Shown: positions 1 through 64,000 of the stretch, piece after piece
Layout of the letters: each line of letters starts with the position of its first letter
How positions within the stretch are numbered: the first letter of the stretch is position 1
From: Chiloscyllium plagiosum
Lineage: Eukaryota
Assembly (NCBI RefSeq): GCF_004010195.1
Contig: NC_057718.1
Coordinates: forward strand, 62,790,311 to 62,854,310
DNA: 64,000 nt
Direction of reading: 5' to 3'
Notes under the pieces: generated by a model
Databases searched by the model: none
What the model was told of the DNA's origin: nothing
Seen by the model: the letters and a program-made list of their open reading frames with translations, nothing else
Program-made: the position numbers and the translations under genes

Positions 1-2260
1 ACACTATTCCCACAGCTCTCTGTGGCAATAGGTTCCAAAGATTCTCAATCCTCAGAAAAAATTCTCTCTCATCAGTCTTAAATTGGTGCCTCTTTATTCG
101 GAGGCCATGCCCTCTGGTCCTAGACTCTCCTATGAGGGGGAACATCCCATCAGCATTTACCCTCTCAAGTCCCTTGAGAATCCTATACGGAGATCACCTT
201 CCACCTTCTAAACTCCAATGAGTAAAATCACAATCGGTTTAGCCTTTGCTCATTAGGCAATCCTTTCATTCCAGGGATCATCCTAGTGAACCTTCGCTGA
301 ACTGCCTCCAACATAATAATCTTTCCTTAATTAAGAGGACCAAAACTGCTTTCCATAAATGGTCTCACCAGCATCTTGTACAGTTGCAGAATGACTTTCC
401 TACTTTTGCACTACAACCCCTTTGAAATAAAAGTCAGCATTCCATCAGCCTTCTTGATTACTTGCTGCATCTATAGGCTAATACCACAAAGTCCTTTTTG
501 TGTTGCAGCATTCTGCAGTTTTTTCCATTTAAATAATATTCTGTTCTTTCATTGTCCCTTCCAAAATGTAGTGGAGGCACTTGACGAAGGAGCAGTGCTC
601 TGAAAGCTAGTGTTTTCAAATAAACCTGTTGGACTATAAACTGGTGGCGTGTGATTTTTGACCTCTTTCAAAATGAACAACTTCATATTTTGCCATCACC
701 CACCTTTCTGTCCACTTACTTGACCTATGAATCTCTCTCTGCAAAATGTTTCTATCCCTCTCACAACCTGTCTTTCCATCTATTTTTGTATCGTCTGCAC
801 ATCTGGCCACAGTACATTCACTTCCTTTCCCAAAGTCATCAACATATATTGTAACCAGTTATGGTCCCACCACAGATACCTATGGAATCCCACTGTTCAT
901 GGTTCACTAACCTGAAAAAGAATGCTTTATCTCCACTCACTGTCTCCTGCCATCAGCCACTTCCTTATTTATGCCAATATACTAATGCCAAGGGCTCTTA
1001 TCTTAGAACTGACTGTTTCAGAGGTACCTTGTTGAATCCACTCTCAAAGTCCAAATACAATATATCTATTGGTTCCCCGCTATCCGCCCTAGTTGAGACT
1101 TATTCAAGAAACTCCAAAATATTTGCCAGACACAATTTCTCTTTAATGAAGCCATGCTGACTCTGCTTAATTAGATTATGATTTTCCAAATATGCTGTTA
1201 CTTCTTTAATAATTAATTCCAATAGTTTTCCAACAATGTTAGGATAAGCAGCCTATAGTTACCCATTTTTTTGCCAACTCCCTTTTTGAATATGGGTATC
1301 ACATTAGCAGTTGTCTAAACCCTTGGCACTTTACCAGAATGCAAGGATTTTTGGAAAATCACAACCAATGCATTACTATCTCTGTGGATCCTCCTTTTAG
1401 GAATCCTAGGACGCAAGCCATCTGGGCCAGGAGACTTATTGCCTTGAGCCCCATTAGTTTGTCTAATACTTTTAGTGGTGGTGATGGTACTTAATTCCTA
1501 CCTGTATTCTTCATTGGATGTTTGAAGTTTCTTCCACTGTAAAGACTGATGATAATTGTCAGTTTAACTATTCAGCCATTTCCTCATTCCCCATCTCCCT
1601 AGGTTCATTCTCTAAGGGACATATGTTCACTTTGATCTCTCTCTTCTTTTTATATATTAGAAAAGCTCTTATGGTCAGTTTTTTATTCTTCACTAGTTTA
1701 ACCTCTTAGTTTATTTTCTCTCAATCTTTTTAGTGTTTCTTTGTTAGATTCTGAACTAATCCCAGTCTTCTGGGCTATGACTGAATTTTGCCTCCTCATA
1801 TGCTTTTTCATTCAACTTAAAACACTCCTTAACTTCCTTGGTTAGTCATGGTTAGTTTATCATTCTCCTCAGAATCATTCCTTCCTGGGATGTATTTTTG
1901 ATGATAGTCATGAATTACCTCCTGAAATGCCTAACATTGCTTGCTTACTGTCATTCTTGCTAATCTATCCACCATTTCACTTCAGCTGACGATATTCATT
2001 TCATTATAGTTCCAAGTTAAGCACAGTTTTTTTCCCCAACTCAAGTTTCTCTCTCTCAATCTGAATATTAAATTCTATACTATGATCACTACTTCCTTGG
2101 GGATTTTTTTACTGAGATAATTTATTAAACCTACCTCATTACCAGATCCAAGATAGCCTGCTCCTGGTTGACTCCATGACATATTGCTCTTGAAAAACTA
2201 TGAATTTATTGTTGTAGCTATTGCTTCCAATTTGATTAACTTAATCAGCATGAAGATTAA
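1..2260 (-). mobile_element. Decayed CR1-type LINE (ORF2 remnants), with a small PLE-end insertion at ~570-665
   Basis: Reverse strand resembles the CR1 copies at 11275 and 57737; many stops and frameshifts; ends approximate. Confidence 0.75.
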
Positions 2261-2522
2261 AATCACCAATAATTGTCTTTTTTTCAGATTTATAACTTTT
2301 CCTCAAAAATGATTACAGTTTGTTTGGTAGGAGTAGTTTGCAGACCTGCAATGTTTTTACTCCCTTGCTATCTTTTTTAAAACCTCTGCCCAAATGGACT
2401 TGACATCATTTAAGCCCAGATTGTCTCTCTCAAACGTCCTCATCTCATCTCTTCTTAATAGTGCTATCCCATCAACTTGCCCCCCCCCTCTCTGAACTGA
2501 GGATTGACACATAAGAAACCAA

Positions 2523-2888
2523 GGAGAAAGTGAGGACTGCAGATGCTGAAGATCAGAGTTGAAAGGTGTGGTGCTGGAAAAGCACAGCAGATCAGGCAGC
2601 ATCCAAGGAGAAGCAGAATCAACATTTCAGGCATAAGCCCTTCATCAGGAATCTTAGAACCCTTCCTGTTGAATGGCTTATGCACGAAATGTTGATTCTC
2701 CTGCTGCCTGACCTGCTGTACTTTTCCAGTGCCACACCTTTCAGCTACATTAGGGAGATTTAAACAATCCTTGGATGAACACATGGATGATGATGGGATA
2801 GTGTAGGGGACAAGCTGAGAATAGTTCACGGGTCGGTGCAACATCGAGGGCCGAAGGGCCTGTTCTGTGCTGTATTGTTCTATGTTCT
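2523..2888. mobile_element. Composite insertion: PLE-derived hairpin plus CR1/HER1 3' tail
   Basis: Inverted arms ~2557-2746; LINE tail ending gggccgaagggcctgttctgtgctgtattgttctatgttctat; flanked by ataagaaaccaa at 2511-2522 and 2889-2900. Confidence 0.75.
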
Positions 2889-2934
2889 ATAAGAAACCAA
2901 AGCTGATGAAGGGAACAGAAATTTATAAAAAGGT

Positions 2935-3160
2935 AAAAGTAAAGTCACCATAGTCTTACTAGACCATACAGGTGATCTTTCATTAGAGAGAGACTACTGG
3001 CTGTAGCTTAAGTAGACGGTCATCAGGTATCAAGTGTAGAAAGAAGTTAATTAGGAGGAACCTTCATGGTAATCTCAGTCAGTGCAGGAATTGAACCCAC
3101 ACTGCTGGCTTCACTCTATCATAAACCAGTTGTCCAGCCAAGTGAGCTAACTGACCCCCT
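2935..3160 (-). mobile_element. tRNA-derived SINE (same family as ~43720-43895 and ~60645-61055)
   Basis: B-box-like gggttcaattcc on the minus strand; shared tail tggtctrgtaagactat(g/a). Confidence 0.6.
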
Positions 3161-3618
3161 ATGCAATTTGTACAGCATGAGAAGGTACTAGGTGACAGAA
3201 TCATGATTGGCACAAGTTGCAGTAGGAACTGTTAATCCTTGTTCACTCAGACTAGTAACGTAGACCAAGAGCTGACAAGGGCCTATACAGACTATCAATC
3301 TTTGCTACACTCCCCAGGGTACTGCTTTAATCAAGCAGACAATCTACTAGACTAGTATGAGTTTGATCAACTAAGACTAGCAATTCCTGCTGTATCTCCA
3401 CGCTAATTATGGTCCAATTAGTCAGTACCCTCTTTTCATACCTCATAAAAATACATTATCTCTAAGTTTTACTTCTTGTGTATTCATTCCTGATGAATAG
3501 ATCCACAAAGATTCAACTTTGTTCTTATTTTAGCAATGTAAAAATACTATACAGTCAAGGATATTCTTATGGAGCAGTTAAGTTAAAGCATCTAAATATA
3601 TTTGTTGTGAAATCGAAC

Positions 3619-3713
3619 CTTTTCTCAGCCCGTACTTTCTTTCCACATTGGGAACAAGTGTACATATTATCACCTTCCAGAGTATCTTTGATTGTAACTT
3701 CATCAAGCGACTC
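3619..3713 (-). CDS. USP34: USP34 exon (last in window): ESLDEVTIKDTLEGDNMYTCSQCGKKVRAEK(R)
   Basis: 95 nt; tag acceptor, gttcga donor; CxxC of the USP fingers subdomain; the gene continues beyond position 1. Confidence 0.95.
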
Positions 3714-3729
3714 CTAGAAAGCGAAACAC

Positions 3730-4110
3730 ATATTTATAAAGCATCTTTCATAATTACCAGACATTTCAAAACACTTTATAACCAAAGTACTTTTTGAAGT
3801 GCATGCATACAGTGAACTACAATGCGATCATGACCAGATAATCTGTTCTTTTGTAATGCCAATTTGATGACACATATCAGCCAAAATAACTATGAAAACT
3901 TGTCTGCTCTTCTTGGAAATTATGCCGTGGAACTTTTTACACCTATCTGCCTTGGTTTAACATCTCATCAAAAGGTGGCACCTCTAACAGTGCAGCACTC
4001 TTTCCACAGTGAATTGTGTTAGCATCAATTGTGTGTGCAAACCCAAGAGTTGGATCTGAACCTGGAAGCCTGTGCCTCAGTGGCAAGAGTGCGACCAAGT
4101 GGGCCACAAT
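3730..4110 (-). mobile_element. Deu-domain SINE (SacSINE1/AmnSINE-like)
   Basis: Minus strand has a tRNA-like head and the core ggtgccaccttttgatgagatgttaaaccaagg, which resembles the Deu domain as I recall it. Confidence 0.65.
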
Positions 4111-4633
4111 AAAGTCAGAAAAATATATCAAAAACAAACGTTGTACTGTACAATTAAAAACATTGTCTACTGACTTCAAGATATTTTAAGCACGGATTAA
4201 CATTAGTAAGCACATTACAATTTTAATGTAATCACGGCATATTTTCTCTTCTGGTGAATAAAGTACCAATGTGATGAGAAAGGCACATAGTTCAGAACAC
4301 AATTTATTGTAAAAAGTCAATCCTTTTGACAAGAAACATCACTATGTGGATTTTAAAGGAGTCATTATTTCTCTGAATAAAATACCATGACATTTATTCA
4401 TGAATTTTTAAGTTTTTCAAAATAATAAAAGGGCTCTTACAACATTATTCAACATTATGTATGTTTTATTCTGAAAATATTAAACAAATGTGACATGCGA
4501 GGTTATGATGAGGAAGTTGAATTGTCTTGCAATGTTTCCACTTTAGCAGCCTTTGAAAATCATGTATCTTAATTTTATCTTTGTTAATTCAGATATTGCA
4601 CTATTTTACCTTACAAAATTAGACATAACTCAC

Positions 4634-4711
4634 ATAAATGTTTTTCATATCAGCCACTTGGCATCTAACTGTGTAGAACTCCTCAGCTGTCTGGCTGACA
4701 TGTTCGCAATC
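4634..4711 (-). CDS. USP34: USP34 exon: DCEHVSQTAEEFYTVRCQVADMKNIY
   Basis: 78 nt; cag acceptor, gtgagt donor. Confidence 0.95.
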
Positions 4712-4819
4712 CTGAATTTAAAGAAAAGTTACAACTTCAGTATTTATCATAGATAATTTATTTTCATAATGGAACTGCTTAATTAAACTTCTGAATGTTC
4801 AAAAATTAAGTACACTTAC

Positions 4820-4876
4820 CAATGACACCACGTTATTTGTTATAACCCCTCCAAATAAGCTTTTCACCGTGTCTTT
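4820..4876 (-). CDS. USP34: USP34 exon: KDTVKSLFGGVITNNVVSL
   Basis: 57 nt; tag acceptor, gtaagt donor. Confidence 0.95.
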
Positions 4877-4969
4877 CTAATATTAAAAAAAAGTTAAGAG
4901 GATACTTTTAGACAATGACACCCTCCCTTTATGGTATGAAACAACTACAAAAAGGTATTTCAAGTTTAC

Positions 4970-5116
4970 CAGTTCAGGGGACATTTCTTCAATTTTTGTA
5001 ATCAGGTCAGTGAAAAATTCAGTCATATCTTTCTGTTCTCCTGTGTTCAATGGTTGTTTGTCCATAGTATAGGTTTTGCAGAAAGGTCGTGGATTATATG
5101 CTTTGCGCTCACTTTC
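4970..5116 (-). CDS. USP34: USP34 exon: ESERKAYNPRPFCKTYTMDKQPLNTGEQKDMTEFFTDLITKIEEMSPEL
   Basis: 147 nt; tag acceptor, gtaaac donor; contains the USP QxD box (EQKDMTEF). Confidence 0.96.
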
Positions 5117-5279
5117 CTAAACAAGCAGATATTTCAAAAGAAATTGGTCATTTAGAATGTTAAATTCATTGCTGGTATCAATATCATTTTTTATTACAGA
5201 GAGTTAAAAACATTATAGCGTGGTCATAATGGGGGACTTTAATGATCTCAATGTAGATTGAGATAATGGTAGCAAAGAT

Positions 5280-5429
5280 TCTGGATTAGTGGTGCTGGAA
5301 AAGCACAGCAGTTCAGGCAGCATCTGAGGAGCAGTAAAATCTCCTCGGATGCTGCCTGATCTGCTGTGGTTTTCCAGCACCACTAATCCAGAATCTGGTT
5401 TCCAGCATCTGCAGTCATTGTTTTTACCC
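5280..5429. mobile_element. PLE-derived hairpin mini-element (hammerhead core deleted), inserted in a decayed CR1 (~5220-6410, +)
   Basis: Inverted arms; 15 bp TSD aatggtagcaaagat at 5265-5279 and 5430-5444. Confidence 0.8.
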
Positions 5430-6419
5430 AATGGTAGCAAAGATCAGAGTGGGACAAGCGCTCCTAAATAATGTTTGGATGAGTTTTCTACAGGAATGTT
5501 TGTAGTCCAATAAGAAAGAAGGCACAACTAAAGAAGGTTCTTGAGAATGAGGTGCATCAAGTAGATCAAATGTCAGTGAGGGAATATTTAAGTAAGGGTG
5601 ATTGTGATATTAAAGGCTTATGACAACTATTGGAAAGAATAATGAAATCAGTGAAAATTTCTTAATGGGAAGATCATGCTTCACAAAGTTGCTTGAGTTT
5701 ATTGGAGAAATAACAGAGGATTGAGTGTAATGCTGAATGTGACGTACATGGACTTTGAAATAGTTATTTAATACTGTACCATATAACAGACGTATGAGCA
5801 AAATTCAAAGCTTATCAAGTAAAAGGGACAGCAGCCATGTGGATACAAAAGAATGGCAGCATAAACCTGGGTGTATACACCCAGGTGTCCCAGCTATTAC
5901 ATATATACGAGCTGAGAGACCTGGGTGTATACGTATGTATGCAATTAAAGGTGACAGGTCAGGTGGAAAGTAGTATACAGAATTGAAGTATACAATATCC
6001 TAGGCTTTTTCTTAAAATAGGGCATACCGTACAAGATCAAGGAACTATGTTGAGCTTGTGACAGACACCAATTCGACTTGAGAGAGAGTACTGTCTATAT
6101 TTGAGGATGCCATATTTCTTAAGGAGGATGTGAACTAACTGGAAAACATGCAGAAGAGGCTTACAACAATAGTTCATCTGAGAAACTTAAGCTATGAAGA
6201 TACATTGAAGAAGTCAGGACTGGTTTCCACGTAGAAGAGAGGGCTAAGATGGCAGTTTTCAAAATCATAAGCAATTTGGACAGAGTAGATAGGGAAAAAC
6301 TAGTCCCACTCAAAAGGATCTAGAATGAAAGGTCATTGATTTAAAGTAATTTACAAAAGACCAATTGTAATGTAAGAAACAAAACTTCTTCCCATAGCGA
6401 GTTGTTATATGCTGTATAG

Positions 6420-7512
6420 AATCACCATATACACGGTAGGTAATCATATGACTCAGCCAATGTTGTCTATCTCAATGCTGCAGGCAAGGATGCCCTGAGG
6501 CAAGGTACACTGGGGAGACCAAGCAGATGCTACAACAATGGATGAATGGACACCATGCAACAATCGCCAGACAGAGATGTTCCCTCCCAGTTGGGGAACA
6601 CTTCAGCGGTCAGGAACATTCGGCCTCAGATCTTCGAGTGACCATCCTCCAAGGCGGACCTCAGTATCACACTAACGCAGAGTGACTGAGCAGAGGCTGA
6701 TAGCCAAGTTCGGTACTCATGGAGATGTCCTCAACTGGTACCTTGGGTTCATGTCACACTACAGGTGACCCCACTATACTATACACTCTACATACATACA
6801 CACACACGCTTACATACTCACACATTCACACAAACCCTTTCCCATACACACACTCTCTCAGACATACACTCCCACACACTCACCCTCTCACAGGCTTATA
6901 CTCTATCTCTCACACACACACTTCTACCAAGCACACAGACATGCAAACACATACTCCCTCACCCGCACGCTCTCACACACTCACTCTCTCTCTCTCTCTC
7001 TCTCTTTCCCTCACACAAACAAAAATCTGTGGTGAATTTGCATTTGCAGAATTGTATTTGTAGATATATTCTATTTTTGCTCAAAAGGCACACAACCTGA
7101 AGGCAGTCAATTCATATACCATTTTATAGATTCCTACTTTGGAAATAGAACCAGTCTGACTCAAGATTGGGATACAGACTCTAACCTCACACCTTTAATA
7201 CACTGTCTGAGCTGAGATGTCACTATTTTTAATAAAACCTTAAATTATCTCGAGACTGTGACTTGAAAGTAGTTCTGGGATTTACATATTAATGAATCAA
7301 AACCTGCAACCCATTCTAAAAGATGAAAGACTTAACAGCAATCTAGGTTTGTTCCATAGATCATTTAATTGCATGACACAGTGACCTTTTGTTCTAAATT
7401 GTGTCTTATTATCCTGCTCCACTAGTTACCTGATGAAAGAGCAGTGCTCTGAAAGCTAGTACTTCCAAATAAACCTGTTGGACTATAACATGGTGTTGTG
7501 TGATTTTTAACT
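6420..7512 (+). mobile_element. Penelope-like retroelement 3' part (GIY-YIG endonuclease remnant, CA-rich 3' UTR, terminal repeat with hammerhead)
   Basis: Decayed frame ...DSANVVYL...GETKQ...MNGH...LPVGEHF...EQRLIAKFGTH; hammerhead motif at 7424-7463 followed by AATAAA. Confidence 0.85.
7424..7463 (+). ncRNA. Minimal type I hammerhead ribozyme motif (PLE type)
   Basis: UAC-CUGAUGA-A-AGAGC(agu)GCUCU-GAA-AGCU-A-GUA: stem I UAC/GUA, 5 bp stem II, palindromic stem III AGCU, CUA cleavage triplet. Confidence 0.8.
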
Positions 7513-7859
7513 CTGAAGAATTACCAAGATGTGTGATGTTACATTGAAGAGCTTTTAAACGATTGTTTGAATAAAACATTTGGGTTTGAAGGGAAAAGGA
7601 TGAAGAATAGCTCAAGGTTACACGGTTTAAACAAACAGCTGGTGCAAACACACTGAGCTGAATGGGCTCCTCTTTCAATGTAGCAAGTCAGTGATTATAA
7701 CAAACTGAAATTTAAATTATTGAAAAATCTCAACAGATCAGACTCCAAGCATTTTGTTGTTTGCCATTTTAATTCTCCATCTTTCTCCGACTCTGATCCT
7801 ACTATCCTCAGTTACTTGCAGTACTTCAATGCACTTCAATAAATGCTTCATCTTTACAG

Positions 7860-8990
7860 ACAGGTTATACACTTTGGGAGGAAGAATAAAGGAGCTGTAT
7901 GTTATTTAAAAGGAAGAACAGGGATGGAATCCTCATGGAATCCCAAAAAGCTAGCATCCAATTTCAGCTGATAATAGGGAAGGTAAATGGAATGTTGACC
8001 TTTATTTCAAAGGGAGTAGAGTTTAAAACCTTGCATAATTTGCAAAAACTATACATGGCACTAGTCAGACCACAGCTGGAATATACTGTGAACAGTTTAG
8101 GGAGAAAGTGAGGTCTTCTCCTGAAGAAGGGCTTATGCCCGAAACGTCAATTCTCCTGTTCCCTGGATGCTGCCTGACCTGCTGCGCTTTTTCAGCAACA
8201 CATTTCCAGCTGTGAACAGTTTAGGGTGACTTATCCAAGAAAACAGATTCAGGCATTGGAAATAGTCCACAGTACGTTCACATTGCTGATATGAGGAAAG
8301 CAGGAACTGTCTGATGAGAAGAGGTTGAGTAGATTGGGCCTGTATTCATTGAAATATAGAAGACTGAAATATATGACCCCTTACTGAAACGAGCACTTGG
8401 CCATATCCCTTTAAACCCTTCCAATTCATATACCCATTCAGATGCCTTTTAAATGCTGCAATTGTAATGGTCTCCACCACATCCTCAGACAGCTCATTCC
8501 ATACATGAACCACCCCCTACGTGAAAATGTTGCCCCTTAGGTCTCTTTTATATCTTTTCCTTCTCACCTAAAACCTATGCCCTCCAGTTCCAGACTCCCC
8601 AACCCCAGGGAAAAGCCTTTGTCTATTTATCCTATCCATGCCCCTCATGATTATATAAACCTCTATAAAGTCAGCCATCAGCCTCCGATGCTCCAGGAAA
8701 AACAGTCCCAGCAGTTAGTAGTGTAATTTTCTTGAGGTTAGTACCAGACAGCATAGTCTTAGAATAAGGGGTTGTGCATTTAAGATAGAGATGAGGAGAA
8801 ATTTCTTCTCACTTAGGTCAATGAATCTGTGGAATTAATTTCCCTAGAGGTCTATCAAGCCTGTGTCATTAAATATATTCAAGACTGAGACAGACAGATT
8901 TTTATGGAAAAAACGTAGAAGAATTGAGTTGAGGATCAGATAGCCATGATCTCACTGAATGGCCAAGCAGACTCGATAGACTGAATGCAA
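7860..8990 (+). mobile_element. Decayed CR1 3' region, with a nested PLE mini-element (8103-8209) and a nested antisense younger CR1 3' fragment (~8395-8715)
   Basis: ORF 7899 has the CR1 motif LYMALVRPQLEY; 17 bp TSD ctgtgaacagtttaggg at 8086-8102 and 8210-8226. Confidence 0.75.
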
Positions 8991-9639
8991 GAAAGTGAGG
9001 ACTGCAAATACTGGAGATCTGGCCTATCACCATCACCCCCCACCTGCATCTTTTCCCCCCCCACCTGCATCTATCTATCAGCTACCTCCCCTCCACCCCA
9101 CTCTCCTATTTATCTGTCAACTGCCTTCCCCAACCTAACATTCCTAATGCCCAAAATGTCGACTCTCCTGTTCCTCAGCTGTTGTGCTTTTCCAATGCCA
9201 CACTTTTTGACTCGATAGGCTGAATGCCCTTGCATCTTCTGGTCTTATCTTTCAACTGGTCATTTATAAGCCCTGGACTCCAATACTAAAATCAACAACT
9301 TGAGGTCTTAAGCTCTGTTTTATTTCCTTCTTGTTTGAAGTTTTGATTATTTCTAAATGTTTCTCACTCTTTTTCCTTTTGGCCAGAATCTGTTCGTAGA
9401 AATTATCCACATATCAGGCAACATCTATGAAGGGAAACTCAGTTGATGATCACCGAAATGAATATTAATTCTATTCCTCTCCATTAATGTTTTCTGGTCT
9501 ACTAAGTATTTGCAGCATTTTCTGTTTTTATGACCCCTTAGACACTGTGTTTATTTGTTACCATACATTTTGGGCATACTTAGATCACAATCTCTCCTGT
9601 CTTTCACTCTATTAGAGAATGTCCCTTTCATATTTCTGG

Positions 9640-10140
9640 GAAAACGACATTCTGTCTTGCACTGAACAGGACAATTCACAGAAATGCCAAAGAGAAAACA
9701 TTTACACTGTATGAAAGCAGCGTTTTGATTGGTAGAGGCTTTTTCACGGAGGATGGATCAATTTATGATGACTGACAGTTAAACCAGGCAGATTGACTCT
9801 GATTTATCAAGGTATTGCCCTGAGAAATTAACCAGAGACTGTCACCTATTTTGAGTCGAGTTCAAACAGGTGCAATGTACATATTCTTTCTGCCTGCAAA
9901 GGATAAGGCCCTGTGCATTAATATTTGTAGCTTCCAGTATGCACAAGTGCCCTACACTGCAAGTCAGACTAAATGAGTTGTCAACACCTCAGAGTGTACT
10001 TGCTAACCGATTTATACTCTCCTCCTCTACAACATAAAGATTGTTTCTCTTTACTTTAATTCTTCTTGAAAGTTGTCCTGATGAGCGCAACATGAAAAGC
10101 TTTGACAAAATATCTTTTTTCAAAAATGCACAAATTCAAT
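9640..10140. mobile_element. ~500 bp non-coding element with inverted hammerhead-like ends (related copies at ~2490-3545 and ~25255-25620)
   Basis: Left end on the minus strand reads ttgtc-ctgttca-gtgcaagac; right end on the plus strand reads ttgtc-ctgatga-gcgcaacat-gaa-aagctt-t-gacaa. Confidence 0.6.
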
Positions 10141-10448
10141 ACTACTGACCAGCTTTCTTTTTGATCTTTATCCTACCTTCCTTGCTCTCACTTGTAACAA
10201 GCTCATTGCTTTGCTGACATTTCCAAGCTCAATAAGTTCCTAACTTTTCCAATTCATCACATTCCTAATGTTGACAGCAGATCACAGACATGAAATGGTA
10301 AACTTGCTTCTTACTCTGTAGATGCACCTTATCTGTTAGCTTATTAAGCATATTCTGTTGAGTATCTTCAAATACTACTTATTAAGATTTGCAGCATCCA
10401 CAATATTTTATTTCTGTATGTCTACTTATAAGCCAACAAAATACTCAC

Positions 10449-10514
10449 CATGAGATACGTGAACATCTTTTGCAGTTCCAGTAGTGTTGTTTTATGCTTT
10501 ATGTCGTCTGAATA
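10449..10514 (-). CDS. USP34: USP34 exon: YSDDIKHKTTLLELQKMFTYLM
   Basis: 66 nt; tag acceptor, gtgagt donor; phase 0/0. Confidence 0.95.
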
Positions 10515-11274
10515 CTAAGAATGGAAGAAGGCAAAAAAAAATTAAATAGGAACTGCCACTTGAATTGCCTACCTCTGGACAGAAATAATGAAGTAATTTG
10601 AATGATTACACAGAGCATAAAGTGCTGAGGTTCATTTAAACTTCCCAGGCATTGGGTTAAAGTTGGCAAATACAAAGTGCAGAATTCACTTAAACAGCTT
10701 GCTAAAATTTATCACTCCAATTATTATACACATATTAATAAACTTCTGCACTGCCACCATAAATTAAAACTATTTCATCCTTTCTAATTCACTTGTTATA
10801 CTCCAGACAATTGTGATGTTCTACCTCCCTTATGCTGTTGACTTGCACATGGCAGACCCATTTAAATAAAAAGGTTAAATCCGCCCTAGTAATAATACTG
10901 ATTCAGTCAGAGAGCATATTGAACAGGATATGTGGTGAGGAGAGTCAGGTGAAATATAGCATTGGGTTAGCATTTTGGGATGGAGAATTCCAGAAATTAT
11001 GTTCTATTGCCCTCAACAGGTTGTGAATGTGCATTCTAAAGATTATGTGATTATCTGCATGTATACTTATCTTTAAAATCTGAAACCTGTGCTAGTTTTA
11101 ATCATGTTTCTCCTTTTCATGAGTAATGGAACATTTTAAAATGTCACAAGATTTTGAAAAGTGTATTTACCTTTTCGATTCATTCAGGTCTTCAAAAATA
11201 AAAAGTATAATTCTAATTTCCAATCTGTACCTCCATAATCTGCTTACATATTCTCTTCCCCAGTTATAAAGAAT

Positions 11275-13730
11275 CTACGTTATCTGTGAGAATAGTAGGG
11301 TGGTTATGGTAGGGGATTTTAACTTTCTACATATAGACTGGAACTGCCATAGTGTTAAGGGTTTAGATGGAGAGGAATTTGTTAAGTGTGTACAAGAAAA
11401 TTTTCTGATTCTATGTGGATGTACGAACGAGAGAAGGTGCAAAACTTGACCTACTCTTGGGAACTTATGCAGGGCAGGTGACTGAGGTCTCAATAGGGGA
11501 GCATTTTGGGGCCAGCAACCATAATTCTATTAGTTTTAAAATAGTGATCGAAAACATTAGACCCGATGTAAAAGTTGAATTTCTAAATTGGAGAAAGGCT
11601 ACTTTGACAGTATCAGGCAAGAACTCTGAAAAGCTGATTTGGGGCAGACGTGTGCAGGTAAAGGGATGGCTGGAAAATGGGAAGCCTTCAGAAATGAGAT
11701 AACTAGAGTCCAGAGACAGTTTATTCCAGTTAGGGTGAAAGGAAAGACTGGTAGGTGGTAGGGAATGCTGGATGATTAGAGAAATTGAGGGTTTGGTTAA
11801 GAAAAAGAAGGAAGCATATGTCAGGTATAGACAGGATAGACAGAGTGAATCCTTAGAGTATAAAGACAGTAGAAGTACACATAAGAGGGAAATCAGGAGG
11901 GCAAAAAGGGGACATGAGATAGCTTTGGCAAATAGAGTTAAGAAGAATCCATAGGGTTTTTACAAATACATTAAGGAGAAAAGGGTAACTATGGAGAGAA
12001 TAGGGCCCCACAAAGATCAACAAGGCAGCCTTTGTGTGGAACCACTGGAGATGGGAGAGATACTAAACGAGTATTTTGCATCAGTGTTTACTGTGGAAAA
12101 GGACATGGAAGAGAGAGAATGTAGGCAATAGTTAGTGACATCTTGAAAAATGTCCATATTACAGAGGAGGAAGTGCTGGATGTCCCGAAATGCATGAAAC
12201 TGGATAATTCCTTAGGACCTGATCAGGTGTACCCCTGAACTCTGTGGGAAACTAGGGAAGTGATTGCTGGGCCTCTTGCTGAGATATTTGTATCATCGAT
12301 AGTCACAGGTGAGGTGCCAAAAGACTGGAGGTTGGTTAACGTGGTGCCACTATTTAAGAAAAGTGGTAAGGACAAGCCAGGGAACTATAGACTGATGAGT
12401 CTGACGTCGGTGGTGGGCAAGTTGTTGGAGGTAATCCTGAGGGACAGGATGTACATGTTTTTGGAAAGGCAAGAACTGAATCAGGATAGTCAACATGGCT
12501 TTGTGCATCGGAAATCATGTCTCACAAACTTGATTGAATTTTCTGAAGTAACAAAGAGGGCAGAGCGTTAGACATGATCTATATGGACTTCAGTAAGGCA
12601 TTCGACAAGGTTCCCCATGGTAGACTGGTTAGCAAGGTTAGACCTCACGGAATACAGGGAGAACTAGCCATTTGGATACAAAACTGGTTCAAAGGTAGAA
12701 GACAGGGTGGTGGTGGAGGGTTGTTTTTCAGACTGGAGGCCTGTGACCAGTAGAGGGCCACAAGGATTGGTGCTGGTCCACTATTTTTCGTCATTTATAT
12801 AAATGATTTGGCTATGAACATCGGAGGTACAGTTAGTAAGTTTGCATATGAGACCAAAATTGGAGGTGTAGCAGACAGCGAAGAAGGTTACCTCAGATTA
12901 CAATGGGATCTTGATCAGATGGACCCATGGGCTGAGGAGTGGCAGATGGAGTTTAATTCAGATAAATGCAAGGTGCTGCATTTTGGGAAAGCAAATCTTA
13001 GCAGGACTTCTACACTTAATGGTGAGGTCCTAGGAAGAGTTGCTGAACAAACAGACCTTGGAGTGCAGACTCATAGCTCCCTGAAAGTAGAGTCGCAGGT
13101 AGAAGGTGGTGTTTGGTATGCTTTTCTTTTATTGGTCAGAGTATTGAGTACAGGAGTTGAAGTCATGTTGCGGCTGCACAGGACATTGGTTAGGCCACTG
13201 TTGGAATATTGCGTGCAATTCTGGTCTCCTTCATATCAGAAGGGTGTTGTGAAATTTGAAAGGGTTCGGAAAAGATTTACAAGGATGTTGCCAGGGTTGG
13301 AGGATTTGAGCTATAGGGAGAGGTTGAATAGGCTGGGGCTGTTGTCCCTGGAGCATTGGAGGCTGAGGGGTGACCTTATAGAGGTTTAGAATAATATGAG
13401 AGGCATGGATAGGGTAAATAGACAAGGTCTTTTCCCAGCTAGGGGGCATAGGTTTAGGGTGAGAGGGGAAAGATATGAAAAAGACTTAAGGGGCAAGTTT
13501 TTCATGCAGAGGGAGGTGTGTATTTGGAATGAGCTGCCAGAGGATGTGGTGGAGGCTAGTACAATTGCAACATTTAAAAGGCATCTGGATGGGTATATGA
13601 ATACGAAGGGTTTGGAGGGACACGGGCCGGGTGCTGGCAGTTAGGACTAGATTGGGTTGGGACATCTCGTCGACATGGACAAGTTACACCGAAGGGTCTG
13701 TATCCGTGCTGTATATCTATAATGACTCTA
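11275..13730 (+). mobile_element. 5'-truncated CR1-type LINE (end of APE endonuclease, reverse transcriptase, 3' UTR); inactive
   Basis: ORFs with GDFN, LDLLL, VPKDWRLVNVVPLFKK, PGNYR, QHGF, SCLTNLIEF, LVRPLLEYCVQFWSP; frameshifted. Confidence 0.92.
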
Positions 13731-14479
13731 CTCTCAACTCAATTCGACTTTTGCCAACGAAAATAAACATCACTCTATTCTTCCTAATTTGGAGTTTAAA
13801 AGTTCAAGAGATATCTCTAGCACACATCATACCTTACTGAGACTACAAGGAGAAGAGCCAAAGATCAGTGGTAAAAAGATAAAAGATTAAGTTGACTTAG
13901 AAATCTGATAACATTTGCAAGCCTGATGAGGGAATGTAATTTTGGAAAAATTAGTCAATGAAAGAAGGCAAGGAATTTTACTGTTCTGAAACCATGGAAA
14001 CTAAGCTTATTTTTCAAAAATTAGTTGTAGTTTAGTTATAGGTAATGACCATTATTTGTAATACGATAATGATTAATTGAAGTCGATGTAAAACAACATT
14101 GTCACAAAAGTGGGTTTGGGTCTGTGACTGCATGGCGAGATTGATCAATGGTCCCAGGCTAACATCAAATCAGGCTGACAGATATGAAAATATTTTGAAG
14201 TAAAATTGCTTTACTTTGAAGATACAGTTGTATGTTAAAGGAATGGAAATGGACAGAACACATGGCATTGACCTACGCACTAGAAACATCAATGAAAATC
14301 ACAAAAGCTCTCCTGACCAACATCTGGGCTTTTTTGGTGGTGGTGGGGGGTCATACCTTTCAATTCCTCAGTCATGACTGTCACCATCTATGGGTATGTC
14401 CTGTACCTCCAGGATGAAGCCACCCAAGGTAGTGGCACTGTGACATATGGTCAGGATCATTCTTGTAAACCTTGTTTGG

Positions 14480-15800
14480 GCTCATACATCCTATCTTAAT
14501 ACAGGGTTCAAAACTGCTCACAATGTTCCAAATGCAGTCTGACCAGAGCCCTCATACAGCCTCAGCAGTACCTCTCTGTTCTTGTATTCTCGCCCTGTCA
14601 AAATTAATGCTAACATTGCATGTGCCTTCCTAACGAACCTGCATATTAACTTTAACAGAAACACAAATTCTGACTTCTTTTTGTGCCTCAGATTTCTAAA
14701 GGCTTTCCCTACTTAGAAAATAGCCAATGCCTCGCTTTCCTACCAATGCACATAAACCTCCACATTGGCCACCTTGACTCTCCTACTGATCACAAATCTA
14801 TCCAACTCAACCTTAAGTAGAACCAAGGGTTCTGTCTACACAGCTTTCTGTGACAAGGAGTTTCAAAGACACTCAACCCTTAGAGAAGAAATTCCTTCTC
14901 ATCACAGGTCTTAAATTCACATCTCTTAATTCTGAGACTATGCCCTCTGGTCCTGGACTCTTCCATGAGGGGATACATCTTCTTAGCATTTACCCTGTCA
15001 AATCCACTTGAGTCCTATATGTTTTAATGAGGTCACCTTTCATTCTTCTAAGTTCCAGTGAGAAGAGTCCCAACCTCTTCGATCATTGCTTATAAGGAGA
15101 TCCCTCCATATTAGGAATTATCCCAATGAATATTCTCTGAACTGCCTCCATGAAATAATATCTTTCCTTTAATACAGGGACCAATATCGCTCTCAGTATT
15201 CCAGCTGCGGTCTCACCAGCATCTTGTACAGTTACAATAAGATTTCTCTACTCTCATATGCTAATCCACTTGAAATAAGGGCCAACATTCAATTAACCTT
15301 TGAGTTCCTGCTGCACCTGTATGTTAGCTTTGCATTTCTTGCACAAATATTCTCAAATCCCTTTATGTTACAATTTTCTGCAGTTTTTCCTCCATTTAAA
15401 TAATACTGTTCTTTTGTTCTCCCTTGCAAAATAAACAATTTCACATTTTCCCATGCTATATTCCATTTGCCAGTTTTTTGCCCACTTACTTAACCTATCA
15501 TTATCTTTCTGTAAATTGCTTCTATCCTTCTTGCAATCTGTCTTTATTTATTTTTGTGTCATCAGCAAAAAGACACTGACTTCCTTCTTCCAAGTCATTG
15601 ATATACATTGTAAACAGTTGTGGTTCCAGCACAGGAACCCACTGGTCATGAAAAAGAACCTCTTATCCCCACTCATCATTTCCTGCCCATTAACCAATTC
15701 TCTATCCATGCTAATTTACTATCTCCAACTCTTACCCTAAGTCTAAATACAACACATCTACTGATTCCACTCTATCCGCTTTGGTTAAGATTTAGTTGAC
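14480..15800 (-). mobile_element. Decayed CR1 LINE fragments
   Basis: Similar to the 1-1100 region (same ccctctggtcct...ctctt motifs). Confidence 0.7.
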
Positions 15801-18555
15801 TAATTCAAAATCTGTTCATCTCTTGCTTAACTTTATTCAGTGTTCTGCTGTCATATGCACCGAGTAGTGAATTCTGTAGATCCATGACCTTTTGAGGGAA
15901 ATAATTCCTCCTCACCTCTGATTTAAATCTGTTCCCCTAAAACTAAGAATTCCCGTTCTAGACTGCCTCACAGGGAAACAACTATTATATGCCTATGTTC
16001 AGTCAGTTTTCATCTTCCATCTATTTTTATAACAATGTTTTTCAATCTCCTTTGTGTAAATTTGTCAAAAGTTTTGTAGGACATGTAATACAACTAATTC
16101 AAATTATATCCCATGCAAGAGTTCAGTGCTTACATGTTTAACTATTGCACATTTGGAAAATGGTCCAGCACTTGGATAACTGATAAAAACGTTCTGGCTG
16201 CTTTGCCTATTCTATGGAGGTTTCTTCCTTGCCTTTTCTTCAACACTAACCATCAAGTTGACCATATTAAGTCATTGCACAGCAGGCTTGGATACAACTT
16301 TTTCATCAAAATATGTCAACAATAAGCAGGTACATTTGACACCTCAAGACATCTGAACAGTTATAACAGCACATGGAACTCGAAACAAACAGGAAGTTAA
16401 TAAAAAGAAAATTGCCAAGTAAATCAAGTACCCAAGTATTGTGTACAGCCTACTTAATAATTCACTTTACATTTTAAATAAAGATAATTTGAAGTAAAAA
16501 AAAAATTGGAACTTACTGTTAAAAGTTTAAGAAATAAATTGAAACGATTCCAAAAAAATTAAGATTAGACAGCTTACCAGCATTAGCTTTCAGAGAATAC
16601 TGGCACTACTACACAAAAACAGGTTAATTTCTCATTCATTCTTCATTAAAATTAATAGTAGAACACATGGACAGACACTAATATTGAATAGATGGCACAA
16701 GGCGATATGTTCAAATAAAATTGCTCTCACTCCCTTTCAAATTTAATCAGGTTAGTTCTAACACAAACAAAAAAGATTTCATTATCTCCTTCTACAATTC
16801 CCCCTGAGAGGGGTAGAATGGACAATTGTGGCTTTAAATATACCAGCAGCTCAAAATCTTCACAAATCAATCTAAACATGTGCCATGCACAAGATTTGAT
16901 TGCAGGAACAAACTCACCTAGGCCAAACTGCATTCTCCCTCAACAGGAATATCTTTTAGGCTAATATGCCTATAGTTACCCACTTTTTGCCTCCCTCCCC
17001 TTTTGAGTAGCAGTGTCACATTGGCAGTTTTCCAATCTGCTGATGTTTCTCCAGAATCCAAAGATGTAGGGGAGATCAGATACAAACAGGAAAAAACCAG
17101 TGTCTGATCATACACATGAAAAATAAAGCAAAACACTGTAGCTGTCAAAAGATCATTTCAAATAGTGAAATTCCATTGTTGAACTGTCAGAATCTCAATC
17201 CTGAGGCAAACAGTATTATCTGCCTTTTCCAAGGAAAAATCAAAGGGGGAAAAAAAAAATCACGGAAGAGCTTAAAATTTACGTTTAACCATAACAAATG
17301 AAGTATTTAAAAGTTTTTCAGAATGTATGCCCTCAATGGCAAGATGAGCGGCAAAGCTGACTACTGCCTGCGCAGACAATCCCCAACATGTCACAGCAGA
17401 CCCTCCTTTGGCAAGATGCATCTGTGCATAAGCAGATGCTACCACAACAATGCTCATGCACACATTAAATAAATTGCTGTGGTCCCTATGTGAATGTGCA
17501 GCTGAATGTCAAACATGGAGATTCTGAAACAATCACTTCCCTGAATTAATTAGCTAGATATGTAATCCATCAAAACTAAATGGAAACAAATTGAATTAAC
17601 TGCCCAAACATGTCTGCCTGAGAGTGAAACAATCCCAGTTAACGTCTGGAACATTGCAATATTATTTAAACTGTTCCTATTTTTACTCATGAAGAAGGGT
17701 TACTAGACAATTATGCTGAGGCTGGAAGAAAATGCCTTAGAACATATGAAGAGTACCGTGTAGGAATACTTTAGCAATACAGTGATGCAAATTTAATAAA
17801 ACTACCAAGCCACAATCACTCATATAGAGTCAAATAGAAGAGGAATTTCAACCCATCAAGTGTGCACCAATCTATCTACACTAATTCCAATTACCAGCAC
17901 TTGGCCCATATGCTGGAACTTTATGACATTTCAAGTGCTCATCGACGTACTTAAAAAGTTAAGGGATTTCTCATCTCTACCACCTTCCCAGGCAATACAT
18001 TCCATATTCCCACCACTCTCTAGATGAAAAAAAACTTTTCAAATCCCCTCTAAACCTCCTGCCATTCACTTTACAATTTTGCCTCCTTGTTATTTACACT
18101 TGAACTAAGAGGGAACAGCTGCTTTATATTTTTCCTGTCCAAACAATCTGGTCAATCATCGAGTCTTATGAATGGAATAATCTTTTTGCAAGGTTTGTAG
18201 CTCAGCGAGCAAACCTACACCCTAAATGGAATAAACATTGTACCCTATTGAGCTGAACCCCTTCTAAAGTTATAAATTTCACATTGTTAATAGTATTTCA
18301 ATCATCACAGCTAGAGGGGAAATATAATAGTCTTCAGTGATGGGCAGTGATTTGATTAGCAGTGATTTGATTAGCAGCATCATCTTTGTCCTAGGAACAC
18401 TTGCTGTACATTTGTGGTCGCTGCAAATTTTACTGCTTATAACAACATTCTTTCATTTAACATACTTTAACTTTTGGATTAATTCTTGATAGATTAATCA
18501 ACAGATTCAAGTTATTACATATATGAATTAGACGTCATTTTTCAACAGTACTTAC

Positions 18556-18719
18556 TTTAGCCGTAAAGATGGCCTGTCTGGCCTCCGGTATCATATACAG
18601 CTGCTGGATTGTGGAAGCTAAGTAACAGGTCGCTCCAAGATTTGTCAAACCTACAAACCTACACTCAGCCCGCACATCATCATGAGGCCAGTAATCCCAC
18701 TTGTATGGTGCATGAGATG
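18556..18719 (-). CDS. USP34: USP34 exon with the catalytic Cys box: (S)SHAPYKWDYWPHDDVRAECRFVGLTNLGATCYLASTIQQLYMIPEARQAIFTAK
   Basis: 164 nt; tag acceptor, gtaagt donor; USP Cys-box motif G-L-x-N-L-G-x-T-C-Y, with the Cys codon at 18625-18627. Confidence 0.97.
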
Positions 18720-19539
18720 CTATATTAGAAAAAAAGTGGAGTTTAATTCAAAATTATTTTGCCACAGTTCATATTAAATTGTACCAAACTTGTACAACTC
18801 AATGAAAAATGCATCACAAATCATAATTTTATCTTTTATTTAAGCTCTCTTCTTTTAGAGATCAAATACATTATAGAAACAATACTAACTTTTTGTCTTT
18901 GAAGCATTATGAGAATTTCTATTAGAAAAAAGTGAGAATTAAAAAAAATAAACGTGACATTGCTTCTAGCCACCAGCAATGTCTGTGAAATGTTGAAAAC
19001 TAAAATATGCAAAGGTAGAACATGCTGAGGATGAGAAAATTCAGGCAAGATAAAATTTACCCCATAGTATTAATACTTAAAACAACAATGCTGGAGCATT
19101 CACCAGAGCATAATTTTATGCATGTTTTGCTACTGAACATAAAGCAGCTGGAAGTATGCAAAAGGACAACATTCTATTCACATTGAGAACGTTTGTACAG
19201 CATGGCCAACTTCAGAGACAACCTTTAATGGGTAGGAGGACTTGGCTAACATTTCTGATTAGGTAGGTAAGTGGAAGGTAACATTCATGTTACGTTTACT
19301 CTTGGTCTGGTATGGTCATTAACAGAGTAAAATCCAGTCATCTCCCTTTGGGCTAAATGACACCTTCGCTGCTTAATCTTCTACCATCAATACTTTGGTC
19401 ATGACTACTGCCCAGAAGCTTCATTAGTCCATCTCTGTTAACATCTGAGTAACAGAAGTGGGGCGAATCCTTTTGCAGTCTGCAATGAACTTCTTCATCT
19501 TTCAGTTTTTTCAGTCTTCAAATTTAGACACACCAGACA

Positions 19540-19865
19540 CACATTTTACTCTCCTTTTATCAGCATTTTGCAGGGATCGTTCCCTCTAACCCACTCCAAA
19601 CACCTCTCCACACCCTCACAGCACTCTCCTTTGCAATCATAGAAGGTGCAACACTTGTCCATTTACTTCTCCTCTCCTCACTATCCAAGGCACCAGACAT
19701 ACCTTCCAGACGAAGCAGCAATTCACCTACAATTCACTCAATCTATTCTACTGCTCACATTGGCAAAGAGAAATGCAGACTGTGCAAGCACTTTGCAGAA
19801 CATATATGTTCTGTCAACAAAAATGATCCCGAACTTCCAGTAGTCGGCCACCTCAACACACTATT
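19540..19865 (+). mobile_element. Penelope GIY-YIG region fragment
   Basis: Decayed C-x-x-R-R-C-N-T-C-P-F and FAEH-like segments. Confidence 0.6.
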
Positions 19866-20509
19866 TTAGATCTGGTGATGAATAATGAGACGGGTTTCTT
19901 ACAATAATGCCAGAGTAAAGGATCCCATCGGAAACAGTGAACATAATGAGGTAGACTACAGCCTTCTACAGCCCCAGCTGTACATCTCTGCTGTCGTATT
20001 CGAGCCCTCTTGAAATGAATGCTAAAATTGCATTTGCCTTCCCTATTGCCAACTGAACCTTAAGAAAATCCTAAACTAAAACTCCCAAGTCCCTCTATAC
20101 TTCAGATTTCTGAAACCTTTCCTAATTTAGAAAATAGTCCATGCCTCTATTGTTCCTACCAAAGTGCATAACCTCACACTTACCAAACTTATTCCATCTG
20201 CTACTTCTTTGCCAACTCCCCTAGCCTGTCCCATGTCCTTCTGCAGTGTATTTGCTTTGACATTACGTGTCCCTCCATCTATCTTTGTGTCACCTGCAAA
20301 TTTAGCAACAATGCCTTCAGTTTCCTCATCCAGATTACCAACACGGAACTCCGTGAAACTACAGTTACTGGCTGCCATCCTGAAAAAGAACTCTTGATCC
20401 CTACTCTCTGCCTTCTGCTAGTCATGATGTGGAGGTTCCAGTTGAACTGGGGTGGATAAAATGAAAACTCACATGACACTAGGTTATAGCCCAACAGATT
20501 TTTTTGAAA

Positions 20510-20547
20510 CCGCAAGCTTTCGGAGCCCCTGCTCCTTCCTCAGGCAG
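20510..20547 (-). ncRNA. Minimal hammerhead ribozyme motif, sense to the USP34 pre-mRNA
   Basis: CUGC-CUGAGGA-A-GGAGC(aggg)GCUCC-GAA-AGCU-U-GCGG: 4 bp stem I, 5 bp stem II, palindromic AGCU. Confidence 0.75.
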
Positions 20548-20856
20548 CTCGTGAGAGAGAATACATTGGTTGCAGAATTTATAAGTAAAAGATCAAAGGG
20601 TATTACAATTTGTGCGAATGCATTGAACAAACCTAGATGGCTATTAAAGTCTTTAATCAGTTAGAATGGAAGTGCAGGTTTAGATGGATTAATATGTAAA
20701 TCCCAGAATTTCTTTTAAGTCACTGCCCCAAGATAACTTCAGGTTTTACCAGAATAAAGGTAACACCTCTAGTCAGACAATGTATTTTAGGCATGAGGCC
20801 ATGTTTTAAGCCTGTTTATATTTCTAAAGTAGGAATTTATAAAATGCCACATTTGT

Positions 20857-21174
20857 GGGCGGCACGGTGGCACAATGGTTAGCACTGTTGCCTCACAGCG
20901 CCAGAGATCCGGGTTCAATTCCCGCCTCAGGCGACTGACTGTGTGGAGTTTGCACGTTCTCCCCGTGTCTGCGTGGGTTTCCTCCGGGTGCTCCGGTTTC
21001 CTCCCACAGTCCAAAGATGTGCAGGGTCAGGTGAATTGGCTATGCTAAATTACCCGTAGTGTTAGGTAAGGGGTAAATGTAGGGGTATGGGTGGGTTCGC
21101 TTCGGCGGGTCGGTGTGGACTTGTTGGGCCGAAGGGCCTGTTTCCACACTGTAATGTAATCTGTAATCTAATCT
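20857..21174 (+). mobile_element. HE1-type V-SINE, full length, nested in the PLE
   Basis: tRNA-derived head with A and B boxes; V-domain gtttgcacgttctccccgtgtctgcgtgggtttcctccggg; LINE-derived tail gggccgaagggcctgtttcc followed by (taatc)n. Confidence 0.9.
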
Positions 21175-22386
21175 GTAAACTGACTGTCTACAGATCATGT
21201 GCTTTTTGAATAAAATAGAATATATGTGCAAATACAAATCTCCAAATGCAAATTCACCTCATGGATTTATATGTGCATGTGGGTGCGCGTGTACGTGTAC
21301 GTGCACAGGAGAGCAAGCACATGTAAGAGGATGTGTATGTGAATGCATGTGTATGAGAGAGTGTACGCGTATGCGTGTGTGAGGGAGAGTGGATGTGTGT
21401 CTGTGCTTGAGAGTGAGAATGTGAGGGAGTGTGTGAGAGAGCATGGGCGCTTGAGAGAGAAAGTGTGTGAGTGTTCTTTGCAGCCTGGAGCACCTTGCCA
21501 AGATCTTCCCTACACCTCCACTTCTCGCTTTCAAACAACCGTCAAAACTTAAACAGACCATTGTTCACAGCAAACTACCCAGCCTTCAGGACATCGAACA
21601 CACCATATAATGCTATCATGACAACTCCTACTAGACATGTCAAAGCATAGACATGAATACTACAAATGGGGACTCCACCCACCATGTGCACGTCAGATAC
21701 TCATGTGATTCGGCTAACATTGTCTGTCTCATTTGCTGCAAGCAAGGATGTCCAGAAGCATGGCATATTGGTGAAACCAAACAGACGCTATGACAATGGA
21801 TGAATGGACATCAAGCAACAATCACCAGGCATGGGTGTTCCCTCCCAATGGGGGAACACTTCAGCGTTCAAGGACATTCAGCCACAAATCTTTGGGTAAA
21901 TGCCCTCCAAGGCGGACTTTGGGACATGAAACAATGAATTTGCAGATACACTATTTTATTCAAAAAGCATATGATCCGTTGACAGTCAATGTGGCATTTT
22001 ATAAATTCCTACTTTGGAAATAAAACAGATACAAACTTCTAAAATACATTGTTTGACCAGGGTGTCACCTTTATTCTGATAAAACCTGATATCTTGGGGC
22101 AGTGACTTGAAAGAAATTCTGGGATTTGCATATTAATCACTCGAAACCTGCACCTCCATTCTAACTGATTAAAGACTTAACAGTCATCCAGGTTTGTTCA
22201 ATACATTTGCACAAGTTTTATAACCCTTTGATCTTTTACTTATAAATTCTGTGACAGACTACTGCCTAAGGAAGAAACAGGGGCTCTGAAAGCTTGTGGT
22301 TTCAAATAAACCTATCCGACTACAATCCTGTGTCATGGGACTTTTGATTCTGCTAGGCAGCCAATCCTCTGTCCATGCCAGATCTT

Positions 22387-22528
22387 TGAGGAGAAAGTGA
22401 GGTCTGCAGATGCTGGAGATCACAAACTTTCCCCATTCCTGAAGAAGGGCTTATGCCCGAAACGTCGATTCTCCTGTTCCCTGGATGCTGCCTGACCTGC
22501 TGCGCTTTTCCAGCAACACATTTCCAGC
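22387..22528. mobile_element. PLE mini-element with an intact hammerhead core (22435-22470, +)
   Basis: 14 bp TSD ccatgccagatctt at 22373-22386 and 22529-22542; CUGAAGA-A-GGGC(uuau)GCCC-GAA-ACGU-C. Confidence 0.85.
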
Positions 22529-22759
22529 CCATGCCAGATCTTGCCCCAACACCAAGGGCTCTTACATTATTTAGCAGCCTCCTATGTGGGACATTGCCAG
22601 AGGCCATCAAAACCCAAATAGATCACGCCCACAACCTCTCATTCGTCTAACTTGCTCATTATCTCTTCCAAGAATTCTGACAGATTTGTTAGGCATGGCC
22701 TCCTCTTGATGAAGCAGATCTGACTCAGTCCTATTTAACATGTAACTATCACTAAACAT

Positions 22760-24130
22760 GCAGTGCTAGGAAAACTAAAGGGGTTTAAGTCCAATCAATT
22801 CCCTGACCTAATGGAATGCATTTTAGGACATTAATGGAAGCAGTTATAGAGATAGTGAATGCACTCTGGCAGTAATCTTCCATGCATCATTAGATTCAGG
22901 AAAAGCTCCAGACTTCTTGTTGGAAAGGATCTGAGGGAAGGGATTTACATTATATAGAAAAGCAAGGACCGATTAGGGACTGGCATTGTGCATGAGAAAT
23001 CATGTCTCACTAACTTGGTTGAGATTTTTGAAGGAGTAATGAAGAGGATTGATGAAGGTAGTGATCGACATTGACTTCAGTAAGACATTTGACAAGGTTC
23101 CTCATGGTAGACTGTTTAACAAGGTTAGATTACATGGAGAACAATCTATTTGCATACAGAACTGAGTCGAAGGTCGGAGACAAAGGATGGTGGAGGGTTA
23201 CTTTTCAGACTGGACCAGTGGTGTGCCACAAGGATCGTTGCTGGGTCCACTGCTTGGTGTCATTTATTAAAATGATTTGGACGTGTATTAAAGGGGTATG
23301 GTTAGTACCCCTTTAAAGTGAGGGGGGAAAGATCTAAAAGGGACTTAAGAAGCAACTTTTTCACACAGAGGATGACACATGGGTGGACTGAACTGCCAGA
23401 GGAAGTGGTGGATGCCGGTATAATTGCAACATTTGAAAAGCATTGGGATGGGTATATGAATAGGAAAGGTTTAAGAGGGAATTGGCAAGATGCTGGCAAA
23501 AGAGATTAGGATATCTGGTCAGCATGGACAAGTTGGACCCAAGTGTCTGTTTCCATGCTGTACATTTCTATGACTCTAACTAGAGAACTGCCAATGTAGC
23601 ACCTTTACTTAAAAAGGAAAAGGAGACAGGCCTCCTAACATCTGTTGTAAAGACAATGTTAGAATCTATTATAAACAATATAATAGTAAGTAGACATATA
23701 TAACATGATCATGCAAAGTCCAGCATAGCTTCACAAAGGGGAAATGATGGTTTACAAATTTACTAAAATTCTTTGAGGATGTAACAAACAAAACAGATAA
23801 GGTGAAAACAGTGAATGTAATATATTTGGATTCTCAGAAGGCATTTCATAAAATACCACACATTATGGTACTTAAGAAGATAGAACTACATTGTGTTACA
23901 GTTAGTACGTTAGCATGGATACGTGATTTGCTAACTAACAGAAGAGTCTTGAGATATGGGGAGCATTTTCAGATGGTAACCTGTAACGAATAGAATGCCA
24001 CAGGGATCAGTGCTGGTGCCACAATTGTTTACAATGTTAATGATTTACGTACGGAAAGTGAACATACTGACGCCAAGTTTGCAGATGACAAAAAATAGGT
24101 GGGAAGGCTAGTGGTGAGGATAACACAAAG
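22760..24130 (+). mobile_element. Decayed CR1 LINE fragments (nested copies)
   Basis: RT motifs such as IYLDSQKAFHKIPH and FADD, plus a CR1 3' UTR at ~23310-23578. Confidence 0.75.
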
Positions 24131-24495
24131 GGTCAAGGCATCAATCACAAATTTTTTTATTAGCAAATTAAACGCTCATCTCTCTGCCTTGTTCTCATGA
24201 TTTACTGTAATATTCCAGTTTTATGTCAAAAATTAACTTGAATATTTCTAAAGGAATTGGTCTCAAAGATTTCTTTGGCAAGATGAAAAGTTGAGCACCT
24301 CTGTGTTTCTTCATGTTTCAAATTCTTGTCACAGAGTACAAGTTCTTCTCTGCAGTGCCTCCAGTAATTGAATCTCAATTATTTCTGGGCCACTGCACAT
24401 GGATATCATATTCAGGATGTGATTTAATCAATCAGAGAACTGTGCAAATTGTCTGTGACTTCCATTTGGCTGTACTCTACTGTTTTAGCTATGAG

Positions 24496-24706
24496 CTTAA
24501 AAATGTGTTGCTGGAAAAGTGCAGATCAGGCAGCATCAAAGGAATAGGAGAATCAACGTTTCGGGCATAAGCCCTTCTTCCTGAAGAAGGGCTTATGCCC
24601 GAAACATCGATTCTCCTGTTCCTTTGATGCTGCTTGACCTGCTGCGCTTTTCCAGCAACACATTTTTAAGCTCTGATCTCCAGCATCTGCAGTTTTCACT
24701 TTCTCC
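24496..24706. mobile_element. PLE-derived near-perfect hairpin mini-element
   Basis: Arms ~24493-24580 and ~24583-24673; 16 bp TSD ctgttttagctatgag at 24480-24495 and 24707-24722. Confidence 0.88.
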
Positions 24707-25757
24707 CTGTTTTAGCTATGAGTTCAACATTCAAATCATTTTACTGACTGCTGCTCTAAATTGAATGGGAATAGTGAATATTAAATTCAATAAAGTTTCC
24801 AGGTTTCTCTTCAGGTTACCCATATTAATTGCTACACCATTTTTGTATGCATTATCCATTTTTGTTCCCAATGTGCTGCACTTCACATTTTTCTACATTA
24901 AATTCCAAATCCTTTGTTCATCCTGTCCAAACTGCTTTATAATTCTTTTCAATTCCTGGTTTGGGATAATCACTAAAACTTAGCAAACTTGTCTCGAGTG
25001 CTTGAACCCAAGTTAATTGATGCCAGTTAGAAATGATAATGGTTTCAATATGGACACCTGGGACACTACACTTATTGCATCCAGCTATCTCTGTATAATT
25101 CACCAAAAGTGCTTGTTGTTTCCTATCTTCAAATTCATGTAAAACTTTTACCTGTAATCCTACAGTTTTGACTTTTAACTATTCGCCTTTCACGAGGAAC
25201 CTTTTCTAATGCTAGTTACAAATTGAAGAGTTATACTTTGCTGATAGGAGACAATAAGTCAAAACGTTTTATCTTGCATTCATCAGGACCAGGATGCAAG
25301 AAACAAATGGGAGAAACAGGGACACTAATTTATACAACATAACAAGAAGATGCTGACTATTATGGCCATTGTTAGCATGGAGATGCAACAATAGGAGTTA
25401 ATTGTCAATCTTACTTCCCAGTTCAGGCAGATAGATTCTAATTGGTCAGGGTGTTGCCACAGAACCGCAGCAGAGACTGGTGGTCCTCATGACCCTTTTT
25501 ATCAAAAGAAAACAATTAACCACTGTGGAATTGGATTTTGCTCCCTCAAAATCAAGGGACATTGTTAAGCAGGATCCTTCGTTTCTATAAAACCGTTAGC
25601 CAATTAACGTCACCTTTGTTTAGTACTAAGCCCGTTGATAGCTATTTTTATTATATGCTCAGCACAAAGCTTTATGTTTGACCTTTCTTGAAAAGTTCTC
25701 AGTTCTTTGAAATTAGCCACTTAAAAATTTCCAAATGCAATTACAAGTCTTCCTTAC

Positions 25758-25941
25758 ACTGCATGTGTTGTGCCATCACCCAGTTGTGTAGCAGTCTGTA
25801 GTTTTCTGCTGAGCCCTTCACCATTTCCACTAACAAATCGTAGGCTGCTGCTCTGGAGGAATGGGATTTACACTTTGGTTGTTGTCTGTCCTTCAAGCTT
25901 GGAAGTAAGAACAGGAGATTGAACACATCTCTTAGGAATTC
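25758..25941 (-). CDS. USP34: USP34 exon: EFLRDVFNLLFLLPSLKDRQQPKCKSHSSRAAAYDLL...MAQHMQ(S)
   Basis: 184 nt; tag acceptor, gtaagg donor; phase 0 to 1. Confidence 0.96.
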
Positions 25942-26391
25942 CTACGATAAAAGCACAGGAAATATTGCTTTGGATCTCCGTATTTAGCAAGCACAAACAA
26001 AATAAGCTGACTAAACACACTAATGTGCATGATATGTATCAGTAAACTGGTTATACAGATTTAAACAATATCGTTTTAATGGATATGATTCTTGCTCCAT
26101 ACTTCATCCTAACTGACACAACACTATTGTTTGCCAACAGCAAAATTGCAAATCTCTTATAATTAGGCTGCACATGCTGGCTATTCCAATTTTACATTTA
26201 TTTCATTCTTATTTTTGTAATTTAGCCAATAAATTACTAGAATTATATTCTTAACAATATGTAATACTTACATAACTTGAAAAATTACAAGATGAACAAC
26301 CTAAATGAATCTCACTGAGTTCACCCATAATTTTCTTTTCATTCTTTGGATTTAGTCATCCCCTACCTCATGACCAACTTGGTTTCAATAT

Positions 26392-27265
26392 TTGGAGATG
26401 CCAGTGTTGGACTGGGCTGTACAAAGTTAAAAATCATAATACCAGGTTTTAGTCCAACAGGTTTATTTTGAACCACTAGCTTTTGGAGCGCTGCTCCTTC
26501 ATCAGGTGGTTGTGGAGAATAAGATTGGAAGATACAGAATTTATAGCAACTGTTTACCAGTGTGATGTAACTGAAATTATATATTGAAAGAGATCTGGAT
26601 TGTTTTTAAGTCTCTCATCTTTTAGCATGACCATGTTGGTTTCAGTTCTTTCATATGTAAATCGGAAAACTTTTTTAAAAGTTACATTCTCAATTGAACT
26701 TCAATGGGTGTCATGTTGGCCCAGATAATGTATTGAAGGTGTGAGTTTCCCTATGAGGCTATCTGTGCCACCATGATCAGACTGATTCTAATCTAAAAGA
26801 CGGATTTACAGAATCTTACATGGATTCATGTAGTTTTTGAGCAAAGTAAAATGTAATTCTGCAAGTACAAATTCACTCCATAAACTTACATGTAATTTTA
26901 TTATATGCTCAGCACAAAACTTTCTGTTTGACCTTTCTTGAAAAGTTTTCAGTTCTTTGAAACACATAAGTTTGTGGGGTGAATTTGTACTTGCAGAATT
27001 ACATTTTGCTTTGCTCAAAAACTGCATGAATCCATATAAGATTCTGTAAATCCATCTTTTAGATTAGAATCATTCTGACCATTGTGGCACAGATGGTCTC
27101 ACACAGGGAAAATCACACCTTTGATACATTATACATTGTTAAAGTTCACTTGAGAATGTAACTTTTTAAAAAAAGTTTTGCGATTTACAGATGAAAGAAC
27201 TGAAACTAACATGGTCATTCTAAAAGATGAGAGACTTAAAAACAATCCAGGTCTTTTTCAATATA
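26392..27265. mobile_element. PLE terminal-repeat palindrome with ~300 bp inverted arms and a captured 67 bp spacer
   Basis: ~26578-26893 is the reverse complement of ~26963-27265; hammerhead motif (G12 mutated) on the minus strand at 26472-26510. Confidence 0.85.
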
Positions 27266-27519
27266 TCCTTTAGGGAGATGTAAAGGATCTGAAGTGGGTA
27301 CAGAAACAGTAGGCTAGGATGTTATCAGAGATCAAGGACATCTGTTTTGAGGAGATTAGAAAAGTCAGAATCCTTTTACTTCAAAACAAAGTAATAAACT
27401 ATTCAACATTTTTTGAAGAAGAGAGGTTTTGATGAGCAAGTTAGGGAAAACAAAATCCCTTTGGTGCGTGGATCCATGAGTGGTCATTGGTTCAAACTCA
27501 TCAGAAATGGAACAGTTTT

Positions 27520-27830
27520 CTATTTGTTCATGCAATGTGGACATTGCTGACCAGGCCCACATTTATTGCTCATCCCCCAATTCTCAGACAGCAGTTACAA
27601 GTCAACCATATTGCTGTGGGTAAGGATGGCCGATTTCCTTCCCGAAAACCAGGTGGGCTTTTACAGCGATCAATGGTCACTATTAGTCTAGCCTTCTTCT
27701 TTTAATTACAGGTTTTTTTTATTGAATTCAAATTTCACCATTGGCCAAACTGAGATTCGAACCTATGTCCCCAGAACATCAGCCTGGGGTTCTGGACTGC
27801 TAGTCCACTGACATATCCCTAGTACACCAA
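27520..27830 (-). mobile_element. tRNA-derived SINE (related to ~29470-29810)
   Basis: Minus strand has ggttcgaatctc B box and the ggaaggaaatc...acagcaatatggttgac core. Confidence 0.6.
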
Positions 27831-28107
27831 ACTCCCCCAAACAGATGGGAGAGGAGGTGGAACATTTTCACTCAGAGTTGCCCAGGCCCAGAACTCGCTA
27901 TCTAATAAGATAGTGGAAGTAGATTCCATAAATAATTTTGAATGAGACTTCTACAGGTATTTAAGCACGATGTATTTCAAGGATCTTTAACGTAAAGCAA
28001 TGATGGAGGACCAAACAAGGCTGCTCAATTAAAGTGGTTATACATCCACATTGGACCAAGTGGCCACTTATTGTGCTTTATCACTCTAAAATGCTATTTT
28101 CATTTAC

Positions 28108-28228
28108 CTGCCCTTCTCGAGAGAATTTAAATGGAGGCTTGTGCTTTATGACCACCGTGCAAAGTCGCAGAAGTCCTGTAAGTCCATCATCTTCAATGTT
28201 ACTATCCTGCTGATCAAGGATTTCCCTG
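28108..28228 (-). CDS. USP34: USP34 exon: (S)REILDQQDSNIEDDGLTGLLRLCTVVIKHKPPFKFSREGQ
   Basis: 121 nt; tag acceptor (TAGCAG tandem), gtaaat donor. Confidence 0.94.
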
Positions 28229-28326
28229 CTACATAAAAAAGGGGAAGGGAAAGAAAAGAAATAAATATGCAACAATACAATAACAATGTAATCCTGAGAA
28301 AAGCTTTTAAATTTATGTTGACCAAC

Positions 28327-28382
28327 CTGCGAATGCAGTCAGCAAGATGTCTTGCCAAGGCATCCAAATCTAGCAGTGTTGT
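28327..28382 (-). CDS. USP34: USP34 exon: TTLLDLDALARHLADCIR(S)
   Basis: 56 nt; cag acceptor, gttggt donor; phase 0 to 2. Confidence 0.94.
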
Positions 28383-29107
28383 CTGCAGAAAAAAATTGAT
28401 AATAACATATGTACAGTATCAACATAATCAAACGATGCCTTTAAAGTAGCAAAATATTCAAAAGGTACTTCAGAGAAGAATTAAGTTTAAAAAATATTAA
28501 AAACCACATCTCATAAGGAAACATCAGATATAGCCAAAAGCTTGGTCAAAGAGGTAGGTTTCATGATGTATATTAAAAAGGACAAAAAATGGTTGACAGT
28601 AAGGTAGGTTCAGGGAATGAATTCCAGGGTTTATAGCCTCAAGAACTAAAAGGCATGGTGGCTATTAGTGTAGCAATTAAAATCAGAGATGCACAAAGCT
28701 TGAGACTCTACCAACAGCAGTCTACAATGTTCTCTGAATAACTGCATTAAACAAACTGTATGATTCAATAGCTGCAAGACTACTCAAAATTAACAATGAT
28801 GTAAATACTGTGAAAAATCCTCTGCCATCATTCATGTTGAACCAAAGGATATACCTCTACGATATTACTCCTTGTGACATTTAACACATTATCAAGTTAC
28901 CTAATTTCTACTGATTCAATAAATCCAACTGTAAATGTATAAATTCTGGCAGATCCAGTGGATATTTCAAGCTCAAAGACCATGACTTTGAAAAACTGCG
29001 CACAACATACCAATGTAAAGTTAATTATATGACATAATGAAGATAAGATTGCAACAATATACTTTTAAATGCTGGGAGTTAAATAAATGCTGTTTTCAAA
29101 TAAAGAA

Positions 29108-29410
29108 ATTAGATTAGATTACTTACAGTGTGGAAACAGGCCCTTCAGCCCCACAAGTCCACACCGCCCCGCCGAAGCGCAACCCACCCATACCCGTACA
29201 TGAACCCCTTACCTAACACTACGGGCAATTTAGCATGGCCAATTCACCTTACCTGCACATCTTTGGACTGTGGGAGGAAACCGGAGCACCCGGAGGAAAC
29301 CCACGCAGACACGGGGAGAACGTGCAAACTCCACAGTCAGTTGCCTGAGGCGGGAATTGAACCTGAGTCTCTGGCACTGTGAGGCAGCAGTGCTAACCAC
29401 TGTGCCGCCC
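29108..29410 (-). mobile_element. HE1-type V-SINE, full length
   Basis: Reverse complement closely matches 20857-21174. Confidence 0.9.
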
Positions 29411-30959
29411 ACAACTGATGTAAAACTGATGTAAATTTAATTTAAAAGTGAAATGATACTGTTGAATAAAAGGGAATGTAAGCATATTATAATATTACTG
29501 GACTGTTAATCCAGAAGCCTGAAAAAATGCTCTGCAGAAATAGTTCAAGACTCACCAGTGCAGCCAGAGAATTTTTTCTAAGAAGTGCAAAATATATCAG
29601 GAATTAAAACTTTCATTAATGATCTTGAAACAATCAGAATGTGTTTAAAATAAAAAAAATTTGGTTCACCAGTAGCCTTTAGGAAAAGAAAAATCTGCTG
29701 TATTAATTCAATCTGCTCTACCAGATAGGACTCCAGACTCACAGCACTTTGTTTGATTCTTAAATACCCTTTTCAAGAGGTCTAGCAAGCCACTGAGTTG
29801 TATCAAACTGTCAAAGAAAAGAAAGATCAGATAGATGACCCAAATGTTGGTCTCTGGACCAGATGTACACTGCCATGTCAACCCTCCAAACTCATCTTCA
29901 TTGAGATTTGGGCACATGTGCCAAAATTAGGAGAGTACGACATAGACCAATTAAGAAAATCTGATATAGTTGTCTCATTTAATTATACCTTACAGCCAAT
30001 GTCCGAAACTTCTCCATTACCATCCGTGGGTATAGTTGCCCAACAAGTAAGACAGATGAACCAGAGCACAGTGATATACACAGTCAGAAAGAAGTCAACA
30101 ATGTTTATTCTAGATGCCTCAATACTGGCTTAACATAAGAAAGGAAAATATCTGACTTCTCCACGTGAAAAGGTAAAGGGTTAATTACACATCTACTCTA
30201 AGAACAGCTACCAAAAATGTCAGTGATGTCAGATTATGAGGAATTGGAGATTGATTAGGAAGGGTCCAGAAGATGTTCTCTTATACCATCCATTCTTTAC
30301 AATTATTTAAAGTTCACTTACAATAGCACAGATCTGATGTTAGCACAGTGACTGATGGTGACCAGAAACACAGAACCAAAGGCAAGTGGCAAAGATGGCT
30401 GGAAGAAAAAAAACAGAGGCAGCAGAGTGCTACAGAAGGAAGACAAGGTGAGTCTAGTAGGAGGTGGAGGGTGGGCAAATAGAACCTGAAGAGAAACGCG
30501 GTGGCAAGAAACTGAGCTAGACTTCAGAGCCTACCAGAACAATGATCCGCAAAGAGAAAAAGCCCATGATAAAGCTAAAAAAGTGTTGGAGAAACCACAC
30601 AGCTAGGTGATCAGTGATTGTTAGATTTCTGTCAAACATAAATCTTTGTGGGGAGAGATAACTGCATAAGAAAGAAAACCCAGACAGGAAAGAAAAGCAG
30701 TATGTCAATCACTATAGCTCTGCAGCTATGATGGCAAGTTCTTCGTTTTCATCAAAATTGCAGGAGCATACAAAAGGTCCTGATTAGTCAGTACATTGGA
30801 ACCATGGTTTAGCAGATACCACACTGCTTCAGACCGAAATCAAAAATCAGACCATGACAAGTCCAAGAAACCTTTGCACTCAAGCAGTGTCAACATTCTC
30901 ACCTGAAAATGACAACATTCAATAATATAATTAAAGCTTTGAGGAACAGGTACTGTTGA

Positions 30960-31795
30960 GGAAGCAGGGAAGGTGCAGAAGAACTTTGATAGGCGAAGAA
31001 GTGGCAGATGGAATACAATGTGAGAAAGCAAGCAGTTCTGCATTTTGGTAGGAAGAATAGAGATGTAGACTATTTCCTAAATGGGGAAAAGCTTTGTAAA
31101 TCTGAAGCACAAAGGAACTTCGGAGTCTGAGTTCAAGATTCTGTTCAGGTTAACATGCAATTTCAATGTGGAGTTAGGAAGGCAAATGCAATGTTAGCAT
31201 TCATTTTAAGAGGGCTAGAATACAAGGGCATGGATGTACTGCTGAGGCTGTATATGCTCTGGTCAGATCATACATGGAATATTGTGAACAGTTTCTAAGA
31301 AAGCATGTGTTAGCATTAGAGGGGGTCCAGAGAAAATTTACAAGAATGATCCTGGGGATGAAGGGTTTGTCACATGAGGGTCAGTTGAAGACTTTAGGTC
31401 AGTTCTGAGTTTAGAAGGACAAGGGGGATCTCATTGAAACTTACAGAATGTTAAGAAGTCTGGATAGAGAGGAGGTGGAAGAGATACTATCATTAGTGAA
31501 AGAGAATAAGACTCAAGGGCATAGTCTCAGAGTGAAGGGATGATGCTTTAGAACTGAAACGAAGAGGTATTTCTCCAGCCAAAGGATGGTGAATCTGTGA
31601 AACCCTGCCACAGATGATTGTGGAGGCGAAGTCATTGAGTGTCTTTAAGACAGATAGACAGACTCATGATTAGAAAAGGGATGAAGAGTTATAAGAAAGC
31701 AGGAAAATAAGGTTAAGAAATATATCGGTCATGATCAAACTGTGGAGCAGACTCAAATGGACCAAATGGCCTAATTCTACTCCTGTATCTTACAG
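30960..31795 (+). mobile_element. CR1 LINE 3' fragment
   Basis: WQMEYN..., FGRKN and LYxxLVR motifs and a CR1 3' UTR. Confidence 0.75.
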
Positions 31796-32002
31796 TCAAG
31801 ATTAGAGTGGTGCTGGAAAAACACAGCAGGACAGGCAGCATCCGAGGAGCAGGAAAATCGATGTTTCGGGCAAAAGCCCTTCATCAGGAAGGGCTTTTGC
31901 CGAAATGTCGATTTTCCTGCTCCTCGGATGCTGCTTCTGCTTGTCCTGCTGTGCTTTTCCAGAACCACTCTAATCTCCAGCATCTGCAGTACCCACTTTC
32001 AC
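31793..32002. mobile_element. PLE-derived hairpin mini-element
   Basis: Inverted arms; 13 bp TSD ctcctgtatctta at 31780-31792 and 32003-32015. Confidence 0.85.
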
Positions 32003-32134
32003 CTCCTGTATCTTATACTCTAACACATTTTTCAGTTCAAGATGAAGTGGTATTAGACTACACAAGATTAATTGGCACACCAAAATACAAGAGAAACAGT
32101 TTTTTTAAATTCACTCACAGGATATGGATATTGC

Positions 32135-32440
32135 TGGCGACAGGTTGCAGGTTAGGACGGTGGTGCTGAGTTCGAGGGTTGGGACTGAGACAAGGTGGGG
32201 GGAGGGGAAATGAGGAAACTGGAGAAATTTGAGTCCATCCCTTGTGGTTGGGGGTTCCTAGGCAGAAGATGAGGCGCTCTTCCTCCAGCCGTCGTGTTGC
32301 TATGGTCTGGCGATGGAGGAGTCCAAGGACCTGCATGTCCTTGGTGGAGTGGGAGGGGGAGTTGAAGTGTTGAGCCGTGGGGTGGTTGGGTTGGTCGGTC
32401 TGGGTGTCCCAGAGGTGTTCTCTGAAACGTTCCGCAAGTA
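32135..32440 (-). mobile_element. Penelope GIY-YIG C-terminal fragment
   Basis: LAERFREHL...HFNSPSH...MQVLGL...RRLEEERLIFCLGT. Confidence 0.8.
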
Positions 32441-34070
32441 TGAATATCAGATAGGCTGAACTTTGTTAGCAGAACAGATTTCTTATTTCAGGTGACAGAG
32501 AATTTCCCTGCGGTCAGCGCACTGACTCAGACTCAAGCCATTTCATTAATCAGAGGTCTACTAACACAACCAGAAGACAACAACCACAAAGGAATAGGAT
32601 GCCATTCCCATCTTCAATTCTTGTCTGCATTCCAGCAGGAAAATTCCACATCGATGCCAACCGTGCCCAACCAGCAATGCTGAACAATATGCTTACCGTA
32701 ATAAGATTGGCCATCGTGAGGTGATTTGCTGAAAAAGCAATAGGACATTTCAAATTTCACCAAGAAAGTTTCAAAACCATCACCCAGGTTGTAACTGTCT
32801 AAGAAGTAGATAATTCCAAGGACCATAAGATATTTTTCTCAGGCAAAGTGGTAATAAAATGGTGACAAGAAGTTAATTAAAAAGCTATTCAGGAGAAAGG
32901 ATATGCTTATGTCCAAATTGGATCATTCCACTATTTAACGTTCAGAAATTGTTGATCTACGTAAGTGGCAGCTGGAGACTGCAATGGTGTCTTCCCAGCA
33001 AGCTATGGCAACACCCAAATGTCTTTCCAGTGTAGAAACCATATAAATTATAGAGAAATAGAATGTCTTGGTGAAGCTGTGAATTCAAGTATCAAAAGGG
33101 GCTGAAACAGGTGAAAGTTAAACAAGAATTGGAACTGAGTAACTCAAAAAGACAATGAAGTTAAAAGCACAGTTATTATTAATTACACATTACTATCAAG
33201 CTTCCGAGGATGAAAAAAAAAGAGGTAGCATAAGATTTCCCAACGTCCTGTGCAGAGACAGCATGTGTTCACAAGAAGTTTATAAAATGAATTGAGATAC
33301 TACATAGGAGGAAAAAGTCTTCCTTTTACAAAAATAGTCAGAACTCCAAGAGCACCATAAATTGTTAGCTGAGGAAAACTTTCTCCTATAATTCATGAGT
33401 GATGATCCTGTCTGTATAAATGAAACCTGAGGTGGAGATCAAATATCTTCCTTTACATGTACAAAAAACAATGAGAAGCAAGTTCTTTTAAATAACACTG
33501 ATCATCTGCAGAAAGCAGATGAACTTTTGAAATAAAGGCTTAGATGTACATGCGGAGGAAACAATTTGCTTTCCAGCCTGCAGAAAACAGAGCTACAACC
33601 GGAATTTCATATAGATCCTGGTCCTGAAATCTATATCTTTATCACAAATGATGCACTTCTAATTTCTGAAATAGTACCGAAAATGACTTGCCTACAGAGA
33701 ATTTACTGCCCATTCTATTCTCGCACTTATCTTCCCAGGAAATGACAGAGGTGAACATTAATCCTATTCACCTTCTAAATGAGATGAGAATACTGTTGGA
33801 GGTCAATGTCTCAATCAAAAAAGATTAGATTGGCAGGTGAGGGGAACTGAAGTTGAGTTAAACATTTATACTAAATGTTAGTTGGTAGAAGAGGAATAAT
33901 TCAACGAATGGAACTTCTGAAAAAAAAAGTGATATCGCACTTGAAATGTTAACTCTGCCGTTTTTTAAACCACAGATGCTGCCAGGCCCACTTGGCCAGC
34001 ATTTTCTATTTTAATTCCAGACTTCCAGCATCCTCAGTATTTTATTTTCATTTCAGTGCCCTAGATCCAA

Positions 34071-34183
34071 CTACTTGGAGGTGCCGGTGTTGGACACGAC
34101 CACCTGATGAAGGAGTGACACTCCGAAATCTAGTGCTTTCAAATAAACCTGTTGGACTATAACCTCGTTGTGAGATTTATTAA
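34071..34183. mobile_element. PLE mini-element (GGAGC-stem family) with a hammerhead motif at 34101-34135
   Basis: TSD ctagatccaa at 34061-34070 and 34184-34193; CAC-CUGAUGA-A-GGAGU(gac)ACUCC-GAA-AUCU-A-GUG. Confidence 0.75.
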
Positions 34184-35082
34184 CTAGATCCAATTAGTTT
34201 GTTTGTTTCATCAAAGACCTTCTTTCTATCAATAGTGTCAGAAGTGAGGTGTTCGCTGATTATTATACTGTGTTCAGTTTCATCCACAACTCCTCAAACC
34301 ATGCCTTCAAGCTATAACGTTCAGATAATAATCCAGAGATTGCAATCCTCTGGGACATGCTTCTTAATTTATTTCATGGTACTCTCCAAATATGACCTCT
34401 AACCTACTACATTCCCACACTGCTGGGTCCCAACATGGATCAGAATCATTGAATTATTACCACAATAACTTGCAAGCTTAGGAAAGCCCTCACTCTGATA
34501 GCTGGTAGAAAATGTACCATCTGGTACTCTCAATCTTGTTTACAAAGAATCTCAATTTCTGATTACTGAATCCCCGACAACTGCCGATCACATCCTCCTT
34601 TCACCAGCCCTTCAGTTTGGACAGCTATCTGCTCAAAAGATGCTATGGTCAACATTCTGCACTTTAGTCGAAAAGTGTGGCGCTGGAAAAGCACAGCAGG
34701 TGTGCATGTGTGTGCATGCGTATGTGTGTATGGGTGTGCGCTCGCGCACGTGTCTGTATGGGGAGGACTGAGTGATCAACAGGAGGGTGGGAGAAAGGTA
34801 GCTAGGAAGTCGATAGGTAGATGCAGGTGTGGAGGTGGTGATCGGTCGGAGTGGAGGGTGGAACAAATACTTGGGAAGGAAGATGGAATGGTAGGACAGT
34901 TCAAGAAGGCAGTGCCAAGTTGGAGGGTTGGCCCTAGGATGACGTGGGTGGGTGGGGGATGAGGAAACGTGAAATTCTGGACTTTAGTTCTATCCTTGTC
35001 GATGAAAGATACATTGTGCCTTCTGAATAATTCAGTTTCTGTAAATCCTTGTTCTCTGTCTTACCCAGGCCCCACTTAGTCT

Positions 35083-35219
35083 GCCTCTATTCCTGATGAA
35101 GGGATTTTGCCCGAAACGTCGATTTTCCTGCTCCTCGGATGCTGCCTGACCTGCTGTGCTTTTTAGATTAGAGTGATGCTGGAACTTTGGTTTCCAGCAT
35201 CTGCAGTCCTTGTTTTTAT
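35083..35219 (+). mobile_element. PLE mini-element with a hammerhead core (35089-35124)
   Basis: 11 bp TSD ccacttagtct at 35072-35082 and 35220-35230. Confidence 0.8.
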
Positions 35220-35302
35220 CCACTTAGTCTACAGACTACTACTCACTCCAATCCCATTCTGAACCTGTGACTCTTTGCAAGGTATGACAAAGTATGGATA
35301 AA

Positions 35303-35507
35303 GTTAAAATTCACAACACCAGGTTATAGTCCAACAGGTTTATTTAGAAGTACAAGCTTTTGGAGACCTGCTCCTTCAACTAGCTACTTAATGAAGGAGC
35401 AGCGTTCTGAAAGCTTGTACTTCCAAATAAACCTGTTGGACCATGACCTGGTGTTGCATGATTTTTTTTAAAAACTTTGCCCATCTCAGTCCAACACTGA
35501 CACCTCC
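35303..35507. mobile_element. PLE hairpin mini-element (GGAGC-stem family)
   Basis: Inverted arms; 16 bp TSD acaaagtatggataaa at 35287-35302 and 35508-35523. Confidence 0.85.
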
Positions 35508-35769
35508 ACAAAGTATGGATAAACTGTCCAAATAATTCTCCTTTGTGTACTCTTTACCCCAACAACTGAAGTTTGGAGACTGATAAACTGACCGCAAATT
35601 ATGTTCACTCAGGCAAGCTCACTGTTCATGATGCATGTTATATGCACAACCTGCTATGCCAGAACTTAGCAAAGAATACATACATTATCTTTCCATTACA
35701 TATCACTACTTTTTTGTTCTAAAAACTAACGTGAACTAAATACAAACAACGGACAAAAAATGTAAATAC

Positions 35770-38730
35770 TTGCTGCTTAAGACCTGAATCTTCAAAGATA
35801 CGAGGCATTTAAAATTAACAGAAAACTCGGGAAAAGGTGGAGGAGTGGCATTGTTCATTAATCACTATATTACCATAATAAAAAAGAATGACTCAAGATC
35901 CAGAAAACAATATATGGAAACAATTTGGGGTAGAAATGAGAAATTATAAAGAAAAAAGACTTGTGCGAATATACAGGCTCCTTAACAGCAACCACATAGT
36001 AAAGTGCAACATTAAGGAAGAAATAATTAGAGGCTGTCAAAATGGCACAGCGATAGTCACGGGAGATTTTAATCTACATGTAGACTGGAAATGTCAGGTG
36101 GGCAAAAGTACCATCAGATGAGGTATTACTACATGTTTTCTAATAGAATAGGTTTTTTGAACATCATGTTCTGGAGTTGACTGGAGTAGACCTTGTATTA
36201 TGCAATGATATAGGATTAATTAATGATTGCATTGTGAAGATCCTCACTATATAGCAGTGAGTGTAATATTAATGAATTTTACATTCTGTTTCAGGGAAAG
36301 ATAAATGGGTCTAAACCTTCATTAAAAATTTAAATACGAGGAATTATGAGGCATGAAAACAATCTAAAGTAAACTGGCTATTTGGATCAAAGGACAGGTC
36401 AACTATGCAGATATCTGTATACTCAATAGATACTTTCCAACAACTTAAGCAAAATTCCAAGGGACAGACTTGCCATCAGTGGTTAACTACAAATGTCAAA
36501 AGGAGTGTAAAACTAAAAGAAGAGACACATAATTGCACAATGACAGATGACAGATCAGAAAAATGGAGAGGATATTCAAAAAAGATAAAAAAAAGGAAGA
36601 AACATTAGTTCACATTAGTATTCAATATAGTGGACACCATTAACATCCCAGAAGAGGTGGTAATTCAGGAAATGAAAGTGAGGAACTCAGAGGAATCACA
36701 GAGACGTGACACAGAGTAACTGCTGAAGCTGCAGACCAACAAGTGCTTGGGTCCTAATGGACTTCATTCTAGAATCTGAAAAGAAGAGGCTAGTGAGATA
36801 GATGACGGATTAGTTTTAATTTTCCAAAACACCCTTGCTTCGGGGAAATCCTATTAGATTGAAAGTTAGTGAACATAACTCACTTCAAAAAAGGAGACAC
36901 CAGCATGTAACTACAGACCAGTTAGTTTAACATCTAGCATAGGGAAAATGACAGCAGCTGTTATTAAAGAAGTTACAGCAGGGCACTTGGACAGGTTCAA
37001 AGAAATCAGGCACCAATGGTTTTGTGAAAGGGAAACCAGGTTTGACCAATCTATTGGAGTTATTTGAGGAGATAACATGTGCTATGGATAAACGAGAAGC
37101 AGTGACATTTATCTTTCAGCCCCCTGGCCCACAAGCCTCATTCTTAATGCTGCCTGACCTGCTGTGCTCTTTCAGCACCACACTCTTGACTCTGATCTCC
37201 AGCGTCCGCAGTCCTCACTTCCTCCGAGACAGTAGTGTATTTCAGTTTCCAGAAGGAATCTGATAAGCTGCTATACCAAAAGGTTATTGCAGAAAGGGAT
37301 AGCACATTGACACAGACAGAGGATTACCTAGCTAACTGGAGATATATCATTGGTGCTTTCTTTTAAAAACAGGTCAGCAAGATGGGTATCTCAACTGTTC
37401 ACAAGTTTATACAAAAGTATGATGGAGGGGGATATGGTTGCTTAATATGCTGACAGCATAAAGAAAGGAAAGCAAGTTAAGAGAACATAGGAAGCTACAC
37501 AAAAAATATATATAGGTAGGCTAAGTGAAAGGGCAAAGACGTGACAAGTGGACTATAATGCAGAAAATGTGAAATTGTCCATTTTAGCAGGAAGACTAAA
37601 AGAAAAGCAGATTATCTAGATTGAGAAAGTTTGCAGAGCTCTGATATGTAGAGAGGCCTGGGCTCTTATATGCTAATATTACTACGCAGATGTAGCTAGT
37701 CATTAGGAAAGCTAACAGAATGTTATCATTTATTGCAATGGGAATTGAATATCAAAGTGGGAAGTTATGTTTCAGTTATATCAGACACTGTTATGTCTAC
37801 ATCTGTGCATGACATCTGTCATTTTATTTAAGGAAGGATCCCATCGTGATTCAGGGAAAGTTCACTGACCTGGAGTGGGCCTGTTGTCTCATGAGAAAGG
37901 ATTGGACAAGTGAAGCTTGCATGTGTTGGAGTTTAGATGAGTAAGAGATGACTTGACGGAAACACAAAATCGCGAGAGGTCTTTGAGGAGAATGTGAGGA
38001 CTGCAGATGCTGGAGATCAGAGCTGAAAATGTGTTGCTGGAAAAACGCAGCAGCTCAGGCAGCATCCAAGGAACAGGAGAATCGATGTTTCGGGCACGAG
38101 CCCTTCTTCAGGAATGAGGAAAGTGTGTCCAGCAGGCGAAGATAAAAGGTAGGGAGGAGGGACTTGGGGGAGGGGCGTTGGAAATGCGATAGATGGAAGG
38201 AGGTTAAGGTGAGGGTGATAGGCCAGAGTGGGGGTGGGGGCGGAGAGGTCAGGAAGAAGATTGCAGGTTAGGAAGGTGGTGCTGAGTTCGAGGGTTGGGA
38301 CTGAGACAAGGTGGGGGGAGGAGAAATGAGGAAACTGGAGAAATCTGAGTTCATCCCTTGTGGTTGGAGGGTTCCTCAGCGGAAGATGAGGCGCTCTTCC
38401 TCTAGCCGTGAGAGGTCTTTGACAGGACAGATGAGGTTTTTGGGAAAATGTAGAAATGCAGTTATTGTAGAAGTTAGGAGTCACCTATTTAAAAAGAGAG
38501 ATGAGGTGAATTCTTTTCTCTTAGTGTCATGTCTTTGGAACTCAGTTTTTGTAACCTTTCAGGAAAAGTCCTCAAATATTTTTAAGTCATACACAGATGT
38601 TCTTGTTAAGAAAAGCAGTGAAAACTTATCAAGGGTAGGCATGAATACAGATTTGAAGTTACAATCAGATCAGCCATAATCTGGTTCAATGGCAGAGCAG
38701 GCTAAGAGGGGCTGTATGGTGCATTTCAGT
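35770..38730 (+). mobile_element. Old CR1 LINE (APE through RT and 3' UTR), interrupted by PLE insertions
   Basis: GGGVAL, IVTGDFNLHVDW and GKPGLTNLLELFEE remnants. Confidence 0.75.
37987..38409 (-). mobile_element. 5'-truncated Penelope element (end of GIY-YIG, 3' UTR, hammerhead at ~38081-38115)
   Basis: RLEEERLIFR...LQPQGMNSDFSSF; 13 bp TSD gagaggtctttga at 37974-37986 and 38410-38422. Confidence 0.85.
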
Positions 38731-39069
38731 TCTTAATGTTTATGTATGTATACCTCACCTGTATGAGAACTATGACAGATTTTGCAGGCAAAAATTAATC
38801 CTGCTTTATTTGATTTCTCTCACCATATTACCAACTCTACATTTCATTATACAGTACAAACATGGGAGCACCACCATCAATTGCAAGTTACCCTTCAAGT
38901 CACCCTGACTTGAAAATATATCACCTTTACTTCAGTTTCATAGGATCAAAGTCCTAGAACTCCCTCCCTAAGGCATTGTGGGTGTACCGACACAAATGGA
39001 TTGCAGCAGTTCAAGAAGACCGTTTACCACCACCTTCTTGAGGGCTATTTTGGATGAGCAATAAATGGG

Positions 39070-40440
39070 ATGGGCTATGAACCCTGACAAAACATTAGCA
39101 ACATACTGAAGATTTATGCTCCAGAGCTTGCCACTCACCCAGCCAAACTCTTCTAGTACAGTTACATTCCGAGCACCTATCTGAGAATGTGGAAAATTGC
39201 CCAGGTATGTCAGCTACATAAAAATCAGGACAAGTCCAATCCAGCCAATCACCGCCCCATCAGTCTACTCTCAATCACCAGTAAAGTTATGGCAGATATC
39301 AACTGTGCTATCAAGCAGCACCTGCTCAGCAATACCCAGCTTGGGTTCCACCAGGGCCACTCAGCTCCTGACCTCATTACAGCCTTGATTCAAGCATGGA
39401 CAAAAGAGCTGAATTCCAAAGGTTGGGTAAGAGTGACAGTCCTTGACATCCAGGCCACATTCGACAGAGTGTGGCATTACAGAGCAGTAGCAAAACTGAA
39501 ATCAATGGATATCAGAGGGCAAACTCTCCGCTGGTCAGTGTCATATAGGAAGATGGTTGTGGTCTTTGGAGGTCAGTCATGTCAGCTCCAGGACATCTCT
39601 GCAGGAGTTCCTCAGGGTAGTGTCCTTGGCCCAACCATCTTCAGCTGCTTCATCAATGACCTTCCCTCCATCATAAGGTCAGAAGTGGGGATGTTCACTG
39701 ATGATTGCACAATATTCATGACTCTTCAGATATTGAAGCAGCCCATGTTCAAATGCAACAAAATTGGGATAATATCCAGGCTTGGGCTGACAAGTGGCAA
39801 GTAACATTCATGCTACACCAGTGCTAGGCTATGGCCATCACCATCACCACTGCCCCTTCACATTCAATAATGTTACTATCACTGAATCCCATACTATCAA
39901 CCCCCTGGGGGGTTGACGAGAAACTCAAATTGATTCGCCACACAAACACATGAGCTTCAAGAGCAGGTCAGAGGCTAGGAAACTGCAGCATATAACTCAC
40001 CCTCTGACTCCCCAAAGCCCGTCTATCATCTACAGAGCACAAGTCAAGAGTGTGATAGAATACTCCTCACTAGTCTGGATGAGTGCAGCTTCAACAATAC
40101 TCAAGAAGCTTGACACCATGCAGAACAAAACAGCCTGTTTGATTGGCACTACATCCACAAGCATTGAGAACAACAAGGGAAGGAGATCCACAGGAACATC
40201 ACCATCTTGAAGTTTCCCTCCAAGCCACTCACCATTCTGACTTGGAAATAGATCACCGTTCCTTCAATGTGTCAAAATCCTGGAATTCACTCTCTAATGA
40301 CATTGTGGGTCAAACCACAGCAGGTGGACTGCAGCAATTCAAGGTGGCAGCTCACCACCACCTTCTCAAGAGCAATGAAAGATGAGTAATAAATGCTGGC
40401 CAGCCAGCAATGCCAACATTCATCCTACAAATGAATTTTA
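39070..40440 (+). mobile_element. Non-LTR retrotransposon (CR1/L2 group, distinct family): RT fragment with 3' tail
   Basis: ORF 39187..39804 has NPANHRPISLLS, GVPQGSVLGP and MFTDD; the same tail family occurs at ~38860-39065 and ~63520-64000 (minus). Confidence 0.85.
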
Positions 40441-42379
40441 AAAATATGCTGACCCAGCCAACAATGTCCACATCCCATGAGTGAATAAAAAGGAATTTCC
40501 AATGTTATCCAGGGTGAGACCACTCTCAATCAAAAAAACCTTCAAAACAAGGTCCTTACTCATAATATATTAAAAGCAGCGCACATCACCATACATGTTT
40601 GGTACCATGCATACATTCCATAATTTAGTTTCCATCACATAGCTTTATGACAACTGCTTGGAATGCAAAGTATCCTGTAAATCACTATGAGCCAGGCAGA
40701 GATACGTATTGTAGTATTTTGGGAAACAACCTTTATTAAGTACAACCTTCGTGGTGTCAGAGTCTGATCACCATCTTCTTGTACTTCCCCACTTGCCCCA
40801 CCCCTGTCTTCCATTTCCACTATCACCGCTCATGAGCCTCCCTCTTCCAAATTCCCCTTTCTGCTTTTCCCTCATGCCAAAGCCAGTTTCCCAGCATTAA
40901 ATTTGGAACCTGGCTTCCTGTAACTAAATGTGCCTTACCGCACCAAACTAAGTTACTGACTAAAAGAGGACTAGCAGGTGGAAGATTGACCATGGAGAAA
41001 ACTATTAAATATTAGAAACTTGAGATATTATTCTAAGAAATTAAGAAGTGCTAATATGCAATGCTAGTTCCTGCAAATCAAAACTGATTTGATTACTCTC
41101 CTGGCTTACGTCCAATTAATGTGTGGGTCAGAAACTAGACAAGAAACTATCAGAAAAGTAAAAATCAGATTCAACTGGAGATAAGTTTGCTTTTGTATTC
41201 TCACATATTTTAAATGTTCATCGCCATTTTCAAATAATGAGCTTTAAATCCTTTTACAAGATTTAACATGATGAGTTTGTTCCGTGTTTTATTCGCACGC
41301 CTGGGCACAAATTGCTCAAAAATGTTTCATAATCCACAAAATGGTAAAATACAATAGAAAAATAATCAAAGGATAGAATTAAAATAATTTTGACAATACA
41401 TGCTACATCTGTAAATCATAATATTCCTGGTAATATTTTCAAGCCATGTGCAGAATAAATATGTGCTCTAATATCAAGGTAAAATGTGGATCAACACCAA
41501 AAAGAAAATCAAAATACAAATACAGAACATGTCCAGAGGCGTGAAAGAAGAAAGTATGTCAGCTTCAGCCACTGACATAGTGAAGATGCTGACCACAAAT
41601 GATCATATTGACTAAATTATGTTTATAATTTATTATGACGACATGAGAACTCAGGACCTCGAGATTTTAAGCTCAGAATCATAACATTATATTATCACAG
41701 ATAAAAAAGGCATCTGTTTGTTTTTATATTGTGGCTCACATTTTAATTGAATAGGAGAAATGTTGAATTTGTAGCCATGGTTGAAGACAAGAATCTTTTG
41801 TTTCAATCTTACAAGTTCAAAATAGGAAGAATTAAGGAGCTCTGTCTTTTAAAATTAAAGAAGATGGGAGAAAAAAATTTATTTGGTGTTTTTTTTTAGC
41901 TTGGAGTTTGAATTGTAAAGAGAATAGCTCACTAATTTCTTCACATCAACAAATGTAATCAGGCAGAAATGAAGTGCCTCTGAATTTGGAGATAGGTACA
42001 CTCGTATGAATTGGAGGCTGAAGATCAAAGAAATGCAGAGTCCCTGTAAACTAAGGGGAAAAGTACAACTGGAAATTGGGAAAGAGACCACTGAGAACAA
42101 AGAAAATGGAACTCCAGGAGGAAGAATGACTGTGGAGGGTTGCTTTTATTGCAGTGGCATTTATTCCACCCACAGGAACCTAAAACGTTTCACAAACTTC
42201 CTTAAAATGTGCTTTTATACAATGAATATTTTTGGAATCAATCTTCCTTTTATATGTCAACAAAACTAGCTGCAGCAAAATGAGATCTGTGCTACTAAAT
42301 GGCTCAGAAATCATCTTGTTAACTCTTTACAATGTAAGAACTCTGAGCTATTTACAAATTCAATCTTTTTAACAACTCC

Positions 42380-42897
42380 TCACTACTGCACTTGGAGTAT
42401 TGCACACAGTTCTCGTCACTGCATTATCGGAAGGATGTGGAAGCTTTCGAAAGGATTCAGAGGAGATTTCCTAGAATGTTGCCTGGTGTGGAAGGAAGAT
42501 CTTACGAAGAAAGGCTGAGGGACCTGAGGTTGTTTTCGTTAGAGAGAAGAAGGTTGAGAGGTGACACATAAGATAATCAGAGGGTTGGATAGGATGGACA
42601 GGGAGAGCCTTTTTCCTCAGATGGTGATGGCTCGCACGAGGGGACATAGCTTTAAATTTAGGGGTGATTGATAAAGGGCAGATGTCAGACGTGGTTTCTT
42701 TACTCAGAGTATTAGGGGCCTGTGACACACTGCCTGCAACAATAATAGACTCACCAACTTTAAGGGCATTTAAATGGTCATTGGATAAACATATAGATGA
42801 TAATGGAACAGTGTTGGATAGATGGGCTTCAGATTGATTTCACAGGTCGGCGCAACATCGAGGGCCAAAGGGCCTGAACTGACTGTAATATTCTATG
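42380..42897 (+). mobile_element. CR1/HER1-type LINE 3' fragment
   Basis: ORF2 C-terminal remnants and tail gagggccaaagggcctg, shared with the HE1 SINE tail. Confidence 0.8.
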
Positions 42898-43246
42898 CAT
42901 GCAATCTTGAAGTTTCAAAGAGAGACTGGGAGCAAGTACAGTGACAAGTAGGAATGTCAAGAGAGGGAGGAAGTGAGCAAACAGGAATCTCAAAGAGGGA
43001 AGTGGCAATAGGGAAGGAAGGCATAGTAAACAGAAGTGCTGACATAACTACAGGGTTTCAAGAACTGACTGGAGTAGATTTTGATTGTTAATTCCACCGA
43101 TTTCATCATTTTTTTTAGGTCATGCTCATTAATTTTCTGACATGGTGGAGTCTACCAAATCTTTGTTCATGAGCTACAATAGCAGTAAACCTCAGTTACC
43201 TATCAGGAATAATGCAACCGTTAGCGACTAGGTGCAGGATGCTATG

Positions 43247-44875
43247 TGGACTGTTTGGGACTCTTATGATACAATGGTAATGTCCCTATTCCTAGATCGG
43301 GAGGCCCAGTTTCAAGTCCCACCTGCTCCAGGAGGTATGTAATAATATCCTAAACAGTTTGACTAGAAATTTAAAAAAGTGGACTGTTTGAGGAAGGTTC
43401 TTGTGGCTCAGTAGCAGTGGCACAGCAGTAGTGGCCCTACCTCTGGAACAGAAGGCTCAATTCAAGTCCTAACCGCTCCAGTAGCATAATATCACTGAAC
43501 AGATTGACTGGAAAAATATCCAAAAACGTAAGCTGAAGAGGTCTTGCGGTGCAGTGATAGTGCCCCTATCACGGAGCCAGTGGCCGGAATTCAACTAATA
43601 AACAATATTCTTCAAAAATGTCTAGCTGGAATTTTGACATCACCTAAAACGGAATTTACATGCCCCAAACAAATCTGGCTTAAAAGTGTATCCAGCATAA
43701 GAATTTCAGAATCATAGAGCTGGGGGAGGAGGGGTGTGGTGTCAGTTAAATCTTTTGGCTGGTTTGTGATGCACAGTGACAGCAACTGTGACAGTTCAGT
43801 TCCCACACTGGCCAAGGTTACCATGAACCTTCTCATCGTGCCCCTCGCCTGAGGCGTGGTGATCTTAAGGTTAAACTCACCACCAACCATCTCTTGAATG
43901 ATATGCTGGTATGGTTCAGTGGCAATGTTCCTATGTTTGAACCAGGAAGCCTGGGTTCAAGTTCCACTTGCTCCAGAGGTGCTCATTGAACAGGTCGACG
44001 AGTAAATACCTAGATGGACTGTTTCAGGGTTATGGTGGCACAGTCATAGCCCCTACCTCTGAACCATGACACCTAAGTCTGTCATAGCATATCTGAACAG
44101 ACGGTTGCAAAATATCCAGATGGACTGCTTCATGGTTTCAAAGCACCATGGTAGTGTCCGTGCCTCTGGGCCAGGTAGTGGAATCAAGTCCCACCTATTT
44201 CAGACGTGTGTAACATACCTGAACAGATTGATTAGAAATACCTAGATGGACTGTTTTATCAGCTTCCTGTGGCACAATGGTCATGACCTTACCTCTGAGT
44301 CAGGAGACCCAGGTTCAAGTCCCACATGGCCCCGAGGTATGTAATACCATCATCAAACACGTTAATTAGAAATGGCTACATTCTGTATCTTTGGCAGCTC
44401 TTGTGATATTGTCCTTAACTCTGGGCCACAAGGCCAGCATATATATCTCCAAGAGGTAAATCAAAGCATCTTCCTGAATAGGTTGATTTGAAAATATCTC
44501 AATGGACTGTTTTCTGATTCAGGAGGCCCAGGTTCAAGTCCCACCTGTTTCTAATGTATATTGTGACATGTCTGAGCATGATTTGAAATACCTAGTTGGA
44601 CTGGTTTATAGAGGCCTGTGGTATAGGGGCAGTATTTCCAAACATGAGCCAGGAAGCCTGGGTTCAAGTTCCACCTGTTCCAGGAACGTGTAATAACATT
44701 GTTGAACAAGTTGATCAGAAAATATTTAGATGCATTGTTTATTGGGTTCTTCTGGTGCAGTGGTAGTGTCCCTACTTTTGATACACACAGCCAGGATTCA
44801 CATTCCACCTGCTCTCGAGGTGTGTATTAACAGTTCTAAATAGGTTGATTATAAAATATCCAAATGGCCTATTTT
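43247..44875 (+). repeat. Tandem array of ~11 diverged ~95-145 bp tRNA-like (SINE-derived) units, interrupted by another SINE at ~43720-43895
   Basis: Units start with tggactgttt (43247, 43380, 44015, 44121, 44247, 44503, 44598 and variants) and carry A-box-like tggYrcagtgg, B-box ggttcaagtcc and tail gaacaggttgattagaaaatat. Confidence 0.85.
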
Positions 44876-45032
44876 GCAGCACACAAGCATGCAGCTTAGT
44901 GGAACAGTGCTTAAGATAAATATAAAATGTTCAGATTATAAAAATGAGGGACTGTCAGCAATTGCAACAGTAGGCTATTGGTCCATCATTAATTGTCAAT
45001 ATTAAGGAACAAATGAACTCATAACTGCATAC

Positions 45033-45137
45033 CTGACTAGCATCTTTTACATGAATGTTATCAATCAGTTTACAAAGTAACCAGAAATATTCCTTGCAAC
45101 CTGCTCGCAACAGTGGCTCCTCTTCATAATCCAACTC
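45033..45137 (-). CDS. USP34: USP34 exon: ELDYEEEPLLRAGCKEYFWLLCKLIDNIHVKDASQ
   Basis: 105 nt; cag acceptor, gtatgc donor; not in the ORF track, read manually. Confidence 0.94.
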
Positions 45138-45219
45138 CTGAAAAATAAAATAGAATAGTTTTTAAATTGCAGCATTTCTATGTTAAAGTTAGTGAGTTTC
45201 ATTTTCAATTTAAAATCAG

Positions 45220-48200
45220 AATTAAAGTAGGCAATTTAGCCCATCGAGCCTGTTCCACCATTCAATATAATCATGGCTGCTTGAACACTTAAATGCCTTT
45301 TACCCACACTATCCCATAACCCTGAACATCAACAGTAATCAGAAATCTTATCAATCTCGACCTTAAATGTACTCAATGATTGAGCTTCCACTGCCGTCTG
45401 GTGTAGATAATTTAAAAGATACTTAACCCTTGAAGCAAAAATATTTCTCCTAACCTGGTCCTCAGTGATATTTCCATTATTTATAAATTGTGCTGCTGGT
45501 TTTAGATTCCTTAGGCATAGAAAACATCTTAATATATCTACACTCTCTATTCCTTTCATTATTCTGTAAGCTTCAATACGATCACCTCACATTCTTCTAA
45601 ATCAGAGCGAGTACAAGCCTAGCTTGTCCAATCTTTCTTCCTTCGACATCCCATGATTCGAGGAACAAATCTGAACATTTGAAACAGGTAGGCGACACAC
45701 AGTAGGCAAACTAACCAAGCTCCTCTACAACTCAAGAAAGACTTAATTTATCCTGTACTCTTAATTCTCTTGCAATACAGGCACATTCCAAGTACCTTCC
45801 AGATGGCTTCCTGCATCTACATTTAAACCTTCAGTGGCCTGCTGTGAAGGGCAGCCAGGCCTCTTTGTGCATTTGCACTTTCCATTTTCTTACATTTAAG
45901 AAATACTCTGAACATCTCTTATTTCTCGCATATAACTTCACATATTTTCACACTGCATCTCATAAACCATGTTCTCACAGAATCAATAAGTTGGTCAAAA
46001 TCCTCATGAAACCTCTTCATATCTTTCTAACAACAGTGTCCTGCTGAGCTTTGTATCACCTGCAACTTTAAAAATATTACATTTGGTCCTCGCATCCAAA
46101 TCATTGATATACATTGTGAACAGCTGGAACCAACTTTTGATCCTTGCAGCATCCACCAGTCACAGCCTGCCAATATGACAATGACCTGTTTATCCTTGCT
46201 GTTTTCTGTCTATTAGCCAATCCTTAATCCATGCCAGCCCATGCACTCTTATCCCATATTATTTAATTTTGTTAACCAACTTCCTATGGTAGGGGAATTG
46301 GGACCTTATCAGAAGCATTTGGAAAATCCAAGTATACTATCATCCATCAATCATTTATCAATTTTGTTATCATCCTCAGAAAAACTCCAAAAAGCTTGTC
46401 AAACAATTTCCTATTCCTTAATCCATGCTTATACTGCCCAACTAGATTGTTATTATCCCAATGTATATTTATCATATAATAGGTTCTAGGATTTTCCCTG
46501 CTACTGATGGATAGCTAATAGGTCTGTAGTGTCTTGTTTTCTCTCTCATTCCCTTCTTAAATAGTTGGGTGATGTTTACTTGTTTTCAATCTGCAGAATC
46601 AGTCCAGGCACTATGGAATTTTGGAAGATGACGACCAACCTATCTACTTCTTCAACATTCTGGGATGTTCAGCAGCATTAATTTCTCCAGAACTATCATC
46701 TTAAAATACTAATTTCCTTTGAATCCTCACATCCTCTGTAGCTGCTTGGATCTCAAATTCTGGGAGATTTCTTGCATCTTCATCGGGTGGAAACAGACAC
46801 AAAGCACAGTCACTCCTCATTATTCGCGAGGGTTCCGTTCCTGAGAAGTCCCACGGATGAAGAAAAGCAGACCACATCGAAAATAGGTTAAAATGATTAA
46901 ACAATATGACAGGAATGTCATAGTTTGCTTATGAATGTTGATTTTTGTTGTTACTTATTTTTTGGTGCGGATAGGCACATTTGTGATTTTGCAGATAGAG
47001 GATTTACTGTAACTTCATAGCTTTTCAGACAAATCTCTATAACACGTTATAAATTCTCCCGACTCTGCCTGTAAATGACCTACAATCACCCTAGCTAAAT
47101 GTTTCTACTTTACATATACAAGTAGCTCCCGGGTTGTGAATGAGTTTCATTCTGGAGCCAATTCAGGGGTCAATTTGTACGCAGTTGGAACACAATGCAG
47201 GACAAAGTAAAGCAGCTGTTCATAAGTTCAGGAAACGACTGTATATCATGGCTTTAAAATTACACCCATTCACGGGATTGCATTCATAAGGATGATGTTT
47301 TGTTTAAATCGGGTGTCTATAAGTCATGTACCCCCTGAATAGATGGCATTCAGATTATTCTCCCTTTCCTTAACAGTTTCTTGATCCTCCTTTGTTGTAA
47401 TATAAAAACTTCCCAAGCTTCAGAATTACTATAATTTCTGGCAACTTTATATGCCTTTTCTTTTGATCTCACACAATCCTTAATTGCAACCGTCAGCCAC
47501 AGCTGACTGACCCTTTTTGGGTTTTTGTACCTTGAAGTAATGTATAGTTGCTGCTAAGCCATGTAATAGTATTGAACGACTATCCAATACCTTTGTATAG
47601 AGATGCCTTTTAACATACTTAGCCCAATCCATTTCAGCCGATCTGATACTCATACCTTGATAATTTCCCTCATTCAAATTTAAACTCTTGCTTCAGAATG
47701 AACCCACTCACTTTCAGAAATAATGTAAAACTTTATCATTGTGGTCACTCATTCTTAAAAGTTTCTTTTGCAACAAGATTGTTAATGAGCACTGTTTTAT
47801 TACATATACTAGATCAAAAATAGTGTGTCCACTAGATGAATCCTCAACATACTGCTCTAGAAAACAATCCCCAAGACATTCCCAAAACTTGCCCTTCACA
47901 GTTTGAGTGCTCAGTTGGCTTACCATGTATATATGCAGATTGAGGGTACTCTTGATCATTGTGTTGCCCATGCTACATACTTCTCTCATCTCCTGATTAA
48001 TACATACCCCACACTACCAGTAATATTTGGTGACCCATAAATAAATCTAGAAAACATCTTCTGCCTCTTGCAGTTTCTTACTTTCACCCGACACTGATTC
48101 CACACATTAAGGGATGATCTCAGATTAGTAGGAAAATGTACTGATCCCATCCCTTACTATCAATGCAATTCCACCTCTGTTTCTTGTTTGTCTATCCAAG

Positions 48201-48270
48201 CATATTCAGTTCCCAATCCTAGCCACCCTGCAGCCATGCTTCTGTGATGGCAATTACAGCATATCCATGT
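45220..48270 (-). mobile_element. Old CR1 LINE, with nested MITE-like insertions
   Basis: Minus-strand ORFs FWECLGDCFLEQYVE and RRNIFASRV; CR1 3' UTR near 45220-45330. Confidence 0.7.
46807..47009. mobile_element. Tc1/mariner (Tigger-like) MITE
   Basis: Imperfect terminal inverted repeats cagtcactcctc ... gaggatttactg, followed by TA. Confidence 0.5.
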
Positions 48271-51200
48271 TCCTCTATTTGTGCCTTTGGACGAATCTAC
48301 CTTGTTGCGAATACATTCAGACAGAGAATGTCCTTACACTTTGTCTTTTAGAAATAATTCTGTGCTCAAAACATACATGTTGCTCAGCTTTGTTTTTAGT
48401 CTCCCGAGCTAGTTTTCTAATTCCTGCTACCAACTTGACTTCTTTCCTATATGGTTTACCCCTCAGGTTCTCATCCTCAACAAGCTAGTTTAAATCCACC
48501 CTGCAGCACTAACAAAACTCCCTCCTAAATTAGTTTTCCAGCCACGTGTTTATTTAATCAATTATCCTGTTCACTAGCCTGCAGCACCGAGCATAATCCT
48601 GAGATTACTGCATTTGGAGTCTTGCTTTTCAATTTTGTTATGTATGTGTGTTAAGTATAGAGAACGGTCACTGAGTTGATCACATTACATAATGATGATG
48701 TCATTAGCCATTCTCATCTAATCTTGCTGCTTGTAAAATGAACATCTCCTTAATAAAGCTTCTACTGTTTAACACTCAGCCTCCTAGTCCTGGAAATGTA
48801 ATACGAACAAAACTGGTAATGAGACGGGACTGCTTAAAAATCCAGGACCACTGGACTCAAAACATTAACTCGGTTTTAACTCCACAGATACTGCCAGATC
48901 TGCTGAGTTTCTCCAACAATTTCTGTTTTTGTTTGTTTTAGATCTCTGGCATCCACTGTTCTTTATTTTTAATGTATTTGTTGGACTAGCTGAAGGTCAG
49001 CTTTTCAGTAACATTGACTTTAGCCAAGCCTATTTCTTGATAAAATGTAGATCCTGAGTCACAGAAATACTTTGTGATTGTAACACATAAAAGGAGATTC
49101 AAATACAAGAGACTTCCATTTGGAATCAGACCTACACCTATGTTATTTCACCATGCCTTGGATCAGCTTTTAAGTAAAGAGTCCAATGCTAACTAGCCAA
49201 TATTTCAGTCACAACATCTCCACAATTTGAATACCACTTTACAGAGACTTGAAAATTCAGTCCGAAGAATTTTTTAACGTGAATTTTTAAAAAAATCTTT
49301 CATCGAACATAGGCCATATCATTGACACCAAGGGGCTACACAAGTCCCCTTCAAAAACAAAAGCCACAGCTGAGGCACCAACACCTAAAATGTAAATCAC
49401 GTGTATTTTGGGGCTTGCTAGGAAATCTTGAAATCATTCTCAAGCCTTCATAACTGATTACAGCAAAACAAAAATTGGAAACAGAAAGATTCACGTGAAA
49501 GAGCTTTTATACAGGCCAAAAGAGGTTTTATTACAGTCAGGCATCCATTAACAAAACATTTTAAAATAGTCTGTCTTCCACAGCTGCTCACAGACTCTCT
49601 TCGCTGCTGAACTCTCAAATTAAAGAACACTTTTCTTCTCAAAGGGAACGTAGTCTGCTTTTCAATTCCCTATTATTCTGCCCAACTTCATAACAGACAG
49701 AAACATTAATGGAAGATTCACAAATAGCTCTGCCAAATAAAGGCTGGATATACCGGAGGACAGAACAGTGATGAGAGGATCTGAGGAAGACAGTACCCTT
49801 AGTGGAGAATACCACGACTGTGCAAGCATTCACTTCAAGCATTCAGTCATCTCAGGAAAAGGCAATAACAGATAATAGTCCGAATACACTTAAAACAGCA
49901 GAGGTTAAACCCAACAAAAAAAAAGATGTCTGAACTGCGCCATCAGCCACACAGGAATCTATTTCCTCCAGAATGTCTTACCTACTAACTGTTGCCTATA
50001 TGACTGTAAATATAGTGAATGTTTTTGTTGGAGGAATCTTCAAAAAGATTTTAATGATGACATCATTGACTATTAGCATAACCTTGCTGCCTGCAGTGAA
50101 CACCTCTTCAATAAAGCTCTTGCTGATTGCACTTGCCCCCCTCCACCACCAAGAAGGATGTCCTGCAATTGCTGAGTGACGTAGTTGACCCTGGTATCAA
50201 GGGGACAAACACACCATCCTGGAATCAGGTTTAATACTGCAAAAGCACACTGATCCCTTAATTGTAGAATCCAGCATTACTGTCCTCCTTTCCCTGCACT
50301 CCCACAACTGAGACACACTTGGTACCATGGATTTGTGACTGGCTGCAATCTCCTTGGGGAATTTCACTAATTTCCAAAATGGAATACAGATTATCAAGCA
50401 TGATAGGTTTAGGGACTTCACCACCACTTACCTGATTGTCACACATTTCCTCTCTGCCTGTATGCATCTAATCTGCAGTGTGACCACCTCCACAAACGTA
50501 GACACACAACAGAGACACTACTCCCTCCTCAAGTTCCAAAATCCAGAGCTCAGGCTTGTCCAGCTGCGGATGCATTCATGGGGGATACAGCGTATGAAGC
50601 AGTTTTCTCTCAAAGTTCCCTTTATATAGAAATGTGCCAGCTATGTCCATAGGATTTTAACACAGAGTAGACCTCAAAATGACACTGAACATTTGAATTA
50701 TAAATTGCATAAAGAGAAAATGTATGTAATTAGAAACAAAATTGGTTCATTATTATTTTGCAATGTGTATCATATTTCATTAAATTTCTGTAATGTGATG
50801 CTATGTCATAAACAAGAAGCACAGCAAGCCAAATTAATGGGAATTCTCGAAGAGCAAAATTAAGGTAAAACTTTCTGAACTTTTCTCCCCATACATAAAT
50901 TCCTTTACACAACAGCACTAATGGCTGAGATGTAAAGTAACACGTGCTAGACAGCAAATCCTTCTCTTCAGAAAATACTACTTTCCCTTACCATACCCAT
51001 GATTAAATCTGCTTCTAACATAAGTTCAGGTAGAGAATTCTACACACTATACAAAAAAAAAGTCATGCTGCTGTTGCTTTGTTTAGCAATCACCTTGAAT
51101 TGGTGCCCTACGGTTTTCAATTCTTAAACTAAGGACAGTTTCTCCCCATCTACTCTGCCCAGACCCTCATGATTTAGCATACTAATCAAAATTTCCTTTT

Positions 51201-51707
51201 GAGAACATTGAGAGAACAGACCCATTATTCTCCACTCTATTTACATGACTAAAGTTCCTCAAAGCCTTGAGCCATTCTCACAAATCTTTTCTACACCTTC
51301 TCTAGCCTATATCTTTCCTCTAGCATAAAAAAACTGAACAACTGCAGAGGTAACCAAGGTTTTGGGAAAGCCCAGTAAAAACCTTTCTTGAAACTAAAAA
51401 AAATCCATCAATATAGTTTGCTGTGAATCAGCTAACCTCCTATGAATCTTTCAGTTCACAAGTTTTAACTTTGCTCATTTGTCTGTTGTATGGGACTTCA
51501 TCAACTGCCTTGGAAGTACAAGCATACATCTATCTCCTTATCTCTTCAAAACTCCATCAAGTTAATTAAATGCTGTTTACCCTTAACAAATCCCACACTG
51601 GTTTTCCTTAATTAATGTCACACTCGCCCAAGTAACTGTTAATTTTATTCTTGTATTCATGTAAAAAGCTTCTTCAACCATTGTTAAATTGGAACATGTT
51701 TACATTG

Positions 51708-51834
51708 GTCCTGAAGAAGGGCTTATGCCCGAAACGTCGATTCTCCTGTTCCCTGGATGCTGCCTGACCTGCTGCGCTTTTCCAGCAACACATTTCCAGC
51801 TCTGATCTCCAGCATCTGCAGACCTCACTTTCTT
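51708..51834 (+). mobile_element. PLE mini-element with an intact hammerhead (51707-51742)
   Basis: TSD ca(t/c)gtttacattg at 51695-51707 and 51835-51847; GGUC-CUGAAGA-A-GGGC(uuau)GCCC-GAA-ACGU-C-GAUU. Confidence 0.85.
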
Positions 51835-52943
51835 CACGTTTACATTGTCCAAAGGAATAACCCTGACCATTACGTTGCTTGTCACTTAAATAAATTACTT
51901 TGATTCCATGGTAACATTTCTGTTCAGAGCCTGCTCCAGTGTTCCAATGAAGTGTAACACAAATTGGAAAATGACATCTTATTTTCTGCTTGGATCATTT
52001 AGTTTCTCAGCACTGAATTTGACAACTTCACACTATGACCTGTCCTTCATTTTTATTACATCCCACCTTCCTCTGGCTGTCTTGTTTGCCCCTTGCCTTT
52101 GCTTTCAGTAGCGTGGATGCATTTTCTCTTTTTCACAAATTAATTTATACCTAATTTATCTTTCTCTGCCCCCAGTTACCACAATTAACAGTCCCCTTAT
52201 ATTTCATTCTGGGCATTTTATAATTTGTTTTCACTCATTCCTCCTCCTCCTCTGTCAGCAGCATAAACATACCATTTTCCAGTCCCTTTTAGTTCTGAAG
52301 AAGAATCAGATCAGACACAAGTGTTAACTGTTCCTCTCTCCACAGATGTTGCCAAACCTGCTGTACTTCTCAAACACTTTATTTTTACTTTAAATTGGCT
52401 GTCATGTAATTGCTGGGATTATCCTTATGCCTTCTTTTGAACAAAGGTTGACTGCAATTCTCCAGTCTTCTGGATCAATTGTAACCCTACCTCTGAACCA
52501 GAAGGTCCACATTCAACTCCCACCAGCTCAATAGATGTCGTAACACAACTGAACAGGGTTGATTAAAAATAACTTCAATGATCACCGTAAGTGCTCCATT
52601 ACTGACATATGATCTACTTGGCCTAACTCAGTTCGAAGAACTAGGACCAGCAATACCTCCTTTCCCATCGGACTGAAAGGAACTGATGTGCAAAGTTCTT
52701 CTGAACATATTCTATGAATTCCTGCCCTTTATAATTTTAACACAGTACATATTCAGATAATTAAAGAAACCATTATAACTACTCTAAAATTCTTCTAGCT
52801 CTCCTCAATTTCCTTGCACATGTATTCCTCCACGTTTCCTTCTACTTGGTGCATAACAGAATAAACCAAACAATGAAAAGGTATTTCCAGTGATTCTTAA
52901 ATCTAGTTAAACAAATTCTATCCTTGACCCATCTATAACAGTA

Positions 52944-53154
52944 GTTGAGAGTGTGGTGCTGGAAAGCACAGCAGGTCAGGTAGCATCCGAGGAGCAGGAG
53001 GAATCAATGGTTTGGGCATAAGCCCTTCATTCCTGATGAAGGGCTAAAGCCTAAAACATCGATTCTCCTGCTCCTTGGATGCTGCCTGACCTGCTGTGCT
53101 TTTCCAGCACCACACTCAACTCTGATCTCAAGCAGCTGCAGTCCTCACTTTCTC
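52944..53154. mobile_element. PLE-derived hairpin mini-element
   Basis: Inverted arms centred at ~53031; imperfect TSD ccatc(t/c)a(t/c)aacagta. Confidence 0.8.
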
Positions 53155-55808
53155 CCATCCACAACAGTAATTGTAATTTAGACATTATTATACCCTGTTT
53201 ATCTCCAATCCCATATCTTACTATTTTCTAGACTGGTGTTATCTACCTCTTTGAACACCTTGGTGTTGTTCTCTAATATTGCCTCCTGGTTCCTCCACCC
53301 CTGGCAAGTTAGTTTAAAACCAACTCAATAGCACTAGCAAATCAGCCCATAAGGAAACGTGTCCCTGTTCTGTTAGGTACAACTCATCAAGCCTGTACAT
53401 GTCCCATCTTGTCCAAAACTACTCCCAATTTCAAAGAATCGAGAGACGAGCTTTCTCGCTACACATTCAGCAGCTCTATCCTCCAATTTGTATACTCACT
53501 TGCATGCATTACAGAGTGTCCTCACTTAAAGCTGTGATTTTCTGGAATGCAATCTTGATTTTAAGTGAAAAGACTAACTATAGCATTGATTACCACAAGA
53601 ATCACTGTCAAAACTGGAATTAAGATCTGTAGGCCTTCCTTCGCAGAGAAAAAAAATAACATTGTACCTACACACTAAGTTGTAATGCAGTGCTTTAAAT
53701 AACTACACTTCTAAATGAAATAATACGTAAAACAAAATAACTTGCTAAGAAAACTGGTATAAAAGAAAAGTGCAAGCTTTTATTCTCAACGCCACCTGTA
53801 GTGGACCCTCCAACTGTGAACTGGGGGGTGCTGGCGTTCATGCTGGGTGAGTTCTTAGCTCAGTGAGCTGCCTGCTGGGGTCAGCCCTTGGCTTAGTTGC
53901 AGTTGTCTTCTGAATAGGGTTGTCTTTGTGCACATGGGCATAGGTAAGAGGTACAGAGCATCCCTTCTTTCTGGCTGATACCATTTCAGGAATCTACCTG
54001 AGCCACTGCTTGATGAGGCTCTTCCTATGACTGACTGAAAATCCCGATGAAGTTCAGCAGCTCTCCTGCTTTGCTCTGTTGCCTATGGACTGAATTCTAC
54101 CACAATGGCAGTGCTATTTCAGCCACAACCTAAGGGGAAGATTGGCTTTAAAACTAGGCCTAGATCTTATTTAACTGTGCAACAGAAGTAACGAGTCTTT
54201 CACACTCAATTATAATATTTAACGGGTATGACACTACCCTACTTTGAATGCAGTATTTTGAAAGTAATGCATTTTTGTGCTAAGAAGAAAAGCTGAAATA
54301 ACTCCACAAAGGCTGGTATTTTCTCACCAAGCCATCTTTTATTTACATGCGCGTAATATATGACACTGACCCAGCTAGCTCAGAGCCAGCTCCGAGAGTG
54401 AACAAAGCCCCTGACACTCTTGTTTATATCTCTGTCAGTTAAAGTTCCCTAATTAAGACTGTTAGCCTGGGCCAATCTAGGAACTCATACCGTAGGAGGT
54501 ACACCTGCCTGACCTCGTTACAATCACTATATCCCTCCCTCTCAAAGTCCTATGATGTGGGCCCGTCCTTTTTCTTGTAGCTTCTCTGGAGGCTTTGTCG
54601 CACCAAATCTGTTCTTCCGACTCTGCCTGAATACTGTGGACCGTAGCCTGCCTCTTGCACTCTGAACATCTCGGCCGAAATTCATCTTCTTCAGGCGGTA
54701 ACAGCGATGTTGGGGCTGCAACATCTGCCGTGTCCATCGCGCCCTCACAGGTTTCTTCAAAACTAGGCGGAGGGGTAGAACCCATGGATTCTGACAGGCA
54801 GTCATTTTCTAATTGAAAAATGTTGAACCAATCAAGGTGAATCTTTCTCAACCAATTTTGCCCCATCAGAGTTGGGCCCGAGCCTTTTACCACAGTCAGT
54901 GGTAACTGAACCAGCTGCTTCTAGTAAGAGGCCAGAGGCAAACGTGTACTCTTAATTTGTAGGGGTTGTCCAGTATGGATTCTCAGCCTGGCCGAGATTG
55001 TACACAAACTCAAAGTTGGAGTCCAGAGCGAATTTTGTTAAAGACCAGTTCTGCAATCACTGATACAGTCGGACTGGTATCAACCTCCACAAGAACTGGG
55101 TGATCACTTAACCATTATTTTGATCGATTCGGATTTGGATTTTGCTGAGCAATTTAACTGTTCCAAACCAGCTGGAGGTAAACTTTCCAGCTTGTACACT
55201 CTCCTGGATACTGGCTTATGACTTCTCTTACTCAATTCAGATCAAGTGGGACTCTTCTGTTGTCTAAACTACAATTGCCTGCCAGCCCAGATCGTCAAGG
55301 AATTTTAACTGTTTAGCTGAGGCTTGGCTTAGTTTTGTGATTTTGCTATGGGCTGATCTGGAGTCCCTCTGTTCAGGATATGCCCTGAGTGAGGCTATGC
55401 AATTATCTTCACTCAAGTAATGCTCCCTAAGCTCAGTTAGTCTGGCAAGCGTGTCCACTTCAGTTGGAAGACCCTGTAACTCATAAGTTCCACTTGCCAC
55501 ATTTTCTAATGACAAAGCCAGCTGTAATGTCTGTTTCAAGTCCAGTAAAGCTTCAGCTAGTAGGCACTTTTGCATGGTCACATCATTAATCCCACTCTCG
55601 TTACCAGTGAAATAACTCCACATAAGGCTGGTATTCAGTCATCAAATCACCCTGTATTTATATGTGCACAATACATGACAATAACGCAGCTAGCTCAGAG
55701 CCAGTTCCTAGACTGAACAAAACTCCTGTCACTCTATTTATATCTGTTAGCCAGGGCTCCCTGAGTGGACCAGTTTAACAGCCCCAATCAGAGAACTCAC
55801 ATTCTATG

Positions 55809-56439
55809 AAAGCAACCACCCCAACACACACAAACGAAGTTGCATCAAGACACTATTCAAAAGGGCCACAACACACTGCAGCACACCAGAACTGCAAAAA
55901 GAGGAAGAGGAACACCTGTACAATGTATTCACCAAAAACGGATACCCGCGCAATTTCATCAACAGATGCCTAAGAGAAAGACAACGGAACGAGGACATGC
56001 CGCAACCCAAAGGACTAGCCACACTACCATACATCAAGAACATCTCTGAAATGCTATCCTTAGTAGCCACACACGTAGACGACAATCAACATGAATTTGA
56101 CTGGGACAACACTACCATTATAGGGCAAGCGAAACAAAGAACAGCCAGGGAATTCCTAGAAGCATGGCACTCATCCACAAACTCCATCAACAAACACATC
56201 GACCTGGACCCAATATACCGGCCACTACAGCGGACAGCTGAAACTGACAACCGGAAGCGGCAGGGACAGGCCACTATAAATGCCGGAGGAAACACCACAG
56301 AAGCGCTTCACAGGAGGCTCCCAAGCACTGAGGATGTCACCTCGACAGGGGACGAAACGTTTGCAACAAAAATTTCCAACTCGGCGAACAGAACCACAAC
56401 AACGAGCACCCGAGCTACAAATCTTCACCCAAACTTTGA
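55809..56439 (+). mobile_element. Penelope element fragment (RT thumb, partial GIY-YIG, hammerhead) nested in the LTR
   Basis: HPNTHKRSCIKTLFKRA...NGYPRNFI, LPYIKNISE and AREFLEAWHS; TSD tcacatt(c/t)tatg at 55797-55808 and 56440-56451. Confidence 0.88.
56325..56364 (+). ncRNA. Minimal hammerhead ribozyme motif (PLE 3' end)
   Basis: GCA-CUGAGGA-U-GUCaCCU(cgac)AGGgGAC-GAA-ACGU-U-UGC; GUU cleavage triplet. Confidence 0.8.
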
Positions 56440-57099
56440 TCACATTTTATGGAGGTCCACCTGGCTGACTTTGCTCCAATCACTACAAAAGCCAACTATC
56501 AAATGGAGGCAGGCAAGAGAACAAAGGTCATTTTGGCATTATTGGCAGCTGTCGATGAACATTGGCTGAGAGGGTTAAGACAAGTGATTGACATAGCAAA
56601 GACTGCCAACCTTCAAAATATAAATATGGGTGGGTGGGGAGAGAGGAAGACATAGGTCCAGGGAAAAGGAACATTAACTTCTTGGGAGAAGACCAAGAGC
56701 TTCTCCAACCAGCCCAAGGGAAGAACAAAGATTGCACAACGTCAGGGACTTCGACTACTTCAAAATCGGAGTCCCAACTGCTCCATCTTATAGGATTTTG
56801 TGATCAGTGAAATGCTTGCACCTGTCATGGTCATGAACTTTCTTTGTCTAATTGACTAAATGTATCATATCAAGGCTGTTGTTCTCTAACAAAATGCAAA
56901 AAAACAGAAAATTGCGACAAATGTTTGACTACCTATGATACAACTGTGATCATGAACCTCTAAAATCATATCACATCACAGGGAGAGAGTTTACACAAAA
57001 ATAATGTCAAACAAGTCAGATATGTAATGTACTGCACGAAACATTGCCACAGTGAATCTCATTATGCTCAACAAGATTTACAATTCTCATAGTTTGCTA

Positions 57100-57600
57100 A
57101 TGCTGAAGCCAAACCATGCCAAACGGGGGACTTTTAATTTGGATACCTTCTGCTGGGAGCAGTCGGGAAATTAATACCTTTGAGATCCTGCTAGCGAGTT
57201 TCCTCATTAGCTGCTTAACTCTGACCACTGGACCTTTATCTGTGTTTATGGTACCAATGTGGACAACAACACTAAATGTGCATCCTGACACTTTCACAAT
57301 GCTTTGCAATGTTGTCACTCAGTTATATCTTTGACCCTGGGACCAGGGAGGCACCAGATCATTGTTGATTCATATCTGCAACAGAGACACTTGTCTGTTC
57401 TCCTAACTATATAGTCCCCAATCATGACTGCTGTTCCAGTCTTCCACATGCTCCCCTATATAGCTGAACCAACCGTGGAGCCATGGACATAGGCTAATAC
57501 TCCATAGATGAACCATAATTTTCACCAGTATTCTCAACTGAACATTGATTGGCGTCAGATGCACAGGGGACTCTTGCATTATTTGTCACAATCTTTCTTG
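57100..57600 (-). mobile_element. CR1 ORF1 (SGNH esterase-like) remnant
   Basis: VVVHIGT...KVLISRLLP motif in ORF 57097..57318; similar pieces at ~48450-48620 and ~50150-50580. Confidence 0.6.
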
Positions 57601-57736
57601 TTCTTTCCAGTGGGGGATTGGAGATCAGTAAGGGAAAATTAACAAAGTTAGGAACAGCAGTTGGACAATCGATAAAAGTTGAAGGAGTGAAATTATTGTG
57701 AGGGAGTACAAAGGAACAAGGGATAGATCAAGTAGG

Positions 57737-59880
57737 CTGGGACTGCTTTAGTGTTAAGGGTTTAGATGGAGAGGAATTTGTTAAGTCTGTACAGGAAAAT
57801 TCTCTGATTCAGTATGTGGATGTACCTACGAGAGAAGGTGCAAAACTTGACCTACTCTTGGGGAATAAGCAAGACAGGTGGCTGAGGTGTCAGTGGGGGA
57901 GCACTTTGGGGCCAGCGACCATAATTCCATTAAATTTAAAATAGTGATGGAAAAGGGTAGACCAGATCTAAAAGTTGAAGTTCTAAATTGGAGAAAGGCT
58001 AATTTTGATGGTATTAGGCAAGAACTTTCAAAAGCTGACTGGGGGCAGATGTTTGCAGGTAAAGGGACGGCTAGAAAATGGCAAGCCTTTGGAAATGAGA
58101 TAATGAGAATCCGGAGAAAGTAAATTCCTGTTAGGGTGAAAGGAAAGGCTGGTAGGTATAGGGAATGCAGGATGACTGAAGATATTGAGGGTTTGGTGAA
58201 GAAAAAGAAGCAAGCATATGTCAGGTATAGACAGGATAGATTGAGTGAATCCTTAGAAGAGTATAAAGGCAGTAGGAGTATACTTAAGAGGGAAATCAGG
58301 AGGGCAAAAAGGGGACACGAGATAGCTTTGGCAAATAGAATTAAGGAGGATCCAAAAGGGTTTTACAAATACATTAAGATCAAAAGAGTAACTAGGGAGA
58401 GAATAGGACCTCTCAAAGATCAGCAAGGCGGGCTTTGTGTGGAGCTGCAGAAAATGGGGGAGATACTAAACGAGTATTTCACATCAATATTTACTGTGGA
58501 AAAGGATATGGAAGATATAGAACGTAGGGAAATAGATGGTGACACCTTGCCCAGATTACAGAGGAGAAAGTGCTGGATGTCTTGAAACGCATAAATCCCC
58601 AGGACCTGATCAGGTGTACCCGAGAACTCTGTGGGAAGCTAGAGAAGTGATTGTTGGGCCTCTTGCTGAGATACTTGCATCATCGATAGTCACAGGTGAA
58701 GTGCCGGAAGACTGGAGGTTGGCTAATGTGGTGCCACTGTTTAAGAAAGGTGGTAAGGACAAGCCAGGGAATTATAGATCAGTGACATCGGTGGTGGGCA
58801 AGTATTTGGAGGGAATCCTGAGGGATAGGATGTACATGTATTTGGAAAGGCAAGGACGGATTCGGGATAGCCAACATGGCTTTGTGCATGGGAAATCATG
58901 TCTCACAAACTTGATTGAGTTTTTTGAAGAAGTAACAAAGAGGATTAATGAGGGCAGAGTGATAGATGTGATCTATATGGGCTTCAGTAAGGCATTCGAC
59001 AAGGTTCTCCATGGGAGACTGATTAGCAAGGTTAGATCTCACGGAAACAGGGAGAACTAGCCATCTGGGGACAGAACTGACTCAAAAGGTAGAAGACAGA
59101 GGGTGGTGGTGGGAGGGTAGTTTTTCTGACTGGAGGCCTGTGACCAGTGGAGTGCCACAAGGATTGGTGCTGTGCCCTCTACTTTTTGTTATTTACATAA
59201 ATGACTTGGATGTCAGCAGGTAGATAGGATAGTGAAGAAGGCGTTTGGTATGCTTTCCTTTATTGGTCAGAGTATTGAGTACAGGAGTTGGGAGGTCATG
59301 TTGCGGCTGTACAGGACATTGGTTAGGCCACTGTTGGAATATTGCATGCAATTCTGGTCTCCTTCCTATCGGAAAGATGTTGTGAATCTTGAAAGGGTTC
59401 AGAAAAGTTTTACAAGGATGTTGCCAGGGTTGGAGGATTTGAGCTATAGGGAGAGGCTGAACAGGCTGGGGCTGTTTTCCCTGGAGTGTCGGAGGCTGAG
59501 GGGTGATCTTATAGAGATTTACAAAATTACGAGGGGCATGGATAGGATAAATAGATAAAATCTTTTCCCTGGGGTGGGGGAGTCCAGAACTAGAGGACAT
59601 AGGTTTAGGGTGAGTTGGGAAAGATATAAGAGAGACCTAAGGGGCAACTTTTTCACACAGAGGGTGGTACGTGTTTGGAATGAGCTGCCAGCGGACATGG
59701 AGGCGGCTGGTACAATTGCAACATTTAAGAGGCATTTGGATGGGTTAATGAATAGGAAGGGTTTGGAGGGATATGGGCCAGGTGCTGGCAAGTGGGACTA
59801 GACTGGGTTGGGATGTCTGGTTGGCATGGACGGGTTGGATCGAAGGGTCTGTTTCCATGCTGTACATCTCTATGACTCTA
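57737..59880 (+). mobile_element. 5'-truncated CR1-type LINE, same family as 11275-13730, with an internal deletion in RT
   Basis: ORFs 57878-59801 are closely similar to the first copy; the jump at ~59213 removes the RT catalytic (FADD) segment. Confidence 0.92.
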
Positions 59881-60174
59881 AGTGATGGAAAGGCACTTGA
59901 TTACTGGATACTCAACTCCATTTAGCAGTCAAATTTGTCAAAGCCCACACAAAGCTGACCTGCATAAAATTGAAAATGGAAGTAAAATTTAAGGGGGTTG
60001 GATTCATATTTGAGATTTTGAAAAACCATCCCTACCAACTCAAGCACACCTATTTCTGAGAGTTAAATTCACTCTCGACATCACTGATAAGACAATGAGC
60101 ACCAAAAGAATTAAATAATATGTAAGCATTTCATTATTGGTCAGCATCCTGCAAGTGATTAAAACAATTCTTAC

Positions 60175-60327
60175 TCTGACTGGCTTCAAAGCTTGGGCAT
60201 CAGGAAGAAACTTAAGTAACGTTGATGCAGCTAGTAAAAGGAAAGACCGATTTATCGATTCTCCACCATCCAAACCAGACAGGCACAACTTATATAATCC
60301 GTTGCAAGCTTCATGTCGAACTGAAGT
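60175..60327 (-). CDS. USP34: USP34 exon: TSVRHEACNGLYKLCLSGLDGG...AQALKPVR
   Basis: 153 nt; tag acceptor, gtaaga donor; phase 0/0. Confidence 0.95.
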
Positions 60328-60467
60328 CTAGAACAAAGAGAAGTCAATTATTGATAAAATACCTTACGTTTAATATTAAAGAAACTACCAGTTTATACAA
60401 GCAACTAGAAAAATCTATTACAACTAATAATTAGGTATTATAGCATATGTATGAGGTTTAGCCTTAC

Positions 60468-60592
60468 CTCTGGTACAAGAAGAGTTAATTTTTTCAACCA
60501 TTCATGTAGATGTTCACTGTCTGCAAGGCTGGATTTGACCAGTGAACAACAGTGAGCCCAACTCACTAATAGCCACATAGCATAATGAGTAA
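60468..60592 (-). CDS. USP34: USP34 exon: (V)THYAMWLLVSWAHCCSLVKSSLADSEHLHEWLKKLTLLVPE
   Basis: 125 nt; cag acceptor, gtaagg donor; lies within ORF 60438..60728. Confidence 0.95.
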
Positions 60593-60810
60593 CTGAAATG
60601 TGAAATAAGAAACTGGTTAATATGACAGACGTGCACTTCTTTATTATTGGGATTAAGTTAGCTCGATTGGCTGGATGGCTGGTTTGCAATGCAGAATGAT
60701 GCCAATAGAATGGGTTCAATTTCCACACCGATTGAAGTTACGAATTCGCTTTCTCAGCCTCTTCCCTCACCTGAGATGTGGTGACCACCACCAACTGTCT
60801 CTCTAATGAG

Positions 60811-61010
60811 AGCGGCACAGTGGTTCAGTGCTTAGCACTGCTGCCTCATAAGTGTCAGGGAGCAGAGTTAGATTTCAGCCTCAGGTGACTGTCTGTGTAC
60901 AGTTTACATGTTTTCCCCATATCCGCATGGGTTTCCACTGGGTGCTCCAGTTTCCTCCCACAGACATGCAGGTTAGGTGGACTGGCCATGCTAAATGTGG
61001 GATTACTGGA
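60811..61010 (+). mobile_element. Diverged HE1-type SINE nested in another SINE (~60645-61055)
   Basis: gcggcacagtggttcagtg head and V-domain tgctccagtttcctcccaca. Confidence 0.7.
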
Positions 61011-61184
61011 AACGGTAGGACTTCTGTGGTCTGGTAAGACTATAGCAACTTTGTCTTTAAATCACATTAGTGTTTTTTTTCTTTATATAACCAGTTATAA
61101 ACTTTGCTCAACCCCAGCTGACCGTTAAATGTCTCATTTGCAGTTAGTAAAATACAAATAATGCTGCATTAAAAAAAACAAAGA

Positions 61185-61360
61185 ACTGTAAATGTTGAAG
61201 ATCTCAAACAAAAACAGAAGTTGCTGGAGGAACCTAGCAGGTCTGGCAGCATCTGTGGAGAAAAAGCAGAGTTTAGGGTCACTAAACTTGAAATGTTAAC
61301 TCTGTTTTCTCTCCATAGATGCTGCAAGACCTACCGAATTCCTCAGGCAATTTCTGTTTT
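61185..61360. mobile_element. PLE-derived hairpin (gaaa(c/t)gttaact family; relatives at ~33920-34050, ~48850-48970, ~52290-52390)
   Basis: gcagcatctgtggagaaaaagcagagtt pairs with aactctgttttctctccatagatgctgc. Confidence 0.65.
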
Positions 61361-61635
61361 AACATCAATTGTATTTCAATTGTTTGTGATGTCAATGACA
61401 GAAGATTTAAATGTTTCCTTTATGATGCCTGCACATTTATCTCAGCAAACTATTAAAAAATTAACTATTGCAAATAGCTTTTTTAAACAAGGAAATTTAA
61501 AATGAATAAAACAGCTTCTAACAAATTACCTTGACACGACGAAACATTATGATAAATAAATTGCAAGTAATAAACTCACAGATGTTTAAGTTTAGTAACA
61601 ATGGACTATTATAAACTGATGTATAAATAACATAC

Positions 61636-61676
61636 CCTCATGCCTGGACCGGTGATCTGACTGAGCTTTAAGCACT
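61636..61676 (-). CDS. USP34: USP34 small exon: (R)VLKAQSDHRSRHE(V)
   Basis: 41 nt; cag acceptor, gtatgt donor; phase 2 to 1. Confidence 0.93.
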
Positions 61677-62486
61677 CTGTAATTTTAATTTAAAAAAGAA
61701 CAAAAATTGATAAATAAGCTCCTTAAATTATTTGTGAAATATAATTTGTTGCAATTGTAATGGGCTAAATCTTGCTGGAGCAGGAAAATCTTGCAGCGTT
61801 TCTATTACTCAGGCCTTTCCCTACATCTTTAAGCTTCAAAGTCTTTTTTATAGAACAACTTGTTGAAGTATGAGCTAATTAACAGTACAACTGTGTCAGA
61901 GCATTTAGAACATTTAAAAATTTAAAAATCTAAAAGATTCTGTTTTACTAATGAGATTTTAAGTATAGGAAAGAAATAGGAGAAGGTTTAAAGTCAATAC
62001 TAGAGGCAAATCGAAATATTAAAAAGATTGAATTGAGAGTGAGAGGGAGAGAGACACACACAAAAGGGATTTTATAAAAGGTTTAAATTATTGTTATATT
62101 TCTAATAACAATTTAATAACAGATAAAACTTTAACACTGAGATCTTTCTGGATTAGAGAAATTTCCATTTAATTAATAAATTATTAAACGGGGTGCTTCA
62201 TTCTATTATGAGTTCAACATTTTGGGGCAAGTGCTTACAAGTTCAGGAAATTCTTGAATATACCAGAAAATGTGATAATTAAAAAGCAAGTTATTTGGCT
62301 TTGCATCTCATGACGTACTGCTTCATTTCCTGAACTTGCTGGCTAATTTGAAAATGATTAATTATGTATGTTACTAACGTGCTATTGTTTCTCCAGGAGG
62401 ATTTAGCCCAATATTTTAGAAGTCTTTCAGGTATTCCCTTGTTGAAACAGTGCAAAAATAAATTTAAAATATTTTTTAAAAATTAC

Positions 62487-62569
62487 CTATGAGCCAAGTT
62501 GCTATAGGTGTAAGCAACAGACATTAATCGATAAATCAAACTTGATCCATGCACCAAACCAAGAAACAC
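62487..62569 (-). CDS. USP34: USP34 exon: VFLGLVHGSSLIYRLMSVAYTYSNLAH(R)
   Basis: 83 nt; tag acceptor, gtaatt donor; phase 0 to 2, in frame with its neighbours. Confidence 0.93.
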
Positions 62570-62681
62570 CTAAAAATAAAAGGAAAAGTTGTATTTCCTC
62601 TGACACAAAGTGCAATACCATCAACTACATTTACAGATGAAGCTTGATAAAATAGCAAAATAATTAGAAAAAGGTACTAGC

Positions 62682-62882
62682 CTCAGTCAAACGAGGTATA
62701 TGCAATCCTTTCCCATGATCTCCAGCTCCTTTTCTTGATTTACCAGGCCAAGTCCTTTTCCTATGGCTGTCAGATATACCAGACCAGGCATAGATATCGT
62801 GATAAGCCAGATCCAAGTCAACTGGATCAACTGCAAACTGGCACATTAGCTTCAGCAGACAAGCAAGGCAGTCCAGCTGCCA
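62682..62882 (-). CDS. USP34: USP34 internal exon (first in window): WQLDCLACLLKLMCQFAVDP...HIPRLTE
   Basis: 201 nt; cag acceptor at 62883-62885; peptide matches vertebrate USP34 as I recall it; donor reads GAG|GCTAGT (non-canonical GC). Confidence 0.93.
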
Positions 62883-64000
62883 CTGGGAATATGCAAGATA
62901 GTAACTAAATCAAACTCAATTTTTAAACACTGTTTGAAAAAATAGCATCAGTATTGGTCTTCTAAAGAAAGCAAACAGGTCAGTATAAACTTCTATTTAG
63001 AAGCGATGCACTAAACTATTACCAGTAAAAACAAAATCAACAATAAGATTTTCTCTATTACCCATGCTGAAAACATTTCATATAAATGAACATACAACTA
63101 TTAGCCATAATCTGAACTTAAAGCAGTTGCAAATGATTCTGGCTTGTATCCCAACATGCTCCATTCAACACACACACAATATTTCAAAACCCAATTTAGG
63201 GGAAAGATTGAATGTAATTTTCACAACCAGTTGCAGTTTTTGACTGAATTGCTACACTGCAATCACCAATTTATGGCTCTATTTTGCCATAATCTTCTTC
63301 TAGTTTATAATTCAATTAGTGTTTAATGTCCTACAACACAAGTCTTGCTTTACTATTTTAAAACTAACACTGACAACCTTTGAGATCAAAGGGTTAGTTA
63401 TGATTTAATCACAGATGTGTTAAAACACTGTCCTTTAAACTGTAGTATCAGCATTCAAATCCAGACAGGTTAACGAGCCAAAAAAAAAGTATCTTTCTGT
63501 AAATGCAAGAGTTTAACTTATTTTTGTTCACTCATGGGATGTGAGCATTGTTGGCTGACCAGCGTTTATTGCCTATCCCTAGTTGCTCGAGAAGATGGTA
63601 GTGAGCTGCCTCTTCAACTGCTGCAATTCATGTGCTGTAGGCAGACACAGCAGCATTAGGGAGGGACTTCCAGGATTTTGACCCAACCACACTGAAGAAA
63701 CAGCAATATATTTTTAAGTGAGGATGGAGAGTGGCTTGCAGGGGAACTTGCGTGGGTAGTGTTCCCATGATGTGCTAGATGAAAGTGGTCATGAGTTTGG
63801 AAGATGTGTGAGGAGATTTGGTAAATCTTTGCAGTGGATGATACACATTGCTGCTGTAGTGTCAGTTGTTGGAGGGAGTGAATGTCCATGGATGTGATGC
63901 CATAAATAGACTGTTTTTGTCCTGGATGCCGTCAAGCTTCTTGAGTGCTATTGGAGCTGCACTCTTCCAGGCAAGCAGGGAGCAATCCATCACACTCCTG

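What the first reader, a model, noticed from the sequence alone, without database searches (positions are those of the whole stretch)
570..61360. At least four families of minimal hammerhead ribozymes dispersed through one gene's introns
Seen: more than 15 copies of CUGANGA-N-[stem II]-GAA-[palindrome]-H. They fall into sequence-unrelated families: GGGC(uuau)GCCC/ACGU (8121, 22439, 35093, 51711), GGAGC(agu)GCUCC/AGCU (7430, 20510 minus, 26472 minus, 34104), GUCxCCU/ACGU (56328) and GU(gcaag)AC/AAGCUU (10078). Stem II covaries (AGAGC/GCUCU, GGAGU/ACUCC), and stem I pairs differently in different copies (UAC/GUA, CAC/GUG, ACCAC/GUGGU, GCA/UGC, UUGUC/GACAA). Established: PLE terminal repeats carry minimal type I hammerheads with a palindromic helix III, thought to cleave as dimers. 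Inference: this genome carries a very large, probably under-annotated population of ribozyme-bearing retroelements (roughly one motif per 3-4 kb here).
Basis: partly seen in the sequence, partly recalled or inferred. Interest (0 to 1): 0.72.

Follow-up and report, generated by a model that had tools for sequence, protein, structure and literature searches.

The report
Shark Penelope retroelement ends with hammerheads
The tiny self-cutting-RNA motifs scattered through the introns of this shark's USP34 gene are real, but they are mostly decayed end-pieces of Penelope-like jumping genes, a kind described in 2014, and the way the pieces start and stop likely records how these elements copy themselves.

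Summary
Seven motifs have the full core, stem II and palindrome (shuffles: mean 0.07, maximum 1). Twenty catalogued copies in four families keep a recognisable core, and a fifth, decayed family exists. All lie in introns of USP34, which runs on the minus strand of a shark-type genome. Only 1 of the 6 fully intact motifs is in the pre-mRNA sense. Families A, B and C sit directly downstream of Penelope-like-element (PLE) endonuclease remnants, and 11 of 26 insertions have 10-19 bp target-site duplications. These are the minimal PLE hammerheads of Cervera and De la Pena 2014, so a new member of a known kind. Most copies decay by uncompensated CpG transitions, and part of the claimed covariation is CpG decay or flanking DNA. 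Extras: 12 of 13 two-armed insertions pair one long with one short 3' end; 12 of 21 family A arms start at the ribozyme's 5' edge; two arms start at the predicted cut; family B RNA is polyadenylated 28 nt past the cut. This scan noted the same class before (284 notes in at least 27 genomes), with similar side points.

The parts
3618..62894 (-). Host gene USP34 (part); at least 14 coding exons in the window; all hammerhead copies are intronic
   Evidence: Exons 18556-18717 and 4634-4711 match human USP34 chain 7w3r_A (E 7.5e-19 and 4.1e-13); tblastn map with P0032 and P0038; splice-site scan
578..662 (+). Family B stub, C3->U, short 3' end
2523..2746 (.). Family A head-to-head pair; minus arm (C3 2648) long, plus arm (2666) short; both decayed
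5280..5429 (.). Family A head-to-head pair without a core; minus arm starts at N1.1, the base after the predicted cut (one shared base makes it N1.1 or N1.2); 15 bp target-site duplication
6428..7516 (+). 5'-truncated PLE of family B: GIY-YIG endonuclease remnant from 6452, CA-rich 3' region, intact hammerhead C3 7430 (predicted cut 7458/7459), short 3' end
   Evidence: tblastn, BLASTP E 1e-6 to P0010, motif, borderline 10 bp duplication with 1 mismatch
7468..7486 (+). Family B poly(A) signal AATAAA 7468-7473 and poly(A) site after 7486, followed by a GU-rich stretch; used by the family somewhere in the genome
   Evidence: 1,311 of 5,974 laid reads of RNA run X18 go on into A-runs here; depth in that orientation falls from 1,971 at 7461 to 373 at 7490, with no drop in the opposite orientation or in contig run X14
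8103..8209 (+). Family A stub: inverted end of the tail, then body from -2 to the short end; core intact, stem I pair lost; 17 bp duplication
8989..9208 (+). Family A stub with inverted tail, core deleted; 19 bp duplication
9640..9677 (-). Family D decayed copy holding the literal GTGCAAGAC stem II
10073..10108 (+). Family D copy: core, 5 bp stem I, AAGCUU palindrome, stem II not pairing; no PLE protein remnant found beside it
20428..22347 (.). One two-armed family B insertion: minus arm with intact hammerhead C3 20543 (sense to USP34, long end, AATAAA lost) interrupted by a SINE; plus arm with endonuclease remnant 21473-21907 and decayed hammerhead 22266 (short end)
   Evidence: 9 bp duplication
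22387..22528 (+). Family A stub: inverted 33-nt tail plus body with intact hammerhead C3 22439, short end; 14 bp duplication
24496..24706 (.). Family A fold-back centred on the core (C3 24581); 16 bp duplication
25257..25291 (-). Family D copy, G12->A
26392..27266 (.). Family B fold-back; minus arm with hammerhead C3 26505 (G12->A, 6 bp stem I, long end); plus arm stops about 74 nt upstream of the ribozyme
31793..32002 (.). Family A fold-back (C3 31887, minus strand); 13 bp duplication
34077..34183 (+). Family B stub: inverted end of the tail plus body (C3 34104, palindrome broken), short end; 10 bp exact duplication
35083..35219 (+). Family A single arm, core intact (C3 35093), one extra G between the 11 bp duplication and the element
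35303..35507 (.). Family B fold-back (C3 35388 decayed); 16 bp duplication
37987..38409 (-). 5'-truncated PLE of family A: endonuclease C-terminus, pyrimidine-rich 3' region, hammerhead C3 38111 (palindrome broken) and tail, all inside a 13 bp duplication
   Evidence: tblastn to P0010, P0012, P0013; duplication
51708..51834 (+). Family A single arm, intact hammerhead C3 51711 (predicted cut 51738/51739), one extra G at 51708, long end; 13 bp duplication with 1 mismatch
52291..52396 (+). Family E (fifth family, 3' block related to A): decayed core, stem I AGUU/AACU; further decayed copies near 9442, 33930, 48849
52948..53153 (.). Family A fold-back (C3 53033, G12->A)
55809..56439 (+). 5'-truncated PLE of family C: PF26215-like domain and endonuclease remnant 55805-56218, intact hammerhead C3 56328 (predicted cut 56361/56362); 12 bp duplication with 1 mismatch
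61185..61366 (.). Family E fold-back; minus arm starts at the predicted N1.1 and has the long end, plus arm the short end

Best explanation
These motifs are minimal type I hammerhead sequences in the terminal repeats of at least three families of endonuclease-bearing Penelope-like retrotransposons, likely inserted by target-primed reverse transcription and now mostly decaying without function in USP34 introns. Shown here: same-strand linkage to GIY-YIG remnants (families A, B, C), 10-19 bp target-site duplications, two fixed 3' ends about 30-35 nt apart, head-to-head pairs with one long and one short end, and CpG decay of the core. Inferred: the element's endonuclease nicks both strands with a 10-19 nt stagger; each nick primes reverse transcription at one of two internal start sites of the RNA; the two cDNAs are joined head to head (twin priming). 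The many 100-125 nt stubs are likely run-off copies of the RNA's uncut front end, which would begin just before the ribozyme. In the parent element the ribozyme would cut weakly, as a dimer through its palindrome or with help from the element's protein (published for other PLEs, untested here). The single intronic copies are unlikely to cut host RNA.
For: Endonuclease remnants upstream of 38111, 7430, 22266 and 56328; best protein hits are Chiloscyllium punctatum proteins at 84-87% identity carrying PF26215, and P0009 and P0010 show weak GIY-YIG hits. Duplications scoring 10 or more in 11 of 26 insertions against 2.7% of 150 random pairs. Long/short pairing in 12 of 13 two-armed insertions. 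The tail-only arms at 22422, 9019 and 34095 end at +92 or +93; for the two family A arms this is where the partner arm's 3' end lies. 12 of 21 family A arms and 4 of 10 family B arms start between -15 and +5 of C3. An extra G lies at the 5' junction in 2 of 2 single arms that start there and have a duplication, and in 0 of 3 that start inside the ORF. 18 of 42 CpG sites in the family A motif are changed, and none of the 9 palindrome changes is compensated. In fold-backs the predicted stem II pairing is about 0. Literature: PMC4209133, PMC11167929, PMC8557442, PMC3846280.
Against: No full-length PLE is in the window and no genome was held, so the clade names Neptune (A, B) and Poseidon (C) are recalled, not tested. 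Families D and E have no protein remnant here. The Pfam scan found no GIY-YIG hit in the window fragments themselves. 15 of 26 insertions had no duplication at the threshold. The 26505 fold-back breaks the long/short rule. Frangieh 2024 saw no strand difference in start sites, and Arkhipova 2013 explains head-to-head junctions by self-priming on an antisense template; three fold-back centres here show microhomology that fits that view. The extra-G count is 2 cases. Nothing was assayed for cleavage.
Confidence: 0.88

Rival explanations
1. Some intronic copies are active cis-ribozymes that affect USP34 pre-mRNA processing, or have been domesticated like the amniote intronic hammerheads.
For: 20543 (-) is in the pre-mRNA sense, has an intact core and its target fold is within 0.8 kcal/mol of the minimum-energy fold. 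Intact motifs are rarer in sense (1 of 7 against 5 of 14), which could reflect selection.
Against: That bias is not significant (Fisher p 0.61). Only 2 of its 7 stem I pairs are Watson-Crick, there is no helix III, and the nearest same-strand family B copy is 6 kb away across an exon and has G12->A. Published monomers of this type do not cut alone (PMC4209133, PMC11167929).
Confidence: 0.04
2. The short copies are autonomous-style non-LTR retrozymes or SINE-like units that spread through ribozyme-cut circular RNAs.
For: They are short, non-coding and very numerous; a preprint links animal retrozymes to PLE terminal repeats and found them in one chondrichthyan (10.64898/2026.07.22.740005, passages).
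Against: No head-to-tail array of these units is in the window; most copies begin before the core and so include the uncut site; their ends match two fixed sites 60-95 nt past the cut, not the cut itself.
Confidence: 0.05
3. The palindromic copies are MITE-like DNA transposons or microRNA precursors, and the hammerhead likeness is incidental.
For: Long hairpins give sub-threshold Rfam microRNA hits.
Against: Arms are unequal, duplications vary from 10 to 19 bp, the same sequence ends PLE ORF remnants, and all Rfam hits are far below their gathering scores.
Confidence: 0.03

Closest known systems
Minimal hammerheads (min-HHR) in pseudo-LTRs of metazoan PLEs (Cervera and De la Pena 2014, PMC4209133; read parts 1-2 of 4, searched supplement file 2, file 1 not searchable)
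   Same: Type I layout, bulged base between 9 and 10.1, G10.1-C11.1 pair, palindromic 15.2-16.2, several families per genome, mostly single motifs from truncated PLEs, some pairs on opposite strands.
   Different: Sharks are not named in the parts read or in supplement file 2; family A has only a 2 bp stem I; density here is high (6 intact in 64 kb) against about 4,000 (coelacanth) and 9,000 (Xenopus) per genome found with a stricter descriptor.
PAc, Poseidon PLE of Anolis carolinensis (Frangieh et al. 2024, PMC11167929; read parts 1-2 of 4)
   Same: Two internal reverse-transcription start sites downstream of the ribozyme that define a tail; both DNA strands cut and extended; no RNA reads beginning or ending at the cut (also none).
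   Different: That work does not report that the two arms of one insertion use different sites; poly(A) use in the repeat is not mentioned in the parts read.
Inverted pLTR and tail structures of PLEs (Arkhipova et al. 2013, PMC3846280; Craig et al. 2021, PMC8557442; passages)
   Same: Head-to-head inverted 5'-truncated copy, 30-40 bp tail on one end only, target-site duplications, palindromic junctions.
   Different: Here the structure is reduced to 100-230 bp stubs, duplications are longer (10-19 bp against 8-10 bp), and tail-only inverted arms occur.
Non-LTR retrozymes (Cervera and De la Pena 2020, PMC7229834, passages; Li et al. preprint 10.64898/2026.07.22.740005, part 1 of 5 and passages)
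   Same: Type I hammerheads in short repeated animal DNA.
   Different: Retrozymes are head-to-tail tandem units with mostly canonical hammerheads; these are dispersed, minimal and head to head.

Membership tests
Minimal type I hammerhead of metazoan PLEs | Core CUGANGA ... GAAA ... UH | tested here: met
   7 full motifs against shuffle mean 0.07; damaged in most other copies
Minimal type I hammerhead of metazoan PLEs | Unpaired base before stem II and G10.1-C11.1 pair | tested here: met
   Families A, B, C; family D lacks the extra base in the register used
Minimal type I hammerhead of metazoan PLEs | Palindrome in place of helix III | tested here: met
   ACGU (A, C), AGCU (B), AAGCUU (D)
Minimal type I hammerhead of metazoan PLEs | Short stem I closing the motif, with covariation | tested here: inconclusive
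   B: 3-6 bp with two-sided changes, 2 of 500 shuffles, but 7 related rows from 6 insertions; C 3 bp; D 3-5 bp; A only 2 bp
Minimal type I hammerhead of metazoan PLEs | Self-cleavage as dimer or with protein help | not testable with these tools
   No assay. Folding gives the dimer target no advantage over alternatives. No read-end pile-up at the cut, a weak test with 3'-end libraries
Endonuclease-bearing Penelope-like elements | C-terminal GIY-YIG endonuclease upstream of the terminal repeat | tested here: met
   Families A, B, C by tblastn and BLASTP to P0001, P0004, P0009-P0013; not found for D and E
Endonuclease-bearing Penelope-like elements | Telomerase-related PLE reverse transcriptase in one ORF with the endonuclease | tested here: inconclusive
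   Not present in the truncated window copies; homolog P0010 has weak RVT_1 and GIY-YIG hits; no tree built
Endonuclease-bearing Penelope-like elements | Inverted 5'-truncated copy and 30-40 bp tail at one end | tested here: met
   12 of 13 two-armed insertions
Endonuclease-bearing Penelope-like elements | Target-site duplication | tested here: met
   11 of 26 at score 10 or more, null 2.7%; further borderline cases
Endonuclease-bearing Penelope-like elements | Partial-tandem full-length copy with two direct pLTRs | not testable with these tools
   None in the window; no genome held
Non-LTR retrozymes | Head-to-tail tandem units each with a hammerhead | tested here: not met
   Self-comparison and profile searches show dispersed and head-to-head copies only
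Rfam hammerhead families | Match to a hammerhead covariance model | tested here: not met
   No hammerhead family among 13 matches up to E 1; expected for motifs lacking helix III

The most novel reading that the evidence does not exclude
The junctions of shark PLE stubs are a fossil record of the whole copying cycle: the template is the capped front end of the element's RNA (extra G, starts at -15 to -2 of the core); one RNA is primed twice at two fixed sites, giving obligate long/short head-to-head pairs; a minority of templates had been cut by the minimal ribozyme in the germ line (arms starting exactly at N1.1 at 5341 and 61280, perhaps 9450); and in family B a poly(A) site between ribozyme and start sites must be read through for copying. 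With some 10^5 copies this would make in-vivo cleavage by animal minimal hammerheads, not yet shown in the papers read, countable from DNA alone.
Probability: 0.35. Interest if true: 0.62.

Novelty: new member of a known kind. Interest (0 to 1): 0.3.

Why it matters
As a catalogue entry it is ordinary: PLE minimal hammerheads are known to be abundant in fish, coelacanth and frogs. Sharks seem not to have been described for them (no paper on shark PLE hammerheads came up; most subscription papers and Lunse et al., PMC5785218, are not held). The value is as a resource. What these ribozymes do and how PLEs make inverted, tailed insertions are open questions, and the very many short copies with clean target-site duplications allow both to be tested by counting junctions. 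The family B repeat also supplies a working poly(A) signal that could end host transcripts where it lies in sense.

Tried and rejected
Rfam: no hammerhead model matched; microRNA hits are hairpin artefacts below their thresholds. Pfam on 14 window ORFs: only three RVT_1 hits, from LINE fragments unrelated to the motifs. No whole genome was held, so no genome-wide count. Run search: no RNA holder listed for 27400-31000; reported only as a blank. Run X19 laid 0 reads, no test. No place where many molecules begin or end was listed, including the predicted cuts 7458/7459 and 8148/8149; 3'-end single-cell libraries would lose a 28-nt cut product, so this is weak. Joints 8148->8119 in run X14 could be tandem or inverted; their kind was not shown, so they were not used. 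Orientation bias of intact motifs was not significant. Dimer folding did not favour the double-hammerhead target; nearest-neighbour energies omit core contacts, so uninformative. The endonuclease fragment 32135-32460 is a separate insertion from the 31887 fold-back (duplication at 31780-31792 / 32003-32015) and was not counted as linkage; the remnant at 19557-19860 has no motif behind it. Left out of the long/short count: 579 (6-nt tail remnant, ambiguous) and 9450 (too decayed). Sequence look-up in earlier findings gave nothing. A search for 'twin priming' with 'Penelope' listed 3 papers, none about PLEs by title or abstract; a search for PLE polyadenylation listed none on this point, and PMC2377424 has no 'polyadenyl'. 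RNA coverage was examined for 7030-8260 only, so splicing and strand of the rest of the window rest on protein homology.

Full report
Observation. A descriptor scan (CUGANGA, optional bulge, stem II of at least 3 bp, GAA, palindrome starting with A, H) finds 7 motifs: 7430, 8121, 22439, 35093, 51711, 56328 on + and 20543 on -. In 200 dinucleotide shuffles the mean is 0.07 and the maximum 1. Without the palindrome the count is 16 against 2.6; CUGANGA alone is close to chance. Profile searches give 25 hits for family A (some are cross-hits to family E) and 8 for family B, three family D copies and a fifth family E. Of 20 catalogued copies, 6 have core, stem II, palindrome and a stem I of at least 2 bp. 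Rfam has no hammerhead match.

Setting. The genome is shark-like: the closest proteins to two retroelement fragments are Chiloscyllium punctatum entries at 84-87% identity. The host gene is USP34 on the minus strand, with exons from 62894 to 3618. Plus-strand motifs are therefore antisense to the pre-mRNA. Intact motifs are 5 of 14 antisense and 1 of 7 sense (7 includes the decayed D copy near 9662; Fisher p 0.61).

What they belong to. Three families lie directly downstream of PLE protein remnants on the same strand. Family A: 37987-38409 (-) holds an endonuclease C-terminus, a pyrimidine-rich stretch, the motif and the tail inside one 13 bp duplication. Family B: remnants at 6452 and 21473-21907 precede 7430 and 22266. 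Family C: 55805-56218 precedes 56328, inside a 12 bp duplication with one mismatch. The homologs carry PF26215, and P0009 and P0010 have weak GIY-YIG hits; the window fragments had no Pfam hit of their own. Clade names (Neptune-like for A and B, Poseidon-like for C) are recalled, not tested. Duplications of 10-19 bp scored 10 or more in 11 of 26 insertions, against 2.7% of 150 random position pairs. Families D and E are assigned to PLEs by motif only; E shares its 3' block with A.

Anatomy of the stubs. Each family has two 3' ends about 30-35 nt apart (A about +90 and +124 from C3; B about +80 and +112). In 13 insertions with two head-to-head arms, 12 have one long and one short end (2650, 5341, 8119, 9145, 22437, 24581, 31887, 53033, 34104, 35388, 20543/22266, 61250); independent coin flips would give 0.5^12. 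The exception is 26505, whose second arm stops 74 nt before the ribozyme; 579 and 9450 could not be scored. In four cases the inverted arm is only the tail or part of it, and at 22422 and 9019 it runs down to +92/+93, where the partner's 3' end lies. That is the layout expected if one RNA is primed twice (twin priming as known for L1; recalled). The 5' ends cluster: 12 of 21 family A arms and 4 of 10 family B arms start between -15 and +5 of C3 (with two script values corrected by eye at 22437 and 31885). At 51708 and 35083 a single G lies between the duplication and the element; the three arms that start inside the ORF have none. The cap reading of this G came from earlier notes of this scan and I checked it only on these five junctions. 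Two arms begin at the base after the predicted cut, 5341 (-) and 61280 (-), and a third old one may (9450); a rough binomial gives p 0.05 for 2 of 6 and 0.01 for 3 of 8, chosen after the fact.

State of the ribozymes. In 14 family A arms, 18 of 42 CpG sites in the motif are changed: 4 at C11.1-G12, 9 in the palindrome, 5 at the cut; none of the palindrome changes is compensated (read). In fold-backs the long hairpin removes stem II (pairing probability about 0). Family B shows two-sided changes in 5 of 9 pairs (2 of 500 shuffles, slid controls at most 1). The stem I changes follow subfamilies and look real. The stem II changes can arise from CpG decay, and two of the 7 rows are arms of one insertion.

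RNA. Reads of run X18 were laid on 7030-8260 at 80% likeness, so they come from family members genome-wide. Of 5,974 reads, 799 and 512 continue into A-runs at 7488 and 7485, one site after 7486 in two sequence variants. It is 13 nt past AATAAA (7468-7473), 28 nt past the predicted cut, and followed by a GU-rich stretch. Depth in that orientation falls from 1,971 at 7461 to 373 at 7490, while the opposite orientation (281 to 336) and contig run X14 do not fall. Depth of 1,116 at 7438 shows many such molecules span the cut site uncut. Family A reads are nearly symmetric between strands (709 and 853). No begin or end pile-up was listed. Whether the poly(A) reads come from elements or from a few host 3' UTRs is not known, and X19 laid nothing. 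In X14, 79,729 contig records were laid (a LINE fragment in the stretch included); summed depths of 7-10 million over the motifs against tens in unique bins suggest the order of 10^5 copies, but the tool warns this is no copy number.

Mechanism. Shown: PLE linkage, duplications, two ends, long/short pairing, decay, poly(A) use. Inferred: staggered double nicking, priming at two internal sites, head-to-head joining, and run-off at an uncut RNA front end. From papers: single metazoan minimal hammerheads did not cut in vitro and dimers cut weakly (PMC4209133); the Anolis PLE ribozyme cut only with the element's protein and was not needed for insertion in vitro (PMC11167929). The rival for the junctions is self-priming on an antisense template (PMC3846280); microhomology at the centres of 24581, 31887 and 53033 fits either view.

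Comparison and novelty. The motif, its place in PLE terminal repeats, its mass dispersal, the inverted copy and the one-sided tail are all published (PMC4209133, PMC8557442, PMC3846280, review PMC6765202). I found no paper on shark PLE hammerheads; supplement file 1 of PMC4209133, bioRxiv supplements and Lunse et al. (PMC5785218) could not be seen and may list them. This scan has 284 notes with the same key words in at least 27 genomes, including cap, cut-site and poly(A) points; they are unchecked notes, not independent support. Verdict: real, a new member of a known kind, interest 0.3; the junction record is the part worth a genome-wide test.

Noticed in passing
window 26505 (-) and 35379 (-): Two family B arms lie in the USP34 sense with AATAAA intact, so they are possible intronic poly(A) sites; the third sense arm (20543) has lost the hexamer.
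   Followed up: no
window 26392-27266: Large fold-back whose second arm ends at a 9-nt match to the left flank, upstream of the ribozyme; may be priming by microhomology.
   Followed up: partly
window 22348-22542: A young family A stub inserted about 25 bp past the end of a family B insertion; an E copy (33930) and a B copy (34104) are also adjacent.
   Followed up: no
window 8119-8209, 22437-22528, 51709-51800: Family A copies 22437 and 51709 are identical over 92 nt and 8119 is 97% identical: a young subfamily.
   Followed up: no
window 19557-19860 (+) and 32135-32460 (-): Two more PLE endonuclease remnants without an adjacent hammerhead.
   Followed up: partly
window 11334-12811, 39157-39804, 57733-59881 and others: LINE reverse-transcriptase fragments (RVT_1 hits; CR1-like by recall) and several SINE copies fill much of the introns.
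   Followed up: no
window 5873-5932: A 60 bp imperfect palindrome unrelated to families A-E.
   Followed up: no
window 3076-3156 (-): tRNA-like sequence below the Rfam threshold (26.5 bits), probably a SINE head.
   Followed up: no
run X14 on window 8119-8148: Contigs join 8148 (predicted cut base) to 8119 (motif start) with 4-6 letters between; tandem or inverted could not be told.
   Followed up: no

Follow-up and report, generated by a model that had tools for sequence, protein, structure and literature searches.

The stretch of DNA analysed here, which we call the window, comprises 64,000 nucleotides of the genome of Chiloscyllium plagiosum, and all positions given below are counted from its first letter. 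On its minus strand lies a gene which a sequence-only reading of the window had named USP34, and this identification was borne out by a downstream exon (18556-18717, minus strand), the best of whose 34 matches was PDB entry 7w3r, the solved catalytic domain of USP34, with 37 of 38 positions identical (E 7.5e-19). Another coding exon of the gene, 184 nt long and located at 25758-25941 on the minus strand, has an open frame and AG/GT ends, and it lies between two copies of a short stretch of intron, one of which forms the centre of a palindromic insertion.

This insertion is made of two inverted arms and a spacer, and is flanked by a 9-nt target-site duplication, TTTCAATAT, whose left copy is at 26383-26391 and whose right copy, at 27256-27264, also matches the element at the end of the short arm in all nine of its bases and in the next two. 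The long arm (26392-26893, minus strand, with an uncertainty of 2-3 nt at its outer boundary) is a 5'-truncated piece of a Penelope-like element (PLE) that covers the 3' UTR as well as the terminal repeat and retains the 3' tail of the family, and the short arm (26962-27266, plus strand) is the inverted counterpart of 26579-26893, without terminal repeat and tail. The arms stand head to head, facing away from the centre, and both terminate at the same element base; they differ at 27 of 301 aligned columns, with 18 further gap columns. Position 26893 pairs with 26962 in the inverted arms, and the non-element spacer is therefore 26894-26961, 68 nt long, which agrees with the earlier statement that a copied segment fills the gap between the arms. 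At about 27118-27145 some 14 nt of the long arm are missing from the short arm, which shows a tandem repeat of 7 nt there, a scar resembling those of slippage or repair.

The assignment of the insertion to the PLEs, already made in the sequence-only reading, appears well supported by the arms, the GIY-YIG remnants of related copies, the inverted copy, the tail, the duplication and a hammerhead core. The arms are 71-76% identical to family copies at 6400-7530 and 20413-22356, and GIY-YIG-like remnants are found 5' of the common UTR in family copies at 6452-6685 and 21480-21940; in the former (plus strand) the coding remnant is followed by a CA-rich tract and then by the same 3' UTR, which runs to about 7515. 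The truncated insertion at 26392-27266 itself has no GIY-YIG coding part, and it combines an inverted 5'-truncated copy adjoining the 5' end with a tail on one side only. An Atlas search with the family's coding remnants placed a GIY-YIG cluster third (0.92, with 176 features in common and the family on 23% of members), and Pfam searches matched none of three pieces and none of five. A relaxed pattern scan located a decayed minimal-hammerhead-like core at 26482-26505 on the minus strand (CTGATGA ... CAAA, where the core wants GAAA), the GAAA being kept in family copies at 7430 and 20543; a minimal hammerhead motif in the PLE terminal repeat is described in passages of PMC4209133. Rfam gave no hammerhead match over 24000-36000, and its 19 matches in that span, mostly to microRNA models drawn by hairpins and all below the gathering score, were put down to chance. 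An exact scan for two element words found no locus in metagenome contigs and none in viral contigs.

The spacer and its source

The spacer had been described as a 67-bp copy, with three mismatches and in the same orientation, of USP34 sequence at an offset of 1250 bp, and alignment agrees: by blastn within the 64-kb window, 25646-25712 recurs, in the same strand, at 26896-26962, where 3 of 67 columns are mismatched (25669, 25674 and 25698; E 6.2e-27), and the alignment stretches leftward to 25643-25712 and 26893-26962, then with 4 mismatches in 70. The source (25643-25712, with its core match at 25646-25712) has its first base at +46 of the intron, counted from the donor of exon 25758-25941, in keeping with the earlier figure of about 45 nt, and ends at about +115, so that the two copies do flank the exon; no splice site falls at either end of the copy. 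The separation of 1250 bp holds as an offset but not as the distance that the copy travelled, because the offset counts the long arm; with the insertion removed, source and target lie 671-740 nt apart. The copied tract has a GC content of 27%, lower than the 37% of the surrounding intron at the source. The nearness of the source to an exon needs no special cause, this being just what sits 0.7 kb from the target.

No second comparable match to the 67-mer was found by blastn in the 64-kb window: among the 34 matches listed, all were of 18 nt or less with E of at least 0.07, save the self-match, the source and one 22-nt self-inverted match, which is located at the left joint. Exact 20-mers that occur just twice in the window, less than 5 kb apart, fall at five offsets, of which 1250 is that of the source and copy. 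It is very improbable that there was no capture here, whether through the 67-mer being a dispersed repeat or part of the element RNA, through the exon-proximal copy being the derived one, or through the assembly being wrong. Membership of the 67-mer in the PLE consensus had been raised by the sequence-only reading itself; beyond the inner end of the arms, two of three aligned family copies show a CA/CT-rich tract instead (the third has an internal deletion there), and the best match of the spacer to the three PLE copies is 9 nt. Since the family copies that run on show this tract, the spacer is regarded as host and not element sequence. Mis-assembly is disfavoured by the 3-4 differences between copy and source and by the 27 differences plus gaps between the arms, which it would not make, and by the intact target-site duplication. 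Moreover, 8 of the 24 listed sequencing runs contain at least half of the sampled words of 24800-28400, a share that bears on the region as a whole and not on the joints; these 8 runs belong to two studies of the same organism, one of which may be the assembly's own source, and runs with a small word share (X14, X22-X24) were left out.

Joints, neighbouring palindromes and a proposed order of events

The right copy of the duplication is the sole 9/9 site among 494 long-arm positions; as a chance control, 154 of 200,000 random pairs of 19-nt windows have a common 9-mer. Since this copy doubles as element sequence, the short arm would have been joined by microhomology between the target end and an internal element site, over 9 of 9 bases plus 2, with the duplication retained. 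At the inner joints, source and arm have one base in common on the right (A26962) and one or two on the left (T26893 and perhaps also A26894). A single joint base, A26895, is unexplained by the source, and it completes a perfect 10-nt palindrome at 26886-26895 across the joint of long arm and spacer; there are 62 such palindrome centres in 64 kb, which corresponds to about a 1% chance in an 11-nt window. This palindrome may record a brief first attempt at pairing the two arm ends, but we place little weight on it because it rests on the present long-arm bases 26889-26890, where the arms differ.

The reading that we prefer, with a probability of roughly 55%, is one of twin priming, with reverse transcription of element RNA begun at each end of the cut target, and of a polymerase that then spanned the gap between the cDNA ends by briefly copying host sequence nearby. 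The PLE endonuclease would have made a staggered break in the USP34 intron, the 9-nt overhangs being deduced from the 9-nt duplication; the left end would have primed reverse transcription at the 3' tail of the RNA, producing the long arm, and the right end would have paired with the matching word of 9-11 nt inside the element RNA, producing a second cDNA as the short arm. Both cDNAs would have halted at one 5' stop, which in the present sequence is common to the two arms and coincides with the border of the CA-rich tract of the family, and their 3' ends would have annealed poorly because they were identical and not complementary. Host sequence 671-740 nt further left may then have primed and templated the extension of one of these ends by about 68 nt, after which the end would have been released and joined to the other cDNA end through a microhomology of 1-2 nt. 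Microhomology at the second-primed end together with a clean duplication is given as the signature of L1 twin priming in passages of PMC11702581.

The direct orientation of the copy fits a DNA or an RNA template. A short-arm cDNA copying the resected left end would give a direct-orientation copy from the left flank, and the available text of PMC7165422 traces inserts in direct repeat to the copying of one, resected end by the opposite end; alternatively, a jump of the long-arm cDNA to USP34 pre-mRNA, which has the element's sense, would give the same orientation. DNA, as the resected or invaded left flank, is the probable template, since nothing in the sequence demands RNA, and USP34 pre-mRNA is a lesser candidate, serious even though the copy neither stops at an RNA end nor crosses a splice joint. 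The copying enzyme could be either the PLE reverse transcriptase or a host repair polymerase. What stands of the earlier proposal, a polymerase jump onto host DNA or nascent USP34 RNA during integration, is the copying of local host sequence; its timing at integration and the nascent-RNA template are no more than proposals, and neither end of the copy falls on a splice site.

A single cDNA might also have made the whole structure, the long arm jumping to host DNA or USP34 RNA, copying 68 nt and folding back to give the short arm, which would have annealed to the overhang; such an origin we consider quite unlikely. The short arm lies entirely within the long-arm sequence, and the long arm runs in the sense of USP34, hence a jump from RNA to pre-mRNA would preserve polarity; self-priming has been proposed for PLE palindromes, according to passages of PMC3846280, and parts of PMC11371274 report R2 cDNA ends that snap back on the cDNA or, less often, on nearby target DNA before the 5' joint is made. 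A snap-back strand annealing to the target overhang would, in addition, predict the same microhomology at the short-arm end. However, synthesis after the fold-back would have had to restart precisely from the final base of the element, held by a single paired nucleotide, and at two other insertions in the window neither arm is contained in the other. One, a copy of the same family at 20413-22356, is head to head with a 9-nt duplication and has its tail in the left arm only and a coding piece in the right arm only, and in the other, at 31799-31976, the short arm carries 5' bases absent from the long arm. Fold-back of one cDNA would therefore not account for these, and the arms of each would have been copied from RNA, as in twin priming, unless the insertions, which are old (the arms of 20413-22356 are about 80% alike), were reshaped later. 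At 26392-27266, where the long arm contains all of the short arm, the arms do not discriminate whether each of them was copied from RNA; the junctions nevertheless fit two primed ends and a filler better than one cDNA folding back, which changes the earlier notion of a jump preceding the joining of the inverted arm.

In six head-to-head insertions flanked by duplications, the duplications measure 15, 16, 13, 16, 9 and 9 nt and overlap the short arm by 4, 3, 1, 0, 9 and 2 exact bases, respectively, the value 0 being distorted by a T-run in the long arm and a seventh insertion, 52949, lying outside the measured set. Among the nine palindrome centres of the window that were searched, local capture is present at 26894-26961 only, none of the eight others having a source within 5 kb; this speaks against the preferred reading, and it is what the survey of other PLE palindrome spacers called for in the sequence-only reading gives within the window. 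The best match of any of these centres to unique sequence, that of 2645-2668 to position 1000, is 10 nt long, could not be extended and is attributed to chance, and matches of 13 and 15 nt from other centres are to other element copies and not to local sources.

The window holds several further structures of this and other kinds. At 2635-2680 a PLE palindrome has both arms reaching the same 5' start with an 11-nt spacer between them, and a 10-nt local match at chance level. Small hammerhead-type PLE palindromes lie at 5265-5444, 24480-24722, 31780-32020, 35287-35523 and about 52928-53174, with duplications of 13-16 nt (possibly up to 20 nt) that in several cases overlap the short-arm end, and with centres that vary by copy. 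The left arm of 20413-22356 is broken by a younger short repeat (about 20845-21175) and its right arm has an internal deletion near 21940. A stop-free frame of 272 aa at 55751-56569, without a Pfam match, presumably resembles the C-terminal part of another, Poseidon-like, PLE family, and near it is a 139-nt direct repeat (54294/55608). Six degenerate 65-nt repeats occupy 43267-44817, with near-exact pairs at offsets of 707 and 232; inverted short interspersed repeats of a young family, complementary at 84 of 84 nt, lie 8.2 kb apart in USP34 introns (20942-21025 and 29252-29335); and a 14-nt direct repeat at 5865-5932 flanks a 60-nt imperfect inverted repeat unlike those of the PLE families.

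It is also conceivable, though unlikely, that the spacer was acquired later, a near-perfect palindrome having formed a hairpin or cruciform that was cut at its centre and repaired by copying local DNA, which stabilised it. A cut at the hairpin tip would naturally give a symmetric end point, a 10-nt palindrome is left at the left joint, and perfect palindromes are said in parts of the review PMC8701086 to rearrange centrally at high rates and to be stabilised by spacers. In the same parts, however, 93% of 118 centre rearrangements are symmetry-breaking deletions, whereas symmetry is kept here, and spacer inclusion is uncommon in transgene concatemers; within the window, palindromes at 24493 and 52949 persist with almost no spacer. 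The age of the parts bears on this too, the spacer being nominally half as diverged from its source (4.5-5.7%) as the arms are from each other (9.0%), which would favour later repair over the preferred reading, but the difference is not significant: 3 of 67 (95% interval 0.9-12.5%) compares with 27 of 301 (6.0-12.8%) at a Fisher p of 0.32, or 0.59 once five CpG-compatible changes are removed. Spacer and arms thus appear to be of compatible age, by a test of little power, and one event fits. Two other organisms represented among the sequencing runs (B and C) are, by a rough estimate from word shares, about 2.5-4.5% diverged, which is below the 9% between the arms, and the insertion is therefore probably present in them as well. 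The insertion is old, dead and probably neutral.

Known systems and meaning for the family

Described PLE insertions resemble this one in their head-to-head arms, one-arm tail and AT-rich target, and in a duplication which is 9 nt here and 8-10 bp in rotifers (parts of PMC3846280 and PMC8557442). The inverted joints in those accounts have overlaps or small palindromes, in contrast to the copy of neighbouring host DNA found here. Spacers of host DNA in Pen1 (0.9-1.5 kb) precede the 3' terminal repeat, with no local source named in the passages of PMC3846280 concerned, and genes captured in trans by rotifer PLEs sit, according to the same text, between direct repeats. The formation of PLE inverted structures is described as open in a passage of PMC8557442, and one of PMC11167929, on in vitro work with PLEs, describes the steps after priming as unvalidated; that text also has the anole PLE starting reverse transcription without homology to the cut DNA, which weighs against a right end primed by microhomology. 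Our coverage of the literature, consisting of titles, abstracts and passages with few subscription papers and no supplements, contained no description of twin priming or local fillers in PLE palindromes, and the portion of PMC9977147 included had nothing on PLE joints.

A close parallel is L1 twin priming, which likewise shows microhomology at the internally primed end, a clean duplication and extra templated pieces at the inversion joint (excerpts of PMC11702581, which include 3 insertions containing sequence copied from genomic DNA close by). Passages of bioRxiv 10.1101/2024.08.27.596794 count 22 templated insertions among 3,598, with templates that typically measure less than 250 bp and lie no more than 15 bp away, whereas here the template is 671-740 nt away; they give L1 inversions a median overlap of 22 bp, whereas about 310 nt are present twice here, a further point against the preferred reading. 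The PLE insertion also differs from L1 in being without poly(A) and in its endonuclease. The R2 snap-back joints (parts of PMC11371274) are similar in that the 3' end of a cDNA is extended on its own strand or on host DNA close by before the joint is made, but they involve a single cDNA at a constant position in the rDNA of cells in culture, in contrast to the two arms, tail, duplication and signs of two primings seen here. Inserts made by polymerase theta share the direct-repeat arrangement, the AT-rich setting and microhomologies of 1-2 nt; their usual 3-30 bp, templates within 30 bp, single tracts rarely above 10 bp and distal templates in less than 0.1% of repair (passages of PMC7165422) make a 68-nt tract from 0.7 kb away atypical, and this too weighs on the preferred reading. 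Locally templated joint inserts are thus already known from L1 and R2, and host DNA from rotifer PLEs; what differs here is the PLE head-to-head joint and the distance of 0.7 kb.

The insertion probably has no effect on the host gene. In the pre-mRNA its arms could fold into a long hairpin, with a predicted minus-strand fold of -400 kcal/mol over 688 nt, a value that carries no shuffle control, and loss of the 184-nt exon flanked by the two copies would shift the frame.

The evidence for the mechanism is one fossil locus. Its joint preserves what looks like a second end primed through microhomology together with a templated bridge, a combination that favours twin priming over self-priming and offers a signature that can be counted. 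Only tentatively, and with the balance against it, may this be extended to the family as a whole, such that PLEs are routinely twin-primed and their identical cDNA ends often bridged by the element's telomerase-like reverse transcriptase on host sequence about 1 kb off, either nascent RNA or long-resected DNA. If true, PLEs would act over a range of distances unlike that of polymerase theta or L1 and would produce small local duplications throughout the genome, and fossil joints surveyed genome-wide could reveal how PLE integration is completed.
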